A DNA stretch of 64,000 nt from Candidatus Ozemobacteraceae bacterium (lineage in GTDB: Bacteria; Muiribacteriota; Ozemobacteria; Ozemobacterales; Ozemobacteraceae), in assembly GCA_036567845.1 (NCBI GenBank), contig DATCTT010000187.1, forward strand, positions 385-64,384, read 5' to 3'. The translations under genes were made by a program, and so were the position numbers. This document shows positions 1 to 64,000 of this stretch, piece after piece (position 1 is the stretch's first letter; each line of letters begins with the position of its first letter). A model generated the notes under the pieces. The model was given only the letters and a program-made list of their open reading frames with translations, did no database searches and had not been told where the DNA came from.

Positions 1-1518
1 GGCCGGCTCGACGAGATCGGGGCTGCCCAGATCCTCGGATTCGGCGATGCCGCCCTTCCGGAAGATCGAGCAGATGCGCGCATGGGCATACTGCAGATAC
101 GGCGCGGTGTTGCCCTGCAGGGCCAGCATGCGGTCGAACGAGAACACATAATCGTTGTTCCGGTTCTGGCTCAGGTCGGCATACTTGATCGCGCCGATAC
201 CGACGGCTTTCGCGACGCGGCGCTTCGTCTCCTCGGCCAGGTCGGCGTTCTTCTCGCAGACCACCGCGTAGGCCCGTTCGACCGCCTCGGCCAGCAGATC
301 AGAGAGTTTGACGTTCTCGCCGGTGCGGGTCTTGAGCGGCTTGTTGTCCTCGCCCAGAACGCTGCCGAACGGCACATGCTCGAACTTCACGGCGCTCCCG
401 TCGGTCCGCGAGGTCCAGCCGCACACCGCCGCCACGTCGAACACCTGGGCGAAATGCAGGGCCTGGCGGGCATCGGTGACGTAGATCACACGGTCGGCCC
501 CCAGCTCCTCGACCCGGTACCGGATGGCGGCCAGATCGAACGTCTCGTAGTTGAAACCCCCGTCGGACTTCTGGATGATGACAGGCAGCGGGCTTCCGTC
601 CTTGGCTTTGAAATGCTCGAGAAACACGCACTGGGCGCCCTGCGACTCGACCAGCTTGCCGCGCCCGCGGACGGCCTCGACGGTTGCCGCAAGCCGGTCG
701 CGGTAGAAGCTCTCGCCCCGCTCGTGCTCGGGAGCCAGCTTCACCCGCAGCTCGTCGTAGATGCGATACACCTCGGCCATCGAGACCCGGGTCACGGTGT
801 GCCAGTCGGTGACGAGGCCGGCATCCCCGTTCTGGAGCTTCACGAGAATCTCGTGACAGGCGGAAGCGGCGGCCGGGTCTTCCTTGCAGGCGGCGCTCGC
901 CTCGCGGTACAGGCTTTCAAGGCGCGCCAGGGTCAGCTCGGTCTCGACGGCCACGCCCCGCGCTTCCAGATCGCGCAGCACCGGGCAGGCTTTCCACAGC
1001 ACCATGGCGATCGGCAGGCCCCAGTCACCGAGATGGTTCTGGCGGATGACGGTTTCGCCGCGGGCTTCGAGCACGCGGGACAGGACGTCGCCGATGATTG
1101 TCGAGCGCAGATGGCCGACATGCATTTGCTTTGCTATATTTACACTGGAATAATCGACCACCACGGTCTGGGGTTTGTCCTCGCGGCGCAACCCGAGATC
1201 GTCGCGGCGGGCGGTTTCCTCCAGAATGCGGCTGATGACCGGGGTGTTCACGAACAGGTTCACGAAGCCGGGCGGGGCGACCTCGACCCGGGCGAACCAC
1301 GCGGTCTCGGTGCGCAGGATTCCCGCGATCTCTTCGGCGAGCTCGAGGGGCCGCTTCTTTGCGGGTTTGGCCAGCCGCATCGCCGTGTTCAGGGCGAAAT
1401 CCCCCTTGTTCCGGTCGGGCGGCGTCTGAAGCTCGAACACGCCGGCCGGGTCGACGCCATACCGGCGCACGGTTTCCGTCAGTTTCGACGAGATCAGGGC
1501 GAGCAGGTGTTTTTTCAC
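1..1518 (-). CDS. argS: Arginine--tRNA ligase ArgS. 3' end of gene lies beyond window start; GTG start at 1518
   Basis: Minus-strand translation reads MKKHLLALISSKLTETVRRYGVD...HVGHLRS..., a class-I aaRS HVGH signature with ArgS-like N-terminus. The ORF is open to the window edge, so it is absent from the ORF track. AGGAG RBS at 1524-1530. Confidence 0.85.
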   Translation of the reverse strand, partial: MKKHLLALISSKLTETVRRYGVDPAGVFELQTPPDRNKGDFALNTAMRLAKPAKKRPLELAEEIAGILRTETAWFARVEVAPPGFVNLFVNTPVISRILEETARRDDLGLRREDKPQTVVVDYSSVNIAKQMHVGHLRSTIIGDVLSRVLEARGETVIRQNHLGDWGLPIAMVLWKACPVLRDLEARGVAVETELTLARLESLYREASAACKEDPAAASACHEILVKLQNGDAGLVTDWHTVTRVSMAEVYRIYDELRVKLAPEHERGESFYRDRLAATVEAVRGRGKLVESQGAQCVFLEHFKAKDGSPLPVIIQKSDGGFNYETFDLAAIRYRVEELGADRVIYVTDARQALHFAQVFDVAAVCGWTSRTDGSAVKFEHVPFGSVLGEDNKPLKTRTGENVKLSDLLAEAVERAYAVVCEKNADLAEETKRRVAKAVGIGAIKYADLSQNRNNDYVFSFDRMLALQGNTAPYLQYAHARICSIFRKGGIAESEDLGSPDLVEPA

Positions 1519-1536
1519 GGACGGTCTCCTGTGGGT

Positions 1537-2643
1537 TCAGGCTTTGGCGCGCATGATCAGCCACACGCCGATGCTGCCGATGATGAAGTTCGGCAGCCAG
1601 ACGCCCAGGAAGGGCGACACGTAGCCCCCGGTCGCGAACGCTTTCCCGGCGGCGAAAAAGACGTAGTACAGGAAAATGATGACGACCGACATGCCGATGC
1701 CGATGCTGGTGCCGGACCGGTTGGTCTGCGTTCCGAGCGGGGCGCCGAGCAGGACGAAGATCAGCGCCGCGAACGGGATCGAGGTTTTCGTCCAGAACTC
1801 GATCCAGTTCTGTTTCAGGGCCTTGCCCGACAGGCCCTTCTTCTGCATCTCCTGGATGTAGCCGTAGAGCTCGCTGATGTTCATGCGGCGCGGGTCCTTG
1901 TTGTCGGGTACGTCGTCCGGGTTCACGTAGTGCGTGTCGATCGGGTAGTCGAGCGTGTCGAAGTAGGTGTAATGGTAATCGGCGCCGGAACTTCGGATGT
2001 CGGAGATCCGGCCATCCCAGAAGACGCATTTGCCGTCGTCGATGCGGGCTTTCGAGGCTTCGATCACGCGGGGGTAGTTTTTGGGCTGCCCCTCATACAT
2101 GATCACGCCGAACATGTCCCGTGAGTCCTTGTTGAACTCGCGCACGAAAAACTTGCGGCCGGGGCCTGCCTCGAAGAACCGGTTTGCCGCGATCTTGGGA
2201 AGCGGCCGTTTCAGCGTCACCTCGCGCCGGAACAGCTTGCTGAACTTGTCGTTTGCGACCGGCACCACCTTCTCATTGAACAGGAACGTGATTGCCGTGA
2301 TTGCCAGCCCTGACACGACGGCCGGCGCCGCGATGCGGGAAAAGCTGTACCCGCCCGCCTTCATTGCGATGACTTCGGAATCTGATGAGAGGCGGCCGAA
2401 CGCGACGAGCGTGCCGAGCAGAATGGCCATCGGAAAGCTGATCACGAGCGTCGGAGGCAGGTTATACACGAAGAAGAGGAAGACGACCGAGAAGGGAACT
2501 CCCTTGGAGAAGATCAGGTTGATCAGCTCCATCATCAGATCGATCAGCCAGATGGCAACGAAAAACGCCATTCCAAACAGGAACGGCTGCAGGAGCTCCG
2601 AAAGGATATACCGGTCGATGGTTTTGAACATGGGTCGCGGCAC
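1537..2643 (-). CDS. LPS export ABC permease, LptF/LptG (YjgP/YjgQ) family
   Basis: 368 aa, N-terminal FKTIDRYILSELL motif typical of LptF/G. Six predicted TM segments with a large periplasmic loop. Immediately upstream of argS on the same strand. Confidence 0.8.
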   Translation of the reverse strand: MPRPMFKTIDRYILSELLQPFLFGMAFFVAIWLIDLMMELINLIFSKGVPFSVVFLFFVYNLPPTLVISFPMAILLGTLVAFGRLSSDSEVIAMKAGGYSFSRIAAPAVVSGLAITAITFLFNEKVVPVANDKFSKLFRREVTLKRPLPKIAANRFFEAGPGRKFFVREFNKDSRDMFGVIMYEGQPKNYPRVIEASKARIDDGKCVFWDGRISDIRSSGADYHYTYFDTLDYPIDTHYVNPDDVPDNKDPRRMNISELYGYIQEMQKKGLSGKALKQNWIEFWTKTSIPFAALIFVLLGAPLGTQTNRSGTSIGIGMSVVIIFLYYVFFAAGKAFATGGYVSPFLGVWLPNFIIGSIGVWLIMRAKA

Positions 2644-2939
2644 ACTGTACCGTGCCCGCCCCCGGATTGCAACCCCGCTTCCTCGAGAGGAAAGATGGAA
2701 ACCACAGACGACGCAGATGGCGCAGATAAATTCCAGAAATTCCCCTTTTTATAAGGACTCCGGCGCATATTGCCAATCAGGTGGTCCAGACGTTCGTGCC
2801 TCCCGGTTTTTCATCGGCGTTCATCTGCCCTGCATCTGCGGATGCGTTCTTGAAGCCGAGGATCATTTCAACGGAGTATCTCGGTGGTGCGTCTCTCGTT
2901 GCCCACCTGAAAAGATCTCCGCGCCCTTTTCGGGGGGAG

Positions 2940-2950
2940 TGTGGTATAAT
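2940..2950 (+). promoter_or_regulatory. Extended -10 promoter (TGgTATAAT) for the J-like/TPR/CSD gene
   Basis: TGTGGTATAAT at 2940-2950, 23 nt upstream of ATG 2974. Weak -35, short leader. Confidence 0.45.
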
Positions 2951-2973
2951 CGCGGCGCACGACCCGCCATCAC

Positions 2974-4428
2974 ATGCAGAATTATTATCAACTCTTCGGT
3001 GTGCCGAATTTCGCCGGTCTGGATGAGATCCAGAAGGCGTATAACCGCATGTACGCCGAACTGTTCACAGGCGACAGCCCTCTTGCGAACATCCCGCGGC
3101 TGAAAGAGCTGAAGGATGCCTTCGACATGATGCTCGACCCTGCGCGGCGCGAAGAATACGACACTCGACTGCGTGAGTTCATCGAGCATCTCGAGAAACG
3201 CTTTGAAGAGGCGACGCGAGCCCTTTCCGAGGACCGGTACCAGGACTGCATCGATATTCTGAAAGAGTGCATCCGCGCGAATCCGCGGGAGCCGGACTTT
3301 TACGAGGCGATGGGGCTTGCCTGCCAGCTTTCGAAGAGGCTCGACGAGGCGGTCAAAGCGTTCCAGCAGGGATTGCAGATCGATCCGAAGAATCCCCAAT
3401 TCCACTGGTATCTCGGAGACCTGTTTCGCGGGCTGCATGACGACGAGAAGGCCGACACGCATTATCTCGACGCCGCGGAGGGGTTCAAAAAGATTCTCGA
3501 GGTCGACCCGCGCAATGCCCAGGCCCTCGAGCTGATGGCCGACACGTATTCCAAGATGAAGTGGTTCGAGGAGTCGCGTGATGTTTACATGCAGCTCGTC
3601 GAGCAGTATCCCTACAAGGCCGGCTATCATCGCGACCTGGGCGGCGTTCTCTATGAGCTGGACGAGCTCGAGGGAGCGGAAGAGCAGCTTCTCGAGGCTC
3701 TGCGCATCGAGGCCGATGACGCTTCGGCGCTGCTGTTCCTGGGCCTCGTCTACTACAAGCGCCGGTTGCTGACTCTGGCCGTTCAGACGCTCGAGGCATC
3801 GATCGATCGGAATCCCGACCAGCCCGAAACGGTGCAGCTCGTCGAGAAGATCCGGGAAGTCCAGGCCCAGATCGGCCGGACTGTCGAAGAGATCACCTAC
3901 CAGCCCGAGCCCGACGCCGTCGTCGAGGGACTGGTGAAATGGTATAACGTCGAGACGGGAATGGGCGTTCTGACCTGCCCGGAGTATCCCGAGGTTCTGC
4001 TGCATTATACGGCGCTTCAGCCGGCCGACCAGGAGACCCTTGCGAAGGGGGATGCCGTGCGGTTCGGCGTCGTGAAGGACAAGATCGGCCCCGTTGCCGT
4101 TCAGATCGAACGCCTGGGCTCGACCCCCGACTCGGATACCCTTCCCGGAACGATCGTCCGGTATGATCCCAAGCTCCGCATCGGGATCATCAAGACATTG
4201 GGCGAACGCGAAATCATGTTCCCCTTTGCTTCGCTTTCCCAGGATCTGATGGAAAACGTCGAGATTGGCCGCGAGGTGCTGTTCGAGACGAAAAGCGTGA
4301 TCGGCCTCTCCGACAAACCGATCGAACAGGCCATCAACATCCGGCCACGCAAAAAGAAGACCCCAGCGCCCGTGCAGCCGCCGGATGCTCCTCCAAAAGA
4401 TCCCAAAGGCACGAACGGCACTCCCTGA
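2974..4428 (+). CDS. Multidomain protein: degenerate J-like domain + TPR repeats + two cold-shock (CSD/S1-like) domains + Lys/Pro-rich tail
   Basis: N-terminus YYQLFGVPNFAGLDEIQKAYNRMY resembles a DnaJ J-domain helix II but lacks HPD. Central region has TPR-like repeats. C-terminal GLVKWYNVETGMGVL and GTIVRYDPKLRIGII resemble CspA-type CSD cores. Confidence 0.6.
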   Translation: MQNYYQLFGVPNFAGLDEIQKAYNRMYAELFTGDSPLANIPRLKELKDAFDMMLDPARREEYDTRLREFIEHLEKRFEEATRALSEDRYQDCIDILKECIRANPREPDFYEAMGLACQLSKRLDEAVKAFQQGLQIDPKNPQFHWYLGDLFRGLHDDEKADTHYLDAAEGFKKILEVDPRNAQALELMADTYSKMKWFEESRDVYMQLVEQYPYKAGYHRDLGGVLYELDELEGAEEQLLEALRIEADDASALLFLGLVYYKRRLLTLAVQTLEASIDRNPDQPETVQLVEKIREVQAQIGRTVEEITYQPEPDAVVEGLVKWYNVETGMGVLTCPEYPEVLLHYTALQPADQETLAKGDAVRFGVVKDKIGPVAVQIERLGSTPDSDTLPGTIVRYDPKLRIGIIKTLGEREIMFPFASLSQDLMENVEIGREVLFETKSVIGLSDKPIEQAINIRPRKKKTPAPVQPPDAPPKDPKGTNGTP

Positions 4429-4564
4429 TCCGCGTCTTCAGCCTATTCCGCGCAATAAGATATAATATTATTTCGTATATTTGATGTGGGTGATTCGTTC
4501 GTCGTATAGGGGTGGGTTTCAACCCCGCGCCTGCAGCTGCGAACTCGCCGATCCCGACCGCGGC

Positions 4565-4610
4565 TTTGTGCCTTTGTGATTCGTTCTCTTTTGTGTCGTT
4601 GTGGTGAACG
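4565..4610. repeat. Degenerate T-rich copy of the octad-repeat arm (ctttgtg...ttgtgtcgttgtggtgaacg)
   Basis: Similar to the consensus right arm CTCTGTGTCTCTGTGGTTCG, in the convergent gap between the TPR gene and the ABC gene. Confidence 0.4.
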
Positions 4611-4622
4611 ATCTCCGGCTGG

Positions 4623-5353
4623 TCACTCCCGCGAGGTGAGGGCGAAGAACGCCTTTTCGAGCGAATTGTCATGCGGGCCGCACACCTCTTCCAGGGGGCC
4701 GGCGGCTCGCAGCGTCCCCTGATCGATGATCGCCGCGTGCGTCACCAGTTTTTCGACGACTTCGAGCACGTGGCTCGAGAACAGCACCGTCGAACCTTCC
4801 TCCGTCATGCGCACCAGCATCGAACGGCAATCCCGAACCGCCTGCGGATCGAGGCCATTGAACGGCTCATCCAGCAGCAGGACGGCGGGGCGGTGCAGGA
4901 CGATTCCTGCGAGCGCCAGCTTCTTCTTCATGCCAAAACTATAATTTACGGTATATTCGCCTGCGGCCGTTTCCAGGTCGAAGAAGCCCAGCAGCTCCCG
5001 GATGCGGGAGTCGCTCTCGGCGCCGGTGATGCCGCGCATGTCGGCGACGAACTCGAGAAACTGCCGGCCGGTCAAATAATCGTACAGGAACACCTCGTCG
5101 GGCAGATACCCGACCCGCGCCCGTACCTCGACGGACTGGCGCGCGACATCGAGGCCGTCGATGCGCGCCGATCCCGATGTAGGCTGGAGCAGGCCCATCA
5201 GCATGCGCAGGGTGGTCGTCTTCCCCGCCCCGTTCGGCCCGAGAAAGCCGAACATCGCTCCGCGCGGCACGTTCAGCGTCAGCCCTGCAACGGCCTGTTT
5301 ATCCCCGTAGCACTTCGTCAGCTGCTCGATCTCGATCATCGTTTCCGCCATGC
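4623..5353 (-). CDS. ABC transporter ATP-binding protein (ABC-2-type ATPase), no adjacent permease
   Basis: Walker A GPNGAGKTT, signature LSGGQ-like region, Walker B LLLDEP. Start placed at internal MAETMIEIEQL (5351-5353) with GAGG RBS, rather than the longer track ORF. Confidence 0.8.
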
Positions 5354-5444
5354 AAATCACCACCCGCCTCTTCCGTCCGCTTCCCCGAGAGAACATATCA
5401 GATACCAGGAACGCTTTACCACCGAGACACGAAAGAGACGAACC

Positions 5445-5546
5445 ACAGAGATGCTCCGTTGAAAAAATCAAGTATTTCAGGACCGAAGGCGAGGAAAACG
5501 CTCATCACAGAGCACACGATGAACACAGAGGTCTCACAGAGATTTC
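5445..5546. repeat. Octad-repeat element: arm fragment cgaaccacagag plus cluster catcacagagcacacgatgaacacagaggtctcacagag
   Basis: Tandem (R)CAC(A/G)GAG octads. Member of the repeat family seen at 8 or more loci in 5.4-14.7 kb. Confidence 0.6.
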
Positions 5547-5629
5547 TTTTCCCCCCATGAAGCCGTTTTCCATGGTGATGGCCCGAGACTTCTAGGGCGA
5601 CGAATGTTCAGAAGAGAACATACCCGATA

Positions 5630-5688
5630 CCGAGACACAGAGGTTGAAGAACAGTTCTTTCTCTGTGTCTCCGTGCCTCTGTGGTTCG
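5630..5688. repeat. Octad-repeat hairpin (gagacacagagg - 16-nt loop - tctctgtgtctccgtgcctctgtggttcg)
   Basis: Inverted CACAGAG/CTCTGTG arms. Right arm is identical in style to those at 12882-12912 and 14630-14660. Confidence 0.65.
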
Positions 5689-5695
5689 TCGGTGG

Positions 5696-6271
5696 TTATT
5701 TCATCCGCTCCTCGTGGCGGCGCTTGAGGGTGCGTGCGTAGGTGGCGAGCTCGGGAAACTCGTCGAATGCGGCGAATGTCGAGCCGTTGTCCCAGAAATC
5801 TCCCAGGGCCCGAAAGCCGGTGTGCTCGTATTCCGAGGCGGTGATCAGCATCTCGAGCTTGTCGATGGCGCGGACGAACCGCGCCTCGACCGACGCGTTC
5901 CCCTCGAACTCGGCGAACAGCTTCTGATAGCGCCCGCCGGCTTCTCCCAGCGGCGCCGTCATGTCCGAAACAGCCGCCTGCTCGGCCTCGGCTTTCTGTG
6001 TCCAGTATTTCAGAGCCGTGTAGGGGATGTCGCCCACCCGGCATTCGCCCAGCTCGTGAACCATCGCCAGCTCGAGCGCATGCGCCCGGTCGAGCCGGTG
6101 GCTGGTGACCTTGTCCGCCAGGAGCATCGTCAGCAGGGCGACCCCGAACGCGTGGTCGGCGATCGACTCGCAGTCCCGGATTCCGCGAAGCTGCCAGCCG
6201 GTCCGCCGGATTTTCTTGAGATTGAGAAAATCATGGAACAGGCCGTCGAGAGTGGTCAGATCGAAGCTCAT
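5696..6271 (-). CDS. HD-domain phosphohydrolase (YfbR-like 5'-deoxynucleotidase family)
   Basis: H..HD motif (HAFGVALL...VHELGE) and a YfbR-like layout. Start at internal MSFDLTTL (6271) with GGAGA RBS 7 nt upstream. Confidence 0.75.
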   Translation of the reverse strand: MSFDLTTLDGLFHDFLNLKKIRRTGWQLRGIRDCESIADHAFGVALLTMLLADKVTSHRLDRAHALELAMVHELGECRVGDIPYTALKYWTQKAEAEQAAVSDMTAPLGEAGGRYQKLFAEFEGNASVEARFVRAIDKLEMLITASEYEHTGFRALGDFWDNGSTFAAFDEFPELATYARTLKRRHEERMK

Positions 6272-6336
6272 GCATCGTCTCCGTCGTGAGTGTGATTGCG
6301 CGTCATGATACCCGCCAAAACGGGCCGGAGCAAACG

Positions 6337-6370
6337 CCGGAAAAAAAGAAGACCGGGGAGTGATCCCCGG
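6337..6370 (-). terminator. Intrinsic terminator/attenuator hairpin on the minus strand, inside the 5' leader of the HD gene
   Basis: On the minus strand: CCGGGGA-tcac-TCCCCGG followed by TCTTCTTTTTTTCC. There is no minus-strand CDS upstream of it, so it lies in the leader of the HD gene (start 6271). Confidence 0.45.
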
Positions 6371-6613
6371 CCCGAAAAATAAGGAGGCAAACAAAACCAT
6401 GATCCCTATCGCCCGGAAGTGAGGATTTCTTGAGAGTCACCTTCGCGACACCCACAGACATCCGCAAACATCCCCAAACACCGCCGCCATTTCCCAAAGA
6501 AAGACAGGCGCAGCGGTACCGAAAATTTTTCTCGGGAATTATCACGACGGATCCCCATTTCCTCTGGACGATGTCGTTTGTTTGATGGATTGCAGGCGTG
6601 CTATCTTGATTAC

Positions 6614-6859
6614 ATGCCTGTCGTTTTCAAATACGAAGGATACCGATTCTTCTTCTTTTCGAACGAAGGGAGCCCGCGTGAGCCTCTTCACATACATGTT
6701 CGGAGAGGGGATTGTCTTGCGAAGATTTGGCTGGATCCTGAGGTGAAGCTTGCAGAATCCTGGGGGTTCAGCCCAGCGGAGCAGAAATTGATCATGCTTC
6801 TCGCCGAAGAAAAACGCGAGATGATCAGGGGGTTTTGGAATGAATATTTCGCACATTGA
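6614..6859 (+). CDS. DUF4160 family protein
   Basis: MPVVFKYEGYRFFFFSNEGSPREPLHIHV is the canonical DUF4160 N-terminus. Confidence 0.7.
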   Translation: MPVVFKYEGYRFFFFSNEGSPREPLHIHVRRGDCLAKIWLDPEVKLAESWGFSPAEQKLIMLLAEEKREMIRGFWNEYFAH

Positions 6860-7112
6860 GCCTCTCGCGATCAACGTGGATTTCGATGAGAATGCCATGT
6901 GGGTGCAGCTTGCTGACGGCCGTCGCCTTGGTGTCCCGCTGGCGTTCTTTCCGCGGTTGTATACCGCCTCGCCCGACCAACTCAAAACGTGTGTCATTAG
7001 TGGCGGCGGTAGAGGATTGCACTGGGAGGCTCTGGATGAAGACATCTCGGTGCGAGGTCTTCTTCTGGGCCTCGGCGACCAGACCGTCGGCGATATGCGG
7101 AAGACAGGTTGA
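6840..7112 (+). CDS. DUF2442 family protein
   Basis: Small protein following DUF4160 with a 20-nt overlap, the usual DUF4160/DUF2442 gene pair. Confidence 0.65.
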   Translation: MNISHIEPLAINVDFDENAMWVQLADGRRLGVPLAFFPRLYTASPDQLKTCVISGGGRGLHWEALDEDISVRGLLLGLGDQTVGDMRKTG

Positions 7113-7981
7113 AACATTCTCGGGTGGAGCATCTCAGAGTCATTCATGATCGTGCCCTTTCATCGGCGGAAAACATGGCATGTGATGAAGTGCTGGGGCG
7201 GTCGATGCTGATTCGGGGCGGGGCGGCGTTTGCCCGGTTTTACCGATGGAGCCCGCCGACGTTGTCGTTCGGCTTTTTTCAGCCTGTCGAGCGATTGATC
7301 GACCCGGCCGCCGCTGCTACCGCCGGGATCGGTCTGGTGCGTCGCTCGTCCGGCGGGAAGATGGTGTTCCATGCCGACGAGATCACGTTCGCGATCGGGA
7401 TGCCCCTGCGGCTGCTCCGGGGTGACGCTCCGGGAAGCTCGGACTTTCTCACCTGTTTCCGGGCCGTCATGCAGCCTCTCGTCGATGCCCTGAGCGCGGC
7501 GGGGGTGCCGGCCCGATTCTCTGCGGATCACGAGATCGAGTCGGGACGGTCAGACCGTATCCATTGCTACGCGGCGGCAGCGGGCCACTCCGTCTATGCG
7601 GGGCCGAAAAAACTCGTGGGGGCAGCCGGCATCGTGAAAGGGGAGATTCTCACGGTTCATGGTTCCCTGCCGATCACGCGCACCCCGCTGCCCGGTACGC
7701 TGTTTCTCGGGCCGGCACGGTCGGCTGTCCTGCCCGATATCGCGGTGCTGACCGATTTCATCGGGGCCGAAGAGATCGGCATGCTTCCGGGGCAGATCGC
7801 CGGGTGTCTTGCTGAGCGGTTCAACCTCGTGACGGCCGAATCGGAATACGAGCCGGTCGAAAGCCGGGAAATCGAGATCCTGAGCCGTGAAAAATACGCC
7901 CGCCTCGACTGGAAATCCCTCCCATCCGCAACCTGGGAAGAATCCCTGGCTTCCGCAGATCTTCAGGACGCCCACGCATAG
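7109..7981 (+). CDS. Biotin/lipoate protein ligase family (LplA/LipB-like, BPL_LplA_LipB domain)
   Basis: N-terminal ...NMACDEVLG...ARFYRWSPPTLSFG resembles the BPL/LplA catalytic-domain opening. ATGA overlap with DUF2442, suggesting one operon. Confidence 0.5.
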   Translation: MKHSRVEHLRVIHDRALSSAENMACDEVLGRSMLIRGGAAFARFYRWSPPTLSFGFFQPVERLIDPAAAATAGIGLVRRSSGGKMVFHADEITFAIGMPLRLLRGDAPGSSDFLTCFRAVMQPLVDALSAAGVPARFSADHEIESGRSDRIHCYAAAAGHSVYAGPKKLVGAAGIVKGEILTVHGSLPITRTPLPGTLFLGPARSAVLPDIAVLTDFIGAEEIGMLPGQIAGCLAERFNLVTAESEYEPVESREIEILSREKYARLDWKSLPSATWEESLASADLQDAHA

Positions 7982-8123
7982 CCCAAAAGCACATCCGCAG
8001 ATGTCGCAGATGACACAGATTCCTTTATAGAAAAAACTTCGAAGGATGTCCGTGGATTCCGATCATCGCGAATCATTCTCCTCGTTTCCTGTATATCCGC
8101 GATCACGGATGTGGTGTGATACC

Positions 8124-8148
8124 CCGGGCGGGTTTGAAACCCGCCCCT
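8124..8148 (+). other. Perfect GC hairpin (gggcgggttt-ga-aacccgccc) downstream of the LplA-like gene
   Basis: 9-10 bp stem. A similar sequence (ggggtgggtttcaaccccgc) occurs at 4503-4525. Possible terminator/REP. Confidence 0.4.
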
Positions 8149-8211
8149 ACGTCCTCTCCGTGTTCGGTGGCTCTGGGAGGTGTGCCCTTCCGTGCCTTCA
8201 CGGTGAAAAAT

Positions 8212-8265
8212 CCTCTGTGCCTCTGTGATGCGTCTCCTCCGTCTCTTGTGGTGAGATGTTCTTCT
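8212..8265. repeat. Solo octad-repeat arm (cctctgtgcctctgtgatgcg...ctcttgtggtgag)
   Basis: CTCTGTG octads in the right-arm orientation without a clear partner. Confidence 0.5.
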
Positions 8266-8341
8266 CTGGGAGGTTGCAAACCGGGGACGGTTTGATTATC
8301 TTTCCTTGATTGTGCTGGAGACGACACAAAAGCCGAATGTC

Positions 8342-10531
8342 ATGCCTGAAATCGAAGTAACACAGCTCCCTCGCGGTGGAACCCTCATCCGGACCCCCGC
8401 GGGTGTGCTGCAGGTCGGGGCAACGCCCGAGACCATCAAGGACACCCTGCACATCATGGGTGATGTGCCGGACACCTTCGTGTTGCCCAACCGGCTCTTC
8501 AGCACCGAGCGCGGCGTCTCGCTGGCCGACATCGAGTTCCCCGCCTATTACAACTATTTCCTCAAGAAGCGCAGCATCAAGGTCATCGGCCAGACGCACC
8601 AGCTCGAGACGATCATGGGCGTGCTGAAAGAGGCCGTGCTCGGCCCCGACTCCATCAGCCTTCAGCGGGAATACCCCTTCGGCGTCAACCGCGAGCTCAT
8701 TCCCGATCTGCGGGCCGAGATGGAGTTCTTCCGCGCGAAAGACGCGTCCGGGCTGCGGAAGATGGAAATGAGCGACATGGCGATCGGCGTCCCGTGGGGC
8801 CCGAACAACCGCGTGCCGTTCGGAACCCTTGCCCTCGAGCGCACCCCGAAGGGCATGCTGCGTGTCGTCGATGGGGCCCGGGTGCTCGCCGAAGTGCCGC
8901 TGGATGTCACGTTCGGTGACCGCCAGTTCCCCGAGCGCAAAAAGCCGTTCGAGCCGCCCCTCTTCGGCGTGACGGTCATCGGCTCGGGCCACGGCTTCGA
9001 TCCGAAGGAGATGACGAGCGGCTTCATCGTCTGGGTGAACCGCCGCGGCATCCTCGTCGACCCGCCCGTCGACTCGACCCACTGGCTCAAGGCGATGGAC
9101 ATCAACCCCCGCCTGATCGACGACTGCATTCTCACCCACTGCCATGCCGACCACGACTCCGGCATTCTGCAGAAGATCCTCGAAGAGAAAAAAATCAATC
9201 TCTATACAACCGAGACGATCATGGAAAGCTGCGTGCGCAAGTATCGCGCGCTGACCGGACTGTCGCACAAGACGTTCGTCGGGCTGTTCCATTTCCATTC
9301 GGTGACGCTGCAAGTTCCGATCCGTATCCATGGCGGTGAGTTCCGGTTCTTCTACACGCTGCACTCGATCCCCACCATCGGTTTCGAGGTGTATTTCCAG
9401 GGAAAAAGCTTCGCCTACTCGTCGGATTCGCTCTACGATCCGCCGACCGTGCGCAAGCTGTTCGACATGGGCGCGATCAACCGGTACCGGATGATCGAGC
9501 TGATGAACTTTCCCTGGCATCACACGGCCATCTTCCATGAGGCCGGCATTCCGCCGATCCACACCCCGATCAAGAACTTGGCCGAGCTGCCCGAGAACGT
9601 CCAGGAGCGGCTGTATCTGATCCACGTGTCGGAACGCTCGATTCCGGCGGGAACGAAGCTGCGCAAGGCTCCGGCCGGCCCCGACGACACGCTGGTGATT
9701 CCCGTCACGGCCCCGGTCAGCAACGAGGCGCTGCAGTATCTCGACGTGCTCAGTCACATCGACCTGTTCTCGGAGCTTCCGATCGAGAAGGCCCGGGAGT
9801 TCCTGACGCTGGTCAAGGTCGAGACCTTCCATGAGGGCGACGTCATTTTCCGGCAGGGAACAGTCGGCGAGCGGTTCTTCATGGTCGTCAACGGTCGTGC
9901 CCAGGTGCGGCGCGACGGCGTCGTGCTGAAGACCTATACCAACAACGATTATTTCGGCGAGACCTCGATGATCCTCAACATGCCCCGCAATGCCGATGTC
10001 GTGGCCGAAAGCGAGCTGAAGGTGCTCGCGATGGATAAATACGACTTCCTGTATTTCATTCGCGGCTCCGAGATCGCCCGGCACATGAAGGTCATCGCCG
10101 AGAACCGCGAATACGACACCTGGACGCTGTTCGACGAAGCCCCGCTGCTGCACGGACTGTCGGCGACGCAGCGCACCCAGCTCCAGGGCATCATGACGCG
10201 GGTCGAGTTCGCCGACGAGAAGATCATCGCGAAGGAAGGCGCCGAGCGCGATACGATCTATCTCGTCGATTCCGGCACCGTCGCGATGTCCCGCTGTGGA
10301 CGCCGGGTGGCCCGGGCGCGGCGCGGCAGCCTGTTCATGCGGATCTACTCGACCCCGGCCCGGGGGCGGCACCGGTTCACCCTGACGGCCGCGGGGCCCG
10401 TGGTCGCATATACGATCGATACGATGGAGTTTTACCGCTTTCTGGAGCGGAATCCGGGGGTGTTCCTGCTGCTGCGCGAGGCGAAGATCCGAGCCCAGAT
10501 CGTCGTCGATGAGCGGAACGGCCGCCCGTGA
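8342..10531 (+). CDS. Fusion protein: N-terminal unknown domain + MBL-fold metallo-hydrolase (class-II phosphodiesterase-like HxHxDH) + two cyclic-nucleotide-binding (CAP-family) domains
   Basis: THCHADHDSG motif (HxHxDH). Two CNB signatures (FFMVVNGRAQV...DYFGETSMI and a second repeat). Alternative TTG/GTG starts at 8306/8312. The 724-aa antisense ORF is rejected. Confidence 0.75.
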   Translation: MPEIEVTQLPRGGTLIRTPAGVLQVGATPETIKDTLHIMGDVPDTFVLPNRLFSTERGVSLADIEFPAYYNYFLKKRSIKVIGQTHQLETIMGVLKEAVLGPDSISLQREYPFGVNRELIPDLRAEMEFFRAKDASGLRKMEMSDMAIGVPWGPNNRVPFGTLALERTPKGMLRVVDGARVLAEVPLDVTFGDRQFPERKKPFEPPLFGVTVIGSGHGFDPKEMTSGFIVWVNRRGILVDPPVDSTHWLKAMDINPRLIDDCILTHCHADHDSGILQKILEEKKINLYTTETIMESCVRKYRALTGLSHKTFVGLFHFHSVTLQVPIRIHGGEFRFFYTLHSIPTIGFEVYFQGKSFAYSSDSLYDPPTVRKLFDMGAINRYRMIELMNFPWHHTAIFHEAGIPPIHTPIKNLAELPENVQERLYLIHVSERSIPAGTKLRKAPAGPDDTLVIPVTAPVSNEALQYLDVLSHIDLFSELPIEKAREFLTLVKVETFHEGDVIFRQGTVGERFFMVVNGRAQVRRDGVVLKTYTNNDYFGETSMILNMPRNADVVAESELKVLAMDKYDFLYFIRGSEIARHMKVIAENREYDTWTLFDEAPLLHGLSATQRTQLQGIMTRVEFADEKIIAKEGAERDTIYLVDSGTVAMSRCGRRVARARRGSLFMRIYSTPARGRHRFTLTAAGPVVAYTIDTMEFYRFLERNPGVFLLLREAKIRAQIVVDERNGRP

Positions 10532-10542
10532 AAGGATAACCC

Positions 10543-11487
10543 ATGATCGACAAGTTCCAGGCGGTGCTGCTCGGATACGCGATCGGTGACGCTCTTGCCG
10601 CGCCGATCGAGGATGTCATCCGCGACCCGGCGATCGGCCATCAGCGCGTGACGGGGTATGTCAAAGCCATGCCGTCCCACCCGGTCGCCCATCTCGAGCC
10701 CGGCCAGTATTCGGATGAAACCCAGATCATGCTGCTCGTGGCCGAGAGCCTCGTCGAGAAACGCTCGTTCTCGGTCGACGATCTCGCCCACCGGTTCGTG
10801 GACTGGTACCAGACCCAGAAGCTGCGCACCGCCTGGCGGTTTCCGGGAAACACGATGATGAAGGCCTGCCGCAAACTCGCGGCCGGCGTTCCCTGGGCGC
10901 AGGCCGGATTCCCGTCGGCCGGCGTCGTCGCTTCGGCCCGGGCTGTTCCTATAGCTCTTGCTATGTGGCGTTCGCCGGGCCTGCTCAAGGATGCCCTCGA
11001 CAAGTCGTGCCGGATCACGCATACCGATCCGCGTGCGGTGGCCGGGGCGATTGTTCTGGCCACGGTGATCCGCATGGGGCTCGAGGGCAGCGAGCCCTCG
11101 GCGGATGTCATCGTGAATGCGGCGATCGAGCGGGCGCAGGGCTTCGCGCCCGAGATCGTCCGGCGGCTCAAGACGATGCGGGATGCGCTTCGCGCCGAAC
11201 CGGCCGTCGCCATGCAGCAGATCGGCGTCAGCGGCTTCGCCATGGAGGCGGTGCCGGCCGCGCTGTACTGGTTCCTGCGGCATCCGCGCAAGTTCGACGA
11301 GATGATCGTCGCCGCCGCCAATGTTGGCGGAGATGCCGACGCGATCGCAGCCATGGCCGGAGCCATGTTCGGCGCGTTCAACGGCCTGGCGGCCATTCCC
11401 GACAAGTGGTTCGACCGGCTCGAGAATGCCCCCCGCATCCGCCAGCTCGGCTGCGACCTCTACCGCCTCTCCACCCCCCAGAAGTAA
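10543..11487 (+). CDS. ADP-ribosylglycohydrolase family protein (DraG/ARH-like)
   Basis: LLGYAIGDALAAPIE and GGDADAIAAMAGAMFGAFNG match the ARH signatures (GDALG...E / GGDTD). Confidence 0.85.
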   Translation: MIDKFQAVLLGYAIGDALAAPIEDVIRDPAIGHQRVTGYVKAMPSHPVAHLEPGQYSDETQIMLLVAESLVEKRSFSVDDLAHRFVDWYQTQKLRTAWRFPGNTMMKACRKLAAGVPWAQAGFPSAGVVASARAVPIALAMWRSPGLLKDALDKSCRITHTDPRAVAGAIVLATVIRMGLEGSEPSADVIVNAAIERAQGFAPEIVRRLKTMRDALRAEPAVAMQQIGVSGFAMEAVPAALYWFLRHPRKFDEMIVAAANVGGDADAIAAMAGAMFGAFNGLAAIPDKWFDRLENAPRIRQLGCDLYRLSTPQK

Positions 11488-11491
11488 GGAA

Positions 11492-11698
11492 GACCGGGAA
11501 TTTTCATCACGGAGAACACGGAGAGCACAGAGAATTCACAGAGAGGACCTTTTGGAAAAGGGTTCTTTGTAAATTCATTCTGATTAGTTTGTTGTTGTGC
11601 TTTTTTATGGTGTTGTAGAGAATCTCTGTGAAACCTCTGTGTCCATTGTGTTCTCTGTGATTCGCTTTTGTCCCTCTCTCCCCCTCAGAAGGGAACAA
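11492..11698. repeat. 207-bp unit, copy 1 of a tandem duplication: octad left arm, ~85-nt AT-rich centre, octad right arm
   Basis: tcacggagaacacggagagcacagagaattcacagagagg ... aatctctgtgaaacctctgtgtccattgtgttctctgtgattcgc. Nearly identical to copy 2. Confidence 0.8.
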
Positions 11699-11880
11699 CA
11701 CCGGGAATTTTCATCACAGAGAACACGGAGAGCACAGAGAATTCACAGAGAGGACCTTTTGGAAAAGGGTTCTTTGTATATTCATTCTGATTAGTTTGTT
11801 GTTGTACTTTTTTATGGTGTTGTAGAAAATCTCTGTGAAACCTCTGTGTCCATTGTGTCCTCTGTGATTCGCTGTTGCTT
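11699..11880. repeat. 207-bp unit, copy 2 (3' tail diverged), ends 20 nt before the moaC start
   Basis: About 97% identical to copy 1 over ~175 nt. Confidence 0.8.
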
Positions 11881-11898
11881 TTTTATAAAGGGGTATAT

Positions 11899-12819
11899 AT
11901 GACTGAATCGCTGACGCATCTCGATCTTGAGGGGCGGGTGAAGATGGTGGACGTGGGGGGCAAGGCCGTCACGAAACGGCGCGCTGTTGCCTTCGGCTCG
12001 GTGCGCGTCGGCGAAAAGGCGCTTTCCCTTCTGCGCGACGGACAGATCGCCAAGGGCGATGCCTGGGCCGCGACCCGGGTGGCGGCTATCATGGCGGCTA
12101 AACGCACATCCGATCTGATCCCCCTGACCCACCCGATCCGCCTCGATGCGGTGAATATCACCCTCGCCCCCTGGGGCGCGGAGCGCGTCGCCATCGTTGC
12201 CGAAGCCGTGGCGAGCGACCGGACCGGTGTCGAGATGGAGGCCATGACGGCGGTTTCGGTTGCCCAGCTGAACCTGTATGACATGGTCAAGGGCGTGACG
12301 AAGGGCGTGATGCTCGAAAGCAGTCGCCTGCTGCTCAAAACCGGTGGCAAAAGCGGCGACTGGATGGGCGACGGCGTCGAAGCCGGCAGGATCGAGAAGC
12401 TCGCGACCAGCCGGGCAAAGGGTATTCCCAAAGATCCGACCGACGAGGTCATGGCCCGGGTCGGGTTTGGCGTCGAGGGGGATGCCCACGGCGGCGACTG
12501 GCACCGGCAGGTTTCCCTGCTCGGGATCGAGAGCATCCGGAAAATGCAGGAGAAAGGTCTGAAGGTGGATTTCGGCTCGTTTGCCGAGAATGTCGCCACC
12601 TCCGGAATATGCCTGTATGAGCTTCCTGTCGGTTCCCTGATCTGGAGCGAGGGCGGCGTTCTGCTCGAAGTGACGCAGATCGGCAAGGAGTGCCACACGA
12701 AGTGCGCCGTCTACCACAAGGCCGGCGACTGCGTCATGCCCCGTGAGGGCATCTTCGCCCGCGTCCTCGCCGGTGGCCCCCTCAAAACCACCCACCCCCT
12801 CCTCGCCATTAGGATGTGA
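11899..12819 (+). CDS. moaC: MoaC (cyclic pyranopterin monophosphate synthase) fused to a C-terminal MOSC domain
   Basis: MTESLTHLDLEGRVKMVDVGGKAVTKRRAVA...IPLTHPI is MoaC. C-terminus FAENVATSGI...LLEVTQIGKECHTKC matches the MOSC beta-barrel / conserved-Cys region. Confidence 0.8.
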   Translation: MTESLTHLDLEGRVKMVDVGGKAVTKRRAVAFGSVRVGEKALSLLRDGQIAKGDAWAATRVAAIMAAKRTSDLIPLTHPIRLDAVNITLAPWGAERVAIVAEAVASDRTGVEMEAMTAVSVAQLNLYDMVKGVTKGVMLESSRLLLKTGGKSGDWMGDGVEAGRIEKLATSRAKGIPKDPTDEVMARVGFGVEGDAHGGDWHRQVSLLGIESIRKMQEKGLKVDFGSFAENVATSGICLYELPVGSLIWSEGGVLLEVTQIGKECHTKCAVYHKAGDCVMPREGIFARVLAGGPLKTTHPLLAIRM

Positions 12820-12833
12820 GTGATGACGAGGGT

Positions 12834-12915
12834 GCACCACAGAGACACGGAGACACAGAGAAAGCGCTCGAAAAAGAATTCTTCTCTGTGCCTCTGTGTC
12901 TCTGTGGTTCGTTGA
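12834..12915. repeat. Complete octad-repeat hairpin (26-nt arms, 19-nt loop) between moaC-MOSC and mobB
   Basis: gcaccacagagacacggagacacagagaa-agcgctcgaaaaagaattc-ttctctgtgcctctgtgtctctgtggttcgttg. Confidence 0.8.
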
Positions 12916-12923
12916 AGCCCCCG

Positions 12924-13361
12924 ATGCGTATCATACGGTTTCTGGGGAGGTCGGGGAGCGGGAAGACGACGCTGATCGATGCTCTGGTGAAGCGGCTTTC
13001 GCACCTCCGGATCGCCGTCATCAAGCACACGCGCCATCCGCTCGACCCGCCGGCGTCCGGCAAGGACACCGCCTGCCACCTGGCCGCGGGGGCCGTCGCC
13101 AGCGCCGGTATCTCGCCCGGCCGAGCCGAGCTGTTCATCCAGGGGGACGTCGAGATCGGCATCGATGCAATGATCGCGTTCGTGGCGGACCGCGTCGATC
13201 TCGTGTTCGTCGAAGGCGCCCGCGAATACGACGCCCCGACCATCCTGATCGGCGATCTCCCAGACGGTTCTATTGCGAGCAATATCATAACCCGCCTGCC
13301 TGTCCATCCGGATGTCCCTCCCGATCTCCCGCAACGCCTTCTCTCGCCCTCTCATCCGTAG
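12924..13361 (+). CDS. mobB: Molybdopterin-guanine dinucleotide biosynthesis adapter MobB
   Basis: MRIIRFLGRSGSGKTTLIDALVKRL is the MobB P-loop N-terminus. Start at internal ATG 12924, just after the repeat. Confidence 0.75.
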   Translation: MRIIRFLGRSGSGKTTLIDALVKRLSHLRIAVIKHTRHPLDPPASGKDTACHLAAGAVASAGISPGRAELFIQGDVEIGIDAMIAFVADRVDLVFVEGAREYDAPTILIGDLPDGSIASNIITRLPVHPDVPPDLPQRLLSPSHP

Positions 13362-13440
13362 GGGGCATCACGATGCGCCCGGAATGTTCTTGGGATATCA
13401 GGATACGGTTTCACCACAGAGGCACAGAGACACAGAGTTC
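13340..13440. repeat. ~110-bp tandem unit, copy A (contains near-palindrome gcatcacgatgc and octad arm tcaccacagaggcacagagacacagag)
   Basis: Direct repeat of 13452-13548, overlapping the mobB 3' end. Confidence 0.6.
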
Positions 13441-13451
13441 GAGCCGAATAC

Positions 13452-13594
13452 CGCCCTCTCGCCCGTAGGGGCGCATCGCGATGCACCTGGGATATTCTCG
13501 AGATATCAGAACCGGTTTTCAATCACGGAGGAACCAAGGCACAGATTCTTCCAAGGGCTCTTCTCTGTGCCTCTGTGTCTCTGTGGTGAAGCGG
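13452..13594. repeat. ~110-bp tandem unit, copy B (perfect palindrome GCATCGCGATGC; degenerate arm caatcacggagg), then loop and full right arm ttctctgtgcctctgtgtctctgtgg
   Basis: Alignable to copy A. Right arm at 13561-13590. Confidence 0.6.
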
Positions 13595-13693
13595 TTTTCT
13601 CGAGGAGCTAACGATCTTCTGGCGGGATGACGATAGGTATCCCGTGATAGGAGACGTCATGATGGTTGGGCTCTGCCGGAATTCCGGGATTCG

Positions 13694-14149
13694 ATGAAGT
13701 ATCTGCTGGCTCTCGATCCGGGTTCCGACAAGTGCGGGTACGCCGTGGTGCGGTATGACCGCTCTCTCGTCGAAAAGGGAGTTGTGTACCTTGCCGAGCT
13801 GCACCGCACGCTTCAGCGCATATGCCGGGCGCCGCTTCCCGAGGTCATCGTGCTTGGCAGCGGAACGGCCGCGGCTGCCGTTTCCCATCTGATCGAAGAT
13901 CTCGATCTCGGCGTCCCCGTCCGCATCGGGGAGGAGCGCAACTCGACCAGGGAAGCGCGCGACCGGTACTTCCGGGATCATCCTCCGACTGGCCTCTGGC
14001 GGCTCGTTCCCCTGGGCCTTCAGATTCCTCCGGTTCCCGTCGACGACTACGCCGCCCTCATCATCGCCGAACGGTACATCATCAAGAACAAATTGGGGGA
14101 AGAGAACGCACCACAGAGGCACGGAGACACAGAGGTCGATCAAGGATGA
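13694..14149 (+). CDS. RuvX/YqgF-family (RNase H-fold) putative Holliday-junction resolvase / pre-16S rRNA nuclease
   Basis: LLALDPGSDKCGYAVV...EVIVLG...STREARDRY...ALIIAERY parallels YqgF motifs (LLGLDLGTKTIGVAV, ...ST.EA). The 3' end runs into the octad arm. Confidence 0.6.
   Translation: MKYLLALDPGSDKCGYAVVRYDRSLVEKGVVYLAELHRTLQRICRAPLPEVIVLGSGTAAAAVSHLIEDLDLGVPVRIGEERNSTREARDRYFRDHPPTGLWRLVPLGLQIPPVPVDDYAALIIAERYIIKNKLGEENAPQRHGDTEVDQG
14106..14134. repeat. Octad-repeat left arm (cgcaccacagaggcacggagacacagagg), just upstream of the GxxExxY gene
   Basis: Partner right arms lie at 14577-14660, on the other side of the gene. Confidence 0.7.
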
Positions 14150-14529
14150 AGTCGGGGATGGATTCATATGAGCTGACGAACGAGGTCATTGGTGCTGCGA
14201 TCGAGGTTCATAAAACCCTTGGACCGGGGCTTCTGGAGTCTATCTACGAAAGATGCCTCTGCCATGAGCTGAGTCTGCGTGGCATCGAATATGTCCAGCA
14301 GCTGGAAATTCCGCTGACCTATAAGGGAATGAGTCTGGACTCGTGTTATCGACTTGACATGATGGTTGTAGACCAGATCGTTGTTGAGGTGAAGTCCATC
14401 AAAACATTCGAGCCAATTCATACGGCTCAGATTCTGACCTATCTTCGATTGACCGGTAAACGACTTGGCCTGTTGATGAACTTCAACTCCCCAGTTCTTT
14501 CCAAAACTATCAAGCGAGTCATCCTCTGA
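14146..14529 (+). CDS. GxxExxY family protein
   Basis: MKSGMDSYELTNEVIGAAIEVHKTLGPGLLESIYERCL is the eponymous GxxExxY motif. Lower GC than neighbouring genes. Confidence 0.8.
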   Translation: MKSGMDSYELTNEVIGAAIEVHKTLGPGLLESIYERCLCHELSLRGIEYVQQLEIPLTYKGMSLDSCYRLDMMVVDQIVVEVKSIKTFEPIHTAQILTYLRLTGKRLGLLMNFNSPVLSKTIKRVIL

Positions 14530-14576
14530 ATATATGCATGGAGTACACGAATGACTCGCCATGAAAGCAGAAAAAC

Positions 14577-14660
14577 TCTGTGCCTCTGTGGGTCGTTGTC
14601 TAATAAAAGCTACCATGGTCTTGTCTTGGCTCTGTGTCTCCGTGTCTCTGTGGTTCGTTG
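14577..14660. repeat. Two direct octad-repeat right arms (ctctgtgcctctgtgggtcgttg ... ctctgtgtctccgtgtctctgtggttcgttg)
   Basis: Inverted relative to the left arm at 14106, so the GxxExxY gene sits inside the loop. Confidence 0.7.
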
Positions 14661-14679
14661 AAAAAGGAAAAATATTTTC

Positions 14680-14708
14680 TTGACTTTCGGAAAGTACACA
14701 AATATACT
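14680..14708 (+). promoter_or_regulatory. Sigma70-type promoter TTGACT-17 nt-TATACT driving the SLH-porin gene with a ~270-nt leader
   Basis: -35 TTGACT 14680-14685, -10 TATACT 14703-14708, exact 17-nt spacer. ATG at 14981. Confidence 0.7.
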
Positions 14709-14980
14709 CTCGGACCAAGGTGTAAGACCTCAAACACCAACCCAGGTGCACGGAAGGAGGTGCAACTGAAGTAGGTAGCCTGATAGGTGCGGTCCCAAAC
14801 CTGAGGGCGAAGAAGACAAGTAGAAGCGAGATCTTAAGGGTGCCAACGGAAAAACTGGAAGGGAACGTGGATACTTCAAGTGAAACCGGAAACACCCCCA
14901 AAAGAGAACAAATCGAACGGATTCTTCCCCGCCAAGTGGTAAAAACTCCAAAAACCAAAATACCGAAAAGGGGAAAATCA

Positions 14981-16840
14981 ATGAAACGCATCTCCATGCT
15001 TCTGGTCCTGGCCCTGGTGCTCAGCACCGTGGCCGCCAGCGCCAATCCGTTCTCCGATGTACCGTTCTCTCACTGGGCTTACGACGCGGTCAACAAGCTC
15101 GCCGCCAAGGGCATCCTTCAGGGTTATCCTGACGGCACCTACAAGGGCGAAAAGCACGTCACCCGCTACGCTCTCGCCATGGTCACCGCCAAGATGCTCG
15201 CCAACGTCGAGCAGATGCTCGAGAAGGGCATTGGCACGAACCTCGTCACCAAGTCCGACCTCCAGACCCTCGAGAAGCTCACCGTCGAGTTCGCTGACGA
15301 GCTGGCTCTTCTGGGCGTGAAGGTCACCGCTCTCGAAGACGACATGCAGGTCGTGAAGGAAGATGTCGCGACCCTGAAGAAGGACGTCGAGGGCATCAAG
15401 GACTACATGGCCAAGGGCGGTATGGAGAAGGTGAAGCTCTCCGGCGACATGCTCGTCCGCCACACCAGCCTGATCACCGACAACGATCTGTTCAATGACA
15501 ACACCCGCGCTTACACGCAGCTCCGCTTCCAGTTCCGCGCGAACATCGACGAGAACGTCACCGCCGTGGCTCGCTGGCACATGCTTGACAGCCAGGAAAT
15601 GACGGTTCCCGGTTCGGGTCAGGGCACCAACGTTGGCGAGCGTGGCGGCCGCTGGGGCAACAACGGCCTCATCGGTGGCAACCGCGACAATCTGGATGCC
15701 GGCGCCGAGATCGACCTGGCCTACTTGAACATCAAAGACATGTTCCGCTTCGGTGGCGACTTCACCTTCGGCCGCAACTTCTATGCGACCGGTCACAGCC
15801 TCCTCCTCAGCGACTACGTCGACGCGATCAAGTATGCCAAGCGCACTGGTGATGTCGATGTCGCCCTGTATTGCATCTATGACCTGCACGTCGGCAGCTT
15901 CGCTGACAAGGCTCTTGCCAATGACTACCGGAACCTCTGGGGCCTGACCCTCGGCACCAAGTATCGCGATCACGACCTCTACCTGAACCTCTTCGGTCAG
16001 GACGAGCCCGCTCGCGTGAACCAGCTCGCCGGTGTGCCCTCTATCCTCACGAATGTTGCTGGCGATCAGAGCAGCGACAAGATGTTCGACATCGAATTCG
16101 GCGGCAAGGGTCCCCTGGGGAAGAACGGTCACTGGGATTATGACCTGGGCTTCGCTTACACCGACTATCAGCTTGATGTTATCACTGGCGCTGGTCTGAA
16201 CTTCATCAGCCCCGAAATGCAGGGTTGGATGGGTCACGCCGCTGTGAAGTGGGATTCCAAGAAAGAGTGGGCCGCGAAACTCGGTTACACCTTCGCTGAC
16301 GACGAGTCTGTCGGCGCCATCAGCCTCGACAACAATCGCCGCTATGACGACGGTATCGAGACCCCCTACGAAGACATCGCCCGTGGCAACACCTACTTCC
16401 GCCGTGGCCTGCTCAACATGAGCGACATCAAGCTCCAGGTCGAGTATCGCCCTCGCAACACCAAGCACTACTTCCGCCTGGCCGGCGACTTCATGGACGA
16501 GCTGAAGGACACTGTGTCCAACGATCTGGCTCGCTATGCAAACGGTGGCAATGCGCGGTTTGTTGGCAATCCGGATCTGAACGCTGGTCAGACCACGAAG
16601 ACCAACACTGCTTATGACATCTACAACAACTTCCTCACCGCTGATCCGAAGGCGACCATCCTGACCTTCGAGTATCGCTATCAGCTGGCTGAGAACACCC
16701 GCATCCGCGTTGGCTACACCGCCTTCGACATGACCGGCGACGCCGTTAAGGGTGCTGCCGCTGTCGCCGCCGGTACCGGCTCGACGGGCCGCGATTGGGA
16801 TTACAACATGTTCTGGGCTGAGCTCTACAGCCGCTTCTAA
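14981..16840 (+). CDS. SLH-domain outer-membrane porin (OmpM/SomA-like: signal peptide + SLH domain + coiled coil + beta-barrel ending in Phe)
   Basis: Signal peptide MKRISMLLVLALVLSTVAASA. SLH motif FSDVPFSHWAYDAVNKLAAKGILQGYPDGTYKGEKHVTRYALA. Heptad-rich linker, aromatic-rich beta-strand region, C-terminal ...YSRF. GGGGAAAATCA RBS. Confidence 0.85.
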   Translation: MKRISMLLVLALVLSTVAASANPFSDVPFSHWAYDAVNKLAAKGILQGYPDGTYKGEKHVTRYALAMVTAKMLANVEQMLEKGIGTNLVTKSDLQTLEKLTVEFADELALLGVKVTALEDDMQVVKEDVATLKKDVEGIKDYMAKGGMEKVKLSGDMLVRHTSLITDNDLFNDNTRAYTQLRFQFRANIDENVTAVARWHMLDSQEMTVPGSGQGTNVGERGGRWGNNGLIGGNRDNLDAGAEIDLAYLNIKDMFRFGGDFTFGRNFYATGHSLLLSDYVDAIKYAKRTGDVDVALYCIYDLHVGSFADKALANDYRNLWGLTLGTKYRDHDLYLNLFGQDEPARVNQLAGVPSILTNVAGDQSSDKMFDIEFGGKGPLGKNGHWDYDLGFAYTDYQLDVITGAGLNFISPEMQGWMGHAAVKWDSKKEWAAKLGYTFADDESVGAISLDNNRRYDDGIETPYEDIARGNTYFRRGLLNMSDIKLQVEYRPRNTKHYFRLAGDFMDELKDTVSNDLARYANGGNARFVGNPDLNAGQTTKTNTAYDIYNNFLTADPKATILTFEYRYQLAENTRIRVGYTAFDMTGDAVKGAAAVAAGTGSTGRDWDYNMFWAELYSRF

Positions 16841-16864
16841 TCCCTTAGCTTAACCAGTCCTCAA

Positions 16865-16897
16865 AGAGCCCCGCGAAAGCGGGGCTCTTTCCTTTTG
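16865..16897 (+). terminator. Rho-independent terminator (agagccccgc-gaaa-gcggggctct + TTCCTTTTG)
   Basis: 10-bp GC stem, GNRA-like loop, T-rich tail, 25 nt after the porin stop codon. Confidence 0.8.
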
Positions 16898-17092
16898 TCC
16901 CGATCCTGGCAGGGCCGGTGCAAGGATTCGGTGGGAAGTGTCTCTCAAGATCGAGCGGCTGAGTTTGTGGCAATCCAAAGAACCGGTCTGTCGTTTGAGA
17001 GGCGTGTGAGCATCGGTGGCCAGTTGACAAAGGGTTGCCGGGGCTTCTACCATACGTCGAAACAGGTCATTTCAATGGAGGAGACGAAACTC

Positions 17093-18070
17093 ATGAAGAA
17101 ACTCGTTTGTGGCCTCGTGATCGTGCTTGCGATGGCGGCCGCGCCGGCGTTTGCCGGGCTGATCGATCTGGTGCCGGCCGATTCGCCGTTCGTCCTCAAT
17201 CTGAACATGGGCAAGCTGCTTGCCTTCGAGCCGATGAAGGCGATGGTCGACGAGACGTTCGGAACGGGCACCCCCGAAGGCAAGAAGGCCCTCGAAGAGT
17301 TCGTTGCCAAGCTCGGTTTCGACCCCTTCAAGCAGCTCGCCAACGTGATGGTCTACTCGTCGGAAGCCGGCTTCAAGGTCGAAGACATGCGGGACCACGT
17401 CGGCATCCTCGTCGACGGCTCGTTCGATGCCAAGAAACTGGTTGAAGGCATCAAGGCCGACACCGAGCTGATGAAGCAGGTCGACCTCGTCGGGTTCGAA
17501 GGCCTGACCGCGATCGCCGGCAAGGACAGCGGCCGCAAGGCGGCGTTCCTCGACGAGAAAACGGCCGTTATGGGCGCCGATGAGATCATCAAGACCACCG
17601 CGACCGTGAAGAACGGTAAGGCCAAGGCCCTGGCGGCCGATCCGGCTTTTGCCGGCATGCTGAAGAAGGTCGACGCGAACGCCGGCATGTGGGGCTGCGC
17701 CCTCGTCACCGCCGACATGAAGGCCCAGGCGAAGTCCAACCCTGTCAGCGCCCCCCTGGCCGCCGCCAATGCGATGTTCCTGAGCGTCACCTTCGGCAAG
17801 GATATGGGCATCAACGCCGCCGCTGAAGTGGCCAAGGCCGACGAGGCCGCGGCCGTCGCCGAGTGCGTCAAGAACTACGTTGCCATGTTCAAGGCCTGGG
17901 CCGTCGATGTGCCCGAACTGGTCGACGTCTTCAAGATGGCGAAGATCGAGACCGACGGCACGACCGTGAAGTTCGGCCTGAACCTGCCCAAGGCCCAGTT
18001 CGACACTTTCGTCGCCAAGATGCAGGAGCGCCTTGCCGCCCCGGCCACCCCTGCTGCTCCCGCCAAGTAA
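17093..18070 (+). CDS. Secreted Ala/Lys-rich hypothetical protein (signal peptide)
   Basis: MKKLVCGLVIVLAMAAAPAFAG signal peptide. GGAGGAG RBS before the second ATG (17093). No recognised catalytic motif. Confidence 0.5.
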   Translation: MKKLVCGLVIVLAMAAAPAFAGLIDLVPADSPFVLNLNMGKLLAFEPMKAMVDETFGTGTPEGKKALEEFVAKLGFDPFKQLANVMVYSSEAGFKVEDMRDHVGILVDGSFDAKKLVEGIKADTELMKQVDLVGFEGLTAIAGKDSGRKAAFLDEKTAVMGADEIIKTTATVKNGKAKALAADPAFAGMLKKVDANAGMWGCALVTADMKAQAKSNPVSAPLAAANAMFLSVTFGKDMGINAAAEVAKADEAAAVAECVKNYVAMFKAWAVDVPELVDVFKMAKIETDGTTVKFGLNLPKAQFDTFVAKMQERLAAPATPAAPAK

Positions 18071-18102
18071 AGGCTGCGCAGGGATATCCCCTGTTGATCA
18101 GA

Positions 18103-18140
18103 GGCGCCGTCCCGGCAAATCGCCGGGGCGGCGTTGTCAT
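18103..18140 (+). terminator. GC-rich hairpin terminator in the convergent gap (gccgtcccggc-aaat-cgccggggcggc + TTGTCATTTC)
   Basis: 11-bp stem with moderately T-rich tail. Between the 17093 gene (+) and the TagA-fusion gene (-). Confidence 0.5.
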
Positions 18141-19930
18141 TTCTGGGGAGCCGGCCGGTTCAGTTTCTCCCGCAGAACGGCGGCGACAAACACCGGAATG
18201 CTCAGCATCCGTCGGAACCTCGATGGTTCTCGATACAGCCGGAACAGCCATTCGAGGGCGAATCTTTGCATCCAGAGCGGCGCGCGCGGCAGACGGCCCG
18301 AAAGAACATCGAAGCTGCCCCCGACGCCGATGGCGATCATGCCCCGGGCAACCGGCCGCAACTTCGCAATGAACTCCTCCTGCCGTGGAACGCCCATCGC
18401 GACGAACACCAGGCGGGGTTGTGCCGCGAGAATCGTTCGGATGACGTCTGCCTCCTCGGCGGAGTCGGGTGCGAAATAGCCATGGTGGGTGCCGGCGACG
18501 GAAAGACCTGGAATGCGCTCCTGGATCTGCTCAACGGCCACCTCGATGATTCCCGGCCTGGCGCCGACGAAATAAACGGATTGATGCGCTTCGGCCGCCA
18601 GGCGACACAGGTCATCCACGAGTCCCACGCCCGGAATGCGTTCGACGATCGGCGTGCCGAGCACATCCGCCGCCCAGACGAGACCGGCTCCATCGGGCAG
18701 AACGAGGGACGCCTGGCTCAGGGCCTGGGCGAACGAGCGGTCATGCCGGGCGCGTTCGAGAGCGAGGGAATCCGCGGTGATCAGGTGGTGAAACCCGTCT
18801 CCCGCTCCAAGCCACGCGGCGATCCGCGCCAGGGCGTTCTGGCGGGAAATCGCGTCGACCGGTGAGCCGAGGATCGTGATGCGCTTCTGCTTGTCGACGG
18901 CTTCCGATCCGGAATCAGCCGGGGCATGGTCTTCCTGGGCCGCGGGGCGGGCGAGAATCCGGATGAACCAGGCCAGAGTGGCAATGACAAGGACGGCGAG
19001 GGCGAGATAGCCCCATGCCGCGGAGCGGCTCGCATACAGCAGAATCGCGAAATTCGGGGTCAGGAACACCAGGCCGGCGATCAGGACGAGACGGCGGCGC
19101 GGCAGACTCCAGGCGAAAGACCGGTGACGCAGGGCGGGGTCCGGCTCATACAGCTCGTTTCCGAGATATGAGAGAAGGATGAGAATGCTGACGAAGGCCG
19201 GAGGCAGCACAAGGACGGCTGCCGGAACAAGAAGCCCGATGCCCAGCAGGGTTTTCGACCGGCCGAGCATCGAGAGGGCGGCGAGAAGCCAGCCGAGGGC
19301 GAGATGCCCCGAGCTTCCCAGAAGGAGCCGCCGGCCCAGGGCGGCCGACACCAGCACCAGAGACGGCGTGACGATCATCGAGAGCGTGAACGAAAAGGCG
19401 GCGGCTGGGGTCGTTTCCTGCCCGGAAAAAAAGAGGAGGAAGGTGAGTCCGCTTCCGAGACACAGCAGCGAGGGCATGCCGAAAATATATGAAGATATAT
19501 ACAGGCTGATGATGATCGGGACAGGCCAGAACACGGCCAGCGCGATTCCGAGCGGATACGACGGATGGGTGACGGTCACGCCTGCCCAGGCGCCGCCGAG
19601 AAAGACGAAAAGCAGATAGGGCAGCAGGACCCGCCAGGTGATCAGGCCGATGTCGTGCAGAAACCCGAGAAGCGCGCAGGCAAACGTGCCGGCGAGCAAG
19701 GCGATCGTTTCGGGGGAGGTTGCCGGTTCCGGGGAGAGAAAGGCGATCAGCACCCCCAGAACGACGGGGAGACCGCCGATGTATGTGCCGCGCCCCAGAT
19801 GCCGGGTTGCGCGTTCGAGCAGGGCGACGCCCGGAACGCGCAGGGAGATGAGAAACAGCGAAAACGCGATTCCCGTGGCGGTCACGAGAATGCTGAGGGC
19901 GAATATCCACCCGATCGTCAACCCGTCCAT
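18137..19930 (-). CDS. Fusion of a polytopic membrane domain (WecA/TagO-like N-terminal motif, tentative) with a C-terminal WecB/TagA/CpsF-family glycosyltransferase
   Basis: C-terminal ~250 aa: ITILGSPVD...VLPDGAGLVWA...VYFVGARPG...RLVFVAMGVPRQEEF...IGVGGSFD is the TagA/WecG fold. N-terminal ~330 aa has ~10 TM helices with RHLGRGTYIGGLPVVLGVL resembling the WecA N-terminal motif. Confidence 0.7.
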   Translation of the reverse strand: MDGLTIGWIFALSILVTATGIAFSLFLISLRVPGVALLERATRHLGRGTYIGGLPVVLGVLIAFLSPEPATSPETIALLAGTFACALLGFLHDIGLITWRVLLPYLLFVFLGGAWAGVTVTHPSYPLGIALAVFWPVPIIISLYISSYIFGMPSLLCLGSGLTFLLFFSGQETTPAAAFSFTLSMIVTPSLVLVSAALGRRLLLGSSGHLALGWLLAALSMLGRSKTLLGIGLLVPAAVLVLPPAFVSILILLSYLGNELYEPDPALRHRSFAWSLPRRRLVLIAGLVFLTPNFAILLYASRSAAWGYLALAVLVIATLAWFIRILARPAAQEDHAPADSGSEAVDKQKRITILGSPVDAISRQNALARIAAWLGAGDGFHHLITADSLALERARHDRSFAQALSQASLVLPDGAGLVWAADVLGTPIVERIPGVGLVDDLCRLAAEAHQSVYFVGARPGIIEVAVEQIQERIPGLSVAGTHHGYFAPDSAEEADVIRTILAAQPRLVFVAMGVPRQEEFIAKLRPVARGMIAIGVGGSFDVLSGRLPRAPLWMQRFALEWLFRLYREPSRFRRMLSIPVFVAAVLREKLNRPAPQK

Positions 19931-19993
19931 GATGAAGTTATCGGCATGAACCGCAGGGGAAGGAGAGAAGGCTGGTCGGCCGGCACGCGCGGG

Positions 19994-20215
19994 TCACGGG
20001 GCGCCCGTGAGTTCCCACTTGACGATGTAGTAGACGAAGCCCCCGAGAATGAAAAACTCGGAGTAGGCCATCAGCGGATACACCTTGCGCTTGGCGTCCC
20101 ACCAGTCCCAGAAAAAGTTGAGGGCGTCGAACACGCTCAGCAGGATCTGCACGATCCAGTAAGCCGCGACGAACACCGCCGTCAGATACGCCGGGATGAT
20201 GTAATAGAGCGCCAT
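19994..20215 (-). CDS. Small 2-TM membrane protein (hypothetical)
   Basis: MALYYIIPAYLTAVFVAAYWIVQILL... Precedes the TagA-fusion gene on the same strand. Confidence 0.35.
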   Translation of the reverse strand: MALYYIIPAYLTAVFVAAYWIVQILLSVFDALNFFWDWWDAKRKVYPLMAYSEFFILGGFVYYIVKWELTGAP

Positions 20216-20282
20216 GCCGCGATGGTAGCACAGTCGGTGCCTTCCTTCAACAGCACGGCTGCATTCCACGCCTGTCCCTCTG

Positions 20283-20311
20283 TTGCGGAAATCTCCCTGA
20301 CAGGCTAGTAT
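20283..20311 (+). promoter_or_regulatory. Candidate promoter TTGCGG-17 nt-TAGTAT at the head of the glycan locus (near-leaderless)
   Basis: -10 ends 10 nt before ATG 20321, in the divergent region. Confidence 0.35.
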
Positions 20312-20320
20312 GGCCGGGCT

Positions 20321-21181
20321 ATGGGCGCGGAAAACACGATGCAGATCACCGGGGCCGATTCCCTGATCGGAGAGGCCCTTGCGGCCGTCCGCGGGGAATT
20401 CCCGTTTGCAGGGTACATGGATGCGACGGGGGAGTCCGCAAGAAATATTGCGAAGATTATTCTTTCCTCGCTTCCCACCGGTTCCTCTGTTCTGGATTTC
20501 GGGTCAGGGCCCTGCGACAAGACGGCCGTTCTCCAGAAACTCGGATACAGATGCACGGCCATCGACGATCTCGGCGACGACTGGCATCGGCTGGACGATA
20601 ACAGGGCGCGGATTCTCGCGTTCATCCGGCACGCGGGGATCGTGTTCCACGAGGCCCCGACGGAGCAGCTCCGCGCGGCAGATGGCCGGCCATTCGACCT
20701 GCTGATGCTGAACGACGTGCTCGAACACCTGCATGACTCGCCGCGGGAGCTGATGAACTCGCTTGTCAGCCTGGTGCGTCCGGGGGGGCACGTTCTGATC
20801 ACCGTGCCGAATGCCGGCAACATCAGAAAACGACTGGCGTTGCTCCTCGGGAAGACCAATCTGCCCGCCTTCGAACTGTACTACTGGCAGGCCGGCCGGT
20901 GGCGCGGGCACGTCCGGGAGTATGTCCGATCCGATCTCCGGCTCCTGGCGGGGTATCTGGGTCTCACGGTTCTCGAGCTGCGCGGCTGTGACCACATGAC
21001 CGGCAAGGTGCCCGCTATTCTGAGGCCGCTATACCGGCTTGTCACAGGCGTATTCGACGGGTTCAAGGACACCTGGATGATGCTGTGCCGCAAGCCGGCG
21101 GACTGGAGTCCCCGATTGGAACTGCCACCCGAGGAATTCAGGAAGATGATGAACACCTATAATGCCTACTCTTTTTCCTGA
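20321..21181 (+). CDS. Class I SAM-dependent methyltransferase
   Basis: VLDFGSGPCD (motif I) and DLLMLNDVLEHL (motif II/post I). Confidence 0.7.
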   Translation: MGAENTMQITGADSLIGEALAAVRGEFPFAGYMDATGESARNIAKIILSSLPTGSSVLDFGSGPCDKTAVLQKLGYRCTAIDDLGDDWHRLDDNRARILAFIRHAGIVFHEAPTEQLRAADGRPFDLLMLNDVLEHLHDSPRELMNSLVSLVRPGGHVLITVPNAGNIRKRLALLLGKTNLPAFELYYWQAGRWRGHVREYVRSDLRLLAGYLGLTVLELRGCDHMTGKVPAILRPLYRLVTGVFDGFKDTWMMLCRKPADWSPRLELPPEEFRKMMNTYNAYSFS

Positions 21182-22355
21182 CCGCAGAATTCCGAATGGT
21201 CGAAAAATTCGGGTTGCCTGGCTGCTGACTCCCGTCACGTATGGCATGGGAGGCACATGGAAACATGTAAGCAACTGGGCCCGAGGTTTTGATCGGGAAC
21301 GATTTGAATGTTGCCTCTTCTTTTGCCCGACGGCTCCGGAAAAAGAACAAGCTATTATGGAACATTTTGCCGGATTCCCCGGCCTTGTCGTGATTCCTGT
21401 CCGTGGATTGTATCCCGTCTCTCGGTGGATCCAAGGGGGGCTGCTGGAGCTGTATGCAGCTCTGAAAAACTGGAAGCCGGATATCCTTCACTCGATTTTT
21501 TTGCAGAGCGATATTGCCGCCGCTCTTGTTGGTCGTCGAGCTGGGATTCAGGTCCATATCTCTTCGTGGGAAAGCGATCCGTGTTACTGGCTTTCGCCAG
21601 GATGGAAGTATCCCCTCAACAATCTGGGATTCAACTACAGCAAACGCCGGATAGATCGGGTTATTGTCATTACCTCGCATATGCGCCGACTGGGGATTGA
21701 CCGATTCCGAATCCCGGCTTCACGCATTTCTCAAGTCCCCGTTGGCTTGCCCCTGGAGGATTTTCCCCGGAGGAAGAACGTTGAGATTTGTGAACGTCCG
21801 TCGAGAAGCATTCGAATCGGGACGATTGCCCGACTGTCTCCGGAAAAACTCGTTGATACGATCATTCGGGCAATTCCCCTGGTGCTGAAAGTCTTTCCTG
21901 ATGCCCGCTTCATTATTGCCGGGGACGGTCCGGAAAAATCACGACTGGAACAGCTTGCCGCTGATCTTGGCGTGGGTTTGAGCACCGAGTTTATCGGGTG
22001 GCAGACGGATATCGGGTCTGTGCTGCAGAATTTGGATATCTTTCTCTTTACATCGAGGGCAGAGGGCTTGCCGCTGGCTGTTCTCGAAGCTCAGGCTGCG
22101 ATGGTTCCCACGATTGCTTCGAGTGTTGGGGGGGTGCCTGATATTATCCGGAATGGGGAAAACGGTCTATTGCTTTCGTCGGCCGCTCCGGAGGAACTTT
22201 CCACTCTTCTTCTGCGATTGATTGGGGACCGGCTTCTTGCGTCATCATTGGCGGAAAATGGCAGAAAGGTTTTCGAATCAAGGTTCTTGCTCGACATTGA
22301 AATGGCTCGTATTCAAGATATATATTTGGAACTTTGGGAACGGGCGTATTCATGA
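21162..22355 (+). CDS. Glycosyltransferase family 4 (GT-B, retaining)
   Basis: C-terminal EGLPLAVLEAQAAMVPTIASSVGGVPDII..GENGLL (EX7E region). Confidence 0.8.
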   Translation: MPTLFPDRRIPNGRKIRVAWLLTPVTYGMGGTWKHVSNWARGFDRERFECCLFFCPTAPEKEQAIMEHFAGFPGLVVIPVRGLYPVSRWIQGGLLELYAALKNWKPDILHSIFLQSDIAAALVGRRAGIQVHISSWESDPCYWLSPGWKYPLNNLGFNYSKRRIDRVIVITSHMRRLGIDRFRIPASRISQVPVGLPLEDFPRRKNVEICERPSRSIRIGTIARLSPEKLVDTIIRAIPLVLKVFPDARFIIAGDGPEKSRLEQLAADLGVGLSTEFIGWQTDIGSVLQNLDIFLFTSRAEGLPLAVLEAQAAMVPTIASSVGGVPDIIRNGENGLLLSSAAPEELSTLLLRLIGDRLLASSLAENGRKVFESRFLLDIEMARIQDIYLELWERAYS

Positions 22356-22382
22356 AAGAGAAATCGCGATGCATTTTATGAT

Positions 22383-23576
22383 GTGGCAGGGGATGTTGCC
22401 GGTGGCTGCGCAATGAACAGAACTGCTTTGAGCGAACGAGTCATTTTGTTTGGCCCGCTTCCGCCGCCCTTCAATGGCCATACTCTGGCTTTTCAGATGT
22501 GTGTCCGGGGATGCGAAGAGCGGGGGCTGCAGCCTCGCGTTATCGACTATAGCCCGAGATGGCCTTCCTTGCGGAGGATTCCTGGAAGCAGGGTGCTCGA
22601 GTATCTCTTCATCCTGCTGCGGTATGGCCGGGCTCTGGTTGGGCGACAGTGTGGGACGGTGTATATCACGCTGAATCAGGCAGTCGACGGCTTGTGCCGC
22701 GATCTGATGCTGATGACTGCCGCCCAGCTGCTTGGATATCGGGTTCTCGTTCATATTCATGGCGGTTGCTATGACGGCGTGCTTAAATCCGCCCCGCCAT
22801 TCGTACGCCACTTGGCTGTGAAAGCCCTCTCGGCCTGTGATGCTGTGATTCTGCTCAGTGACAGGCTCCGGTTCATGTTCGATGCATGGCCCGAGATCCA
22901 GCCGCGGCTCCGTGTCGTGCCCAACGGGCTGCCCTTCGAACCGACGGGCTGTCCGACGGCGCCGAAGGAGATTCGCCCGGGTGAGCCTGTGCGGCTTCTG
23001 TATCTTTCCAACATGATTGCCAGCAAGGGATGGCAGGTTGTCCTGGAATCGGTTGATCGTCTGGTTCGTCATCATGGAATCGATGTGAGGGCAAGATTCT
23101 GCGGAGGTTTCATGGCTTCACCGGAGGATCGGCAGTTTGCCTCTCCCGCCGCTGCCAATGCCTGGTTTGATGCATATATTGTCGATCATGGGCTGGAGGG
23201 CCATGTCCGATACGATTCACATGTGGGGGGGGAGGAAAAAATCCGGGCACTTCAGGAAGCGCATCTGCTTCTCCTGCCATCCTCCTATCCAAATGAAGGA
23301 CAACCACTCACCTTGATCGAGGGCCTGGCATACGGATGCGTGCTTGTGGGAACCCCCTATCGGGCGATCCCAGATATGGCTCGAGATGGGGAAACCGGTC
23401 TTCTTCTTCCGCCTGATGCAGCAATGATAGCTGATGGAATACAAAAGCTGGTGCGCGACCCCGAGCGATTCCGGAACATGAGCGCCTCATCGTTAGCCTT
23501 GTTCCGGAAGGAGTTCCGTTCGGAAATCCATGTTGCCAATATCCTCCGATTGTTGGAGCGTCCTGTCAAAAACTGA
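22383..23576 (+). CDS. Glycosyltransferase family 4
   Basis: EGQPLTLIEGLAYGCVLVGTPYRAIPDMARDGETGLLL. Confidence 0.8.
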   Translation: MAGDVAGGCAMNRTALSERVILFGPLPPPFNGHTLAFQMCVRGCEERGLQPRVIDYSPRWPSLRRIPGSRVLEYLFILLRYGRALVGRQCGTVYITLNQAVDGLCRDLMLMTAAQLLGYRVLVHIHGGCYDGVLKSAPPFVRHLAVKALSACDAVILLSDRLRFMFDAWPEIQPRLRVVPNGLPFEPTGCPTAPKEIRPGEPVRLLYLSNMIASKGWQVVLESVDRLVRHHGIDVRARFCGGFMASPEDRQFASPAAANAWFDAYIVDHGLEGHVRYDSHVGGEEKIRALQEAHLLLLPSSYPNEGQPLTLIEGLAYGCVLVGTPYRAIPDMARDGETGLLLPPDAAMIADGIQKLVRDPERFRNMSASSLALFRKEFRSEIHVANILRLLERPVKN

Positions 23577-23720
23577 ATATGGATTGCCTTGGGACCTGTC
23601 AGAATCGCGGGAACCCCGTTTGACAAAGGCTGGAACGAAGACGTATAGTTTGTGCTGCCCTGAAACGCTGGAATTACTGATGGGACGGAGGCGGTTTTGC
23701 CTCTTCCAGGAGAAGACCTG

Positions 23721-24800
23721 ATGAAAATATCGAAAAATGTCCTGCGTTATCTCTTTGGACGTGGGGCGTTCGGACAGCTGGGTGAGCTGCTGGCGCCTTT
23801 GCGGAGGTCCGCAGACAGCAGGGTTGTGTTCTGTATCGATCACTATTTTAAGAATCGTGGTCTCATCGGACAACTCCCCGCTTCAGACAGGGATGAAGTC
23901 CGGTTCATCGACACAACGCACGAACCTAAAACCACGGGGATCAACCAGCTGGCCGACGAGTTCCGCCGGTTTCCGGTGGGGGAGATCGTTGCCGTCGTAG
24001 GCATTGGCGGCGGGGCTACCATGGACACCGCAAAGGCCATATCCAACCTTCTGACGAATGACGGCCCTGCAGAGCAGTATCAGGGCTGGGACCTTGTCAG
24101 AAAACCGGGCGTTCACAAAATTGGCATTCCCACGATATCAGGCACGGGATCGGAGTCGAGCCGTACCTGTGTCATGACGAATCCGGTGAATGGACTCAAG
24201 CTTGGGATGAACAGCGACCATACGATCTTCGATCAGCTTGTCCTGGATCCCGATCTCTGCATGACGGTTCCGCGAAACCAGTATTTCTATACGGGGCTCG
24301 ATACCTATATCCACTGTATCGAATCGCTGAGTGGACGAAACCGGCACATGCTGGCGGACGCTTTTTCCCATGAGGCGCTGAGGCTCTCGAGGCAGGTGTT
24401 TCTCGAAAGTGACATGCAAGAGGACGCGAACAGAGAGGCTTTGATGACAGCCTCCTATCTCGGAGGATGTGCGATCGCCAACAGCTACGTCGGCCTCGTC
24501 CATCCTTTTTCGGCTGGTCTGAGCGTCGTTCTTGGCCTGCATCACGGGATCGGCAACTGTATCGCGATGCTCGGGATGGAGGAATTCTATCCCAAGGAAT
24601 ATAAAGAATTCATGGCCATGGTGGACCGCCAGCAGGTCGATATCCCCCGGGGTGTCTGCAAGGGCCTTTCTGACGATAAATTCGAGGCGCTGTATCAGTC
24701 GACGATCATCCATGAAAAGCCCTTGGCGAATGCGCTTGGAGATAGTTATCGCTCCATCCTCACCCCTGAAAAGGTAAAGCAGATCTTTCTCAAAATGTAA
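23721..24800 (+). CDS. Iron-containing alcohol dehydrogenase / glycerol-1-phosphate dehydrogenase-like (Fe-ADH superfamily)
   Basis: GIGGGATMDTAKAI (GGGSxxD motif), His-rich metal site (HPFSAGLSVVLGLHHG). Confidence 0.65.
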   Translation: MKISKNVLRYLFGRGAFGQLGELLAPLRRSADSRVVFCIDHYFKNRGLIGQLPASDRDEVRFIDTTHEPKTTGINQLADEFRRFPVGEIVAVVGIGGGATMDTAKAISNLLTNDGPAEQYQGWDLVRKPGVHKIGIPTISGTGSESSRTCVMTNPVNGLKLGMNSDHTIFDQLVLDPDLCMTVPRNQYFYTGLDTYIHCIESLSGRNRHMLADAFSHEALRLSRQVFLESDMQEDANREALMTASYLGGCAIANSYVGLVHPFSAGLSVVLGLHHGIGNCIAMLGMEEFYPKEYKEFMAMVDRQQVDIPRGVCKGLSDDKFEALYQSTIIHEKPLANALGDSYRSILTPEKVKQIFLKM

Positions 24801-24838
24801 ATGCCGGTTTTCGAACCGTCTTCTGTCTGGAGGGACAA

Positions 24839-25999
24839 ATGCCTGGATACGAACTGCTTGGGCAGGAAGAATTTCTCGAGATCAAGGAAATTTTCGACAA
24901 AAGCCGGATTCTTTTCCGACATAGTTTTGACCACCTCAGGAATGGCGTCTACAAAGTCAGGGATTTCGAGCAGGCTTTCGCAAAACGAATGAAGGTTTCC
25001 CATGCCCTTGCCGTATCATCAGGAACTGCGGCACTGCGTGTTGGCCTCGCGGCCATGGGGATCGGGAAGGGAGACGAAGTCATCACCCAGAGTTTCACGT
25101 TCGTCGCAACGGTGGAGGCGATCATCGAGGCGGGGGCAACGCCCATCATCGCTGAAATTGACGAAACGCTGAATATCGATCCGGAAGACCTCAAACGGAA
25201 GATCACCTCGCGCACGAAGGCGGTCATGCCGGTTCACATGCTCGGCACGCCTGCTCGCATGGAAAAGATCCTTGAGATAGCGCGTGCAAACAATCTCCGA
25301 GTGTTCGAAGATTCCGCCTGGGGATGCGGAGGCACTCTCAATGGCCAACCCCTTGGTACGATCGGCGACATGGGCGCCTATAGCTTCGATTTTGCGAAAA
25401 CGATGACCACAGGCGAAGGTGGCATGCTGGTCACGAACAATGCGGAATTCTACGCAAAGGCTGCGGCCTATCATGATCATGGCCATGAAAACAATCCGAA
25501 TTTCCCCCGCTGGGAGGATTCCAGAAGCGGTACGGGGTTCAATTACCGTGTTACCGAGCTGCAGGGTGCCGTCGGGCTGGCTCAATTGAAAAAGCTGGAT
25601 GAAGTTGTCCGAAGGCAGCGTGAAAATGCTGATACCATCTGGACCGCGATCCGGGGAATTCCCGGTATCCAACGCCGCGAACAGCCCTCAGGAAGCGCGG
25701 GAACAGCCGATGCCCTGGTGTTTTTCGTGAACAATGCTGAAACAGCAAAAGCCTGTCGAAAAGCGCTCCTCGAAGCGGGAGCCGGAACGAAGATCCTTCC
25801 CGAAGCCATCACGTGGCATTTTGCCGGAACATGGACTCATATGCCCGAGCTCGTAGCTGCCAACGGAAATGATCTTGCCACGGCGTTTCCAGCATCGCTG
25901 AAAATTCTCGAGCGAGCCGTTGCCCTCCCAATCGTTGTCATGATGAACCCTGAATACCCGCAAAAGGTGGCGACAGCTCTTCGCACAGTCTTGAAGTAA
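24839..25999 (+). CDS. DegT/DnrJ/EryC1/StrS-family PLP-dependent sugar aminotransferase (PseC/LegC-like)
   Basis: Fold-type I AAT layout. SFDFAKTMTTGEGGML (PLP-lysine region). Confidence 0.85.
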   Translation: MPGYELLGQEEFLEIKEIFDKSRILFRHSFDHLRNGVYKVRDFEQAFAKRMKVSHALAVSSGTAALRVGLAAMGIGKGDEVITQSFTFVATVEAIIEAGATPIIAEIDETLNIDPEDLKRKITSRTKAVMPVHMLGTPARMEKILEIARANNLRVFEDSAWGCGGTLNGQPLGTIGDMGAYSFDFAKTMTTGEGGMLVTNNAEFYAKAAAYHDHGHENNPNFPRWEDSRSGTGFNYRVTELQGAVGLAQLKKLDEVVRRQRENADTIWTAIRGIPGIQRREQPSGSAGTADALVFFVNNAETAKACRKALLEAGAGTKILPEAITWHFAGTWTHMPELVAANGNDLATAFPASLKILERAVALPIVVMMNPEYPQKVATALRTVLK

Positions 26000-26029
26000 T
26001 TTCTCAATCTTGAATTAACCGCTCAATTC

Positions 26030-27637
26030 ATGGAACCATTTGCCGTCGTCATCCCCGCTGTCAAGAAGAGCGTCGCCTTTGCGGACGATCTCATCAAAAA
26101 ACTTGATGGGATAACGCTCATTCAGCGCGCAATAGACAAGGCAAAGGCGATTGCTCCGGCGAATGCGATCCTTGTCGTTACCGATTCCCAGGAGATTTCC
26201 CTGATCTGTGAAAGGAATGCCGTGTCCTTCACGTATGACAGGGAAATGAGGCTTCAAAGTGAAGATTTGATCCAGGACCTGAAACCAGTCCTTCGCACAA
26301 TGGCCCGTAGGTTCCAGGATCTTATCGTCCTTTCCCCCTATACCCCGACGTTGCGGCCCGAAGTCATTCGTACCGGATACCGGCTGTTTCAGCAGATGGA
26401 GTATGACCTTCTGACAACCGTCAGAGAGGTTCATCACCGGTTGTATCTCGAGGGGAACAAACAGGCAGAGAGTTCCCAGGCGGTCCGAAACGATGGCAAG
26501 TATCTCGTGGAGGTGAACGGATTTCTCATCCTCCGCTCGAAAGTTGTTGGATCAATCCCCAGTCGGATCGGGACATACCCGGTCGATGACAGCATCGTCG
26601 AGATCCGGAATTATCAGGACTGGTGGGTATGTGAAAAACTCCTCCGCCGGAAGCGGATCGTGTTTCGTGTGATCGGGAACAACGACGTGGGAATGGGGCA
26701 CATTTTCCGCTCCCTGGCACTCGCACACGAAATTTCAAACCATGAGGTCATCTTCGTCTGCGATGAGGAGAGCCAGCTTGCGGTAAATGTCATCGCCGGT
26801 TCGGACTATCTGATCCTCACATTTTCCGGAAAAACGATCGAGCGCGACATCATTGCGTTGAGGCCGGAATTGGTGGTTAATGACATTCTGGATACCAATG
26901 CGGAGTATATCCGGGCGCTTCAGGCGAATGGAATCAAAGTGGTGAATTTCGAAGATCTTGGTACTGGGGCGGCCTGTGCGGACATTACCTTCAACGAATT
27001 ATACGACCGTCACCAAATTGCAGGAAGGAATATCCGGTGGGGACATCGGTATTATTTTTTGAGAGACGAATTTCTCGGTGCCCGGCCGATCGAATTCCGC
27101 GATCCTCCACAGAATGTCCTTATCACCTGTGGTGGAACCGATCCGAATGATCTGACGCGATTTGCCTTGGAGCAGGTGCTTCCCATATGCCGGGAGCATC
27201 ATTTGAAAATTTTTGTGGTGGTTGGCGAAGGGTATCGTCACAGAAAAGAATTGGAAAAACTGATTTTCTCGACGAAGCATGTCGAGATCGAATATTCGTA
27301 TGCCACGGGGGTCATGTCAAAATACATGGAGCGTGCTGATCTGGCGGTTTCCTCGAATGGCAGGACTGTATATGAGCTTGGTCATATGAACATTCCAGCT
27401 ATTGTCATTGCTCAAAATGACCGCGAAAAAACGCATGCATTTTCAACGTTGAAGAATGGGTTCGTCAATCTCGGCTTGTTCGATCCGGGGAAAACCGGCA
27501 AACAATTGAAAAATCATTTCCGCCGTCTCGTCAGCGATGCCGGATGGCGCAGGAAGTTGATGGAAAACGCGAAGAGATTTAATTTTCTCAAAAACAAGCG
27601 GAAGGTCGTTGCCTTGATCGAGGGACTTCTTGCATGA
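26030..27637 (+). CDS. Two-domain protein: degenerate cytidylyltransferase-like N-domain + PseG/SpsG-like UDP-sugar hydrolase (GT28-C-like) domain
   Basis: C-domain RVIGNNDVGMGHIFRSLALAHE parallels the PseG N-terminal G..G.GH..R motif. N-domain resembles CTP_transf_3 but lacks a clean GxSxR motif. Confidence 0.6.
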   Translation: MEPFAVVIPAVKKSVAFADDLIKKLDGITLIQRAIDKAKAIAPANAILVVTDSQEISLICERNAVSFTYDREMRLQSEDLIQDLKPVLRTMARRFQDLIVLSPYTPTLRPEVIRTGYRLFQQMEYDLLTTVREVHHRLYLEGNKQAESSQAVRNDGKYLVEVNGFLILRSKVVGSIPSRIGTYPVDDSIVEIRNYQDWWVCEKLLRRKRIVFRVIGNNDVGMGHIFRSLALAHEISNHEVIFVCDEESQLAVNVIAGSDYLILTFSGKTIERDIIALRPELVVNDILDTNAEYIRALQANGIKVVNFEDLGTGAACADITFNELYDRHQIAGRNIRWGHRYYFLRDEFLGARPIEFRDPPQNVLITCGGTDPNDLTRFALEQVLPICREHHLKIFVVVGEGYRHRKELEKLIFSTKHVEIEYSYATGVMSKYMERADLAVSSNGRTVYELGHMNIPAIVIAQNDREKTHAFSTLKNGFVNLGLFDPGKTGKQLKNHFRRLVSDAGWRRKLMENAKRFNFLKNKRKVVALIEGLLA

Positions 27638-28329
27638 GGAAAATTGTGGGAATCATTCAGGCGAGGATGGGTGCGACCCGCCTCCCCAACAAAATGATGC
27701 TCTGGCTTCACGGGCACCCCATCATCGAATGGGTTGTGCGACGAGCCGGGGCCGCGCAAAAGCTTGATGGGCTTCTCGTGGCTGTCCCGGAGGGAGACGG
27801 CGACGATGTTCTTGCATCATATCTTGTGCGGCAGGGAGTGTCGATCTTCCGTGGGAGTGAGAAGGACGTGGTTGACCGGTTCTATCAGGCTGCGCGCAGC
27901 GTTGGCGCGACTCATGTGGTCCGGATCTGTGCAGACAATCCGTTGATCTGCGGTACGGAAATCGACCATCTGATCGATTACTATTTTGCGAAGAACTATG
28001 ACTATGTCTATAACCATATTCCGAAGAACAACTCCTATCCGGATGGATATGGCGCGGAGATCATCTCCTTCGAAATTCTCGAAAGAATCTGGAAGGAATC
28101 GGTAAAGCCGGAACATCGGGAACACCTCTTGAACTATATATGGGATAATCCAAACGCCTTTTCCATTGCCACATTCGATCCACCGGATGTGAAGCTGGCC
28201 CGGCCCGACGTTCGGCTTGATATCGACCGCATGGCTGACTACGCCATGATGCTTGCCAAACCCCTGCGGATTGACATGGGGGCTAGGGAAATACTGGAAG
28301 TATGGAATGAAGGGGGGGGACACTGTTGA
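27634..28329 (+). CDS. Acylneuraminate/pseudaminate cytidylyltransferase family (PseF/SpsF-like, CTP_transf_3)
   Basis: IIQARMGATRLPNKMM matches the IPARxGSxRLPGK motif. ATGA overlap with the upstream gene. Confidence 0.75.
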   Translation: MRKIVGIIQARMGATRLPNKMMLWLHGHPIIEWVVRRAGAAQKLDGLLVAVPEGDGDDVLASYLVRQGVSIFRGSEKDVVDRFYQAARSVGATHVVRICADNPLICGTEIDHLIDYYFAKNYDYVYNHIPKNNSYPDGYGAEIISFEILERIWKESVKPEHREHLLNYIWDNPNAFSIATFDPPDVKLARPDVRLDIDRMADYAMMLAKPLRIDMGAREILEVWNEGGGHC

Positions 28330-29384
28330 AGAAAAAACTGGCAGATCTGATTGCCTGTGGCCCAAAGAACGAGATTCAACGGCCGTATATCATCGCCGAA
28401 GCCGGTGTGAATCACGAAGGGAGCATGGAGATTGCCTTTCGCCTCATCGCTGAAGCCGCCGATGGAGGGGCTGATGCCATAAAATTTCAGACCTACAAGG
28501 CCGAAACTCTTGCTTCGAGATTCTCACCCTCCTACTGGGATACCTCGAAAGAACCCACACGCAGCCAGTATGAGCTGTTCAAAAAGCATGACCGGTTTTG
28601 GAAGCATGAATGTGAACAACTGAAAGCCGAATGCGATCGCAGGGGAATCGAATTTTTCAGCACGCCGTTCGATATTGAGTCTGCCACATTTCTCAATGAG
28701 ATGATGTCGGTGTTCAAGATTTCCTCCTCAGATATTACGAACCGGCCATTCATCGAGTTCATGTGTGGTTTCAAAAAACCCGTACTTCTTTCTACGGGGG
28801 CATCGTTCCTGCATGAAGTCGAAGAAGCCGTCTCGTGGATCCGACCGTTCGGCGTCCCCTTGGGATTGATGCACTGCGTCCTGAATTATCCGACGGCAGA
28901 TGAGAATGCACATCTTGGAATGATCGGCCAATTGCGTGCGAAGTTCTCCGATTGTGTCATTGGGTATTCGGACCATACGCTGCCTGGCGATATGCACAAT
29001 CTCGAGATTGCCACCCTGCTTGGGGCAGAAATTCTTGAAAAACATTTCACCCACGATAAAACCCTTCCGGGGAATGACCATTATCATGCGATGGACCATG
29101 AAGATCTTCGGCTGTTTCGCCAGTCGTTCGATCGCACCCTGACGGTCATCGGATCCCGTGAGAAAAAGCCGCTGCCCTCCGAACAGCCTGCCAGGGAGAA
29201 CGCTCGCCGCAGCCTGGTTGCTGCCCGCGACATCCCGGAAGGGAAAACAATTGAATATGCCGACCTCACGTGGAAACGCCCGGCCCATGGGATCAGTCCG
29301 AAGGAGATCGCGGGAGTCGTCGGGAAGGTTGCTGCTTGTGCAATAGCCTACGATACGGTTCTCCAATGGTCGATGTTGGGCTGA
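28326..29384 (+). CDS. N-acetylneuraminate synthase family (NeuB/PseI/LegI-like) with C-terminal SAF domain, copy 1
   Basis: YIIAEAGVNHEGSMEIAFRLIAEAADGGADAIKFQTYKAETL is the NeuB TIM-barrel opening. C-terminal SAF (DIPEGKTIEYADLTWKRP). Confidence 0.85.
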   Translation: MKKKLADLIACGPKNEIQRPYIIAEAGVNHEGSMEIAFRLIAEAADGGADAIKFQTYKAETLASRFSPSYWDTSKEPTRSQYELFKKHDRFWKHECEQLKAECDRRGIEFFSTPFDIESATFLNEMMSVFKISSSDITNRPFIEFMCGFKKPVLLSTGASFLHEVEEAVSWIRPFGVPLGLMHCVLNYPTADENAHLGMIGQLRAKFSDCVIGYSDHTLPGDMHNLEIATLLGAEILEKHFTHDKTLPGNDHYHAMDHEDLRLFRQSFDRTLTVIGSREKKPLPSEQPARENARRSLVAARDIPEGKTIEYADLTWKRPAHGISPKEIAGVVGKVAACAIAYDTVLQWSMLG

Positions 29385-29395
29385 GAGCCCCGGCA

Positions 29396-30556
29396 ATGAA
29401 GAAGCTCTCCGAAGAGATCGCGCATTATCTTCAACGGCTGTTTCCCCTGAACCGGAGTCTGACCGGTGAGGGGAATCGTGAAACCCTGCGGATCATCAGC
29501 GAAATCGCTCCCGTCCGCCTTTTTGAGTATCCCTCCGGAAGTCGGATTTATGATTGGATGATCCCGGATGAATGGCATGTTCGTGAAGCCTGGATCAAAG
29601 ACTCCAGCGGCCGAATTCTCGTCGATTTCCTCAGGAACAACCTCCATCTGATGGGGTACAGTGTCCCGGTGCGGCGGACCATGTCGTTTGCAGAATTGCG
29701 GCCGCATCTGCATGTGCACCCGTTCCTGAAAGACGCCATTCCCTACCATACCAGCTACTTCAAGAAACAATGGGGTTTTTGCCTTTCAACCGAACAGCTG
29801 GAAAGCCTGTTCTCCCCTGAGGGGATCTATGAGGTCTGCGTCGACTCTGAGCTGAAGCCGGGAAGCCTTACTGTCGGTGAAATCCTGCTTCCCGGGACCT
29901 CGCAAAAGGAATATCTTGTCTCGACCTACATCTGCCATCCCTCGCTGGCGAATGACAATTTGAGCGGAATCCTCCTGACCGCTCTTCTGGCGCGAGAATG
30001 GGCCACCCGCAAGCGAAACTTTGGATACCGGTTCATCTTTGTCCCGGAAACGCTTGGCGCCCTCGCCTACTGCGCCAACAACGAAGCGGCTGTGAAAGAT
30101 CTCATGGGTGCTTTGGTTGTGACAGGAGTGGGCGGCCCAGGTTCTTTCAGCTACAAGCAGAGCTTTCAGAAAGAACACTTTTTGAATGGCATGGTTGAAG
30201 ATACGCTCAATGAATTGCACCGGGCATTTCTGACCTATCCCTTCGATATTCATGGCTCCGATGAGCGGCAGTATTCCTCGCCCGGATTTCGGATCAATAC
30301 CGTCACGATTTCGCGGGATCGGTACTACGAGTATCCGGAATACCACTCCTCCCTCGATAACCTGGAATTCGTCCGGCCCGAGTATCTCCTTTCCTGTTAC
30401 GAGGCCTATCTCCGGCTCCTCGAAAAAATGGATCAGAACCTCGTATTCATCCGAACCGAGCCTCACGGGGAACCGCGTCTCGGAGCGCGGGGATTGTATC
30501 CCGAGACGGGGGGGGGCAGCGGCCCGAACGGCATGGAAAGAGTGAGCTGGACCTGA
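29396..30556 (+). pseudogene. DUF4910 (aminopeptidase-like) protein truncated by a frameshift in a G9 tract; C-terminal winged-helix segment continues in +1 frame to 30690
   Basis: G9 run at 30507-30515. A G10 would read ...ETGGGQRPERHGKSELDLILWIAFLADGSMNLYEMARKLDVPLEEVYRIALKMEGAGVLRRI* (stop 30690), giving 431 aa, the expected full DUF4910 length. The present frame stops at 30556. Confidence 0.6.
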
Positions 30557-30883
30557 TCCTTTGGATTGCCTTCCTGGCGGACGGTTCCATGAATCTCTAC
30601 GAAATGGCTCGGAAGCTGGATGTGCCTCTCGAGGAGGTATACCGCATTGCCCTGAAGATGGAAGGAGCTGGCGTGTTGCGGCGGATTTAGCGTGGATACT
30701 GTGTGAGGCTGGTTGGAACCGGGGGAAAGCTTGACTAAACCCGGGGGTTCTTGTAGCTTGCTTCTTGGAAACGAGGCGGCAACGCCGGCCGGGAAAGCCC
30801 TGGCGCCGGATGGGCGGGAATACGTCGGAAAACATGCCGCCGGTGAGAAAACTGCGGAACACCCGGAATCCGAGGGAGATATC

Positions 30884-31303
30884 GTGCGCGATTATGCGTT
30901 TTCCGATCTGAAAACCGGGCATCAGGAATCTTTCTCCGTCACTCTTTCGGATGAGATGATGGAACAGTTTAAAAATATAACTGGTGATATTAATCCGTTG
31001 CATCTCGATGCGGAGTATGCCCGGAAGGCCGGTTTCCCAGATCGTGTTGTTTATGGGCTTTTGACCGCATCGTTCTATTCGACCCTCGTGGGGGTGTATC
31101 TGCCTGGAAAGTATGCCCTCTTCCTGGGTGCAAAAAAAATGAATTTCCATCGTCCGGTATTCGTTGGTGACCGGCTGACCGTCACCGGAACGATTGCAAA
31201 TCTGAACGAGGCATTCAAGGTCATCGAAATCAAGGCAACGATCGTGAATCAGCGTTCGGAGCTTGTCTCTGACGCAAGTTTGAATGCCAGTTCCCTGAAA
31301 TGA
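30884..31303 (+). CDS. MaoC-like (R)-specific enoyl/3-hydroxyacyl dehydratase, hot-dog fold
   Basis: FKNITGDINPLHLDAEYARKAGF matches the hot-dog SGD.NP.H.D motif. GTG start at 30884 with GAGGGAG RBS. Confidence 0.7.
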   Translation: MRDYAFSDLKTGHQESFSVTLSDEMMEQFKNITGDINPLHLDAEYARKAGFPDRVVYGLLTASFYSTLVGVYLPGKYALFLGAKKMNFHRPVFVGDRLTVTGTIANLNEAFKVIEIKATIVNQRSELVSDASLNASSLK

Positions 31304-32115
31304 GCCGTTCTGAAACCATGGAGCACATTGCACGAATTCTCGCTGAAAAAACCAGAGACCGATTTGCCACGATTCACATCGATGCTGCCGGTTTGATTCG
31401 GCTGGGCGAGACAAATGACGAGCGCCTGAACAATTTCGAGCGGATCCTGACCACGGCGGAGAGTCTGGGAGGAAACTTTGCTGTTCCCGTTTTTTCATAT
31501 TCTTACGGGAAGAATGAAGTCTTCAACATTCTTGAGACGCCCTCCACGGTTGGCCGGGTCACCGAATACCTGAGGAAACGTCGTCCACATCGGCGGACGG
31601 TCGATCCATTCTTTTCGTTCCTGCTTTACGGAAATGTGGGAATGGCACATTGCCTTGTCCGGGATTATGAATGTTTTGGGGACCAGTCGCTTTTTGCCGA
31701 GCTTCATCAGCTTGACGGGTATGTGTGCTGTATTGGGAATGTCTTTTACAACATTCCGACGGAAGTCCATTATTTTGAACGGAAGTTGGGCGTCGATTAC
31801 CGGTTCAACAAGGAGTTTTCGGGAACGCTCGTGGACGTGGATGGACATCCTCATCCGCAGAAAGCTGTGTATTTTTGCCGGAAAGATCCGAATAGCCTTG
31901 AGGCGGATTTCACGCGACTGGAACGGGATCTTCTCGCGAATTGCCTTTTTGAATATTGGCGCGCGGAAGAGGTCGAGTTCGAAATCCAGGCGATCTCGAT
32001 GCAGCGCCTGTTTGCATTCATTCAGACAAAGGTTGCTGGTAATCCCCACTATCTGTGTTCGCCAGTGGACGCTTACCTCGAAAACAAAAAAAGGCGGAAG
32101 CTGGGGATTATCTGA
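31300..32115 (+). CDS. AAC(3)-family (Antibiotic_NAT fold) N-acyltransferase-like protein
   Basis: ATIHIDAAGL...GNFAVPVFSYSY...VDPFFSFLLYG parallel AAC(3) motifs (VHSSL.. / GTLVMPT.T / DP.F). ATGA overlap with the MaoC gene. Confidence 0.5.
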   Translation: MSRSETMEHIARILAEKTRDRFATIHIDAAGLIRLGETNDERLNNFERILTTAESLGGNFAVPVFSYSYGKNEVFNILETPSTVGRVTEYLRKRRPHRRTVDPFFSFLLYGNVGMAHCLVRDYECFGDQSLFAELHQLDGYVCCIGNVFYNIPTEVHYFERKLGVDYRFNKEFSGTLVDVDGHPHPQKAVYFCRKDPNSLEADFTRLERDLLANCLFEYWRAEEVEFEIQAISMQRLFAFIQTKVAGNPHYLCSPVDAYLENKKRRKLGII

Positions 32116-32117
32116 GT

Positions 32118-33941
32118 ATGAATCCGACGCAAGTGGATCAGGTTTTTCAGTATCCGTTCCAGGGGCAGGAGTTGCTTGCAAAGCAGAATCGGTGGCGGCG
32201 TCTCCTTCTGGAACAGAGTGACTCCTTCGAACCGAAACGCATTGCCATTCTCGGAGGGTCCACCACGTTCAACATCAGGAATCTCCTCGAGCTGTTTCTG
32301 TTGCGGAAGGGGTTCAAACCTACCTTTTATGAATCTGGCTACAACAGATACTTCGAGGAAGCCGTTTTTGAAATGGAGGGCCTGAAGGCATTTCAGCCGG
32401 ACGTGGTGTATATCCATACGACATCCCACAACCTCCTGTATCCGCCCTTGCCGGATGATTCGGCCGAGTGTGTCGAAGAGAAGCTGAATCAGGAGCTTGG
32501 AAGATATCGTCGCATCTGGCAGTCGCTCCAGGATCATTTCCCGTGCGCCATCATCCAAAACAATTTCGAGCTTCCCCTGAATCGGGTTCTTGGAAATCTC
32601 GATTCATCAGCGGTCCAGGGGATGTCCAGATTCATTCTGAGGCTGAATCTGGCCATGGGGGATGCGGTGAGAAGCATGCCCCGCCTGTATATAAATGACA
32701 TCCATTATCTGGCGAGCCTGACGGGGTTGGAGCGCTGGCACGACAGTCGCCTCTGGTATTCCTTCAAGTATGCCCTCAGCTTCGATGCCATGCCCATCCT
32801 TGCGAACAATCTTGCCTCCATTGTCAGTGCCTTGTATGGGAAAACTCAGAAGGCCCTTGTGGTCGATCTCGACAACACCATGTGGGGAGGGGTGATTGGC
32901 GACGATGGACCGTCGGGAATCGAGATCGGGAAGGAAAATCCACGGGCTGAGGCGTTTTCCGACCTGCAGCTCTATGTGAAGAACCTTCACCGGCGTGGAA
33001 TCGTGCTCGCCGTGAGCTCCAAGAATGAAGAGATGATTGCACGAGAAGGGTTTGAGCGCCCGGAGAGTGTCTTGAAACTCACTGATTTCCAGTCCTTCAA
33101 GGCAAATTGGGAGCCCAAGCCCGACAATCTTGTCAAAATCGCTCAGGAGCTGAATCTGGGGCTCGACAGCCTGGTATTTCTCGACGACAACCCGGCGGAA
33201 CGAGAAATCGTTCGGGCCAGGCTGCCCATGGTGAAAGTCCCCCCTCTGGGGGATAGCGTGGAGGAATTCATTGGCCACCTTGACAAGGGCGGCTGGTTCG
33301 AGCCGGTCTTTCTCTCGGCGGACGATCTGGAACGGAACCGGTATTATCACGAAAATCGCAGCCGAGAGGAACTGAAGAACTCCACCTCGACGATTGGTGA
33401 CTTTCTCGCATCCTTGCAGATGACGGCCGAAATTTGCGCGTTTTCTCCCCCCAGCCTCCAGCGGATCACCCAACTCATCAACAAGACCAATCAGTTCAAT
33501 CTGACCACCCGTCGATGCAATCTCGCCGAGGTGGAATCAATGATGAATGGGAAGGAATATATCACCCTGTGTGGCAAGCTCTGCGATAAGTTTGGGGATA
33601 ATGGTTTAATCACGGTCCTCGCGGGGAAGATCACCGGGGATACGGTTGAAATCATCCTCTGGCTGATGAGCTGTCGTGTTCTTCAGCGAGGGGTCGAGGA
33701 TGCAATGATGGACAGGCTGGTGGAGGAGGCCAGGGCCAGGGGAATTCGGAACATCGTCGGGGTTTATCTCCCGACGGCAAAAAATGGCATGGTCAAAGAG
33801 CATTATCTCAAAATGGGATTCACCCGGATGGAAGAGACCGGAGACGAAATGGCAAAATGGATATTCAGGATTCCGGAGAGCTACAGTCCGAGGAACCGCT
33901 TTATCAAAATATCTGCAGTTTCATCGCAAAAAAAGGACTGA
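32118..33941 (+). CDS. FkbH-like protein (HAD-IIIC phosphatase domain + C-terminal GNAT-like domain)
   Basis: LVVDLDNTMWGGVIGDDG (HAD motif I DxDxT), LAVSSKNEE, FLDDNPAERE (motif III). C-terminal domain as in FkbH/OzmB glyceryl-ACP-forming enzymes. Confidence 0.75.
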   Translation: MNPTQVDQVFQYPFQGQELLAKQNRWRRLLLEQSDSFEPKRIAILGGSTTFNIRNLLELFLLRKGFKPTFYESGYNRYFEEAVFEMEGLKAFQPDVVYIHTTSHNLLYPPLPDDSAECVEEKLNQELGRYRRIWQSLQDHFPCAIIQNNFELPLNRVLGNLDSSAVQGMSRFILRLNLAMGDAVRSMPRLYINDIHYLASLTGLERWHDSRLWYSFKYALSFDAMPILANNLASIVSALYGKTQKALVVDLDNTMWGGVIGDDGPSGIEIGKENPRAEAFSDLQLYVKNLHRRGIVLAVSSKNEEMIAREGFERPESVLKLTDFQSFKANWEPKPDNLVKIAQELNLGLDSLVFLDDNPAEREIVRARLPMVKVPPLGDSVEEFIGHLDKGGWFEPVFLSADDLERNRYYHENRSREELKNSTSTIGDFLASLQMTAEICAFSPPSLQRITQLINKTNQFNLTTRRCNLAEVESMMNGKEYITLCGKLCDKFGDNGLITVLAGKITGDTVEIILWLMSCRVLQRGVEDAMMDRLVEEARARGIRNIVGVYLPTAKNGMVKEHYLKMGFTRMEETGDEMAKWIFRIPESYSPRNRFIKISAVSSQKKD

Positions 33942-33948
33942 TCATCGC

Positions 33949-34191
33949 ATGGATGACCAAATGATGCTGAATAAAATACAGGATATATTTCGTGATGTGT
34001 TCGACAAGTCCGACTTGGTCATATCCCGTGAAACGAACTCGGATCAGATCGAAGAGTGGGATTCCCTGAATCACATCAATCTCGTCGTTGCCATCGAGAA
34101 GCAGTTCAAGATCAAATTCACCTTGGCCGAGCTGCAGCCGTTGAAAAATGTCGGGGAAATGATGGATGTGATGCAGAAAAAGCTGTCTTGA
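33949..34191 (+). CDS. Acyl carrier protein
   Basis: ~80 aa with EEWDSLNHINLVVAIEKQFKI (DSL phosphopantetheine site). Confidence 0.7.
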   Translation: MDDQMMLNKIQDIFRDVFDKSDLVISRETNSDQIEEWDSLNHINLVVAIEKQFKIKFTLAELQPLKNVGEMMDVMQKKLS

Positions 34192-34224
34192 AGACAGGCA
34201 ATGGGGAACAGCTGGGAGTAATTT

Positions 34225-34986
34225 GTGGACCAGAAATCAGGGGATGCGGATGTCGTAAATTCCGATGCGCTGTTGGTGATAGGTGCTTCTTCGTCCGTTG
34301 GGAAGGAGTTGATTCGCCTCCTTGCACCTCGTGAATCGAAGATTTTTGCGCATTTTCATCATGACAGGGCGGAACTTGAACGGTTACAGGAGGAGTTCGG
34401 CGCCCGGCTCGTTCTCGTTCAGGCTGATCTCGCGGAAGAAGCATCCGTTGACGCTCTCGTGGAACGGGTCTCATCGGAAGCTCTTCCTCGGAAGATTGTG
34501 TTTCTGGCGGCTCCACCACTCTCTCTGACCAGATTCAAGGACCTTTCGTGGGGGGATTTTCAAAACCATATCGATATCCAGGTGAAAGCTGCCGTGAGGA
34601 TCCTGGGGTGTTTCCTCCCTGCAATGACGACTGCGCGATATGGGCGAGTCGTATTTATGCTGTCGAGTTACACCCTGGGAGTTCCACCGGGTGCGCTTGC
34701 TCATTATGTTCTAGGGAAGTATGCCGTTCTGGGACTCATGAAAGCGCTTGCCGCGGAATACGCGGGAAAGAATATCTGTGTAAATGCTGTTTCGCCATCG
34801 ATGATCACGACGGATTACCTTGCCAATATTCCCGAAAAAATCGTCGAGCTGACAGCGCAACAGCATCCGCGCAAGAAAAATGCTTTGCCAGCAGAAATCG
34901 CTCCGGTTATTGCTTTTTTGTTATCCGAAGGGGCGGGCTATCTCACGGGGGCCAATATTCCCGTGACCGGTGGCTCCCAGTTCTGA
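34225..34986 (+). CDS. SDR-family oxidoreductase (3-oxoacyl-ACP reductase-like)
   Basis: LVIGASSSVGKEL (TGxxxGxG-like), YxxxK (YVLGKYA), NAVSPSMITT. Confidence 0.8.
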   Translation: MDQKSGDADVVNSDALLVIGASSSVGKELIRLLAPRESKIFAHFHHDRAELERLQEEFGARLVLVQADLAEEASVDALVERVSSEALPRKIVFLAAPPLSLTRFKDLSWGDFQNHIDIQVKAAVRILGCFLPAMTTARYGRVVFMLSSYTLGVPPGALAHYVLGKYAVLGLMKALAAEYAGKNICVNAVSPSMITTDYLANIPEKIVELTAQQHPRKKNALPAEIAPVIAFLLSEGAGYLTGANIPVTGGSQF

Positions 34987-35143
34987 CATCCGCGGGCTGG
35001 AGAGTTGCTTTACATGGGACCCAATTCGGGGTATGCTTGCATGCCTCCGAGTGATTGGTGCGCCGATTTTGTGACGTGAAATTCCCGGATGCCGACAGAG
35101 GTGCTTCGGTAGTTGTGCATTGCTGAATATCGGGAGAATACAT

Positions 35144-36367
35144 ATGAGAACAAAAACAAACTCCGTTTCAAACCCTTATTATACATATGGAATGTTATAT
35201 AAATCAGAGAATTTCAAAAACTGGGAGGCGACCAAGGGGGAGAAGTTCAAAAATTACCGCCAGGCTTGGACGGAGCGGGTCAGAAATCAGGATTATGGGC
35301 AGTTCCCGCTGAATCTGAACACCGAGATCACGACGCGCTGCAATCTGAAATGCTCGTTTTGCACACATCTGTCTCTGAAGCCGCATCAGATCGGGGATAT
35401 AACGTTCGATCAGTTCAAACGGCTCATTGATGAGGGTGAACGGTTTGGGTTGCCGACCATCAACATCAATGGCTTGGGGGAGCCGCTTCTCTGCAAGGAG
35501 CTTCCTCGTTTCATCCGGTATGCCAAAGAGCACGGCGTGCTTGACGTCATGTTCCATACGAATGGAACGTTGATGACGGAGGAAATTGCTGAGGAACTGA
35601 TCGATGCCGGCCTGGACCGGATCGTTTTTTCGGTCGACTCCCCGGACAAGAAAACCTATGAGACGATGCGCATTCTGGATGTTCCAACGCCTGTCGGGAA
35701 AGAATCGGCACCTCCAAAAGGGTTCCCGTGGGAAAAGCTGGTGGCGAATGTCCTGAAGTTTGTCGAGGTTCGCAATCGTCGTGGGCTCAAGGCGCCCATC
35801 ATCCGGGCGACCATGGTAGCCACCGAGAAGACGGTGCATCAGGTGCCGGATCTGTTGAAACTGTGGAAGCCGCATGTTGACCACATCACCGTCCAGGATC
35901 TGACCTGGAGAACCAAAATTCTTGATCAGGGCTTCTGGACAAACAAGGAAAACTCCGCTTTGTCTGCAAATTTTGATGCGATCAGAGAAGAGGCGGTTAA
36001 GAGAAACATTCATTTTGTTTGTCCTTACCTGTTCCAGTCTGTTTATCAGTTTTATGGTGGAAATCTCATCCCTTGTGGCAATCCAAATGCACGATCGCAT
36101 ATGATAATGGGGAGATGGGACGAACAGAGCATCCATGAGATTTGGACGGGCAAGGCCTATTCAGAGTTGCGGGCGCTTCACACTTCTGGAAAATGGTATG
36201 AGCATCCGATCTGTAAGGACTGTGACGTTGCTCTGCTCGAACTTTTCAAGGATATGATCTCGAAAAAAATTGCCATTGACTGGCACGCTGGCGAAGTCGA
36301 TGACAGTCTTGCCATCATGGGAGAGCAGCTCGAATCCATTTACCTGGACGAAAAAGGGGCAAAGTGA
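35144..36367 (+). CDS. Radical SAM protein with C-terminal SPASM-type Cys-rich domain
   Basis: CNLKCSFC (Cx3Cx2C). C-terminal Cys cluster (CPY...PCGN...CKDCDVA). Confidence 0.75.
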   Translation: MRTKTNSVSNPYYTYGMLYKSENFKNWEATKGEKFKNYRQAWTERVRNQDYGQFPLNLNTEITTRCNLKCSFCTHLSLKPHQIGDITFDQFKRLIDEGERFGLPTININGLGEPLLCKELPRFIRYAKEHGVLDVMFHTNGTLMTEEIAEELIDAGLDRIVFSVDSPDKKTYETMRILDVPTPVGKESAPPKGFPWEKLVANVLKFVEVRNRRGLKAPIIRATMVATEKTVHQVPDLLKLWKPHVDHITVQDLTWRTKILDQGFWTNKENSALSANFDAIREEAVKRNIHFVCPYLFQSVYQFYGGNLIPCGNPNARSHMIMGRWDEQSIHEIWTGKAYSELRALHTSGKWYEHPICKDCDVALLELFKDMISKKIAIDWHAGEVDDSLAIMGEQLESIYLDEKGAK

Positions 36368-36416
36368 GACGAAATCAGGAGCAATATATGCGCAATATAA
36401 TGCGCAAGGGTTCAGC

Positions 36417-37910
36417 ATGCACCAGCCCCTGAGGGTATTGCTCGTCAATGTGCCTTCCCGCGTTGGGAAAGGCGGTTTCATGTTGCCACTCGGGCTCCTG
36501 TATGTCGCTGGGATCCTCCAGCGTTCAGGGGCCGAGGGGAAAATTTTGGATCTTTATCTGGCCGATTCAGAATCGGCGTTCTTTTCGGACTTGGATGGCG
36601 AAATGGAGCGATTTCGCCCCCAGGTCGTCGGTTTGGGGGGAATCGGTTCTTCGTATTCCTGGGCAAAGACTCTTGCTCTTCGGATACGGGAACGGTGGCC
36701 GCAGGTCCGCATCATCGCCGGTGGGGCTTTGTCCTCCGTTGGCGATCTTCTGCTGAAAAAAGCGGGTGTGGACTGCGTGTTTTACGGGGAGACGGAAAAT
36801 TCGCTTCCGAGATATCTTGAGGCGCTTCGGACGAATGGTGAGATCTGGCGTCTCCCGGGAATTGCTTTTCGGACCGAAGACGGACATGTCCGTTGGAACC
36901 CCCCCTCATCGCAACTGGAAAACCTCGATGAAATTCCGATTCCTCCCTATCACCTCGTTGATTTGCGCCGGTATTGTGTGTCGATCAGGGATTGGATTGA
37001 CATTTATCCATCATTGAATCATTCCTATCCTGGCTTGATCGAAAGGCTGAAAGGGCTGTCGGAATATTATATTCCCATCGTCGGTGGACGGGGTTGTACG
37101 CATTCGTGTTTTTTCTGTTACCGCCACATGAAGGGCGTGCGCAAAAACTCTCCAGCATATCTTGTGCGGCACATGAAGTTTTTGAAGGAAACTTATGGGA
37201 TTGGCGGATTTCAGATATGTGACGAGCTTTTTAACACGGATTCTGACTGGGTCTTGGATTTTTGTCGCCAGATCGATGAAGCACGGCTGAACATATTTTA
37301 TCTGATTGGCGGGGCCAGGGTGGATCGAATGGATGCGCACCTGTTGAAACGTCTTCGTGAAACGGGGTGCATTGAAATCAATTATGGCCAGGAAACGGGT
37401 TCCGATCTCTTGTTGCGTGAGATCAAAAAGGGGGTTGATGCGGCGCAGAACCTTGCCGTTTCCCGGATGACCATCGAAGCTGGAATCCATTGTCCTGTGC
37501 AGCTTGTCCTCGGGATGCCCAGTGAATCGCCGGCAACCATACGCGACACCCTTGCGTTTTTGCGGAAACTTAATGGTTCTTCCATTTCCTTTAATTTCCT
37601 CATTCCCTTCCCAAAGACACCTTCATGGGGATATCTGAAAAAAAGGGGAATACAAGTGGATGAGGAAGAATATCTCCAGGAGGTTGCCCGTGTTGGCGGC
37701 GGGCGTCTGCTTCTCAATCTTACCCGGTATCCAGATTGGATGGTCAGATTTTGGGGGCTTCAGATTTTGCATCTGGCTTCTCTTCTCGCATGCAAAGAAC
37801 AGGGAAGACCCTTGGGATATCTCTTCCGATTTCTCTGGTATCGCGTGAAGGAAATCCTGATCAGGACCCTTTCCCTGTCTCGAAGATGGTTGGGCGTTGG
37901 AGACGCTTGA
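36417..37910 (+). CDS. B12-binding-domain radical SAM protein (class B rSAM, putative C-methyltransferase)
   Basis: N-terminal Rossmann-like B12-binding domain (RVLLVNVP...GLLYVAG). GCTHSCFFC radical-SAM cluster motif. Confidence 0.75.
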   Translation: MHQPLRVLLVNVPSRVGKGGFMLPLGLLYVAGILQRSGAEGKILDLYLADSESAFFSDLDGEMERFRPQVVGLGGIGSSYSWAKTLALRIRERWPQVRIIAGGALSSVGDLLLKKAGVDCVFYGETENSLPRYLEALRTNGEIWRLPGIAFRTEDGHVRWNPPSSQLENLDEIPIPPYHLVDLRRYCVSIRDWIDIYPSLNHSYPGLIERLKGLSEYYIPIVGGRGCTHSCFFCYRHMKGVRKNSPAYLVRHMKFLKETYGIGGFQICDELFNTDSDWVLDFCRQIDEARLNIFYLIGGARVDRMDAHLLKRLRETGCIEINYGQETGSDLLLREIKKGVDAAQNLAVSRMTIEAGIHCPVQLVLGMPSESPATIRDTLAFLRKLNGSSISFNFLIPFPKTPSWGYLKKRGIQVDEEEYLQEVARVGGGRLLLNLTRYPDWMVRFWGLQILHLASLLACKEQGRPLGYLFRFLWYRVKEILIRTLSLSRRWLGVGDA

Positions 37911-37929
37911 CCGGGTGTCCTGAACTCGC

Positions 37930-39438
37930 ATGAATTTTGGACAGAGCATCAGTCGGAATATCAAGTTCGGCATAGGAAGCCGACTTGTTTCCAGTCTCAT
38001 CAATTTTTTTCTGTTTCCCTTCGTTCTCTTTCATGTTGGAAAAGAGACGTATGGGATGTATCTCCTGGTTATGACTGTTACGGGCTATATGGGGTTACTG
38101 GAATTTGGGGTCATGTCTGCGCTGACTAAGTATGTTGCAGAATACAGTTCCAGAAACGAGGGCGAGCGCGCGTGTGAGGTCGTCAATGCAACCCTGACCT
38201 TCTTTTTCTGCGTTGGAGTATTGATTTTCCTTGGGTTGACTGGTTTTTCGGTCGTGTTTTCACAATTTTTCCCCATTTCCCCGGAAAACCACGAAATTGT
38301 TCGGCAGCTGTTCCTGGTTGGTGGTGTGTCTGCCTTGTTCATTTGGCCGCTGAACACTTTTTCCGGAGCGGTGCAGGGGTTGAATCTTTGGACGGTTATC
38401 GCATGGGTGAACATAGGAACGAGTTTCGCCTATGGCGTTGGTGCCTATGCGCTATTGACGAATGGGTATGGAATCGTGGCGTTGTTTGGGTTTAATCAGA
38501 TTGTCACTTGCTTGGGGGCCGTGGTTTATTCCCTTTTCACACGAAAGCTTCTGAAGTTTTCACTTCAATTTCCTTATATGCATTGGCAAATATATTCTAA
38601 AATATTCAGTTTCAGCATGTTCATGTTTCTCAGCAGCGTGCTGAACATTTTCCTCTTTCAGATCCATAATCTTCTGATCGGATATTTTCTCACTCCTGCG
38701 AGTATTTCCCTATATGCGGTTGCCAACAATCTCCAGAGCTATTTGAGGATGATCAATGGAACGTTGGGCGGGCCTCCGTGGACGGTTGCGGCACAGCTGG
38801 AGGGAAAGCGGGACTTCGAGGGGCAACGGAAGCTTGTTTGCAAGGGAACCCGGCTGATGGGGGCCGTCTTCATTCCCATCGTTCTGATTCTCATCGTGTT
38901 TGCGGATTCCTTCATCCCTGCATGGGTAGGCGGGGGCTTTGAGGAAAGTATTGTGGCGACTCGCGTTATTCTTCTCTTCTGGCTTTTCAATGGAACGTTG
39001 GAAATTGCCGGAGGGATGCTTTCGGCAAAGGGGATGGTTCGGGAGAGCCTCAAAATTCAAGTTCTCATGGCAGCCGCAAACATTCTGATCTGCGTTTGCT
39101 GTATCAAAAGCCTCGGAATCTTGGCTGTCGCCCTGGGCCTGACGGTTTCCATGATCGTTGTTGGTTTTCCCCTTTCCCTCCATCTTTCTCTTACAAGCTT
39201 GAACATTGCGTGGGCTGACTTTTTGCGCCGTTCTGTTGCGCCAAACCTTTCGCATTATATATTGGCTGGCATTAGCGCTTGGGCGTTTTCCCGCCTTGCT
39301 GTCGGCCTTTCGCTGAAAGAAGTTGTTGCCCTCATGGGAGCCTCCTACGTTGGGAGCTTGGCACTTCTCTATCTCCTTGTGCTTTGCCCCGAGGAGCAAG
39401 CTGAAGTGAAAAGCCTGCTCCTGCCGGCAAAAGCGTGA
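37930..39438 (+). CDS. Oligosaccharide flippase Wzx (MOP superfamily polysaccharide biosynthesis protein)
   Basis: ~12-14 TM helices and polysaccharide-exporter topology. Lies within the glycan locus. Confidence 0.7.
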   Translation: MNFGQSISRNIKFGIGSRLVSSLINFFLFPFVLFHVGKETYGMYLLVMTVTGYMGLLEFGVMSALTKYVAEYSSRNEGERACEVVNATLTFFFCVGVLIFLGLTGFSVVFSQFFPISPENHEIVRQLFLVGGVSALFIWPLNTFSGAVQGLNLWTVIAWVNIGTSFAYGVGAYALLTNGYGIVALFGFNQIVTCLGAVVYSLFTRKLLKFSLQFPYMHWQIYSKIFSFSMFMFLSSVLNIFLFQIHNLLIGYFLTPASISLYAVANNLQSYLRMINGTLGGPPWTVAAQLEGKRDFEGQRKLVCKGTRLMGAVFIPIVLILIVFADSFIPAWVGGGFEESIVATRVILLFWLFNGTLEIAGGMLSAKGMVRESLKIQVLMAAANILICVCCIKSLGILAVALGLTVSMIVVGFPLSLHLSLTSLNIAWADFLRRSVAPNLSHYILAGISAWAFSRLAVGLSLKEVVALMGASYVGSLALLYLLVLCPEEQAEVKSLLLPAKA

Positions 39439-39540
39439 GCAAGCTTCCAGGGGGGGACATGAGGAGTTCAAAACGGTCTGTCTCAGCGGAGATGAGGCTA
39501 GCAAGCAGCGGTTGAGATAACCCATTTCCGGGAGAACGAT

Positions 39541-41382
39541 ATGCCGCAACGATGTGCAGGAGGGGGCTCTGAAAGAAATCCCGTGGAATTGGTTCTTACG
39601 GGATATCAGCCATTATGGCCTGCCGACGAGTCCAACGCCGTGTTTCTCGGTCCGTGGTGCTTTGCGGACAATTCTCGCCGGCCGTTTGGCCAACAGACAG
39701 AATTTCGACTTATTCCCCCCCCGTCTGGAAACAAATGTGACCTGGTTCGAGATGTTGAGAAAATTGATCACATAACGGACCGCGTCCTGCCCGTTCTGGC
39801 GGAACGCCTCAATGCGTGGTACGGAACGAGATTCAGTGAGCGATTTTGGAAAATTTCAACGATCGCATGGCTTTCGTTTTGGATCGGACTCCTTTATGAA
39901 CGATTTGCCCGACTGAGCAACGCTGCCGATGTATTGGGAAGTGGAGGGTATGTCGTCACGATTCCCAGGCATGCGCTGACCTCTCCCCCAGAAGATTACA
40001 ACCAGGCTGCAAACACCTCTCATCTTCATGAGTTTAACCTTGATGTCTTCGCGATGATCTGCCGCGTTCACGCCTTTCCGGGAATGGAACTCAGAGAGAG
40101 AGAACTTCCGGCCGATGGCGCCTGGCGGGAAAAAGTCGCAGGGCTGTCGGGAAGCTGCCAGCCGATCTCCCCGGGGATTGTACGCCAGGTGGAAGCGTTT
40201 CTCGACAGGCTTTGGAAGAATGTAATCCGACCCGAGGTGCATTGGGGGAAAGTCTATGGAGTCACTCTCGGGGATCGACTGTTCTTCGACTGGCGATTGT
40301 GGAGAAGGACTGGACGCCGCTGCCCGAGGTTGGAACCAATTGTGCCGCAAACCGGAGAAATGGATGCGTTCCGGCGAGAACCTCTCTCTTTCGGGGGTGA
40401 AACACCCTTTGAGAAAATCGTTGAAAAGCTCCTCCCGAAGATTGTTCCGGCTGCAGTGCTGAGGGAAATTCCCCCCCTGGAGCGGGAGGAACGGGTTCGG
40501 CTTTGGGTGGGGAATGATATTTGGCAACAGAGAGAGGCATTCAAGATCGCCAGGGTTGTCGAGGGGGGAGGGGCTTGGGTTTCTGTGCAGCATGGTGCCG
40601 GCTATGGCCAGGGAATGCCATTTCCGAATGGAAAAGTCGAATACGAGGCGAGTGGAAATTTCATCTCCTGGGGCTGGACGCATGAGCATTTCTATCCCTG
40701 CCGGGTGATTCCCCTGCCCTCCCCGATGTTGAGCAAACTTCCGGAGCGGAAACTTTCAGATTCCAGCATCCTGCTTGTAGGGATTGGGTATCCCGTGTAT
40801 CGATATCGGCCCATATACAGCCTCAAGCCGGAAGAAATTCTTCCGTATCTCAAAGACCGTGAAACCTTCATCCTGAATATCGATACCCATCTGAAGTTGC
40901 ACGTCAGATTCAAGCCCTATTTTCGGGATTATGGAGAGGATTCTGTCGGCGCTTTGCGAGGAGTGCTCGATTCAACCCAGATTCTCGACCCCCGAAGCTC
41001 GGTTGGCAGCTGCCTTGCCACGGCCCGGGTTGTTGTCGTCGATCATCTGGGGACAACTCTTTCGGAGTCAATGGCTGCAAATGTTCCGACGATTGCCTTT
41101 TGGCGACCGGAGCACTTTGCGGTTTGCGATGAGGCCAAATTTGCTTTTGAAGCACTCAGGGCTGTCGGAATTCTTCATGACTCGCCGGAGAGCGCAGCCG
41201 TGAAACTCAATCAGATCTTCAATGATCTGGAACGTTGGTGGGCTGATCCGGCCGTTCAGCGTGCCCGAAACCTTTTTTTGGACCATTCCGGGATGGCTGC
41301 TGCAGACTGGCGTTTTCGCTGGCTTACCAGAATCCGAGAACTACTGAACGAAGAGCCTCTTGCCCCCCAGGGGAACCCGTGA
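39541..41382 (+). CDS. Hypothetical 613-aa protein (candidate glycan/nonulosonic-acid transferase; family unassigned)
   Basis: Real ORF by codon usage and context. No motif I can assign with confidence. Confidence 0.35.
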   Translation: MPQRCAGGGSERNPVELVLTGYQPLWPADESNAVFLGPWCFADNSRRPFGQQTEFRLIPPPSGNKCDLVRDVEKIDHITDRVLPVLAERLNAWYGTRFSERFWKISTIAWLSFWIGLLYERFARLSNAADVLGSGGYVVTIPRHALTSPPEDYNQAANTSHLHEFNLDVFAMICRVHAFPGMELRERELPADGAWREKVAGLSGSCQPISPGIVRQVEAFLDRLWKNVIRPEVHWGKVYGVTLGDRLFFDWRLWRRTGRRCPRLEPIVPQTGEMDAFRREPLSFGGETPFEKIVEKLLPKIVPAAVLREIPPLEREERVRLWVGNDIWQQREAFKIARVVEGGGAWVSVQHGAGYGQGMPFPNGKVEYEASGNFISWGWTHEHFYPCRVIPLPSPMLSKLPERKLSDSSILLVGIGYPVYRYRPIYSLKPEEILPYLKDRETFILNIDTHLKLHVRFKPYFRDYGEDSVGALRGVLDSTQILDPRSSVGSCLATARVVVVDHLGTTLSESMAANVPTIAFWRPEHFAVCDEAKFAFEALRAVGILHDSPESAAVKLNQIFNDLERWWADPAVQRARNLFLDHSGMAAADWRFRWLTRIRELLNEEPLAPQGNP

Positions 41383-41411
41383 CACTGGACTCCGGGAGCG
41401 CGATGCATGAT

Positions 41412-42728
41412 TCACGTTGACGTCCGGCAGAGCATGGACAATCGTTCCAGATAGAACGTTTTCGATTCCTCAGCGAGAACCGCGGGAAGATTGACGATCG
41501 TATGACAGGCCTGCTCGCTTTGAAGGCAGCTTCCGGGGGAATACCCCAGCTCCTGAAGAGTGCTGCTGTGAGGCATAATGGGCTCTGTGAACAGAAAGGC
41601 ATCCGTGTCGACGAGGGAACCAAGCCTTTTGCGAAGGGGATCCTCTCGAGGGACCAAGGACAGGATGCGCAAGGGGACGATTTCCAGTCGGGGGTTGCTG
41701 TATGCTTCAGGAACAAATCCCTGCCAGGAGCTGGAACGGAGCAAGTGAAGCGTTTTTTCGAGAATGTCCCGGCGGCGCTCCCGCTCCTGTGGCCAGCGGC
41801 GAAGTTCTCGGCAGGCGATATGAGCAAGGAATGGAGGGAGTGCCGCAGGGTAGGGATAGGGGGTCGAGACGGACGGCAGCCCGAAATCACCATCCAAGAA
41901 GATCGGAGGAGGGGCTTTGCAGAGCCGATGGCGAATGATTCCTGACAGACGGCGGAAAAAGAGGATTCGGGGCCATTTGCAGGGACTTCCATGGCGGGTT
42001 TCTTTCAAAAGTTGATCGTATAAACGCCGCTGGTGCGCGCTCGAAAGGGGCGAAAGGCTTGGGAACAGGCTTTTGATGCGACGGATGACTGCCGGGTCTT
42101 TCGAAAATGCGGCTCCCCCGATCAGGGCATTGAGAGGCTTCGAGTGATCGAATGAAAAAATGGCGGCGTCGGCAAACGTGCCAACCGGTTGGCCATCGAT
42201 TTTTGAATCCAGGGTCAGGGAACAATCTTCGATGATTTTGAGGTGATGCCGAGTTGCGAGGGAGCGCAGAGAATCTATATCGCACGGAATTCCAAACGAA
42301 TGCTGTGCGACGATCACCTTTGTGCGAGGGGTGATACATGCTTCAACGCCTTCTGGCCCGGTCCCAAGGGTTCGAAGGTCGATATCGGAGAAAACCGGTT
42401 TTGCTCCGACGCGCAAGATGGCATTTGCCATGACTCCGCACGTGAAGGCGGGGAGGATGACCTCATCGCCGGGACCGACCCCCCAGCTTTTGAGAATGGC
42501 ATAGAAGGCCATTCTGCCGGATGCAAAAACGACCGCTTCTCCTCCCCCGAGCTGATTCGCCAACGCCTGTTCGAACGCGTGAATTTCCGATGGACTGTCT
42601 GTGGCAACCAGATCGTGCATCGTCTTGCGATCCTGATCGGATACTGCACGGTGCCCTGGAAAAAAACCGAAAAGGACGGGACGTGCAAGGAGAGTGAGCG
42701 CCTTCAAAATAGTCGTACGTATGCTCAT
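41412..42728 (-). CDS. DegT/DnrJ/EryC1/StrS-family aminotransferase with C-terminal extension
   Basis: AFTCGVMANAIL...IIEDCS...SFDHSKPL (PLP-Lys). Confidence 0.75.
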   Translation of the reverse strand: MSIRTTILKALTLLARPVLFGFFPGHRAVSDQDRKTMHDLVATDSPSEIHAFEQALANQLGGGEAVVFASGRMAFYAILKSWGVGPGDEVILPAFTCGVMANAILRVGAKPVFSDIDLRTLGTGPEGVEACITPRTKVIVAQHSFGIPCDIDSLRSLATRHHLKIIEDCSLTLDSKIDGQPVGTFADAAIFSFDHSKPLNALIGGAAFSKDPAVIRRIKSLFPSLSPLSSAHQRRLYDQLLKETRHGSPCKWPRILFFRRLSGIIRHRLCKAPPPIFLDGDFGLPSVSTPYPYPAALPPFLAHIACRELRRWPQERERRRDILEKTLHLLRSSSWQGFVPEAYSNPRLEIVPLRILSLVPREDPLRKRLGSLVDTDAFLFTEPIMPHSSTLQELGYSPGSCLQSEQACHTIVNLPAVLAEESKTFYLERLSMLCRTST

Positions 42729-44488
42729 GGGTTCGTTGATCTGAGAAGCTGCTCCCAGATGCTTGTTTTGATTGGTTCGGAAAGAATGTTCATGGCGGGG
42801 GGCACGATCGCGTTCCGACGGTTGAAGTTTGGTTCGGTTCCGTCGAAAAGCTGTTCCTGAAAAATGGGGAGATCGACGAGGGGGTCAAGATCTATTCTTT
42901 CTGGTATGTATTTCATGGTATTTACTCCGCCCATGAGACACTCGAGCGCTGCGGTGGTTCCAATGTGTATGGCAGACCCCACGCGCGGGATCCATTCATG
43001 GATCGTACCAGAAATGAATGTGAAGGAACTGGGAAGCTCCGGCCGATGCGCGAGAATAAGCGTTTCGGGGCAGTCCGGGTGGGCTTTGAGCAGATATTCA
43101 TGGCCAGTTGTAGCCGAGCGGGTGAGATAGGCAAGCAGATCCAGGGAATACTCGAGAGAGCTTGAAAGAAGAACGAGGGTGCGCTGGGCGCGCACCTCCG
43201 GGGCGGCAGGAGAAAATGGGGCAGGAGAGGTGCTGAAGCGCAGCGAGCCCCCATTCTCGACGGGGCAGGTAAAGCCTGCTTGAATCAGTGCCTTTTGAAA
43301 GAAAGCGCCATTTGCGAGGATGACGTCGGGAAGGGGCATCTCCCTTGCTTCCTGCGGCCCAAGCGCATAATTCAGGAAAAATCTGGGACAGGTGATCGTA
43401 TGGCATGCAGCGATTTTTCCAGAGAAGCGGCTCTCGCGTAACCCTTGAATGGCCATTTTTTCCCAAGGCTGGTTTTCAAAGGGATAAAACAGAATGCTGT
43501 TGGTGAACGTCGCTCGTGATGTCAGTTTGACAAGCGCTTTGCGAACCATGGTCCCATAGAAGATGGTTGCCCATTCCAGAAACCATTGAGAAAGAAGCAG
43601 GGAGGAAACGTCCTTGCTTTCAAATCGCGGAATCGGCTTGTGAAATCTGAAGGAAATTGCCGAAACAAAACAGGTCGCCAAGTCGCGAAGAGAGAGAAGG
43701 TGAATCCAGGGGACCCCGCGCTTCGAGGAATACAGATTTTTCAGAAGTTTCCCGTCCGTGAAAGGCAAGGCAAACACAAGATGGTTGTATCCTGAGCTCT
43801 CGATGCAATCAGAGAGATGCCCGAGATAGGGATCGGTCAGGCGGGAAGAAGTGCCTTCGAAGGAGCGGGGCTCGAGCCACGTTGTCACAATAGCGTGAAT
43901 TGTATCTGGAGCCTTGGAGAGAGGACTTCCGAATTCACGTGAGAGCTTGTAATCCAACCACCAGAGATGAAGACTGGAGATTGCCAGAGAGGCAAGTCTC
44001 CGCAATCCGGCAAGTGTACGGAGTAGGCACTCTTTGAGCAGACCGCGGGGGGGAATTCCCACGATTTTCTCTGGAGGAAGTATCCGGAGGGCGGTATTGA
44101 GCACCCAAGGATCTTCGATGAAGACGATGCAGGGAAACGGTGGCTCGTTTGCCCAGGACTCAAGAAGATGGATGAACACCAAATGAAGAAACAGATCCGA
44201 GGTTAAGGGACTTCGATAGCACGTATTGCTTCCCCACCAGTCGGATTTCTGGGTATTTCCCAATTGCTGAAGCCAAGTGAGAAAACGAGGACGGAGCAGC
44301 TCCGCTTGACGTTGCAGTTCTATGGCGAATGTCCGTCGTGCCGCAAATCCGAAACGCTTTTCGAGGCTGCTCCGATGATGAGCTTTTGTTCCGAAATATA
44401 CCCACTTCCAGCCTTGTGGAAGCGATGGAATATTTTGGCTGTGGGCAAAAGGAACGAGAGTGAGGCCGTGTTGTCTGAAAATGTTCAT
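42725..44488 (-). CDS. Hypothetical 587-aa protein (candidate transferase of the glycan pathway)
   Basis: Trp-rich. Co-directional with, and overlapping by 4 nt, the DegT gene. Confidence 0.35.
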   Translation of the reverse strand: MNIFRQHGLTLVPFAHSQNIPSLPQGWKWVYFGTKAHHRSSLEKRFGFAARRTFAIELQRQAELLRPRFLTWLQQLGNTQKSDWWGSNTCYRSPLTSDLFLHLVFIHLLESWANEPPFPCIVFIEDPWVLNTALRILPPEKIVGIPPRGLLKECLLRTLAGLRRLASLAISSLHLWWLDYKLSREFGSPLSKAPDTIHAIVTTWLEPRSFEGTSSRLTDPYLGHLSDCIESSGYNHLVFALPFTDGKLLKNLYSSKRGVPWIHLLSLRDLATCFVSAISFRFHKPIPRFESKDVSSLLLSQWFLEWATIFYGTMVRKALVKLTSRATFTNSILFYPFENQPWEKMAIQGLRESRFSGKIAACHTITCPRFFLNYALGPQEAREMPLPDVILANGAFFQKALIQAGFTCPVENGGSLRFSTSPAPFSPAAPEVRAQRTLVLLSSSLEYSLDLLAYLTRSATTGHEYLLKAHPDCPETLILAHRPELPSSFTFISGTIHEWIPRVGSAIHIGTTAALECLMGGVNTMKYIPERIDLDPLVDLPIFQEQLFDGTEPNFNRRNAIVPPAMNILSEPIKTSIWEQLLRSTNP

Positions 44489-44717
44489 AACCAGCCGTCA
44501 GAAAAGATGAACAACACCGGTGGTGGGCGAGAAGGTCTCCAAACCGAGGAAGGACCCCACACAATATATTATTGTATTTTGTCGCGGCGGGACGTCAGGG
44601 CAGGCCAGTCTACCGCCTTTCTTGGGTTTTGACAAGGATTCTGGCCGTGCATGGGTTTGCTTTTCTCATGTTCTCGCTGGAATGCGGCGGGCCGCCGGGA
44701 TGGGCTGTCGGGATACC

Positions 44718-44745
44718 TTGCCAATTTCAGCATATCTGCTATACT
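44718..44745 (+). promoter_or_regulatory. Candidate promoter TTGCCA-16 nt-TATACT for the second methyltransferase/DegT/rfb block
   Basis: In the 365-bp divergent intergenic region. Confidence 0.35.
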
Positions 44746-44853
44746 TCCGCCCATCTCGGATGGTTTTGCTGGCGGGATTGATCGCTGGGAGGGAATCCGC
44801 TGGCATGTGAACGGCCTGAGTCGCCAAAAATGACATTGTGATCGAATGTCGGG

Positions 44854-45735
44854 TTGAAAAGCGTGTTGAATAGGAGCCTGCGAAGCACCATGAACATATC
44901 GACGTTCCTCCCGGAAGCTGCAAGAAAATGGGGGCGGGAACTGCTTTTTCGCTTGTTGACACGTTCCCTTCAGAAAGCGGCACAAGAACAGGGGTTGTGG
45001 AAACTTGCAGAACGGCTTGCGTCGATTGTGCCGGACATCAGTGACCAGTATTCGCAGTTCAGGGTTGATACGGAATACCTCCAGCTTAATGTGCGACTCA
45101 TGCATGCGTTCCAGATCGCCTTGGTCCAGGAGGCTTTTTCCCGCAAAGAGATCCGGACGATCGTCGATATTGGTGATTCTTCTGGGACTCATCTGCGATA
45201 TCTTCAGGACCTCTATGCTGGCACTTCCCTGCGCTGCCTGAGCGTGAACCTCGACCCGAAGGCTGTTGAGAAAATCAAGGGAAAGGGGCTCGAAGCTATT
45301 CTGGCGAGAGCGGAGGATTTGCCGGCTTATGATATTCCGGCAGATATGTTTCTCTGTTTCGAAACCCTGGAGCATCTCTCCGACCCGATTCGCTTTCTCC
45401 ATCAATTGGCCACTCATACAAATCCAGAGTTTCTTGTTGCCACTGTCCCTTATCGATCCGTGAGCAGAATGGGACTCCATCACATCCGGAATAAACAGAA
45501 TGACGCCGTATTTGCCGAAAACACCCATCTCTTCGAACTTTGCCCGGCCGACTGGCGGCTTCTGATGCAGCATGCCGGCTGGCAGATCGCCTATGACCGG
45601 ATTTATTACCAGTATCCTCACAGGCATCCTCTTCGGATGATGCGGAGGATTTGGGAGACCATTGATTTCGAAGGCTTTTATGGGACTGTTCTTGTTCGAA
45701 ATGATCGCTGGTCTTCGCTCTATCGTGATTGGTGA
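44854..45735 (+). CDS. Class I SAM-dependent methyltransferase
   Basis: VDIGDSSGTHL (motif I) and ETLEHLSDP. Confidence 0.65.
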   Translation: MKSVLNRSLRSTMNISTFLPEAARKWGRELLFRLLTRSLQKAAQEQGLWKLAERLASIVPDISDQYSQFRVDTEYLQLNVRLMHAFQIALVQEAFSRKEIRTIVDIGDSSGTHLRYLQDLYAGTSLRCLSVNLDPKAVEKIKGKGLEAILARAEDLPAYDIPADMFLCFETLEHLSDPIRFLHQLATHTNPEFLVATVPYRSVSRMGLHHIRNKQNDAVFAENTHLFELCPADWRLLMQHAGWQIAYDRIYYQYPHRHPLRMMRRIWETIDFEGFYGTVLVRNDRWSSLYRDW

Positions 45736-45794
45736 ACGAGCTTGGTTTCTTGGCGTGCTGATAACGGGGTGTTAGGCGCTGGGGAGGTGCAAAA

Positions 45795-46919
45795 ATGATT
45801 CGTCTCTCGAAATCTGTTGTGGGAAAAAGCGAAGCTGACGAGGTGGTGCGGGTCCTTCTCGAGGATGGATATCTGGGGATGGGACGCGAGGTGATGGCAT
45901 TCGAGGAGGAACTGGCCGGCTTTCTGGGAGTTCCCGCCAAGAACATTGCCGTCGTGAATTCCGGGACAGCCGCCCTTCACCTCGCGGTGGCGGCCGCGAC
46001 GCGACCTGGCGACGAGGTGCTGGTGCAATCGCTGACGTTCGTTTCTGACTTTCAAGCCATTACGGCTGCCGGTGCCACGCCCGTCGCGTGCGAAGTCCGG
46101 GAGAGCGATTTCACGATCGATCTTGACGATGCCGAAAAACGTCTCACCCCCCGAACGAAGGCCATCATGCCCGTTCATTATGCCAGCAATCCGGGCGATC
46201 TCGATGCGATCTATGCCTTTGCGAAGAAGCATGATCTCAGGGTCATCGAGGATGCCGCACACGCGTTCGGCTGCACGTGGAAGGGAAAACTGATCGGTTC
46301 TTTTGGTGATATTGCCTGTTTCAGCTTCGACGGGATCAAGAACATCACCAGCGGAGAAGGCGGAGCTGTCGTCTCCGCTGATCCGGAGGTCCTGTCGCGG
46401 GTCCAGGATGCACGGCTTCTCGGGGTCGAGAAGGATACGGAAAAACGGTATGCGGGGCAGCGGAGCTGGGATTTCGACGTGAAGCACCAGGGATACCGCT
46501 ACCATCTGAGCAATGTTCTGGCTGCCATTGGGCGGGTTCAGCTGCGCCGTTTCCGGGCTGAATTCGCCCCGAAGCGGGTTGCCCTCGCGGCACGCTACAG
46601 GGAGCGCCTTGGGAACCAGGCCGGAATTGCTCTGCTGGATGTGACGCTTGGGCCCGTGGTTCCGCATATTCAGCCGATCCGAGTGCTTGATGGGAAGAGG
46701 GACCAGCTCCGGATGCATCTTGATTCCATAGGCATCCAGACGGGAATCCATTACAAGCCCAACCATCTCCTGACGCGTTTTGCTTCGGCGGGGGTGCGCC
46801 CATTTCCCGTCACAGAGCGTGTTTATGGGGAATTTCTTTCTCTTCCCCTCCATCCCGGGCTTGATGAACGTGATGTTGACACGATCTGCACGGAAATTGC
46901 GGATTTCCTGGGGCGGTGA
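45795..46919 (+). CDS. DegT-family sugar aminotransferase (ArnB/WecE/PseC-like)
   Basis: NSGTAALHLAV...DAAHAFG...SFDGIKNITSGEGGAV. Confidence 0.85.
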   Translation: MIRLSKSVVGKSEADEVVRVLLEDGYLGMGREVMAFEEELAGFLGVPAKNIAVVNSGTAALHLAVAAATRPGDEVLVQSLTFVSDFQAITAAGATPVACEVRESDFTIDLDDAEKRLTPRTKAIMPVHYASNPGDLDAIYAFAKKHDLRVIEDAAHAFGCTWKGKLIGSFGDIACFSFDGIKNITSGEGGAVVSADPEVLSRVQDARLLGVEKDTEKRYAGQRSWDFDVKHQGYRYHLSNVLAAIGRVQLRRFRAEFAPKRVALAARYRERLGNQAGIALLDVTLGPVVPHIQPIRVLDGKRDQLRMHLDSIGIQTGIHYKPNHLLTRFASAGVRPFPVTERVYGEFLSLPLHPGLDERDVDTICTEIADFLGR

Positions 46920-46992
46920 TACAATGCGGCCACACTTTGCAAGGCTCATCAACAGCCAGTTTCAACAGAATTCCCACGTGGAATGAGGCTTC

Positions 46993-47766
46993 ATGAAAAC
47001 AGTCATTCTTTGCGGGGGTCTCGGCACCCGCCTGAGCGAGGAAACCGTCGTCAAGCCGAAGCCGATGGTCGAGATCGGCCACAAGCCGATTCTCTGGCAC
47101 ATCATGAAGATCTACGAGGCTCACGGCTTCCGGGAGTTCGTGCTCGCGCTCGGCTACAAGGGCGAGATCGTCAAAGACTATTTCATTCACTATCATGCCC
47201 AGAGCAGCGATATCACGGCCCACCTGGCCACAGGGAACATCTCGTATCAGAACCCCGCGGCCGAGGACTGGCTGGTGCACATGATCGAGACGGGGCGTGA
47301 CACCCTCACGGGCGGCCGGCTCCACCGGCTCGAGCGCGTTCTGCGCCCCGAGGGCACGTTCATGCTCACCTACGGTGACGGCCTCGCCAACGTCGATGTC
47401 ACGAAACTCGTTGCATTCCACCGCTCTCACGGCAAGCTGGCCACCGTCACGGCCGTGCGGCCCCCCGCCCGGTTCGGGGACATCGTGTTCGACGGGAACC
47501 GCGTCATCGAGTTCAAGGAAAAGCCCCAGACCGGCGGCGGCTGGATCAACGGCGGGTTCTTCGTCTTCGAGCCGGAGGTTTTCGACTTCCTTCATGGCGA
47601 CACGACGGTCCTCGAGAAAGATCCGCTCGAAAAGCTCGCGGCAGCTGGCCAGCTCATGTCCTACAAACATGAGGGCTTTTGGCACTGCATGGACACCGTC
47701 CGCGACCGCAACGCTCTCGAGGAGTTCTGGCAGTCGGCCAGCCCGCCCTGGAAGGTCTGGAAATAA
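46993..47766 (+). CDS. rfbF: Glucose-1-phosphate cytidylyltransferase
   Basis: MKTVILCGGLGTRLSEETVVKPKPMVEIGHKPILWHIMKIY is near-identical in style to RfbF/DdhA. Confidence 0.9.
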   Translation: MKTVILCGGLGTRLSEETVVKPKPMVEIGHKPILWHIMKIYEAHGFREFVLALGYKGEIVKDYFIHYHAQSSDITAHLATGNISYQNPAAEDWLVHMIETGRDTLTGGRLHRLERVLRPEGTFMLTYGDGLANVDVTKLVAFHRSHGKLATVTAVRPPARFGDIVFDGNRVIEFKEKPQTGGGWINGGFFVFEPEVFDFLHGDTTVLEKDPLEKLAAAGQLMSYKHEGFWHCMDTVRDRNALEEFWQSASPPWKVWK

Positions 47767-47767
47767 T

Positions 47768-48862
47768 ATGTTTAATGATATTTATCGTGGCCGGAAGGTT
47801 CTGGTGACCGGGCACACGGGATTCAAAGGATCGTGGCTGACCGCCTGGCTGCTGCATCTCGGCGCCGAGGTTGCGGGGTATGCCATCGATGTTCCGAGCA
47901 CGCCGGCGATGTTCGAAATCCTCGAACTCGGGAAGCGGATCCACCACCACCAGGGGGATGTCCGGGACCGGGCTGCGCTTGCAGCGGTAGTCCGAGAGTT
48001 TCAGCCCGAGATCGTGTTTCACCTTGCGGCCCAGGCCCTGGTCCGGAAATCCTATGCCGATCCGGCCTATACCTTTGAAACGAACGGCCTGGGAACCCTC
48101 AACATGCTGGAGTGCATGCGCCAGACCGGTTCCGTCAAGGCCGCCGTCATGATCACCAGCGACAAGTGCTACCGCAACCAGGAATGGACCTGGGGCTACC
48201 GCGAGACGGACCTGCTCGGTGGCGACGATCCCTACAGCGCTTCCAAGGGATGTGCGGAGATCATCGCGCACAGCTACTTCCACTCGTTCTTCCGGCCGAA
48301 CGGCGGCCCGATGGCGGCAACGACCCGGGCTGGCAATGTGATCGGCGGCGGTGACTGGGCTCTGGACCGCATCGTTCCCGACTGCATCCGGGCCTGGTCT
48401 CAGGGACAGCCGGTCACCGTGCGGCAGCCCGAGGCGACGCGCCCCTGGCAGCACGTGCTCGAGCCCCTCAGCGGCTATCTCTGGACGGGGGCGCTCCTGT
48501 GGGAAAAGCGGCCCAGGGCCTGCTTCGAAGCCTTCAATTTCGGCCCGCCCGCGACGGTGAACCAGTCGGTGGGGGAGCTGATCACGGAAATGGCTCTCCA
48601 CTGGCCCGGCGGCCGCATGTTCGTGGACCGTCCGCCCGGCGCGCCTCCCGAGTGCAACCTTCTGAAACTGTGCTGTGACAAGGCTCTGAGCCACCTCGCG
48701 TGGCAGCCCACCCTCACGTTCTCCGAGACCGTCGGACTGACGGCGGAGTGGTATCGCCGGTTCTACGCCGCCGAGCGGAGCAACATGTTCGAATTCACCA
48801 TGAACCAGATTGAGCAGTATATTTCCATTGCCCGGGAGCGGCGGCAGACATGGCTGGCCTGA
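47768..48862 (+). CDS. rfbG: CDP-glucose 4,6-dehydratase
   Basis: VLVTGHTGFKGSWL...YSASKGCAEII (extended SDR; YxxxK). Confidence 0.9.
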   Translation: MFNDIYRGRKVLVTGHTGFKGSWLTAWLLHLGAEVAGYAIDVPSTPAMFEILELGKRIHHHQGDVRDRAALAAVVREFQPEIVFHLAAQALVRKSYADPAYTFETNGLGTLNMLECMRQTGSVKAAVMITSDKCYRNQEWTWGYRETDLLGGDDPYSASKGCAEIIAHSYFHSFFRPNGGPMAATTRAGNVIGGGDWALDRIVPDCIRAWSQGQPVTVRQPEATRPWQHVLEPLSGYLWTGALLWEKRPRACFEAFNFGPPATVNQSVGELITEMALHWPGGRMFVDRPPGAPPECNLLKLCCDKALSHLAWQPTLTFSETVGLTAEWYRRFYAAERSNMFEFTMNQIEQYISIARERRQTWLA

Positions 48863-49332
48863 CGGCCGTTTCCCGGCCACCCATTCCCGGGATGGAACTC
48901 GTCCCTCTCAGACAATTCGTCGACGAGCGCGGTGCCGTCCTGCACATGCTGCGGGCGGATTCAGCCCTGCTGCCCCGGTTTGGCGAGATCTACTTTTCGC
49001 TCGTCAACCCCGGCGTCGTCAAAGGCTGGAAGCGGCATTTCCGAATGACTCAGCATTTCGCCGTTCCCGTGGGACGGCTTCGAGTCGTTCTCGTCGATGA
49101 CCGGAACCCCGCGACACCACCGCTGGTCGAGGAGGTCATCCTCGGCCGGCCCGACCGATACTGCCTGCTCCAGATCCCTCCGGGAGTGTGGTACGGATTT
49201 CAAAGTGTATCGGCCGAACCCGCGCTGGTGGCCAACTGCACCGACATGGTCCATGATCCCGCCGAGAGCGAGACGCGCGATCTCGACAAGGGGCCGCTCA
49301 GCTTCGACTGGCGGTATGAATGCCCGAAATGA
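48850..49332 (+). CDS. Cupin-fold sugar-nucleotide 3,5-epimerase-like (RfbC family)
   Basis: ~150-aa cupin immediately after rfbG. Start may be at MELVPL (48892). Confidence 0.6.
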   Translation: MAGLTAVSRPPIPGMELVPLRQFVDERGAVLHMLRADSALLPRFGEIYFSLVNPGVVKGWKRHFRMTQHFAVPVGRLRVVLVDDRNPATPPLVEEVILGRPDRYCLLQIPPGVWYGFQSVSAEPALVANCTDMVHDPAESETRDLDKGPLSFDWRYECPK

Positions 49333-50279
49333 CGACGTCCGGACAGCCCCTCGTCAGCGTCATCATGAACTGTTACAACAGTTCCGCCTTCCTCCGCGAG
49401 GCGATCGACAGCGTTCTTGCCCAGACCTACCGAAACTGGGAAATCGTTTTCTGGGACAACCAGTCGACGGATGAGAGTGCCGCGATCGTCCGCTCGGTGC
49501 GTGATCCGCGCGTGCGCTACCTGTATGCCCCTCGGCACACCCGGCTTGGAGAGGCGCGCAACCTTGCTGTGCGCGAGGCCCGGGGGGAGTGGATCGCGTT
49601 TCTCGACTGCGACGATCTTTGGACACCGGACAAGCTCGAACGGCAGATGGCGCTTGTCGACGAGGAGGTGCGCACCCGCGGGGTGCCGCCCGGCTTCGTC
49701 TATGGACGGACGACCAGCTTCGGGCCGGGGATCCCGGAGACGCCGTATCTGGAGTATCCGCTCGACAAGCCCCTTCCGGAAGGCGAGTTGCTCGAGTCCC
49801 TTCTCGAGGAGGGCGACCATATCGCGTTTTCCGCCCTCCTCGTCTGGCGAAGGGCCTACTGGGAAATCGGCGGCATCCATCCGGAACTCTCGTTTTCCGA
49901 GGATTACTTCCTTCTTGCCGGGATTGCCGCTTCTCACCGGGCACGGGCGGTCCAGACGGTCTGCTGCCGTTACCGGGATCATGCCTCGAATCTCACGAAA
50001 TCCCTGGTCCTCGAGAGCTTCACGGAGGCCGCCTTCGTCATCCGCTCCTGGATGGATCGTGTGCCGGAAAAGACGCGGGACCGTCTCATGTCATCGCGGC
50101 TTCCGAAACTCGAAACATATGCAGCGCTATGGTATTTTCGCCGGGGCGCCTGGCGTGACGGCCGCAGACATCTGAAAAGAGCGGGAACGCTCTATTACGC
50201 TCTCCGGTATTTCGCCAAGGAGGCGGCGTTCGGCATGATCCGGCTGATGCGCGCCTGTTTGGGGCGCCCTGCGCATTAG
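49320..50279 (+). CDS. Glycosyltransferase family 2
   Basis: VSVIMNCYNSSAFLREAIDSVLAQTY...FWDNQSTD...FLDCDD (DxD). Confidence 0.8.
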   Translation: MPEMTTSGQPLVSVIMNCYNSSAFLREAIDSVLAQTYRNWEIVFWDNQSTDESAAIVRSVRDPRVRYLYAPRHTRLGEARNLAVREARGEWIAFLDCDDLWTPDKLERQMALVDEEVRTRGVPPGFVYGRTTSFGPGIPETPYLEYPLDKPLPEGELLESLLEEGDHIAFSALLVWRRAYWEIGGIHPELSFSEDYFLLAGIAASHRARAVQTVCCRYRDHASNLTKSLVLESFTEAAFVIRSWMDRVPEKTRDRLMSSRLPKLETYAALWYFRRGAWRDGRRHLKRAGTLYYALRYFAKEAAFGMIRLMRACLGRPAH

Positions 50280-51364
50280 GGAGTGCCGATCGGCTCGTCG
50301 ACCTCGTAATCGTGGTGGGCTTTGTGGCCGAGGCAGGACCAGTAGTCCATCGGGGAGATGCCGGTGCCGGGCCGTTTGGCGGTGAGGTTTTCCGGGGTGA
50401 ACGGTTCGCCGGCCTTGATGGGAATGGCGGCAACGAGGCTCTTGCGGGCGATGCCCAGGTTCTTGCGCTCCGACGGGGCGGGCTGCTTCAGGCCGGTTCC
50501 GAGGGCCCGCTCGATCTGCCGGATCCCCGCAACCATCGCCGTGAGCTCCTGAGGCTCGAGCGAGGCCTTGTGGTCGGGGCCGGGAAGCGTTTTATCGAGG
50601 GTGAAATGTTTCTCGATGACACTCGCCCCGCGCGCGACGGCGGCCAGCGGAACCGCGATTCCCGTCGTGTGGTCCGAGAGCCCGACCGGAAGGCCGAAGG
50701 CGTCGCGCAGCGTGTCCATCGCGCACAGATTCACGTCATCGAACGGGGCCGGATACTCGGTTGTGCAGTGCAGCAGCGTGACCTTGGCCTGAAGGTGCGC
50801 CTGGCCGGCCCCCGTGCCGAATGCATCGCGGAACAGGGCGCGGGAAGGCGTCTCACGCCGGCCCGCGTAGCCGAACGCCAGCACGCCGAGCGCCTCCTCG
50901 ACCTCCTGCATCGTCGACATGCCCGTCGAGAGGATCACCGGCAGCCCGGTGCGCGCGATATGCAGCAGAAGCGGGCCGTTCGTGATCTCCCCGGAGGGCA
51001 CCTTGAGCCGCTTCACGCCGAGCCGGACGAGCAGGTCGACGCTTTCCCTGTCGAACGGGGTCGAGAGAAACTCGATGCCGAGCTCCCGGCACCGGGTGAT
51101 GAGCCGCTGATGCGTCTCCTCATCGATTTCGAGTTTCCGGACCATCTCGAGCTGGGATTCCCGTGCATCCGTCGTCTTCGTCTGATACTCGGCTTTCGGG
51201 GCGAACCGGCTGATCACCCGTTCCGCCCTGAAGGTCTGGAACTTGACGATGTCTGCTCCGGCCCGTGCCGCGATCTCGACCAGCTCCAGCGCCAGGTCGG
51301 GCGAGCCGTTGTGGTTGACGCCTGCTTCGGCGATGATCAGCGTGCTCGGTGTGCGATCCGTCAT
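50276..51364 (-). CDS. N-acetylneuraminate synthase family (NeuB/LegI-like) with SAF domain, copy 2
   Basis: LIIAEAGVNHNGSPDLALELVEIAARAGADIVKFQTF. Start at internal MTDRTPS. Confidence 0.85.
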   Translation of the reverse strand: MTDRTPSTLIIAEAGVNHNGSPDLALELVEIAARAGADIVKFQTFRAERVISRFAPKAEYQTKTTDARESQLEMVRKLEIDEETHQRLITRCRELGIEFLSTPFDRESVDLLVRLGVKRLKVPSGEITNGPLLLHIARTGLPVILSTGMSTMQEVEEALGVLAFGYAGRRETPSRALFRDAFGTGAGQAHLQAKVTLLHCTTEYPAPFDDVNLCAMDTLRDAFGLPVGLSDHTTGIAVPLAAVARGASVIEKHFTLDKTLPGPDHKASLEPQELTAMVAGIRQIERALGTGLKQPAPSERKNLGIARKSLVAAIPIKAGEPFTPENLTAKRPGTGISPMDYWSCLGHKAHHDYEVDEPIGTP

Positions 51365-51398
51365 GGGAACTCTCCTCTCGTCTCTGATATCCAAAGGG

Positions 51399-52580
51399 TC
51401 AGCCGGCGGCACCCGCCTCCGGAAGATCGATGAACCGCTTCCGCAGCAGAGCCGTCCAGTCGGGAAGCGAGACCAGATGCGAAACGATGCGCGAGGCCGC
51501 GTGGCCGTCCCCATAGGGACTTTCAACGGTCGAACAGTCCATCTCGAGCGCTTTGGACAACGCCGCGGCGATGGCGTCGCGGGCCGGCGGGCAGTCGATG
51601 ACCGAGGCGGCACGTTCCCGTCCCTGCTGCCGGTCGCCGACGTTGACCGCCGGCTTCTTCAGGGCCGGAGCTTCGTACAGGCCGCTCGAAGAGTTGCCGA
51701 CGACGGCGTCGCAGTGGTGCATGGCGCTGAGATACAGAAGCTGGCCGAGCGACTCGTGGAGGCATGCCGAAGGGTGGCCGGCGATGAAGGCGTCCAGCCT
51801 GGCGCGCAGCGGGGCGGCCCCCGGGTCGGCATTGGGCGCCGTGAAGATCAGGCCGGTGTCCGGTCCGAGCGCGCCGAGGGCGGCGAGCAGCTCGCCGAGC
51901 TGTTCCTCTCCGGGCACCGCCCCAAGGGTCACGGGGTGAAAGGTGACGAGCAGATTACGCTTCCGAAGCCTGAATCCGAGGCGATGCTCGATCTCTTCCC
52001 GTGAAAGCGGCGGAGTCTCCCGGATCACGTCGATGCCGGTGCTTCCGGATACGATGATGCGATGCTCCTCTTCACCAAGCTGGCGCACGCGACGGGCCGA
52101 GGCGGGCGTCGTCACGAAGTGCAGGTGGGATAGCTTTGTGAGGCTGTGGCGGATCGCGTCGTCGAAGGCTCCCTCCGTCACATCCCCGCCTGCGATGTGG
52201 GCGATGGGAATGCGCATCAGAAGCGCAGCGATGGCGGCAGCCAGAATCTCGTACCGGTCGCCGAGAAGGACGATCAATCCCGGCCCGAGACGGGAAAAGG
52301 CGTCTGCGAAACCGGATACGCCCCGGCCCGCCGCCCGGGCCCGCTCGGCACCCGAGTCACCGTCGAGGCCGAGGTCCACCCGTTCATCGATGGAAAATCC
52401 GTCCCGGGCGATGGCATGCCAGGTTTCACCATGGGCCGGGCTGAGATGGGTGCCCGTGATGGCAAGCTGCAGGCGCAGCGTGGGCTGACGGCGGATCTCC
52501 CGCATGACGGGCGCCAGGAGGCCATACTCGGCCCGGGATCCCGTGACCACACAGACGGCACGCGGCTCGGCGGCAGTCAT
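51399..52580 (-). CDS. neuC: UDP-N-acetylglucosamine 2-epimerase (hydrolysing), NeuC/LegG-like
   Basis: VVTGSRAEYGLL...HIAGGDVTEGAFDD...HFVTTPAS match NeuC-type 2-epimerase motifs. Confidence 0.8.
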   Translation of the reverse strand: MTAAEPRAVCVVTGSRAEYGLLAPVMREIRRQPTLRLQLAITGTHLSPAHGETWHAIARDGFSIDERVDLGLDGDSGAERARAAGRGVSGFADAFSRLGPGLIVLLGDRYEILAAAIAALLMRIPIAHIAGGDVTEGAFDDAIRHSLTKLSHLHFVTTPASARRVRQLGEEEHRIIVSGSTGIDVIRETPPLSREEIEHRLGFRLRKRNLLVTFHPVTLGAVPGEEQLGELLAALGALGPDTGLIFTAPNADPGAAPLRARLDAFIAGHPSACLHESLGQLLYLSAMHHCDAVVGNSSSGLYEAPALKKPAVNVGDRQQGRERAASVIDCPPARDAIAAALSKALEMDCSTVESPYGDGHAASRIVSHLVSLPDWTALLRKRFIDLPEAGAAG

Positions 52581-53590
52581 CAGATATTATACCTATCGGT
52601 TTTATAATTTGAAAGATTTTCTGGCCGTGAGAACCACGCAGCCGTTTCGGTCAGGCCCCGCCGGAGGCCGTCTGGGCCCGCGTATTCCGGAGACCAGCCG
52701 AGAAGCGTGCGGGCTTTCGTGTTGTCGGCCCGGAGACGTTCGACTTCGCTTCCGGAGGGGCGGAGGCGCTGGGCATCCGTTTCGATCTCGATTGTTGTTC
52801 CCATGATTTCGGCGATCAGATGCGCCGTCTCGCCGATCGAGATCTCCTCGTTCCGGCCGAGGTTGATGATCTGGCCGAGAGCACCGGGAGCCTGTGCTGC
52901 GGCAATGAAGCCCCTGACGGTATCCGAGACGTGGTTGAAGTCGCGGGTCGGGGTGATGGCACCGAGCCTGATCCGCCGATTCCCGGCCGCGATCTGGGTG
53001 ATGATGGTCGGGATGACGGCCCTGGCCGACTGGCGGGGACCGTAGGTGTTGAACGGACGGATGATAACCACCGGCGTGCCAAAAGAGTGGAAGAATGAAA
53101 GAGCGATCTGGTCGGCCCCGATTTTCGAGGCGGAGTAAGGCGACTGCGGCTGCAGCGGGTGTTCCTCGGTGATCGGGACGAACCGCGCTGTTCCGTAGAC
53201 TTCGCTGGTGGAAGTGTGGACCACCCGTGCCACGCCCAGCTCACGGGCCGCCTGGACCACGTTCAGCGTGCCTTTCACATTCGTATCGATATAGGTGTCG
53301 GGGGAGTGATACGAGTAGGGAATCGCGATCAGGGCCGCCAGATGGAACACCAGATCGCAGCCGGCCATCGCCCGGCGCACGCCATGGGGGTCGCGGATGT
53401 CGCCGGCGAACACGTCGAGCTCGCGCCGGATCTCGGGCGGGCTTTGGTCCAGCCAGCCCCAGCTGCCGAACGAGTTGTAAAGGACGAAGGCGCGCACGCG
53501 GTGTCCCGCGCGGACGAGGGCTTCGGTCAGATGGGAGCCGATGAAGCCGTCGGCGCCGGTGACGAGAATGTGCTTGCCGGTGTCAGGCAT
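52580..53590 (-). CDS. NAD-dependent sugar-nucleotide 4,6-dehydratase/epimerase (extended SDR; PseB/LegB-like candidate)
   Basis: ILVTGADGFIGSHL...YSASKIGAD. Confidence 0.75.
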   Translation of the reverse strand: MPDTGKHILVTGADGFIGSHLTEALVRAGHRVRAFVLYNSFGSWGWLDQSPPEIRRELDVFAGDIRDPHGVRRAMAGCDLVFHLAALIAIPYSYHSPDTYIDTNVKGTLNVVQAARELGVARVVHTSTSEVYGTARFVPITEEHPLQPQSPYSASKIGADQIALSFFHSFGTPVVIIRPFNTYGPRQSARAVIPTIITQIAAGNRRIRLGAITPTRDFNHVSDTVRGFIAAAQAPGALGQIINLGRNEEISIGETAHLIAEIMGTTIEIETDAQRLRPSGSEVERLRADNTKARTLLGWSPEYAGPDGLRRGLTETAAWFSRPENLSNYKTDRYNI

Positions 53591-53844
53591 GGTGAGTCGC
53601 TCCTTGCGGGATCATCCTAGCCCGTTCCCCGTCAGGCTGCAAGGCCGGATGGAGGATAATCCGCCCTGCTTCCCTGCGAGCGGTCTGGCATACAGGAACT
53701 GCGGACGAATCCCTGCGCTCTCGATACCGGAACCGGGTTTCAATTGTGCGCCTTCTTGTTCGATGGATCCTGCCCCTGTATTTGCGCGGGGGCGGGGGTT
53801 GAAGTATGGTGGGAAAGTATCGTTCGAAGGGGAAGGGAGAGGGC

Positions 53845-54813
53845 ATGAAACGGTTCGCTCTTGCTGCATGGATGAGTCTGTTCCTGGCCGGTGCCGCCTT
53901 GGCAGGGCCGAATGTCGTGTTCACCGGGGAGATTTCCGCAAATCCCGATCTGTACAGCCTCGATCTGGCAACGGACCGGGTCGTCAGGCTGACAACCGCT
54001 TCCACGGCCGAAATGCAACCATCCGTGGCGGCCGACGGCAGGACGGTCGCGTTCATTTCTGACGCCGATGGCGCCCCATCGCTATATCTGATGGATGCTG
54101 CCGCTTCAGAGACGGCCTGGCAGCGGGTGAGCCCCGGAATAGGGGCGTATGCCCACCCGGCATTCTCGCCGAACGGGGCGCAGATCGCCGTCAGCTATGC
54201 GCCGGATCCCGAAGCCCCGTTAACCGACACCTGCATCGTCCTCGTCGATCCAAAGGCGAAAAGCCAGACCCTTCTGGTTCGGGGCTCCGATGTGCATCCC
54301 GGCTATGAGGCTGCCGGTGGCCCGATTCTGGTTCTGGATCGGCCGCACTGGATCGATGCGGGGAACCTCCTGTTCGTTGCCCTTGAATATGCCGATGCCG
54401 AGAGTGGCCGTCTGCTCAGCGCGACAGTGTACCGTTTCGACATTGCCGGCAAAACCGTGACTCGCCTCGCCGGCGGGGAGGCATACTTCGATGAGCAGGG
54501 GGCGCCGCGCGGTTTCAAAGCTTCCATGCCCTGGTGCCGGCCTGACGGGAGTCTCGTGACATTCACGGCGATCCAGGGTCATTTCGATCGGACGGCCATG
54601 GCCATGAAGCCGGACGCAAAGGAAAAGCGGGTGCTCCCCATCCGGGATCCCGAGTTCTGGGGACCGGCGATTTCCGTCGGGGGCGAGTTCCTGTATGGAT
54701 TTCGCGGCGATGACGGCCGCCTGGGACTTGCTCTGACCACCAGGGCTGGGAAAGGGCCGCGGCGTGTGATCGGCTTCGGCGGCGCCGCTCTCGATCCGGT
54801 CGTGATTCCCTGA
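53845..54813 (+). CDS. Periplasmic TolB-like beta-propeller (PD40/WD40-like repeats) protein
   Basis: Signal peptide MKRFALAAWMSLFLAGAALAG. Repeated ...SP(D/N)G..IAF.. blades. Confidence 0.55.
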   Translation: MKRFALAAWMSLFLAGAALAGPNVVFTGEISANPDLYSLDLATDRVVRLTTASTAEMQPSVAADGRTVAFISDADGAPSLYLMDAAASETAWQRVSPGIGAYAHPAFSPNGAQIAVSYAPDPEAPLTDTCIVLVDPKAKSQTLLVRGSDVHPGYEAAGGPILVLDRPHWIDAGNLLFVALEYADAESGRLLSATVYRFDIAGKTVTRLAGGEAYFDEQGAPRGFKASMPWCRPDGSLVTFTAIQGHFDRTAMAMKPDAKEKRVLPIRDPEFWGPAISVGGEFLYGFRGDDGRLGLALTTRAGKGPRRVIGFGGAALDPVVIP

Positions 54814-54979
54814 CGGAAAGCGGGTGTACCTGCGGTTTCGAGAAGACGGTCCGTGGATGGGGCCGCCTGGACTGTGCCCGGATGGCCCGAAGATAAATAT
54901 GTAATGATTTAATTTATACCGGTTTCGATACAACCGCTCATGCCCGTCGGGTATGTATCGTCGGGACAGGGATGAAACC

Positions 54980-56710
54980 ATGGATTTTGCGACGCTGAGG
55001 CGGCACGTGGCCGAAACGGCGGCGACCTGGAAGGATCGGCCGCCGATCGTGGCGCGCGCCGTCGATCTGGCCCCATCGGGATTCGGCCTGGTGCTGAAGG
55101 CTACGGCGGGGTGGGAGTGCCTGCAGATTCATCTCAACCCTGAGCAACAGGGGTTCAGGGTCTCGGCGGCCTGGGACGAGGCGCCGGGCGAATCGGCCCT
55201 CACCCGTGCGTTGGCCCGGTATCTGAAGGATGCGCGGATCGAGCGGATCGAGTTGTTCGAAACCTTGCCCGAAAGCGCCAACGACCGCATCGTTCGCTGG
55301 CGGTTTCTGGTGCGGGACCCGTTTTTCGGGACGGTGAACCGGTTTTCCCTGATCGGGGAGTTCACCGGAAGGGTTGCGAATCTGCTGCTGTGCGATGCTG
55401 ACGGGATCGTCATCGAGCAGGCCCGGGCGACCGGGAACAACCGGCCGCGCGAGGAATACCGCCCCCCCGTGACCTCGCCATCGGACCAGGTGAATCCGTC
55501 CGCCGCGTCGAATGAAATCCTTGGAGAAATCCTGGCGGCGCCTCAGCAGACGTGGCCCGACCGCCTCCGCTGTTTTTCGCCGCTCGCCGCAAAGGAGCTG
55601 GCGTTCCGGCGGAATGCCGCACCGGAAAGCGATCCCGTGAGCCTTCTCCTCGATCTGGCCGTCGAGGCTTCGGCGATGGACGGACCGGTGAGGGTGTATC
55701 TGCCTCTCCGCCGGACCCCGATCGTCAGCGCGTTCAATGCTCGGCACCTCGAGGCGCTCGGGGCGGAGGTGCGCGAAACCGCGACGGTGAACCAGGCTCT
55801 GGAGCTGGTCGAGCGGGAACTCCTCCGGCCCAGACGCCTTGAAACCCTTCGCGAACAGGCGATTGCCGGGTTTGAACGTGACCTGCGGACGAAAGAACGG
55901 CTGCTCGAGTCGCAGAGAGCCCTTCAGGCGGAGTATGCCGATGCCGAATGTTGGCGCCGATCTGGCGATCTGCTGCTGACCTACGGGGGCGATATTCCCC
56001 CGCGGGCTTCAGAAGCTCATCTGACGGATTGGGAGACGGGGCGGGAGATGACGATCCCGCTCGATCCGTCCCGGACTCCGGCGCAGAACGCCCAGAAATG
56101 TTTCCATCGCTATAAAAAAGCATTGCGTGGCCGCGAGGAAACCGCCCGACGCGTCGTGGAACTTGAAGCCGAGATCGCCTGGATCCGCGAGCAGATCTGG
56201 CTGTGCGGCCAGGCCGAGACGGCTGCCGACCTCGTCGCCCTGCCTTCAGCCCGACCCCGGAAGAGCCGGCATGCACGCGCAGGCGGCCGTGGTGAGTCTG
56301 ATCGGGCACGGGCGGCTGCGAAGCTGATACGTCCCCTGGTCGAGATCGACGGGTGCCGCTTCTACGTCGGCCGGAACGGGCGTCAGAACGATCTGATCAC
56401 CTTCCAGATCGGTCGTCGCGGCGACATCTGGTTCCACGCGAACGATGTTCCGGGAAGCCATGTCGTTGCCCGTCGGCCCGGAGGAACACCCGGTCCCGAG
56501 GATCTGGTGCGGGGAGCGGCGCTTGCGGCCTGGTTCAGCTTTGCTCGTGACAGTTCAAAAGTTCCGGTCGATTACACCGACATCGCATTCGTGAAGCGCA
56601 TTCCCGGGGGCGGTGCGGGCCGTGTGAACTACACGAACCAGAAAACCCTGTATGTCGATCCCGCAAGTGGAGCGGCCCTGTTGAATGCTTCTGATGATCT
56701 GAAGCATTAG
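54980..56710 (+). CDS. rqcH: RqcH / FbpA-family (NFACT-N ... NFACT-R/DUF814) ribosome quality-control protein
   Basis: C-terminal FYVGRNGRQNDLITFQ...DIWFHANDVPGSHVV is the DUF814 core. Long coiled-coil middle section. Confidence 0.8.
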   Translation: MDFATLRRHVAETAATWKDRPPIVARAVDLAPSGFGLVLKATAGWECLQIHLNPEQQGFRVSAAWDEAPGESALTRALARYLKDARIERIELFETLPESANDRIVRWRFLVRDPFFGTVNRFSLIGEFTGRVANLLLCDADGIVIEQARATGNNRPREEYRPPVTSPSDQVNPSAASNEILGEILAAPQQTWPDRLRCFSPLAAKELAFRRNAAPESDPVSLLLDLAVEASAMDGPVRVYLPLRRTPIVSAFNARHLEALGAEVRETATVNQALELVERELLRPRRLETLREQAIAGFERDLRTKERLLESQRALQAEYADAECWRRSGDLLLTYGGDIPPRASEAHLTDWETGREMTIPLDPSRTPAQNAQKCFHRYKKALRGREETARRVVELEAEIAWIREQIWLCGQAETAADLVALPSARPRKSRHARAGGRGESDRARAAAKLIRPLVEIDGCRFYVGRNGRQNDLITFQIGRRGDIWFHANDVPGSHVVARRPGGTPGPEDLVRGAALAAWFSFARDSSKVPVDYTDIAFVKRIPGGGAGRVNYTNQKTLYVDPASGAALLNASDDLKH

Positions 56711-57396
56711 GAAAGTGAAACTTGTTCAGACAGTGCTAACTTCCAGAAGCGATGGAGCTGGGCCAAGTCGCTTACTTTGAAGCAAGGAATCTTTTCGAAA
56801 TAGGTGTTGTCCGGATGGAGGCGGGCTGTAAAAGGAATTCCCGCCGCTTGAGCTGCTTCGTAATCACTCAAGGCATCACCAACGAAGAGGGCATTGGTTT
56901 GCGCGATGTGTCCCTGAGTGAGTATCGCTTTGATTGCATCCAATTTTGATGTGGGTGCTCCAAAGACACCAGTGAAGTAGCCTCTGAGCGAACGGCGGGA
57001 TAAAATCTGGTCCAGCTCGTCTTGGGGTGTTCCTGAAACGATGTAAAGAGCGGCAGAAGCATGTGCTTCCTCGAGAAATTCCATCGTTCCGGGCACAAGC
57101 GGAGCTTCGAGGACTTTCGCAAAAACAATTTCCTGAAAACGCTTTCCAAGAAGCTGAAAATCTGCTTCTGAAAGTGACCTTTGAAGAATTTCAGAGTAGA
57201 TGTATCGGAACTTCACCCACCGCGAAAGGCCGCCTTGCTCGAGGTGATAGGCCATGATGCGCTGGCGACACTCTTCGCTCTCGCCGGCAAAAATTTCGGA
57301 GAAGGCATCTGTTTTGATTCTGCTCGATTCAAGAATCACGCCGTCGAAGTCGAACAGAAAAGCCCGGATCATCGTTTTGGGAAATGAAGATTCCAT
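56707..57396 (-). CDS. HAD-superfamily hydrolase (phosphatase)
   Basis: FLFDFDGVI (DxDG motif I) and VGDALSDYEAA (motif IV). Confidence 0.7.
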   Translation of the reverse strand: MESSFPKTMIRAFLFDFDGVILESSRIKTDAFSEIFAGESEECRQRIMAYHLEQGGLSRWVKFRYIYSEILQRSLSEADFQLLGKRFQEIVFAKVLEAPLVPGTMEFLEEAHASAALYIVSGTPQDELDQILSRRSLRGYFTGVFGAPTSKLDAIKAILTQGHIAQTNALFVGDALSDYEAAQAAGIPFTARLHPDNTYFEKIPCFKVSDLAQLHRFWKLALSEQVSLS

Positions 57397-57410
57397 CGAA
57401 TTGAAATAAT

Positions 57411-58328
57411 TTATTCTTCCCGCAATTCATCGCAGGAACTTGCAGGATCCAGCCCAAGGTCTGCTGCAATGACCTTTAAACACTCTACCAGTCCCTGCCC
57501 CATATCGATAAATGGATTGGCAACAAGTTTTTTTGCGCAGGAAGGGTGGAATGAATAAGGTGTGACTCCGTAATGGCCGATTTGCGCTTCCTGGATGGTT
57601 TCAAAATGGACCTGATCCCCGAGAATTTCGCGAATCATCCGGAACAGCTCGATTCTCTTCAGTTTTTCGAAACCCGTCAGAATAATGTGCTGATTGGCAA
57701 AGGAGGCATCTTCGATGATGTCCACGGATAGTTTGGCTGCGTCCTGAGCATGGATGTATTCTCGAACATCTTCCGGGTCACCAGCCATGACAAGCTTTTT
57801 TTCTTTTATGGCACGCTGAAGAATACTGTAGATGAAATTGTGCGAATCAGCTCTTTCTCCATAAAGGGAGCCATATCTGACGATCGAGAACTGTGTTCCA
57901 TAGCGAATAAAATATTCTTCGATCAGCTTTTCCGAGGTGTATTTGCTTATGCCGTAAAAAGACCCTTTGCGACTGAAGGCATAAGTGCTGCTGGCATAAA
58001 TAAACCTCTTGACAGATCGACCCCGACATGCCTCAAGGAGGTTCAGATTCCCCACAACATTGTGCTGGATCGTTGGGAGAGGTTTGTGTATTGCTTCGTT
58101 TAGATCTGCGATTCCGGCAAAGTTATAGACGAATGTCTCTTCAGTGCCGATCACTTCACAAACCTTGGGAAGATCGAGAATGTCGCAGTGTCTGAACTCT
58201 TGATTCGGCTTGAGATACTTGGATGGCCGAATATCGGCAACAACGACCTTGTAGCCGCGCTGTGACAGCTCATCGGCCACATAGCTGCCGATGAAACCAC
58301 TTCCTCCGAAGACAACTGCTTTTTTCAT
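57411..58328 (-). CDS. NAD-dependent epimerase/dehydratase (extended SDR)
   Basis: AVVFGGSGFIGSYV, YxxxK. Confidence 0.8.
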   Translation of the reverse strand: MKKAVVFGGSGFIGSYVADELSQRGYKVVVADIRPSKYLKPNQEFRHCDILDLPKVCEVIGTEETFVYNFAGIADLNEAIHKPLPTIQHNVVGNLNLLEACRGRSVKRFIYASSTYAFSRKGSFYGISKYTSEKLIEEYFIRYGTQFSIVRYGSLYGERADSHNFIYSILQRAIKEKKLVMAGDPEDVREYIHAQDAAKLSVDIIEDASFANQHIILTGFEKLKRIELFRMIREILGDQVHFETIQEAQIGHYGVTPYSFHPSCAKKLVANPFIDMGQGLVECLKVIAADLGLDPASSCDELREE

Positions 58329-59245
58329 GACTGTGAGAGCTCCCGAAGCCGTTCAATGGCACATCGTCCCATTGCAATGACAGCGTTTTTGGAATTTCCC
58401 CCGATATGGGGGGTGCAAATGATGTTGGGCAACTCTATCAACTCACGATCCGTCACGGGTTCGTCTTCGTAGACGTCGATTGCTGCACCAGCGATAATTC
58501 CCTTTTTGAGGGCTTCTCTGAGATCCCTCTGGTGAATGATACGCCCTCTTGCAGTGTTGATGAGAAAAGCCGTTGGTTTCATGAGCTTTAACGTGGATTC
58601 CTGGATGAGCCCTTCTGTTTCTGGAGTGAGAGGGGTGTGAATGGAAATGACATCCGCTGTTCGGAACAGCTCCTCTTTTGTTGTTTCGAACAGGCCATTT
58701 TTTTTATAGTAGTCTCTTTGGTCGATAATGTCATTCACCAGAATCCGACAATGAAATGGCTCAAGCATCCGAATAACTTCTTTTCCGATGTGTCCAACTC
58801 CGACGATGCCGACACACAACTGGGAAAGCTCTTGTCCACCGGCTTTTTTCCAATGACCTCGCCGAAGTTCGTAGGAAGAAAAAAAGAGATTTCTGCAGAG
58901 CCCGATCATGAACCCAATCGTCATTTCGGCGACAGAGATGCGATTGACACCGCACCTGCTGCCGATCTGGACATGATGCCGCTGGCAGGCTTCCAGATCG
59001 ATGTTGTCGAGCCCCACCCCATATTTTGCCACAAAGCGTAATGAAGGGAGTTGGCTCAGAAGGGACTCGTCGATCTGCTCCAGACCGATAATTGCACCTT
59101 CCACGCCCTGTAAAAAATCGACGAGGCGGGCTCCCATCAGTTTTTCGCCGGAATCATTGAAAATACTGTCCGGAAAAATTGCCAGAAGTTCGCGACGCAG
59201 AAGCTGGTTATTCGAAAAAGATGGAGAGGTGACAGCGATCTTCAT
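58325..59245 (-). CDS. D-isomer-specific 2-hydroxyacid dehydrogenase (PGDH/GyaR-like)
   Basis: VGIVGVGHIGKEV (NAD fold), catalytic R/E/H triad context (...TARG...H). Confidence 0.8.
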   Translation of the reverse strand: MKIAVTSPSFSNNQLLRRELLAIFPDSIFNDSGEKLMGARLVDFLQGVEGAIIGLEQIDESLLSQLPSLRFVAKYGVGLDNIDLEACQRHHVQIGSRCGVNRISVAEMTIGFMIGLCRNLFFSSYELRRGHWKKAGGQELSQLCVGIVGVGHIGKEVIRMLEPFHCRILVNDIIDQRDYYKKNGLFETTKEELFRTADVISIHTPLTPETEGLIQESTLKLMKPTAFLINTARGRIIHQRDLREALKKGIIAGAAIDVYEDEPVTDRELIELPNIICTPHIGGNSKNAVIAMGRCAIERLRELSQS

Positions 59246-59296
59246 GAGTGTTCCATTCCTGATCTAATTTAGCCAAGTCGCGTTCGCTCGTGGGCT

Positions 59297-60043
59297 CTAT
59301 TCCCCACCGGCTATCGTTATCGTATCATTGGTGATGAAGGTATTATTTTCTGAACCGAGGTAGAAGACTAAATCGGCAACCTCTTCCGGCCGGCCGAGGC
59401 GTTGCATGGGGATCATTGCGGTTCGCCGGGACATATCCTTGGGGAATTTCCGATGAAAATCCGTGTCGATAACCCCAGGGCGAACGGTATTGACAAGAAC
59501 ATTTTTTGAGGCCCCCTCCCGGCCCAGCGTGTGCGTGACTCCCTCAAGAGCCATCTTGGCACAACCATAATGGAGGGAAACTGCGGAACCGCCGTATTTT
59601 GCTGCAATGGAGCTGATATTGACGATACGCCCGAATCCGCGAGCTATCATACAGGGAAAGATACGGCCGGCCAGAATCGTTGGAGCAAAAACATTTACTG
59701 CGAATGTCTTGTGAAGGTCACTCATGCTCAATTCGGCAAAAGGCCTACTGGCGATGTATGTGCCTGCGTTGTTGACAAGCGCGTCAACCGAGAGTTCTCT
59801 GAGATGTGAGGCTATTGATTCAATGCCGTCTTCCGTTGTGAAGTCTGCCTGGTAAAATACGGGAGATTTCCCCTGGCTCTCCAATTCCAGGGACAAGGCT
59901 CGAGCTTTTTCCTCGGAACGGTGGTACTGGCCTGAAACGTCCCAGCCGCCGCGAGAAAATCGCCTGGCAATCGCTTGGCCAATGTCGCTTGTCACTCCCG
60001 TGATGAATACACGGCGTGCTGCTTGTTTCTCTCCCGTGGTCAT
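59297..60043 (-). CDS. SDR-family oxidoreductase
   Basis: VFITGVTSDIGQAI, YGCAKMA (YxxxK). Confidence 0.8.
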   Translation of the reverse strand: MTTGEKQAARRVFITGVTSDIGQAIARRFSRGGWDVSGQYHRSEEKARALSLELESQGKSPVFYQADFTTEDGIESIASHLRELSVDALVNNAGTYIASRPFAELSMSDLHKTFAVNVFAPTILAGRIFPCMIARGFGRIVNISSIAAKYGGSAVSLHYGCAKMALEGVTHTLGREGASKNVLVNTVRPGVIDTDFHRKFPKDMSRRTAMIPMQRLGRPEEVADLVFYLGSENNTFITNDTITIAGGE

Positions 60044-60049
60044 GGGTGA

Positions 60050-60781
60050 TCAGGCAGCAGTGAAACCATGCTTTTTCAACCACCACTCGACGACGGGAAT
60101 TTGCCATTCATAATCGACATCGCAACCAGCCTCCTGCTTGAGCGGGTAGATCTTCTGGCCCATCCATTTCTGCGGGAGGAGCCCCTGCTCAAGATGTTCG
60201 AGATTGTCTGGGCGAACGACGCTGACGGCGACATCGGCAAACCAGGAATCACCTTGACTGTCCCGGTCGCAGTTGAGCGTTTTCGATTCGAAAACATCAT
60301 GGGGAATGAAGGGGTGGAGCAACCCATCGGGGCCGATTTTGCGGGCCCGAAGGGGACTCCACATATTGTATCTGGAAACAGTGACTGCCGAGTCATACGA
60401 TGCATTATTCCGGAGAATCGTAATTCCCTCGTCGATTGTTTCGGGAAGCAGCGTCGCTGCATTGCAGAAAAGAAGAACCATCAGCTCTGGCCGTTGACCA
60501 AGCCGCCGGCAAATCTCTTCATATCCGTGTTTGTAAGCATCTTCGCCCAGCGCTTCCTTCGTGCAAAGGTAGGCCGGCCGTTCGATGACTTCGACTCCTG
60601 TTTGCCGTGCCAATTCCATAAGCCGTTCGTCATCGGTGGAAAGATACACACGATCCACGAGCTTTGCATTTTTCGCGGCATTCATTGGATACCAGGAAAG
60701 CGGTCGTCCCAATACCGGAAACAGATTCTTGCCGGGAAACCCCACACTGCCTTTGCGACCTAGGATTAGTGCTGCGATCAT
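60050..60781 (-). CDS. neuA: N-acylneuraminate (nonulosonate) cytidylyltransferase, CMP-sugar synthetase family
   Basis: MIAALILGRKGSVGFPGKNL matches IIPARGGSKGIPRKN. Confidence 0.8.
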   Translation of the reverse strand: MIAALILGRKGSVGFPGKNLFPVLGRPLSWYPMNAAKNAKLVDRVYLSTDDERLMELARQTGVEVIERPAYLCTKEALGEDAYKHGYEEICRRLGQRPELMVLLFCNAATLLPETIDEGITILRNNASYDSAVTVSRYNMWSPLRARKIGPDGLLHPFIPHDVFESKTLNCDRDSQGDSWFADVAVSVVRPDNLEHLEQGLLPQKWMGQKIYPLKQEAGCDVDYEWQIPVVEWWLKKHGFTAA

Positions 60782-61785
60782 CTGGCCCTTCCTTCCTTGC
60801 TCATTTCCAATGCTCGATATGAACAGCAGTCACAACCTGCATTTTGGTGTGACTCACCCGAAATATGAAGTTTGCGGAGGTGTTTTTCCGCCTCGGAATG
60901 CCAGAGGCTTTTCAAAGAATCAGTGGCGGCGTTTCCCAGCGTCAGGGGCTTCAGGTCCTCAACGCCATGTGCCAGACACGAGAGCACTGTGCCGTCCCAT
61001 AGCACAGTAAGGCGTTGCCAGAGGAAGGGGCATTTGAACTTGCCCGTTTTTCCACGGTGATTGACCCCTGGCCCTTCGTCTCTTGCATCAAGATACCCCA
61101 CTTCGTCAGCGAACTTTCTCCAGTATTCTTTGTACGACTCCCAATGGAGGTTCATTTCGGGAAGCATTACCGTCTGGATGCGAATCTTTGGCGTGGTGCT
61201 TTTCAACCGGGTGCGTATCCGAAGAAGCGTCTCGATGTTTTTGCAGACGAGTGAATAATCTGCGCCCGGCCGATATTGACTGTAACTCTTCGCATCCCAT
61301 CCATCAATGGATATCGAAATGCGTGGCAGACCAGCCTCGATGAGGGCTGTGCTTATTTCCTCGGTTAAAAGCATGGCGTTGGTGTTGAAGTAGCAATCGA
61401 GAATGCCTGCCTTCCGAACCATGCGCACCATATCGACGAGGTGTGGATGGATAAGAGGTTCCCCGCGCAGGCTGAATTTAATGCAGTAAACCCCTTCCCG
61501 CGCTGCTTCGTCGATGAGCTTGCGGAAAAGCTCCATGCTTATGAAACCTCGAGCATGTGGTCCCCATCCCTCATGGGTGGCGGCGCAGTGGGGACAGCGA
61601 AGGTTGCAGGCGCTCGTGGACTCGATGTCAAGATGAAGGGGAAACGGGGCAACGACAGCGTTGATGGGATTGTCTCTCCACTGTCTGCGATATTCCGCAA
61701 ACGCAGCATCCTGAAGGCTGGCATCGAAAACCGAATGCCCGGAACTGTGGAAATTGAGATTTCCCTGTTCTGAATTGCTTGTCAT
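60778..61785 (-). CDS. Radical SAM protein with SPASM-like C-terminal Cys cluster
   Basis: CNLRCPHC (Cx3Cx2C) and C-terminal CDCCSY. Confidence 0.75.
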   Translation of the reverse strand: MTSNSEQGNLNFHSSGHSVFDASLQDAAFAEYRRQWRDNPINAVVAPFPLHLDIESTSACNLRCPHCAATHEGWGPHARGFISMELFRKLIDEAAREGVYCIKFSLRGEPLIHPHLVDMVRMVRKAGILDCYFNTNAMLLTEEISTALIEAGLPRISISIDGWDAKSYSQYRPGADYSLVCKNIETLLRIRTRLKSTTPKIRIQTVMLPEMNLHWESYKEYWRKFADEVGYLDARDEGPGVNHRGKTGKFKCPFLWQRLTVLWDGTVLSCLAHGVEDLKPLTLGNAATDSLKSLWHSEAEKHLRKLHISGESHQNAGCDCCSYRALEMSKEGRAR

Positions 61786-61924
61786 TGAACGCTTCCTATT
61801 CTCTTCGAGCTGCTATCTCAATTGGATTGCGGAAAAGTGCAACGTGGTATGGTAGCGAAAGAAGAGGTGAAATTCAACTCTCATCTCAAGGGAAAGAGAA
61901 AGGAGGGGGGCGTATTTGCGCCTG

Positions 61925-63106
61925 TCAGAGAAGTTTCACGAGGATGGCGGTGAGATCGTCCGCGAAGGGGGTGTCGCCGCCGAACTCGGAGACCTGGCGG
62001 AAAATTCTCTGGAGAAGCGTGTCCGGAGCCTCGGCGTGGCCCTCGCGCAGGGCCGCCTCGAGCCCTTCGACGCCGAAAAAGGCGCCGGCCGCATTCCGAC
62101 GGTCGGTGAACCCGTCCGAGTAGAGCAGCACCAGATCGCCGGGGCCGACCGGCTGCACGGTCTGACTGTACGGCCGCAGCTGCGGAAAGCCCAGCGGCGG
62201 GCAGGAACCCTTCAGCCGGGTGATGGTGCCGCTTCCGGCTGAATAGACGAGAGTCGGCGTGTGGCCCGCTTCGACCCAGGTCATCGTTCCGGCGGACAGG
62301 TCGAACCGCGTGTAGATGAGGGTCGCAAAGCTCCCCAGTTCGAGCAGGTCGCCGCCGAGATCCTCCTGCACCCGCCGCAGAATGCTTTCCGGCTCGGGAA
62401 GCCGGCAGAGACCGGCGGTGCAGGCCTCGACAGCGAGTCGGCCGATCGCCCGCGCGAAGGCGTTCTTCGTGCCGGCCCCGATCATGGCCGAGTGCAGGCC
62501 CTTGCCCATGACGTCCCCGACGAGAAGATCGAAACAGTCCGGCCGGTAGGCGACGAAGTCGATGAAGTCGCCGTCCACTACCTGCGACGGCAGGCTCATG
62601 CTGGCAATCCGGGCGCTCCCCGACTCGGCGGGAATCTTGCCCAGCAGCAGCGTCTGCTGGATCTCGCCGGCGATGCGGATTTCCTGTTCCCGGGCGGCCT
62701 TCTCGGTTTGGATCAGCTCATACTGGTGCAGACCGTTCTCAAGGGCGGAGTTCAGCAGCTCGGGCGGGCAGGGCTTTGTCAGGAACCGGTAGATGTTGCC
62801 TTCGTTGACGGCCTGCATTGCGACCTTGAAATCGAGCTCGCCGGTCAGCATGATGCGCGTCGTGTCCGGTGAAAGCTCCTTCACCTTCGCCAGGAACACC
62901 GCTCCATCCATCCGCGGCATCCGAAAATCCGAGACGACAACGGGAAAGGGCTCTCCATCTGCGATGGCGCGCAGGCCCGCCTCCCCGTCCGGCGCCGTCG
63001 TGACGCTCCATGATCGGCTCAGGATGCGACTGTACGAAGAGAGGATGTTCGGCTCGTCATCCACGAGAAGAATCCGGGGCTTCGGGCTGTCGGACGGTCG
63101 GTTCAT
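61925..63106 (-). CDS. Response-regulator receiver + PP2C (SpoIIE/RsbU-type) Ser/Thr phosphatase
   Basis: ILLVDDEPN...VVVSDFRMPRMDG (REC) and C-terminal PP2C metal-binding Asp motifs. Start at internal MNRPSD. Confidence 0.8.
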   Translation of the reverse strand: MNRPSDSPKPRILLVDDEPNILSSYSRILSRSWSVTTAPDGEAGLRAIADGEPFPVVVSDFRMPRMDGAVFLAKVKELSPDTTRIMLTGELDFKVAMQAVNEGNIYRFLTKPCPPELLNSALENGLHQYELIQTEKAAREQEIRIAGEIQQTLLLGKIPAESGSARIASMSLPSQVVDGDFIDFVAYRPDCFDLLVGDVMGKGLHSAMIGAGTKNAFARAIGRLAVEACTAGLCRLPEPESILRRVQEDLGGDLLELGSFATLIYTRFDLSAGTMTWVEAGHTPTLVYSAGSGTITRLKGSCPPLGFPQLRPYSQTVQPVGPGDLVLLYSDGFTDRRNAAGAFFGVEGLEAALREGHAEAPDTLLQRIFRQVSEFGGDTPFADDLTAILVKLL

Positions 63107-64000
63107 CGGCGCACCTCGTGTAGCGCATGGCGGCAGGCTTCTATCCAGGCCGGAATGCGGGATGTCAGCCCGGCCGCGTCGATCGCGGTCCGGTCGAGTG
63201 CCGGCGCGTCGGGATGCTCGAGAAACGCATTCGCGACGTGGACGGCGATGAGCGGGGAAAGCGTCGCTTGCGCCTGCCGGGCCGGGCGGTGATGGCCGGC
63301 GACGGCTTCCACGACCGTATCCGGCAGGCCCCACAGGGCGAGCAGATAGCCACCGATCTCGGCATGGGAAACCGAGAACTCGGCATACTCGGCGTCGGGA
63401 AACGTCTTCCCTGCCGCCATGCGGCGCTGGACCGGGCGCATATAGGCGGGTATATCGAGCATCAGCAGCTTGCCGATATCGTGCATCATGCCGCCGAGCA
63501 TCGCTTCCTCCGCCATGCGGCCGCTTCCCTTCTCGGCACGCACGATCGCCCGTGCAAGGACCGAGGCCTGGGAGCTGTGCGCCCAGATCTCGTCGAGAGA
63601 AAGGCCCGGGAGCGGAGAATCGGGGGCAGTAAAAAAGAGTTTTACATATAATACGAGAGACTTTATGACGTTCGTCCCCAGGAGCTGGGTTGCCTCGGCC
63701 GGATTCGTCACACGGCGCGGAAGGCCGAAGAAGGCCGAGTTGACGAGCTGGAGCACGCGGCCGGTCATCGAGACGTCTTTCGCGATGATGGCGCCGATCT
63801 GGTCGATCGAGGTACGTTCGGATTCGAGGGCCCGGACCAGCTCGGTGTAGAGGGGGGGCAGGCTCGGCAGGTGGGGAATGCCGCCGATCACCTTCAGCAG
63901 CTCCGGCCGTTTGAGAAGGCGCCGGAGGCCGACAGCCCGGTTGATGGCCGCGACGAGCTGGGCGGCCTGGCAGGGCTTGGCGAGGAACTGGTGGGCGGCC
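63103..64000 (-). CDS. HDOD-domain signalling protein, likely REC-HDOD; N-terminus beyond window end
   Basis: HDOD body (AIIAKDVSMTGRVLQLVNSAFFGL). Upstream in-frame sequence ...AAHQFLAKPCQAAQLVAAINRAV looks like the end of a receiver domain, open to the window edge. Confidence 0.65.
   Translation of the reverse strand, partial: AAHQFLAKPCQAAQLVAAINRAVGLRRLLKRPELLKVIGGIPHLPSLPPLYTELVRALESERTSIDQIGAIIAKDVSMTGRVLQLVNSAFFGLPRRVTNPAEATQLLGTNVIKSLVLYVKLFFTAPDSPLPGLSLDEIWAHSSQASVLARAIVRAEKGSGRMAEEAMLGGMMHDIGKLLMLDIPAYMRPVQRRMAAGKTFPDAEYAEFSVSHAEIGGYLLALWGLPDTVVEAVAGHHRPARQAQATLSPLIAVHVANAFLEHPDAPALDRTAIDAAGLTSRIPAWIEACRHALHEVRR

Follow-up and report, generated by a model that had tools for sequence, protein, structure and literature searches.

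The window analyzed here, a 64,000-nucleotide stretch from a Candidatus Ozemobacteraceae bacterium (GCA_036567845.1, DATCTT010000187.1:385-64384), carries a dense set of short arms built of tandem octad units, which are dispersed mainly between genes. A generic scan of the whole window for at least two tandem C-R-C-R-R-A-R units recovered 15 such arms spanning 4564-14652, all within 10 kb of the only gene for a GxxExxY protein, and none in the other 49 kb, against about 0.5 expected by chance (shuffled windows: mean 0.49, maximum 4). Likewise, the three-octad arm CACAGAGRCACRGAGACACAGAG has 7 matches at up to 3 mismatches where 100 shuffles predict 0, and the heptads CACAGAG and CTCTGTG occur 18 and 21 times (expectation 4.2 each), with all their clusters inside 5444-14652. 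Variation in the heptad is limited to C-R-C-R-R-A-G; the GGA triplet, noted in the initial annotation when protein- or RNA-binding sites were considered, is just one of several purine-transition variants, and a CsrA/GGA reading is not sustained. Two subfamilies can be told apart: type A with three units at an 8-nt period, and type B with four units spaced by 9, 9 and 11 nt (at 11504-11870 and in the solo arm 5504-5545). The arms end in (T)TCACC / GGTGA(A) or AACC / GGTT(CG). In all, the arms form four strong hairpins and a truncated one, and several stand alone. One complete arm-gene-arm unit is present (14105-14659); in the 10 kb upstream of it, the spacers contain about nine copies without a gene, either as hairpins or as single arms.

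The gene-less copies, to which no strand is assigned, begin with the solo pyrimidine-type arm(s) at 4564-4610, in which CTTTGTGCCTTTGTGATTCGTT is followed by ...TTGTGGTGAAC. These were initially described as degenerate, which they are, but they do not represent random decay: they belong to a CTTTGTG (CACAAAG-type) variant that also fills the ARH-MoaC spacer of a relative. At 5440-5470, a single unit, AACCACAGAG, is followed by the junction motif ATGCTCCGTTGAAA, which recurs in relatives where contigs end or rearrangements have occurred. The solo purine-type arm of four type-B units at 5504-5545 has no local fold, and shares 86-90% complementarity with two right arms further on (11621-11669 and 11827-11868). 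The spacer between the ABC ATPase and HD genes holds a truncated type-A hairpin (5636-5689), with one unit in its left arm, a loop of 16 nt and a right arm of three units with a GGTTCGTC tail, and a degenerate solo right arm (CTCTGTGCCTCTGTGATGCGTC...TTGTGGTGAGATG) lies 3′ of the LplA-like gene (8213-8265). Two type-B hairpins follow the ARH gene: copy 1 (11504-11663; arms 11506-11544 and 11623-11661, loop 78 nt) starts 16 nt past the stop codon, and copy 2 (11711-11870; arms 11713-11751 and 11830-11868) belongs to a tandem duplication of 207 nt (93% identity), which takes in the last 20 nt of ARH. A type-A hairpin with three units in each arm and a 23-nt loop occupies the MoaC-MOSC/MobB spacer (12833-12915), 13 nt past the upstream stop codon and 8 nt ahead of the MobB ATG; another, with a loop of 125 nt, lies 3′ of MobB (13408-13592). 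The loop of the latter also houses a GTAG-tagged REP-like palindrome, which belongs to a separate GTAG-tagged repeat (e.g., 13461-13490).

Folded as single-stranded DNA, the regions 12828-12920 (dG -25.8, z -5.6), 11498-11675 (dG -28.6, z -4.65) and 13400-13602 (dG -44.7, z -5.5) form strong hairpins, as does, more weakly, 5625-5695 with the truncated copy (z -3.2). Hence, the local hairpins proposed in the initial annotation are borne out at these four regions but not at 5496-5550, 8195-8270 and 14570-14665, all of which are solo arms that gave no hairpin on local folding. With the strong folds and the excess of arms over expectation, the proposed palindromic intergenic octad family is confirmed. 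Its loops in the window measure 16, 23, about 78 and 125 nt, to which is added a gene-filled loop of 495 nt, such that the range of 16 to about 85 nt given earlier was too narrow. Across 136 distinct hairpins, the left and right arms covary at heptad positions 2, 4 and 5 (Fisher p 1e-18 to 1e-21), with Watson-Crick pairing at 88% of arm positions.

The gene in the 495-nt loop is that for the GxxExxY protein (14146-14529, plus strand, 127 aa), which is flanked by outer arms at 14105-14134 and 14630-14659 (both on the plus strand) that are 93% complementary. The left, purine-type arm doubles as coding sequence for the C-terminal end of the RuvX-like protein upstream; the stop codon of that ORF and the start codon of GxxExxY overlap as ATGA. 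On the other side lie an inner right arm of two units with a GGGTCGTTG tail (14576-14597, plus strand) and the outer right arm of three units with a GGTTCGTT tail. The arms within 14576-14659, initially listed as a separate copy at 14577-14660, pair with 14105-14134 across the gene. The earlier observation that some arms are split around a gene is confirmed by this arrangement, and it becomes the key clue because the enclosed gene codes for a nuclease: the protein matches TIGR04256 (E 3e-44) and PF13366 (PDDEXK_3) above the curated cut-off and is a member of the PD-(D/E)XK family with a Cas4-like fold, with the D...ExK residues present as D71, E81 and K83. In the family alignment D71, E81 and E20/E31/E41 are invariant and K83 is nearly so (at least 90%); the AF2 model has a pLDDT of 93.7. 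A search for an associated transposase or integrase had been suggested in the initial annotation; a Pfam scan of the 50 largest ORFs of the window found no transposase, integrase or RAYT (Y1_Tnp).

The coupling of arms and gene extends well beyond this locus. Nearly every sampled GxxExxY gene carries octad arms: at least three octad units are present in the flanks of 72 of 80 unrelated metagenomic GxxExxY genes, from loci showing 50-60% identity to one another, and a bracketing inverted repeat is seen at about 65 of 78 loci. By strict criteria both arms are found at 36 of 69 GxxExxY loci, as against 0 of 151 displaced control intervals. When loci were chosen by the 23-mer of the family alone, four arm pairs had loops of 369-584 nt: those of L058 and L107 held GxxExxY, that of L014 a nested hairpin, and that of L114 was AT-rich and free of ORFs. 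Over all fetched loci, which were mostly chosen by GxxExxY, the loops between paired arms fall into two length classes, 0-200 nt and about 370-610 nt. Gene-less copies have loops of 6 to 190 nt, and their arms belong to the same family as those that enclose a gene. The type of heptad does not follow the similarity of the GxxExxY proteins (59.3% identity within and 58.5% between types; permutation p 0.10), contrary to what a tight co-evolution of protein and site would predict.

Comparison of related Ozemobacteraceae (L202, L203/L204, L207/L208 and L210/L211) indicates that the gene order HD-LplA-cNMP/MBL-ARH-MoaC-MobB-RuvX-like-GxxExxY-SLH is conserved, while the hairpins turn over: orthologous spacers hold no hairpin, different hairpins or duplicated ones. 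The spacer after the LplA-like gene has a complete four-unit hairpin in L208 and none in L210; the hairpin at 12833-12915 is kept in L208; and the right arm of 13408-13592 is orthologous to that of the single hairpin of L202, which has no mobB. The window has type-A arms at the RuvX-like/GxxExxY site, but the orthologous site in L210 has four-unit type-B arms; hence, arms can be swapped without the gene. Moreover, when cultured Bacteroides and Sphingomonas were compared with a sister species or genus, the whole arm-gene-arm unit proved to be present or absent in conserved operon spacers. In Bacteroides finegoldii it fills the radA/FAD spacer, which is empty and only 13 nt long in Parabacteroides distasonis; in Sphingomonas parapaucimobilis it fills the fabD/fabG spacer, which is empty in S. 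paeninsulae. A two-step history, with the hairpin arriving first and the gene later, may apply at such filled spacers. No direct repeats suggestive of target-site duplication were evident at the ends of 58 hairpins or at the filled and empty sites, which are much diverged, and no defined cleavage site was found.

The exact 23-mer was recovered from at least 120 genome stretches of many phyla, mostly as gene-less hairpins: Acidobacteriota, Planctomycetota, Alpha- and Betaproteobacteria (including cultured isolates), Gemmatimonadota, Verrucomicrobiota, Spirochaetota, Chloroflexota, Clostridia, Prevotellaceae and one Methanotrichaceae MAG. It also occurs on 99 IMG/VR contigs, and hairpins are similarly placed between phage genes. 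The family is therefore confined neither to the window nor to this genome, and the reservation of the initial annotation that the motif might be limited to the window and lack structural conservation can be set aside. GxxExxY was not found in 907 kb of viral contigs carrying 216 arms; small ORFs of other kinds lie between a few of the arm pairs on these contigs. In line with the initial remark that the sequence matches no familiar repeat family, Rfam 15 covariance models gave 0 matches to the hairpins at the gathering score, and the arm sequences appear in no paper of the text library searched. The only sub-threshold Rfam 15 hits were microRNA-precursor models matching the perfect hairpin.

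Given that matching inverted arms bracket GxxExxY in many phyla, the octad hairpins look like gene-less copies of a widespread and apparently undescribed selfish DNA element, and we propose, with a probability of roughly 0.6, that they are the REPIN/MITE-like members of a widespread palindromic family whose complete form is arm-GxxExxY-arm. The complete unit would comprise a left arm of three to four tandem C-R-C-R-R-A-G units, a GxxExxY gene of about 125 codons and a complementary right arm. The nuclease is predicted to recognize the arms, with either a hairpin or cruciform or an array of binding sites as its probable target, and might promote the copying or insertion of elements with and without the gene, by analogy with the role of RAYTs for REPINs. 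Recognition by a conserved nuclease could select for the near-constant arm sequence across phyla; copies would survive only in spacers between co-directional genes, with the GxxExxY gene likely being expressed via host read-through transcription.

A less likely contender holds that the hairpins are an independent REP-like family and GxxExxY a free-standing, homing-type nuclease gene: the enzyme would cut hairpins that lack a gene, the loop or cruciform being the probable site, and the gene would be copied in by recombination, with the conserved arms as portable homology, making the gene-less copies of the window potential landing sites rather than derivatives of a gene-carrying unit. The gene indeed sits always exactly at the loop position, with inner and outer arm boundaries equal in filled and gene-less copies; the type of arm is independent of protein phylogeny and may differ at an orthologous gene; the nesting of one hairpin in the loop of another in L014 means that loops accept insertions; many hairpins lie on viral contigs without GxxExxY; and palindromic sites would suit a dimeric PD-(D/E)XK enzyme. 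However, the spread of gene-less hairpins to many spacers and across phyla is left unexplained by such homing, the empty orthologous spacers of Bacteroidales and Sphingomonas have no hairpin at all, arms and gene appearing together, and gene-less loops of such variable length are unlike a fixed recognition site.

It is improbable, to our reckoning, that the hairpins are primarily RNA elements selected by the host, which upon transcription stabilize the upstream mRNA or serve as RNase III processing or insulator sites, with their spread being secondary. mRNA-stabilizing and processing or insulator roles are known for REPs and for the stems of 23S rRNA intervening sequences, and the very stable stems, the covariation of the arms, the position between co-directional genes, 13-16 nt past stop codons and as close as 8 nt to the next start, and the like placement between phage genes would all fit. 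Yet, the sense-strand mismatches show no G:U bias (G:T plus T:G, 49; A:C plus C:A, 43), and the near-identical 23-mers across phyla together with the rapid turnover at orthologous spacers point to spread rather than local selection. Further, terminator calling picked up no octad hairpin, their tails being GGTTCGTTG or GGTGAAG without a T-run; hence they are not intrinsic terminators. An RNA function could account for tolerance or benefit but not for origin. The initial annotation had also drawn attention to the likeness to a cassette array, in which gene plus downstream hairpin would form an integron-like mobile cassette and the hairpins attC-like recombination sites; most genes of 6578-14529 share a strand and many are followed by a hairpin, and single relatives lack the DUF4160/DUF2442 pair or mobB. 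Against this, the conserved order marks the intervening genes as ordinary syntenic chromosomal genes, MoaC and MobB are housekeeping genes with linked functions, RYYYAAC/GTTRRRY boxes are absent (TTCACC/GGTGAA or GGTTCG stand at the ends instead), no integrase was found among the 50 largest ORFs of the 64 kb, and the GxxExxY gene lies within a hairpin rather than between complete ones. With synteny, missing attC core boxes and missing integrase, this reading is effectively refuted.

Among known systems, integron attC sites and CALIN arrays share with the octad hairpins the imperfect palindromes after genes in a one-strand array, and a conceivable function as folded single strands, but differ in their core boxes and integrase, in the mobility of their genes and in having no gene inside the hairpin. 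Free-standing homing endonuclease genes of phages (intronless homing) are, like GxxExxY, small, co-oriented, set between conserved genes and variably present among relatives; unlike it, they have neither flanking inverted arms nor gene-less derivatives and belong to the GIY-YIG and HNH families. Some 23S rRNA intervening sequences carry a small ORF (for the S23p/four-helix-bundle protein) within a long stem, and thus parallel arm-GxxExxY-arm as a compact promoterless ORF between complementary arms inside a host transcription unit; the octad units, in contrast, occupy protein-coding operon spacers rather than rRNA helices (no rRNA was found in the 64-kb window), and the enclosed protein is a nuclease. 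MITEs with hairpin-forming ends (e.g., Correia/NEMIS, ERIC, RUP) are similarly non-coding, intergenic, bounded by terminal inverted repeats and co-transcribed with their neighbors, and are apparently related to longer gene-carrying forms; such a form with the same arms exists here as arm-GxxExxY-arm, but it codes for no recognized transposase, and octad copies differ in an arm that is an octad array and in a far wider host range; no target-site duplication was visible, though the filled and empty sites compared are much diverged. We know of no IS family with a GxxExxY gene or octad-arm ends.

REPIN-RAYT systems present parallels too: short, high-copy intergenic palindromes that occur as inverted hairpin-forming doublets and in tandem arrays, with a single nuclease gene flanked by inverted cognate repeats and many gene-less copies per gene. 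The initial assignment to a REP/BIME/MITE-like kind is well founded in this respect, as the octad family is intergenic and multi-copy with inverted, hairpin-forming arms. REPs are, however, defined by a GTAG or CGTC tetranucleotide tag at one palindrome end (PMC3733652), which is absent from the ends of the octad arms, and no RAYT flanked by octad repeats was found among the window ORFs scanned. Moreover, REPIN families are lineage-specific and vertically inherited (PMC3116915, PMC3733652, 10.1101/2022.05.22.493013), whereas the octad arm sequence is common to many phyla and viral contigs. Finally, the octad arms consist of three to four tandem 8-9-nt units, and the gene that they flank codes for a 125-aa PD-(D/E)XK (Cas4-like) protein in place of an HUH Y1 transposase.

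We found that the octad repeats of the window constitute a real and striking family. The three-octad arm CACAGAGRCACRGAGACACAGAG has seven matches in the window at up to three mismatches (none in 100 shuffles), and the heptads CACAGAG and CTCTGTG occur 18 and 21 times, respectively, against an expectation of 4.2 each, with all their clusters inside 5444-14652. A generic scan of the window for at least two tandem C-R-C-R-R-A-R units recovered 15 arms, all in 4564-14652; shuffles yield a mean of 0.5 (maximum 4). Chance or low complexity was rejected as the origin of the arms. Two subfamilies can be distinguished: type A, with three units at an 8-nt period, and type B, with four units at spacings of 9, 9 and 11 nt. 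The initial annotation, whose gene calls were correct, had described the arms as forming long hairpins. Single-strand folding upheld this for four strong hairpins, namely 12828-12920 (z -5.6), 13400-13602 (z -5.5), the type-B hairpin 11498-11675 (z -4.65) and its tandem twin 11711-11870, and for one truncated hairpin at 5625-5695 (z -3.2), whereas 5504-5545, 8213-8265, 4564-4610 and 14576-14659 proved to be solo arms. A 207-nt tandem duplication with 93% identity (11466-11670 and 11673-11877) encompasses an entire type-B hairpin along with the 3'-terminal 20 nt of the ADP-ribosylglycohydrolase gene, and is an ordinary duplication, not transposition. Besides the octads, GTAG-tagged REP-like palindromes such as cgTAGGGGCGGGTTTCAAACCCGCCC and ccGTAGGGGCGCATCGCGATGCacc make up another repeat family of the window, with copies at 4505-4530, 8126-8152 (minus strand), 13355-13382 and 13461-13490; one of these copies falls within the loop of octad hairpin 13408-13592. 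These have similar copies in L208 and L203, two loci of related Ozemobacteraceae, and carry the tag of RAYT-associated REPs, with no RAYT in the window.

Octad arms are attached almost universally to genes coding for the GxxExxY nuclease, a link that the initial annotation had missed. The only GxxExxY gene of the window (TIGR04256, E 3e-44) lies in the 495 nt that separate two arms of 93% complementarity, 14105-14134 and 14630-14659. The left arm doubles as coding sequence, supplying the C-terminal tail of the RuvX-like ORF upstream; the stop codon of this ORF and the start codon of GxxExxY overlap. Among 80 metagenomic loci picked solely for encoding a GxxExxY relative (50-60% identity), 72 display at least three octad units in their flanks, and a bracketing inverted repeat is seen at about 65 of 78; under strict criteria, both arms are present at 36 of 69 GxxExxY loci and at 0 of 151 displaced control intervals. 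The heptad varies by locus (CACAGAG, CACGGAG, CGCAGAG, CGCGGAG, CACGAAG, CGCAAAG, CACAAAG and CACGGAA) yet always matches C-R-C-R-R-A-R, and the two arms of a pair co-vary at heptad positions 2, 4 and 5 (Fisher p 1e-18 to 1e-21 for 136 distinct hairpins, with kinship ignored). Across all loci, the loops of arm pairs are bimodal in length, being either 0-200 nt or about 370-610 nt, which is the size of one gene, and the gene-less and gene-carrying copies have an identical arm family. Some annotated GxxExxY N-termini (MNHRDTESTE..., ..TTEAQRHRE..) are translated arm sequence, and such translation yields spurious N- or C-terminal extensions (e.g., ...HRDTEAQR...). The GxxExxY gene on a plasmid of Fusobacteria bacterium ZRK30 (L314:1180-1960) is without octad arms and is instead flanked by direct copies of an AT-rich ~45-nt repeat (aatcagtgaaaa..agatttaatccgtgtacct); a different flank may be used for GxxExxY by AT-rich lineages. 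As for the protein itself, one search returned more than 7,900 GxxExxY clusters at E <= 1e-10; its profile has no matches in a PDB sequence search and none in PHROGs, PADLOC gives just a weak Cas4 similarity, and PDDEXK_3 is classed in the literature as 'unknown, multiple transfers'.

Conserved operon spacers either contain the whole arm-GxxExxY-arm unit or lack it, as is seen in two cases from complete genomes of cultured strains. In Bacteroides finegoldii, the configuration is radA-stop / GTTCAC-CACAGAGgaCGCAGAGgaCACGGAG - GxxExxY - CTCTGTGacCTCTGTGtcCTCTGTG-GTGAA / aaaatATG (next gene), and the orthologous spacer of Parabacteroides distasonis is an empty 13 nt. Similarly, the spacer between fabD and fabG contains a CGCGAAG-armed GxxExxY in Sphingomonas parapaucimobilis and is a plain 33 nt in S. 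paeninsulae. Both GxxExxY genes are co-oriented with their operon, with no space for a promoter of their own. In Phocaeicola massiliensis (L317:830-1530) the radA/FAD-protein spacer is occupied by an unrelated ~700-nt ORF without octad arms; thus, this spacer, which contains the GxxExxY unit in Bacteroides finegoldii, repeatedly takes insertions.

Searching beyond the window, we recovered the exact 23-mer of the three-octad arm in at least 120 genome stretches (one genome per species) from many phyla, a distribution that had gone unnoticed in the initial annotation. The matches listed include Acidobacteriota, Planctomycetota, Gemmatimonadota, Verrucomicrobiota, Spirochaetota, Chloroflexota, Alpha- and Betaproteobacteria (with cultured Undibacterium, Pelomonas, Magnetospirillum and Propionivibrio), Clostridia, Prevotellaceae and one Methanotrichaceae MAG; among them are 78 arm pairs and 75 solo arms. 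Nearly all of these 78 pairs are hairpins with loops of 6-190 nt, and the usual outer ends of the pairs are TTCACC...GGTGAA or AACC...GGTT. Four listed pairs have loops of 369-584 nt: those of loci L058 and L107 each contain a GxxExxY gene (phmmer 4e-43 and 7e-38), in L014:6032-6661 a CACGAAG-type hairpin is nested in the loop of a CACAGAG-type hairpin, and the fourth loop is AT-rich with no ORF. The 23-mer is also borne by 99 IMG/VR contigs; on these, the hairpins are placed between phage genes without an accompanying GxxExxY gene. Five arm pairs enclose an ORF other than GxxExxY, one at a genome locus (L042) and four viral, around small phage ORFs that have no match in a Pfam scan. Viral arm pairs surround 112-118-aa ORFs without a Pfam match at L238:9165-9573, L238 849-1254 and L233/L304, and on the viral contig L217 (5740-6100) the hairpin unit stands in three tandem 120-nt copies. 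BLAST of the consensus hairpin against plasmids and cultured phages returned nothing, probably due to low-complexity masking and the short query.

Closer to the window, three other Ozemobacteraceae assemblies and several metagenome samples show that octad hairpins turn over between related genomes. The gene order HD-LplA-cNMP/MBL-ARH-MoaC-MobB-RuvX-like-GxxExxY-SLH is kept in these relatives, bar losses of mobB and DUF4160/DUF2442; this conserved order rules out a cassette array, as entertained in the initial annotation, and the reading as an integron cassette array was rejected. The LplA to cNMP spacer is essentially bare in L210, while L208 has a full four-unit hairpin there and the window a degenerate arm. 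Between ARH and MoaC, the window has a tandem pair of type-B copies, L208 a CACAAAG/CACGAAG type and L210 a CACAAAG type. The window shares its hairpin between MoaC and MobB with L208, and a CGC-type element occupies this spacer in L210. The latter locus is without the DUF4160/DUF2442 pair (L210:100-480 versus window 6270-7110), and no hairpin was seen in its HD-LplA spacer. The relative L202 is without mobB (L202:1000-1205 versus window 12805-13700) and its junction has only one hairpin, where in the window two flank mobB; this fits a deletion through hairpin-hairpin recombination. For one Ozemobacteraceae species, contigs assembled from different samples are identical across hairpins and so uninformative on within-population polymorphism. 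A single octad followed by a shared junction motif, CACAGAGAT(G/A)CTCCGTTGAAA, is found at window 5444-5466, L208:6489-6512 and, inverted, L202:38-62; it coincides with contig ends or synteny loss in the relatives and may be the end of another type of element. Conservation across the relatives is high for a ~300-nt non-coding leader that precedes the SLH (S-layer) gene (window 14660-14980; L202:2160-2467; L203:1440-1770; L210:7720-8033), with a promoter-like TTGACT-17-TATACT at 14680-14708, directly after the last octad arm; the 15-64 kb region of the window is an S-layer and glycan biosynthesis cluster.

We tentatively propose, with a probability of about 0.4, that arm-GxxExxY-arm units form a new class among minimal autonomous mobile elements. 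Their ~125-aa Cas4-like PD-(D/E)XK nuclease would recognise hairpins made of octad arrays, propagating itself together with large gene-less hairpin populations; such elements would be exchanged horizontally among most bacterial phyla, some archaea and phages, and would colonise operon spacers. By analogy with REPIN-RAYT, the nuclease would bind the arms and drive the copying of full and gene-less units alike; recognition by a conserved protein would explain both the tolerance of purine transitions only and the recurrence of the 23-mer across phyla. Against a tight nuclease-arm coupling, heptad type and protein similarity are not significantly related in a permutation test, the orthologous GxxExxY gene has type-A arms in the window and four-unit arms in L210, and phage contigs have hairpins without GxxExxY. 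Its main rival, a homing model, would make the gene-less hairpins landing sites. A role as RNA stabilisers may account for the tolerance of the hairpins but leaves their origin unexplained; further, the mismatches display no sense-strand G:U preference (49 G:U-compatible versus 43 A:C) and thus lend no support to selection on sense-strand RNA structure, their spectrum fitting just as well with a palindrome at the DNA level, with function on both strands or with neutral arm divergence. The hairpins have no T-tails and are not called as intrinsic terminators, and arrays of CsrA sites were rejected as a reading of the octads.

Few small proteins of unknown function are as common as GxxExxY, and the link to the arms gives it a defined DNA partner and a role that can be tested. 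The cross-phylum conservation of the arms raises the questions of their route of horizontal spread and of the constraint on the C-R-C-R-R-A-G code. The repeats also have a practical consequence: a Logan contig of the same organism (L121, equivalent to window 5661-11541) has both ends within octad arms, and hairpins likewise mark the start or end of several JGI contigs from relatives; the octad repeats thus fragment short-read metagenome assemblies.

With regard to known repeat systems, the octad sequences are absent from the literature searched, which nowhere describes these repeats, and gathering-score and E-value scans of Rfam 15 recovered no matching family, only spurious microRNA-precursor matches to the perfect hairpin. 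The initial annotation had suggested looking for an associated transposase or integrase elsewhere in the genome; a Pfam scan of the 50 largest window ORFs uncovered neither, nor a RAYT. Its REP/MITE reading was right in kind: the octad family is of the REPIN/MITE-like kind, with an unrelated enzyme. Unlike the REP superfamilies, which are defined by GTAG or CGTC tags, the octad arms have neither, and while the partnership proposed here is similar to that of REPIN-RAYT, the enzyme belongs to the PD-(D/E)XK rather than the HUH class. Should the nuclease mobilise the arms, the system would be a PD-(D/E)XK counterpart to the HUH-based REPIN-RAYT, with a repeat conserved across phyla.

Follow-up and report, generated by a model that had tools for sequence, protein, structure and literature searches.

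A 729-residue protein encoded in the window, a 64,000-nucleotide stretch of DNA from a Candidatus Ozemobacteraceae bacterium, is probably a bacterial cyclic-nucleotide (cNMP) phosphodiesterase (PDE) of the GbpA/GbpB type ("atypical class-II" or "class IIb"), working by the mechanism proposed here and encoded together with a co-transcribed ADP-ribosylglycohydrolase (ARH). Its four domains are, in order, a probable pseudo-MBL, a metallo-beta-lactamase (MBL) domain, and two cyclic-nucleotide-binding (CNB) domains, CNB-A and CNB-B (Table 1).

In the proposed mechanism, residues D240, H266/H268/D270/H271, H341, and D362, along with at least one of H399, H407, and H428, would form a binuclear metal site that hydrolyses 3',5'-cAMP and/or cGMP, yielding the 5'-monophosphate. 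Catalysis would be activated when the same nucleotide binds at the canonical CNB-A, making the PDE a brake on cNMP signals that its own substrate switches on; CNB-B is probably a structural or relay module. The amino-terminal 207 residues, it is proposed, would pack against the catalytic domain to form an intramolecular pseudo-dimer, and would take the place of the second subunit, which in the homodimeric enzymes YhfI, Apyc1, and RNase Z completes the active site. Both the substrate and its activating role are carried over from what is known of Dictyostelium and of single-domain relatives. Co-transcription and frequent translational coupling imply that PDE and ARH are made together.

Gene and domain order

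The PDE reading frame offers two starts: a TTG at 8306, yielding 741 aa, and the ATG at 8342, where the homologues begin in alignment (ORF 8306/8342-10531, + strand). Pfam places Lactamase_B_2 on residues 237-428 (36.4 bits, against a cut-off of 27), with Lactamase_B matching as well, and finds two cNMP_binding stretches (E 1.9e-26). An initial annotation, made from the DNA alone, had proposed an MBL hydrolase of 729-741 aa with two cNMP-binding domains, and both the ORF and the Pfam matches agree. The AlphaFold2 model of the full-length protein has a pLDDT of 93.5 and a pTM of 0.92, the latter indicating that the packing of all domains is defined. Intact MBL ligands together with two CNB domains make a cNMP-controlled or cNMP-degrading enzyme the natural reading of the predicted protein, much as first suggested (controlled by, or acting on, a cyclic nucleotide).

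Table 1. Coordinates of features in and around the PDE-ARH operon, counted from the first base of the window.
Feature	Position	Strand	Basis or remark
PDE gene	8342..10531	+	729 aa from ATG at 8342; ORF list, Pfam, homologues, AlphaFold2 model
N-terminal domain, residues 1-207	8342..8962	+	probable degenerate MBL-like fold without metal ligands
Catalytic MBL domain, ~residues 208-455	8963..9706	+	Pfam PF12706 and PF00753; profile against PDB
Metal-binding motif T265-H-C-H-A-D-H-D272	9134..9157	+	fits [T/S]HxHxDH
CNB-A, ~residues 460-585	9719..10096	+	Pfam cNMP_binding at residues 494-574
CNB-B, ~residues 590-715	10109..10486	+	second cNMP_binding stretch; tandem-CNB fold matches
Spacer AAGGATAACCC, 11 nt	10532..10542	+	ARH ribosome-binding site AAGGA; sequence read
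ARH gene, 314 aa	10543..11487	+	Pfam PF03747 (ADP_ribosyl_GH); Riflebacteria-specific orthologue group
Repeat unit of 205 nt, duplicated in tandem, with long hairpin arms	11466..11877	.	direct family D1 (93% identity), inverted pair I3
MoaC-MOSC gene	11875-12819		next gene after ARH
YqgF/RuvX-like ORF, 151 aa	13694..14149	+	weak Pfam RuvX match, E 9e-4

The catalytic domain

The sequence HCHADHDSG, singled out in the initial annotation, occupies residues 266-274. Aligning the homologues, a check suggested at the time, leaves the metal ligands intact: D240, H266, H268, D270, H271, H341, D362, H399, H407, and H428 never vary among the 94 sequences. Residue D272 also is present in all 94; position 265 is T in 85 and S in eight.

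A profile of the MBL region finds its best PDB matches in Apyc1, YhfI, and BA1088. The individual entries are Apyc1 7U2S (E 5e-10), 1ZKP (2.4e-9), and 7T28 (2.9e-9), followed by 7U2R (7e-8) and YhfI 6KNS (1.4e-7). The motif [T/S]HxHxDH, in which x is small or hydrophobic, is that of atypical class-II PDEs; Rv1339, YhfI, and CpdA are cAMP PDEs of this group, whose presumed origin is RNase Z (PMC9293780). YhfI prefers cAMP/cGMP, and Apyc1 is a homodimer in which the opposing protomer supplies residues (PMC9117128). The metal arrangement had been likened to that of class-II enzymes: the HxHxDH motif stands, but THCHADH is of the atypical rather than the typical type, with Apyc1 and YhfI as the nearest solved structures.

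Placement among typical class-II PDEs (PF02112, HxHLDH; yeast PDE1 and Vibrio CpdP) was rejected, the motif here being HCHADH, with Ala for Leu. Pfam reports no PF02112 match to the PDE at E<=0.01, and no yeast PDE1 chain is found among the MBL-profile PDB matches at E<=1.

The atypical enzymes (Mycobacterium tuberculosis Rv1339, Corynebacterium glutamicum CpdA, Bacillus subtilis YhfI, and phage Apyc1) have in common with the window PDE a PF12706-type MBL domain and the [T/S]HxHxDH motif, and include its closest solved structures by sequence profile. They hydrolyse cyclic mononucleotides, as the window PDE is predicted to do. Unlike these single-domain homodimers of about 250 aa, which lack CNB domains, the window PDE has a degenerate MBL-like domain before its catalytic domain and two CNB domains after it.

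The CNB domains

In CNB-A the phosphate-binding cassette is canonical (residues 538-555, FGE...PRNADVVA), with G539 in 94, E540 in 92, R549 in 91, and A551 in 88 of 94 sequences. The domain matches PKA-R and PKG, which the tandem CNB fold of the PDE also resembles. In CNB-B, the position equivalent to the cassette Glu (667) is K in 31, E in 26, D in 21, and R in seven of the 94 sequences, and that equivalent to the Arg (678) is Arg in only 36. Judged by these columns, the CNB-B cassette is degenerate, but the domain keeps its fold, as the second cNMP_binding stretch and the tandem-CNB fold matches indicate. The two CAP-type domains described at the outset are both present, but the canonical phosphate-binding residues are gone from the second.

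The N-terminal domain

The N-terminal domain of the window PDE matches no Pfam family at E<=1 (other members give isolated, chance-level matches only) and has no sequence match in the PDB; profile comparison with the catalytic domain by hhalign finds no similarity (probability 0.2%). The motifs LPRGG, Q-GA-PETIKD, VP, and EFP-YYN are kept throughout the family, and a phmmer search with this domain retrieves 407 cluster representatives, eukaryotic ones included. Modelled alone, the domain reaches a pLDDT of 94.4. When the model is compared with the PDB by Foldseek, as had been proposed, 47 of the top 50 matches are long alignments (154-234 columns) with MBL-fold proteins. The best are 1ZKP (E 2.7e-4), YhfI, and Apyc1 7U2R (TM 0.48), and the fold match is moderate (TM 0.43-0.48, E ~1e-4 to 1e-3). 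The domain probably is a degenerate MBL-like fold without metal ligands, and probably stands in for the second subunit of a dimer. The N-terminus of about 230 aa, initially set down as unknown, does lack a Pfam family, but it is a domain conserved across bacterial and eukaryotic members and probably MBL-like.

Other enzymes combine an inactive MBL-like module with an active one, as proposed for the window PDE: long-form RNase Z (ELAC2), CPSF100/CPSF73, and INTS9/INTS11. The fold matches to the N-terminal domain include ELAC2, CPSF73, and the Integrator cleavage module, although these enzymes are RNA nucleases and the likeness, at the level of fold only, is moderate (TM 0.38-0.48). A pseudo-MBL partner, if that is what the domain is, would account for the change from a normally dimeric enzyme to one regulated chain.

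A widespread family

The search for PDE homologues returns 1391 sequences; among the best 120, drawn from many phyla, most are full-length. The family consists of proteins of about 720 aa from many bacterial phyla and from eukaryotes, with at least 511 related loci in GTDB genomes, including that of Leptospira interrogans. The window PDE is 37% identical over 665 aa to a protein from Protostelium nocturnum (P0238; E 3e-153), and 33% over 739 aa to another eukaryotic member (P0279).

GbpA and GbpB are enzymes with an MBL domain and two cNMP-binding domains, activated by cNMP binding, and Dictyostelium enzymes of this architecture hydrolyse cAMP/cGMP (PMC11988041). In Dictyostelium GbpA (PdeD/PDE5) and GbpB (PdeE/PDE6), designated class IIb, the MBL domain precedes the two CNB domains, the same order as in the window PDE (PMC11988041). 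The likeness to GbpA and GbpB themselves is one of published architecture, whereas sequences were compared with other eukaryotic members: the window PDE aligns end to end, N-terminal domain included, with proteins of this architecture from Protostelium, Phytophthora, Chrysoparadoxa, and Paulinella. Many bacterial relatives bear the name of the Dictyostelium enzyme at NCBI ("cAMP/cGMP-dependent 3',5'-cyclic-AMP/GMP phosphodiesterase"). There are differences. The window PDE is bacterial and shorter (~720-730 aa), without the long eukaryotic N-terminal extensions; CNB-B is degenerate in its lineage; and the eukaryotic enzymes have no described ARH partner.

As read from the sequence, then, the PDE architecture is not new but that of Dictyostelium GbpA/GbpB. 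The initial annotation did not recognise the gene pairing as a described system; the PDE taken by itself has a known architecture and belongs to a large named family. The literature searched yielded no enzymology of bacterial members. Biochemistry of the family comes from Dictyostelium only, yet the family is widespread (Leptospira interrogans, Sericytochromatia, Spirochaetota, and Riflebacteria), and in these organisms it is a plausible, unstudied means of ending cAMP/cGMP signals.

An operon with ARH

The PDE stop codon, TGA at 10529-10531, is separated from the ARH ATG at 10543 by 11 bases (one fewer than the 12 nt first counted), with no terminator-like site between the genes. ARH lies directly downstream of PDE in 30 of 32 Riflebacteria-clade loci, at distances from -11 to +109 nt, and the two genes overlap in 10 of those 30. 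The most divergent ARH orthologues also have PDE upstream, and every ARH orthologue examined adjoins PDE. Conservation of the pair in relatives, on which the initial annotation had staked its proposal, is therefore found in nearly all related loci. The short spacer, the lack of a terminator, the retained adjacency, and the overlaps make it almost certain that the two genes form one co-transcribed operon, as had been supposed; as predicted from the overlaps, PDE and ARH are often translationally coupled across the Riflebacteria clade. In other phyla, none of 48 PDE loci has an adjacent ARH.

ARH is a full-length match to PF03747 (E 8.9e-69, 232.8 bits, model positions 2-286 of 287), which bears out its original identification as an ADP-ribosylglycohydrolase. 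Relatives in the PDB are 2CWC, MJ1187, Tri1, DraG, and ARH3; similarity to solved members of the DraG/ARH3/Tri1 family is 30-35%, and most of the binuclear-metal ligands are conserved. The binuclear Mg/Mn ligands of DraG we take to be E28, T59, D60, D61, D243, D245, and T246. At the DraG/ARH3 ligand positions, ARH has E23, S57, D58, E59, D264, and D266, with A267 for the last Thr/Ser, so that six of seven are kept or conservatively replaced. DraG and ARH3 have DDT and GGDxD(T/S), whereas the Riflebacteria ARH clade has conserved DET and GGDxDA, with Ala for the metal-binding Thr/Ser, and in this differs from outgroups.

Based on these residues, ARH is most likely active, hydrolysing an ADP-ribosyl linkage in a Mg/Mn-dependent manner, although the DET and GGDxDA variations may mean that its activity is altered or lost. 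NCBIfam equivalog models argue against naming it DraG (TIGR02662, 108.8 against a cut-off of 337.05) or Tri1 (NF041672, 106.2 against 490). Its surroundings contain no DraT-like or Tre1-like transferase, nitrogenase, or T6SS. The orthologues form about 75 clusters at >=45% identity, beyond which the next relatives drop to 34%. The named clusters and all loci examined are from Riflebacteria, to which the orthologue group, by this sampling, appears limited.

Gene order or shared function?

What co-transcription means for function is another matter. It is a serious possibility, somewhat short of probable, that the adjacency is inherited gene order within one phylum, in which co-transcribed housekeeping genes have unrelated functions; ARH then might clear O-acetyl-ADP-ribose or free ADP-ribosyl adducts. 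Other genes in the block, with no evident cNMP link, also keep their order: ARH is followed by MoaC in 20 loci, and a YqgF-like gene (cluster c3) is present in 18. Since these housekeeping genes (MoaC-MOSC, MobB, and YqgF-like) are nearly as conserved in order, adjacency alone is weak evidence for a shared pathway. Outside Riflebacteria, moreover, PDE is flanked by unrelated housekeeping genes, which vary from one lineage to the next (thioredoxin, acyl-CoA dehydrogenase, HisI, STAS, Rho, SOD, and DeoC). However, the pair outlasts rearrangements on both flanks: the upstream genes in Riflebacteria vary (LplA-like, endonuclease III-like, rubrerythrin, and others), and downstream MoaC-MobB is inserted or absent, depending on the locus. 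Overlap in a third of the genomes also is more than usual for unrelated genes.

These same features could be read as signs of a true signalling module in which cNMP levels and reversible ADP-ribosylation are coupled, an unlikely prospect overall. ARH might remove ADP-ribose from the PDE, a cyclase, or a CNB effector; or the cNMP state of the PDE might control ARH in a complex. No other adjacency in the neighbourhood is as well conserved as PDE-ARH, which is held at PDE identities of 62-98% while the upstream genes change, and start/stop overlap in 10 loci favours stoichiometric co-production. The ARH orthologue group apparently is confined to the phylum of the pairing, its examined members all adjoin PDE, and the clade has its own conserved active-site variations. 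Set against this, no ADP-ribosyltransferase or cyclase was seen among the 29 window ORFs scanned or the conserved neighbours; the 48 PDE loci of other phyla lack an ARH neighbour; no fusion of ARH to PDE or CNB domains is seen among the homologues listed; and the unrelated housekeeping genes that also keep their order allow for plain synteny. The initial annotation had coupled cNMP sensing to reversal of ADP-ribosylation. With the pairing limited to one phylum and the family elsewhere without an ARH neighbour, that idea goes unsupported beyond operon membership. The narrower version, in which the Riflebacteria PDE and an ARH with an altered metal site form one module linking cNMP levels to reversible ADP-ribosylation, is distinctly unlikely; if true, it would represent cross-talk between two signalling chemistries that is undescribed in bacteria. 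The Riflebacteria-wide operon, for now a gene-order observation, nonetheless offers a lead to what an orphan ADP-ribosylhydrolase clade acts on, and to how cNMPs and ADP-ribosylation might be linked.

Less probable again is an MBL domain that acts on a different phosphodiester (RNA 3' ends, as for RNase Z; 2',3'-cyclic nucleotides; or a signal of the cyclic ADP-ribose type, with ARH processing the product), with purely allosteric CNB domains. MBL hydrolases are promiscuous, the atypical class-II PDEs presumably derive from RNase Z (PMC9293780), and NCBIfam detects weak likeness to RNase Z and PhnP. That likeness is far below cut-off (22-23 bits for the RNase Z models, against 252-293), however, and neither a tRNA-binding exosite nor an insertion of the RNase Z type was found. 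The best solved relatives, Apyc1 and YhfI, are cyclic-mononucleotide PDEs, and the same architecture in Dictyostelium hydrolyses cAMP/cGMP, both of which speak against this alternative.

A role in anti-phage defence or counter-defence related to Pycsar and anti-Pycsar, either as a cNMP-sensing effector or as an Apyc1-like signal degrader, is highly improbable: the Pfam Apyc1 match (PF23023) is weak (21.4 bits against a gathering threshold of 50, residues 210-277 only), the PADLOC matches to Pycsar effectors and cyclase (E 1e-9 to 1e-12) are limited to the CNB domain (residues 484-573), ARH and the neighbours have none, and the conserved syntenic site among housekeeping genes in dozens of genomes, along with the eukaryotic members, is unlike a mobile defence island. 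Identity as anti-Pycsar Apyc1 itself was rejected, given the sub-threshold score and the conserved chromosomal position.

The region downstream of ARH differs among genomes. In the window, the 205-nt repeat parts ARH from MoaC-MOSC, and the two-gene unit has its 3' boundary there. In other Riflebacteria, the YqgF/RuvX-like ORF directly follows ARH, and in three loci (L081-L083) it overlaps the ARH stop codon; in the window, MoaC-MOSC, MobB, and repeats lie between the two.

Catalytic domain and family

The initial annotation described an MBL hydrolase with two cyclic-nucleotide-binding (CNB) domains, followed by an ADP-ribosylglycohydrolase (ARH), and this was correct as written. The hydrolase ORF has two potential starts, TTG and ATG; homologues begin at the ATG position, so the 729-aa version is taken as the gene (hereafter PDE; see table). 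Pfam places Lactamase_B_2 at residues 237-428 (36.4 bits; cut-off, 27), along with Lactamase_B, two cNMP_binding stretches (E 1.9e-26), and a sub-threshold match to Apyc1. The PDE stop codon is followed by AAGGATAACCC and then by the ARH start codon, with no terminator-like site between the two genes.

The MBL metal ligands, whose absence was named as a way to refute the initial annotation, are present: D240, H266, H268, D270, H271, D272, H341, D362, H399, H407, and H428 show no variation across 94 homologues. The motif T-H-C-H-A-D-H fits [T/S]HxHxDH, the defining signature of the "atypical class-II" PDEs (Rv1339, YhfI, and CpdA); typical class-II enzymes carry HxHLDH (PMC9293780). The class-II resemblance proposed for the core is to the atypical form, not the typical one. 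A profile of the MBL region, compared with the PDB, retrieved Apyc1 (7U2S, E 5e-10; 7U2R, E 7e-8), BA1088 (1ZKP, E 2.4e-9), a putative metal-dependent hydrolase (7T28, E 2.9e-9), and YhfI (6KNS, E 1.4e-7). RNase Z and CPSF73 gave only marginal matches, and yeast PDE1 gave none; membership among the typical class-II PDEs is ruled out both by Pfam and by these profile matches. YhfI prefers cAMP/cGMP, and Apyc1, a Zn-dependent homodimer, hydrolyses cyclic mononucleotides with the help of residues from the opposing protomer (PMC9117128). Because these two relatives act on cyclic mononucleotides, cNMP phosphodiesterase is the best-supported assignment for the predicted activity of PDE.

Homologues are numerous: a search of 5.8 billion proteins returned 1391 matches, the best 120 being mostly proteins of about 720 aa with query coverage of 96-100%. 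A Candidatus Ozemobacteraceae MAG (phylum Riflebacteria) supplies the closest (98%); at 40-45% identity the matches belong to Sericytochromatia, Armatimonadota, Eremiobacterota, Hydrogenedentota, and Spirochaetia. Many relatives bear the NCBI name "cAMP/cGMP-dependent 3',5'-cyclic-AMP/GMP phosphodiesterase". At least 511 loci in GTDB genomes contain a PDE relative, among them loci of Leptospira interrogans and numerous other Leptospira; a literature search found no study of the Leptospira orthologue.

The architecture is that of the Dictyostelium proteins GbpA and GbpB, intracellular PDEs in which cGMP or cAMP on two downstream CNB domains activates the MBL catalytic domain (PMC11988041, a 2025 review; PMC8684759); a 2021 review identifies GbpA as a cGMP-stimulated PDE (PMC8684759). 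Membership by sequence was judged from eukaryotic relatives other than GbpA/GbpB: a protein from the amoebozoan Protostelium is 37% identical to PDE over 665 residues (E 3e-153), spanning the N-terminal domain through the second CNB domain, and another long family member is 33% identical over 739 residues. Its sequence places PDE, as a bacterial representative, in an established group, that of the GbpA/B-type atypical class-II, cNMP-regulated PDEs.

A query with only the N-terminal 207 residues retrieved 407 cluster representatives, many of them eukaryotic proteins of 825-2179 aa, with Phytophthora, Chrysoparadoxa, and Paulinella as further sources. Four apparently eukaryotic proteins contain the domain internally: P0258 (2179 aa), P0259 (1453 aa), P0255 (Paulinella, 1143 aa), and P0322 (1096 aa). 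In one example it occupies residues 407-535 of 2179. This internal position implies that, in some protists, the PDE module is fused to additional, uncharacterised regions.

CNB and amino-terminal domains

The carboxyl-terminal 270 residues match, in sequence and fold, the tandem CNB domains of PKA regulatory subunits and PKG. The first, CNB-A, has a canonical phosphate-binding cassette (G539 in 94, E540 in 92, R549 in 91, and A551 in 88 of the 94 homologues). In CNB-B only the glycine is kept (G662, 91/94): the Glu position is K, E, D, or R, the Arg position is Arg in just 36 of 94, and the segment in the window reads GSLFMRIYS...RHRFT. This suggests that CNB-A is the likely sensor. Its R-N-A sequence in the window does not reveal nucleotide preference.

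The N-terminal region, listed initially as about 230 residues of unknown type, indeed has no Pfam family (other members give isolated chance-level matches) and no PDB sequence match, but it is conserved family-wide and its predicted fold resembles MBL. Few regions of these proteins are better conserved: LPRGG, Q-GA-PETIKD, VP, and EFP-YYN motifs, as well as E97, G101, and E126, are invariant or nearly so in the family alignment, and K33, D34, E65, and Y69 also count among the invariant residues. AlphaFold2 modelled whole PDE with pLDDT 93.5 and pTM 0.92, the latter indicating that the four domains hold fixed relative positions in the model. The full-length model retrieved only tandem-CNB proteins from the PDB; the N-terminal domain (residues 1-207), modelled separately, has pLDDT 94.4. 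Its Foldseek matches in the PDB with long alignments, 47 of the top 50 at 154-234 columns, have the MBL fold, and the leading ones are also relatives of the catalytic domain: 1ZKP (E 2.7e-4), YhfI, and Apyc1 (7U2R, TM 0.48). Next come RNase J, CPSF73, Integrator, and ELAC2; matches in a viral library are weaker, and the annotated long ones are likewise MBL proteins. Its secondary structure, in the order three strands, helix, strand, helix, strand, helix, five strands, is compatible with an MBL half-sandwich without the HxHxDH segment. With moderate confidence, based on fold, the domain is probably a degenerate, metal-free MBL-like domain. No internal MBL duplication is detectable at the sequence level (hhalign of N-domain against MBL profiles, 0.2% probability). 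Such a domain would substitute for the partner protomer seen in dimeric relatives, a proposal for which long-form RNase Z offers a comparison.

The PDE-ARH gene pair

Among 80 genome loci fetched, 32 belong to the Riflebacteria-type clade (PDE identity 62-98%) and 48 to other phyla. ARH lies immediately downstream of PDE in 30 of the 32, but within 6 kb of PDE in none of the 48; the pairing noted in the window holds for that clade and not for the other phyla sampled. Spacing between the PDE stop and the ARH start runs from -11 to +109 nt; 10 loci show an overlap, of 4, 8, or 11 nt, a sign of translational coupling. Genes upstream of PDE vary (LplA-like, endonuclease III-like, and others), and the pair has thus survived rearrangements. 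ARH orthologues of at least 45% identity form about 75 clusters, followed by an abrupt fall to 34%, in a search with sensitivity limited by its word index. The named orthologues and all loci examined are Riflebacteria, and the two most divergent are likewise directly 3' of PDE. The predicted operon is real and phylum-wide; no earlier description was found in the literature.

Riflebacteria-type PDE-ARH blocks at 64-71% identity (loci L018, L027, and L032; protein P0021) come from several MAGs labelled Candidatus Methylomirabilis sp., Candidatus Avigastranaerophilus sp., or Erysipelotrichia bacterium, probably through mis-binning or mislabelling.

ARH aligns full-length with T. thermophilus ARH, MJ1187, Tri1, DraG, and ARH3, and scores far under the DraG and Tri1 equivalog cut-offs. 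It retains E23, S57, D58, D264, and D266 at what we take to be the DraG/ARH3 metal-ligand positions. In the DDT motif the second Asp is Glu (DET), and in GGDxD(T/S) the Thr/Ser is Ala; both changes are conserved throughout the Riflebacteria clade, and outgroups differ. ARH probably works as a hydrolase and has a modified metal site.

Does the operon join cyclic-nucleotide signalling to ADP-ribosylation? Co-transcription without shared biochemistry has a not quite even chance of being the whole explanation. Gene order is the evidence for a true cNMP/ADP-ribosylation module, which is improbable: the order of unrelated housekeeping genes in the same block (MoaC-MOSC next in 20 loci; a YqgF/RuvX-like ORF in 18) is almost as well kept, and outside Riflebacteria PDE has no constant partner, its neighbours being lineage-specific housekeeping genes. 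Neither a cyclase nor an ADP-ribosyltransferase occurs among the 29 window ORFs scanned, which lie outside 27-46 kb and 56-62 kb. A defence island is excluded by the conserved chromosomal position, the eukaryotic members, and PADLOC, which matches PDE to Pycsar components through the CNB domain only and ARH to nothing.

The YqgF/RuvX-like ORF (about 140-150 aa) is a conserved third gene 3' of ARH in Riflebacteria. In divergent members it overlaps the ARH stop (e.g. L081:6439-6867), so the ancestral unit looks like PDE-ARH-YqgF-like. In the window, MoaC-MOSC, MobB, and repeats lie between ARH and this ORF; MoaC/MobB look like insertions in the window's subclade.

Repeats and surrounding genes

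Features of the window
Feature	Position	Strand	Remarks
CACAGAG/CTCTGTG repeats	5496-5693, 8205-8260, 11466-11877, 12825-12922, 13400-13603, 14099-14662
PDE gene	8306 (TTG) or 8342 (ATG) to 10531	+	ORF list; stop TGA 10529-10531
ARH gene	10543-11487	+	314 aa; ORF list; ATG start; Pfam ADP_ribosyl_GH full-length, E 8.9e-69
205-nt tandem units	11466-11670, 11673-11877		93% identity
MoaC-MOSC fusion, 314 aa	11875-12819	+
MobB	12816-13361	+	GTG start; Pfam MobB match from residue 39
Hairpin repeat in MobB ORF	12836-12908
YqgF/RuvX-like ORF	13694-14149	+	weak Pfam RuvX, E 9e-4
Envelope-glycan gene cluster	about 14840-56700
Response-regulator receiver + SpoIIE/PP2C phosphatase fusion	61925-63334	-

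In the window genome, PDE and ARH are bracketed by dispersed intergenic hairpin repeats with CACAGAG/CTCTGTG heptads as building blocks. Their 25-nt core, ACCACAGAGRCACRGAGACACAGAG, is present in 7 copies at ≤1 mismatch (0 expected), all within 5.6-14.7 kb; most copies are paired in inverted orientation and would fold into hairpins with 25-38-nt arms. A 205-nt unit containing a core variant is tandemly duplicated immediately 3' of the ARH stop. Such elements, REP- or MITE-like, flank several genes and yield many spurious ORFs (translations such as "PQRHGDTE" and "SVPLCLCG"). One hairpin overlaps only the N-terminal extension of the longest MobB ORF, upstream of the Pfam match; the first 25-30 codons are therefore probably non-coding.

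An envelope-glycan cluster fills most of the remaining window: an SLH-domain protein, WecG/TagA-type and GT4/GT2/GT28 glycosyltransferases, a DegT aminotransferase, NeuB, and several epimerases/dehydratases. Lower G+C at 21-46 kb and 56-62 kb (0.50-0.55 vs 0.60-0.66) suggests horizontally acquired segments. The receiver-SpoIIE/PP2C fusion is a further signalling protein, unrelated by position to PDE.

Follow-up and report, generated by a model that had tools for sequence, protein, structure and literature searches.

Gene content of the surface-sugar region

The window (the whole stretch of 64,000 nucleotides that was analysed) contains a surface-sugar gene region of an uncultured Candidatus Ozemobacteraceae bacterium (Riflebacteria), which is a patchwork of an inherited legionaminic-type (Leg-type) trio of genes and two acquired low-GC blocks, A and D (Table 1). 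The gene content proposed in the initial annotation was largely confirmed, including two distinct NeuB-family genes with Pfam NeuB and SAF domains, four cytidylyltransferase-type domains (the weak N-terminal one of the fusion protein, CT2, CT3 and RfbF), the GT2, two GT4 and Wzx genes, and an SLH protein and a WecG/TagA-like gene nearby, in the left flank. Only three of the four DegT aminotransferases described were located, since a tblastn search of the whole window with each DegT did not reveal a fourth one. In the rfbF/rfbG/epimerase group, RfbF and RfbG scored above their cut-offs but the epimerase was a weak RmlC-like match. Other genes had been overlooked, namely the KdnB-like iron alcohol dehydrogenase (Fe-ADH), DUF4910, MaoC, AAC(3)-like, FkbH, ACP, SDR, two radical-SAM and LIC12162-family transferase genes, and the HAD, epimerase, 2-hydroxyacid dehydrogenase, SDR and radical-SAM genes of block D.

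Table 1. Features of the surface-sugar region and basis of each assignment.
Feature	Coordinates	Strand	Basis
WecG/TagA-type glycosyltransferase, left anchor (N-terminal domain fused; about 10 membrane segments)	18137-19930	-	Pfam Glyco_tran_WecG 208 bits; NCBIfam TIGR00696; segments from hydrophobicity; native composition
SAM methyltransferase, first gene of plus-strand operon	20321-21181	+	Pfam Methyltransf_23; GC3 0.77, native
Block A, 25.8-kb low-GC accessory block	21162-46919		GC, GC3, codon usage
GT4 glycosyltransferases (two)	21162-22355, 22413-23576	+	Pfam Glycos_transf_1/Glyco_transf_4; gene calls
KdnB-like Fe-ADH, predicted ulosonic-acid terminal-carbinol oxidase	23721-24800	+	Structural match
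KdnA-like DegT aminotransferase	24839-25999	+	Best match 5K8B
CT-PseG fusion, 535 aa (weak N-terminal cytidylyltransferase and PseG-like nucleotide-sugar hydrolase domains)	26030-27637	+	NCBIfam
CT2, SpsF/KdsB-like cytidylyltransferase	27634-28329	+	Pfam CTP_transf_3 84 bits
NeuB copy 1 (NeuB1)	28326-29384	+	Pfam NeuB+SAF
DUF4910/DUF2172 metallopeptidase-like protein, C-terminal wHTH	29366-30690	+	Pfam; gene call
Acyl-carrier tailoring module	30758-34986	+	
MaoC dehydratase (module)	30758-31303	+	Pfam; gene call
AAC(3)-like N-acyltransferase (module)	31300-32115	+	Pfam; gene call
FkbH-domain loader (module)	32118-33941	+	TIGR01686 290 bits, cut-off 147
ACP (module)	33949-34191	+	Pfam; gene call
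SDR (module)	34225-34986	+	Pfam; gene call
Radical SAM/SPASM enzyme	35144-36367	+	Pfam; NCBIfam all under cut-off
B12-binding radical SAM enzyme	36417-37910	+	Pfam; NCBIfam all under cut-off
Wzx-type flippase, about 10 membrane segments	37930-39438	+	Pfam Polysacc_synt
LIC12162-family transferase	39541-41382	+	TIGR04331 319.9 bits, cut-off 225
Divergent DegT-like protein	41412-42728	-	Pfam DegT over residues 47-221 only; PDB matches ~100 bits
587-aa protein, weak LIC13510-family match	42725-44488	-	TIGR04326 50 bits, cut-off 250
Methyltransferase	44890-45735	+	Pfam
DegT3, generic sugar 4-aminotransferase-like	45795-46919	+	Pfam; NCBIfam under cut-offs; best PDB match ~200 bits, perosamine synthase/ArnB types
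RfbF	46993-47766	+	TIGR02623 374 bits, cut-off 300; start codon read directly in operon
RfbG	47768-48862	+	TIGR02622 472 bits, cut-off 278
RmlC-like, weak	48850-49332	+	Pfam
GT2	49320-50279	+	Pfam
NeuB copy 2 (NeuB2, legI)	50276-51364	-	Pfam NeuB+SAF; above NCBIfam cut-off
NeuC/LegG-type hydrolysing 2-epimerase	51399-52580	-	TIGR03568 423 bits, cut-off 236
LegB-type 4,6-dehydratase	52580-53590	-	TIGR04180 518 bits, cut-off 475
PD40/Tricorn_N protein	53845-54813	+	Pfam; syntenic in relatives
NFACT/RqcH-like protein	54980-56710	+	Pfam; syntenic in relatives
Block D, 5.2-kb low-GC insertion	56690-61925	-	GC3; absent from relatives
HAD	56707-57372	-	Pfam/NCBIfam
SDR epimerase	57411-58328	-	Pfam/NCBIfam
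2-hydroxyacid dehydrogenase	58325-59245	-	Pfam/NCBIfam
FabG-like SDR	59297-60043	-	Pfam/NCBIfam
CT3, CTP_transf_3 cytidylyltransferase (NeuA-like)	60050-60781	-	Pfam/NCBIfam
Radical SAM/SPASM	60778-61785	-	Pfam/NCBIfam
Response regulator (RR)-SpoIIE phosphatase, right anchor, native	61925-63334	-	Pfam; synteny

Composition and comparison with relatives

Gene-level GC3 was bimodal across the region. Block A was foreign-looking (GC 0.53, GC3 0.59), with a GC3 of 0.52-0.66 in its genes versus 0.71-0.85 in native genes, and its codon usage correlated with that of native genes with an RSCU r=0.73, its two halves giving r=0.92 when compared with each other. Block D was also foreign-looking (GC3 0.54; genes 0.50-0.58). 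Positions 46993-56710 showed native composition (GC3 0.71-0.85; RSCU r=0.95 versus flanking genes), and GC in 1-kb windows was 62-66% from 47 to 56.5 kb, a segment of native codon usage that holds the PD40 and NFACT housekeeping genes. The region is not, as previously described, one continuous low-GC island of about 40 kb, the first gene of that interval (the SAM methyltransferase) being native as well, and the low-GC interior measured 46-57% GC in 1-kb windows instead of 42-50%. The block junctions were reproduced by independent assemblies in three samples with 95-100% identity and, therefore, they are not assembly chimeras.

The region would occupy a fixed chromosomal slot delimited by the SLH protein and WecG/TagA on the left and by NFACT and RR-SpoIIE on the right. 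The left flank was found in the same order in the relative L075 (HD, LplA, MBL-cNMP, ADP-ribosylglycohydrolase, SLH, hypothetical protein, WecG), and in the distant riflebacterium L009 the SLH, WecG and NFACT genes lie within 10 kb of each other. In three Ozemobacteraceae relatives (L008, L010 and L014) the legB-neuC-neuB2, PD40, NFACT and RR-SpoIIE genes are syntenic, with identities of 79-95% for LegB, 67-91% for NeuC and 83-92% for NeuB2, the latter seen only in L008 and L010, as the L014 contig ends within NeuC. This synteny identifies NeuB2 as inherited core. NFACT homologues with 90%, 73% and 69% identity came from Ozemobacteraceae and related MAGs, and NeuB1 and CT3 of the window are themselves recorded as proteins of an Ozemobacteraceae MAG.

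Within 4 kb past neuB2 only distant homologues of window genes were present in L008 (GT2, GT4, B12 radical SAM) and L010 (GT4s, a methyltransferase), and neither contained RfbF, RfbG, RmlC-like or DegT3 there. The RfbF-GT2 operon (46993-50279; GC3 0.74-0.85) is native in composition and yet missing at the corresponding place in both relatives, so that native composition is not equivalent to core.

None of the three relatives has block D between NFACT and RR-SpoIIE, and the junction sequences revealed that in the window the insertion has taken the place of the final ~14 NFACT codons. L157 and the archaeon Methanoregula (L158) have comparable NeuB-free modules that contain CT3 homologues with 70-85% identity. 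The NeuA-like gene had been assigned to NeuB2, a pairing that is not supported here, since its family occurs in such NeuB-free modules and the gene itself is part of an insertion that relatives with the trio do not have. The different GC3 and codon usage of blocks A and D, the absence of D from the three relatives and the gene content beside WecG in L075, unlike that of the window, support horizontal exchange of the two blocks. The LegB, NeuC and NeuB2 genes (50276-53590; GC3 0.78-0.82), by contrast, are native in composition and syntenic in the relatives.

The two NeuB copies

NeuB1 and NeuB2 are only 37% identical and have different gene contexts; they are not recent duplicates, and two ulosonic-acid routes in the region are thus plausible. 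NeuB2, NeuC and LegB all pass their curated NCBIfam models, which is consistent with a Leg/Neu-type route and a predicted Leg-type sugar, the choice between Leg and Neu being based on the adjacent LegB-family gene. LegC, LegH and LegF did not accompany the trio in the window, nor up to 10 kb away in the relatives, and no Leg-route aminotransferase, N-acetyltransferase or dedicated CMP-transferase was recognised at curated thresholds in the window; these enzymes would therefore be located elsewhere or provided by the accessory blocks.

NeuB1 belongs to an unnamed, widely distributed NeuB clade, with homologues 63-72% identical in many phyla (Campylobacterota, Pseudomonas, Bacteroidota, Fibrobacteria, Omnitrophica, gut and marine metagenomes). 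It scored under the NCBIfam cut-offs for NeuB_NnaB (307.8; cut-off 399.7) and PseI (220; 340), the NeuB model giving the higher score. The PseG-like gene reported previously is only the C-terminal half of a fusion (residues 209-464; TIGR03590 129.8, under the cut-off of 153.6), whose residues 4-135 gave KdsB/PseF-type matches and whose homologues bear Pfam CTP_transf_3. The top structural match of the Fe-ADH was KdnB from Shewanella (318 bits), followed by the uncharacterised Fe-ADH 3RF7 (312) and by a first differently annotated entry at 106. The neighbouring DegT matched best 5K8B, the Shewanella KdnA (Kdo8N transaminase), with 299 bits, the next match having 183, and fell under the PseC (220; 423) and LegC (212; 420) cut-offs. 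These matches suggest terminal amination of a predicted ulosonic acid rather than pseudaminic acid.

Homologues of the Fe-ADH (53-60%) adjoin 13 of the 41 NeuB1-clade genes with enough upstream flank, and CT2 accompanies them in 12 of these 13 loci. The cassette Fe-ADH, DegT, CT-PseG, CT2, NeuB and DUF4910 recurs in Aliarcobacter butzleri and L074. In the commoner form of the cassette, that of A. butzleri, the adjacent DegT is generic and not KdnA-like as in the window; KdnB-like and KdnA-like genes occurred together only in the window and L074. In Pseudomonas borbori a minimal pair of NeuB1 and the CT-PseG fusion was found. In the window, the DUF4910 gene carries a frameshift at a G9 tract (30508-30516), its ORF stopping at 30556, and it is intact with G10 in another assembly (alignment and translation). 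This family, and its neighbourhood with AAC-like, ACP, HAD-acyltransferase, spsE and spsF genes in ten bacterial clades, has been described (PMC4000134).

Alternative interpretations

The initial interpretation of one acquired island, with a pseudaminic route for NeuB1 and a Leg/Neu route made up of NeuB2, NeuC, the dehydratase and the NeuA-like gene, was partly supported, given the separate neighbours of the NeuB genes, the PseG-like domain and cytidylyltransferases adjoining NeuB1 and the lower GC in much of the interval. As a whole it is largely refuted and highly improbable, because the PseB, PseC, PseG, PseI and PseF models were all under cut-off, block A lacks PseB, no PseH-like acetyltransferase appeared in Pfam scans of the ORFs of the interval, the DegT adjoining NeuB1 is KdnA-like, the trio is native and syntenic, housekeeping genes break the interval and the NeuA-like gene lies in block D. 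Also against the pseudaminic route, a PseG-like enzyme serves, with SpsE and SpsF, for legionaminic acid synthesis in Bacillus subtilis (PMC7439481). That same precedent favours an integrated pathway to a single legionaminic-type sugar, in which the trio is the core, the accessory blocks only fill the missing steps (aminotransferase, N-acyltransferase, CMP-transferase) and add tailoring, and NeuB1 is either redundant or an alternative synthase that takes intermediates with different N-acylation. The incomplete trio, the lack of a 4,6-dehydratase in block A and the three DegT enzymes, N-acyltransferase and cytidylyltransferases on offer there agree with this pathway. However, it seems unlikely, as many genomes have the NeuB1 cassette with no LegB/NeuC/NeuB2 trio nearby, the trio persists in relatives that have neither block A nor block D, and a KdnB/KdnA-type pair needs a terminal CH2OH, absent from 9-deoxy Leg-type sugars (PMC4402001).

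A further reading is that block A specifies two activated acidic sugars: genuine Kdo8N or a different eight-carbon amino-ulosonic acid, which the KdnB-like and KdnA-like enzymes would produce together with CT2 from a presumed Kdo pool, and a separate nonulosonic acid, which NeuB1 would produce with CT-PseG. The strong and specific matches to Kdo 8-oxidase and Kdo8N transaminase, the association of CT2 with the Fe-ADH, the KdsB subfamilies as best NCBIfam matches of CT2 and the minimal P. borbori pair point in this direction, but the CT2 matches are all far under cut-off (57 bits vs 255) and the Fe-ADH was always embedded in a NeuB1 cassette among the loci examined, which makes this possibility quite improbable.

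Proposed biosynthetic routes

The best explanation, which we consider probable, is a surface-glycan biosynthesis region built as a three-layer mosaic in the fixed slot. Gene identities, composition, synteny and cassette distribution are established, and the substrates, order of steps and final sugars are predicted as follows. In the first layer, legB-neuC(legG)-neuB2(legI) would provide the 4,6-dehydratase, hydrolysing 2-epimerase and PEP-condensing synthase for a legionaminic-acid-type nonulosonic acid, next to the RfbF/RfbG/RmlC-like/GT2 operon for a putative CDP-6-deoxyhexose. The second layer, the acquired block A, would add a further ulosonic-acid cassette of unrelated evolutionary origin, whose product is probably not pseudaminic acid. 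Its PseG-like domain would release a sugar from its nucleotide, NeuB1 would condense it with PEP, and the terminal CH2OH would be oxidised by the KdnB-like Fe-ADH and transaminated by the KdnA-like enzyme, as in Kdo8N synthesis. The FkbH-domain enzyme would load an acyl group onto the ACP, the MaoC, SDR, radical-SAM and methyltransferase enzymes would modify this group and the AAC(3)-like enzyme would transfer it, and a cytidylyltransferase would form the CMP-sugar. The repeat would be built by the LIC12162-family transferase and GT4 enzymes and flipped by Wzx.

The third layer, block D, is a separate insertion with a cytidylyltransferase/dehydrogenase/HAD/radical-SAM module that is a self-contained unit elsewhere. 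Homologues of its genes (2-hydroxyacid dehydrogenase, epimerase, HAD; radical SAM) adjoin NeuB1-type cassettes in L114, L124 and L074 and, therefore, blocks A and D may cooperate rather than being independent. The locus is of a fairly ordinary kind, with one unusual enzyme pairing.

Gene content and composition of the glycan region

All substantial ORFs located between 14.8 and 63.9 kb were scanned against Pfam and NCBIfam, and gene boundaries were cross-checked against the gene calls on public contigs of the same sequence. The results give good support to a glycan biosynthesis region of mosaic make-up, a familiar type of locus, here in a phylum about which little is known. Most of the genes named in the initial annotation were present where it had placed them, but of the four DegT aminotransferase genes that it counted three were found and no fourth was detected in the window.

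Features of the glycan region and its surroundings (window coordinates; GC3 at gene level)
Feature	Coordinates	Strand	Content	GC3
GC dip	14001-15000		1 kb at 48% GC, immediately upstream of the SLH gene	
ORF within the dip	14164-15045	-	293 aa, no Pfam match	
WecG/TagA-type transferase	18137-19930	-	about 320-residue N-terminal extension	
First gene run	20321-41382	+	5' end: methyltransferase, two GT4 transferases, iron alcohol dehydrogenase (Fe-ADH), DegT1 (24839)	
CT-PseG	26030-27637	+	535-aa fusion: weak cytidylyltransferase domain and PseG-like domain	
CT2	27634-28329	+	CTP_transf_3 cytidylyltransferase	
NeuB1	28326-29384	+	NeuB copy 1	
DUF4910/DUF2172 gene		+	G tract at 30508-30516	
Following genes		+	MaoC dehydratase, AAC(3)-like acyltransferase, FkbH-domain protein, ACP, SDR	
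End of first run	to 41382	+	radical SAM/SPASM, B12-radical SAM, Wzx flippase, LIC12162-family transferase	
Divergent genes		-	DegT2 (41412); 587-aa protein with weak LIC13510-family match	
Next genes		+	methyltransferase, DegT3 (45795), RfbF, RfbG, RmlC-like gene, GT2	
Trio	50276-53590	-	NeuB2 (copy 2), NeuC, LegB-type dehydratase (52580-53590)	
Housekeeping genes		+	PD40 protein, NFACT/RqcH-like protein	
Block D genes	56707-61785	-	HAD, SDR epimerase, 2-hydroxyacid dehydrogenase, FabG-like SDR, CTP_transf_3 cytidylyltransferase (CT3, 60050-60781), radical SAM/SPASM	0.50-0.58; 0.54 for the block
Block A	21162-46919			0.52-0.66; 0.59 for the block
Native-composition stretch	46993-56710			
Native genes			first methyltransferase, RfbF to GT2, NeuB2, NeuC, LegB, PD40 and NFACT included	0.71-0.85

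The initial annotation described a lower-GC island of about 40 kb, inside which GC would fall to about 42-50%. The measured GC was 46-57% per kilobase, the low-GC stretch is interrupted, and GC3 splits the genes cleanly, so that two blocks of atypical composition (A and D) are separated by a stretch of native composition which, together with the synteny of the trio in relatives, contradicts a single island. Codon usage (RSCU) agrees with this split, with a correlation to the flanking native genes of 0.95 for the stretch between the blocks, 0.73 for block A and 0.57 for block D; blocks A and D correlate at 0.74 and the two halves of block A at 0.92. The composition junctions were reproduced at 95-100% identity in contigs from SRR2059973, SRR6476075 and JGI 3300022663, and an assembly chimera was rejected because contigs from these three samples span them.

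Atypical composition combined with absence at the same site in relatives, as expected of an acquired island, was found for block D and largely for block A, whose content differs from that of a relative (L075). It was not found for the 46993-56710 stretch, where composition is native and relatives keep the trio and the housekeeping genes in synteny; the RfbF-GT2 operon, despite its native composition, was not seen at that site in them. RfbF (TIGR02623, 374.5 with a cut-off of 300) and RfbG (TIGR02622, 472 with a cut-off of 278) identify a CDP-6-deoxyhexose branch, and the candidate CDP-hexose epimerase is an RmlC-like match below threshold (24.4 versus 27). With regard to mobility, no tRNA genes or flanking direct repeats were found, and no integrase or transposase was present among the scanned ORFs.

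A fixed slot and an inherited, probably legionaminic-type trio

Homologues of the NFACT protein are 90%, 73% and 69% identical in Candidatus Ozemobacteraceae and related MAGs and about 36% identical in Riflebacteria; the NeuB1 and CT3 of the window are themselves already recorded from an Ozemobacteraceae MAG. The order legB, neuC, neuB2, PD40, NFACT, RR-SpoIIE and HDOD is collinear in two related Ozemobacteraceae contigs (L008 and L010), and a third one (L014) is collinear from neuC on, with only legB and part of neuC of the trio present since the contig stops within neuC. Within Ozemobacteraceae, the NeuB2 trio belongs to the inherited part of the region. On the left side, L075, with a WecG 62% identical, retains SLH-hypothetical-WecG together with the housekeeping genes upstream, and other glycan genes adjoin its WecG. 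In a distant riflebacterium SLH, WecG and NFACT all lie within 10 kb. Conserved flanks with differing content indicate that the region is a fixed slot of variable content.

Some other observations were made in these contigs and flanks. In L010, that of 73% NFACT identity, an IS4-family transposase gene (5092-6261, minus strand) splits the otherwise conserved trio between neuC and neuB2; this gap was considered as a place for legC, which was rejected because it is occupied by the transposase. The N-terminal extension of the WecG/TagA-type transferase has about ten predicted membrane segments and matched no Pfam family, and homologues of similar length occur throughout Riflebacteria. At the place corresponding to the 14001-15000 GC dip, L075 carries different small genes (PDDEXK_3 and a 156-aa ORF).

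The presence of two distinct NeuB genes was borne out, and the 37% identity between them means that they are not recent duplicates, a possibility that the initial annotation had put forward for testing. Copy 2, NeuC and LegB score above curated NCBIfam cut-offs, with LegB at 517.9 on TIGR04180 (cut-off 475), NeuC/LegG at 423 on TIGR03568 (cut-off 236) and NeuB2 at 497 on TIGR03569 (cut-off 400); the models for the latter two do not discriminate legionaminic acid from Neu5Ac, and the predicted activities fit a legionaminic-type route. The CMP-legionaminic acid pathway of Campylobacter jejuni, in the account of Schoenhofen et al. (2009) as cited in PMC7439481, comprises LegB, LegC, LegH, LegG, LegI and LegF. 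The trio matches the LegB, NeuC/LegG and NeuB/LegI families of this pathway but, unlike it, is an isolated three-gene operon in the window, in L008 and, split by the IS4 element, in L010. LegC, LegH and LegF were not recognisable in the window or beside the trio in relatives: the LegC-family model TIGR04181 gave 212, 173 and 111 (cut-off 420), no hexapeptide acetyltransferase was found in the interval, and the sole LegF candidates were sub-threshold CTP_transf_3 proteins. No GlcNAc-1-P guanylyltransferase was recognisable in the window either.

NeuB copy 1 and its widespread cassette

The initial annotation suggested a Pse-type sugar for copy 1, a label not sustained by the Pse models, all of which scored below their cut-offs. 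On the PseI-type model TIGR03586 (cut-off 340) NeuB1 gave 220 and NeuB2 264, both scoring higher on NeuB_NnaB; NeuB1 is below the NeuB as well as the PseI cut-off, with the higher score on NeuB. The best PseB score was 67, obtained by the LegB gene (cut-off 408); PseC scores were 220, 258 and 118 (cut-off 423), with DegT1 resembling KdnA instead; PseG reached 129.8 (cut-off 153.6) as one domain of a fusion, and PseF 66.7 (CT3) and 23.7 (cut-off 205.7). Neither a GNAT nor a PseH-like gene turned up in the scanned ORFs of the interval. Bacillus subtilis makes legionaminic acid with the help of a PseG-like enzyme (PMC7439481), so such a gene is not in itself a sign of pseudaminic acid. Block A shares with the sps genes of that species (SpsM, C, D, G, E and F; PMC7439481) a PseG-like enzyme, a NeuB-family synthase and a CTP_transf_3 cytidylyltransferase, but it contains no SpsM-type dehydratase or SpsD-type acetyltransferase. 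NeuB1 matched SpsE with 144 bits and Neisseria meningitidis NeuB with 173 bits.

Homologues 63-72% identical to NeuB1, named by NCBI merely 'N-acetylneuraminate synthase family protein', were found in Campylobacterota, Pseudomonas, Bacteroidota, Fibrobacteria, Omnitrophica, Gallionella and gut and marine metagenomes. Aliarcobacter butzleri and a metagenome contig with proteins 55-86% identical (L074) also have the cassette of Fe-ADH, DegT, CT-PseG, CT2, NeuB and DUF4910, and Pseudomonas borbori has a CT-PseG-type fusion and NeuB alone. Among the NeuB1-clade loci with enough upstream sequence, 13 of 41 carry the cassette Fe-ADH, accompanied by CT2 in 12 and by a fusion of the same type in 11 of the 13; DUF4910 is present at 16 of the 66 loci with enough downstream sequence. 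On three human-gut contigs (L078, L080 and L082, about 2500-13500) an RfbF-RfbG-RmlC-like-DegT3-GT2 set 50-62% identical to that of the window has a NeuB1-clade gene (69% identity) and a LIC12162-like gene at most 3 kb away, so the same module pairing occurs in gut bacteria; homologues of this set are also partly present near a NeuB1-type gene in another locus (L121).

The surroundings of DUF4910 (CA_C2195), which Clostridium acetobutylicum shares with about 229 other genomes, were reported in 2014 (PMC4000134) as a 'modified polysaccharide' neighbourhood that is conserved yet unsolved. Common to it and the window are DUF4910/wHTH beside spsE (NeuB), spsF (cytidylyltransferase), an amino-sugar N-acyltransferase and ACP, as well as an HAD-acyltransferase (FkbH-like), methyltransferases and glycosyltransferases. 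The window differs from it in having a Wzx/LIC12162 export-transfer set, with no Maf-type flagellin glycosyltransferase, and in adding the KdnB/KdnA-like pair and two radical-SAM enzymes.

The G tract of the DUF4910 gene is G9 in the window and G10 in the independent SRR2059973 assembly (L001, about 12875-12884), the sole difference over 20,696 aligned bases. With G10 the protein of 441 aa is intact and includes its wHTH domain, and with G9 the frame is shifted; this may be either an assembly error or slipped-strand phase variation. Nine G/C homopolymers were observed in block A and 5.0 were expected under a first-order Markov model, an enrichment that is suggestive, not significant (p about 0.07). 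In the A. butzleri cassette, G10 and G9 tracts occur in a fragmented methyltransferase region. The flagellar glycosylation locus of C. jejuni contains the fkbH-domain gene cj1302, ACP genes and poly-G phase-variable genes (PMC7099621), and it resembles the window in the FkbH-domain gene within a nonulosonic-acid locus and in homopolymeric G tracts in glycan genes; it belongs, however, to another phylum, and phase variation in the window is no more than suggested by the one G9/G10 assembly difference. Almost nothing was found on FkbH together with nonulosonic acids in the literature searched.

A KdnB/KdnA-like pair in the cassette

The best solved-structure match of the cassette Fe-ADH was the Shewanella Kdo 8-oxidase KdnB (5K8C, 318 bits), followed by an uncharacterised Fe-ADH (3RF7, 312 bits), with the first entry annotated with another function at 106 bits; the neighbouring DegT best matched the Kdo8N transaminase KdnA (5K8B, 299 bits; next match 183 bits). 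A KdnB-subfamily Fe-ADH and a KdnA-type PLP aminotransferase are thus adjacent on the same strand. KdnB and KdnA turn Kdo directly into 8-amino-Kdo (Gattis et al. 2013, as summarised in PMC4402001 and PMC5125639), and according to PMC4402001 Kdo8N is found in Shewanella only; almost nothing on KdnA or KdnB outside this genus was found in the literature searched. The arrangement is like that of S. oneidensis in the adjacent pair, but the pair of the window lies inside a NeuB-family cassette of a riflebacterial surface-polysaccharide locus and not in a lipid A-core context. The chemistry requires a terminal CH2OH. In keeping with this, block A lacks a 4,6-dehydratase, and 9-deoxy sugars, pseudaminic acid among them, become less likely. 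KdnA pairing was rejected as a general trait of the cassette, because the DegT beside the KdnB-like gene of A. butzleri is a generic sugar aminotransferase, so the full pair is confined to the window and L074, with perhaps a few further cases. Such a pair within a widespread unnamed NeuB cassette is the one unexpected element and points to a possibly new amino-ulosonic acid.

Block D

In the three related Ozemobacteraceae contigs (3/3) RR-SpoIIE directly follows NFACT, which makes block D an insertion, with limits at about 56,690-61,925 according to the junction sequences. At 56650-56710, the last 14 or so NFACT codons are wholly unlike those of the 90%-identical relative, and block D appears to have replaced the 3' end of the gene. 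Members of the CT3 family in many bacteria are 70-85% identical, and the one in the archaeon Methanoregula about 70%; CT3 homologues in two loci, L157 and L158 (Methanoregula), lie in similar modules with no NeuB, and homologues of some block D genes adjoin NeuB1 cassettes in three loci (L114, L124 and L074). The Methanoregula homologue (L158, 10001-10732) lies within a 2-hydroxyacid dehydrogenase/epimerase/methyltransferase/HAD module, and L157 has, apart from its CT3 homologue, another CTP_transf_3 domain, which forms a fusion with a 2-hydroxyacid dehydrogenase.

ElaABC of Acinetobacter baumannii KL49, a CMP-Leg C8-epimerisation cassette (PMC13656337), is likewise a horizontally mobile add-on with a CTP-transferase and NAD(P)-dependent oxidoreductases, but block D-type modules occur without any NeuB. 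Block D was not accepted as a cassette of this type: comparison of three of its proteins with solved structures gave only weak NeuA matches (53 bits) and generic SDR or GalE matches. No entries named ElaA, ElaB or ElaC were among the matches listed (for SDR2, E <= 1e-30), and such structures may be absent from the PDB copy used. The likeness may be taken as an analogy only.

Proposed pathways and alternative explanations

On the most likely reading, the inherited trio would form a legionaminic-type nonulosonic acid backbone, the remaining steps being supplied from elsewhere. For block A a second, different ulosonic acid is proposed, and the steps that we infer are the following. The PseG-like domain would hydrolyse a nucleotide sugar, NeuB1 would condense the product with PEP, and the KdnB/KdnA-like pair would oxidise and transaminate the terminus. 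The AAC(3)-like enzyme could then N-acylate the amine from ACP, with an acyl group that FkbH would load and that the MaoC, SDR, radical-SAM and methyltransferase enzymes would tailor. CMP activation, transfer by the LIC12162-family enzyme and the GT4s, and export of the lipid-linked unit by Wzx would follow. The CDP-6-deoxyhexose operon would provide a companion sugar, and block D would be a separate cytidylyltransferase/dehydrogenase module.

The single island carrying a pseudaminic plus a legionaminic pathway, as proposed in the initial annotation, fails against composition, synteny and every Pse model; its two distinct synthases stand, and its Pse label and single-island picture do not. One integrated legionaminic acid pathway is a possible reading, as the trio is without three of its steps and genes elsewhere in the region might provide them; against this, the trio occurs in relatives that have neither block, and the NeuB1 cassette is widespread without a trio. 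It is also possible that block A holds a genuine Kdo8N route, a reading that has its whole support in the enzyme matches. A more far-reaching reading, in which the acquired cassette makes an undescribed class of ulosonic acid, is put forward as a tentative and rather improbable one: a NeuB-derived nine-carbon 3-deoxy acid, its C9 hydroxymethyl oxidised and transaminated by the KdnB/KdnA homologues and the amine N-acylated with an ACP-borne, FkbH-loaded and radical-SAM-tailored group, with versions in many bacterial phyla and maybe phase-variable through the DUF4910 poly-G tract.

This analysis gives a first look at the surface-glycan genetics of Riflebacteria, an uncultured phylum, and shows the familiar combination of an inherited sugar-acid core with exchangeable accessory modules at one fixed place in the chromosome. 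A more useful lead, of general interest, is a NeuB clade 63-72% identical over very distant phyla that occurs together with a KdnB-like oxidase, two cytidylyltransferases and the DUF4910 protein, itself unexplained. If the cassette does aminate the terminal carbon of a sialic-acid-like sugar, Kdo8N-type chemistry would be extended beyond Shewanella and a product would be named for a neighbourhood flagged as unsolved since 2014.
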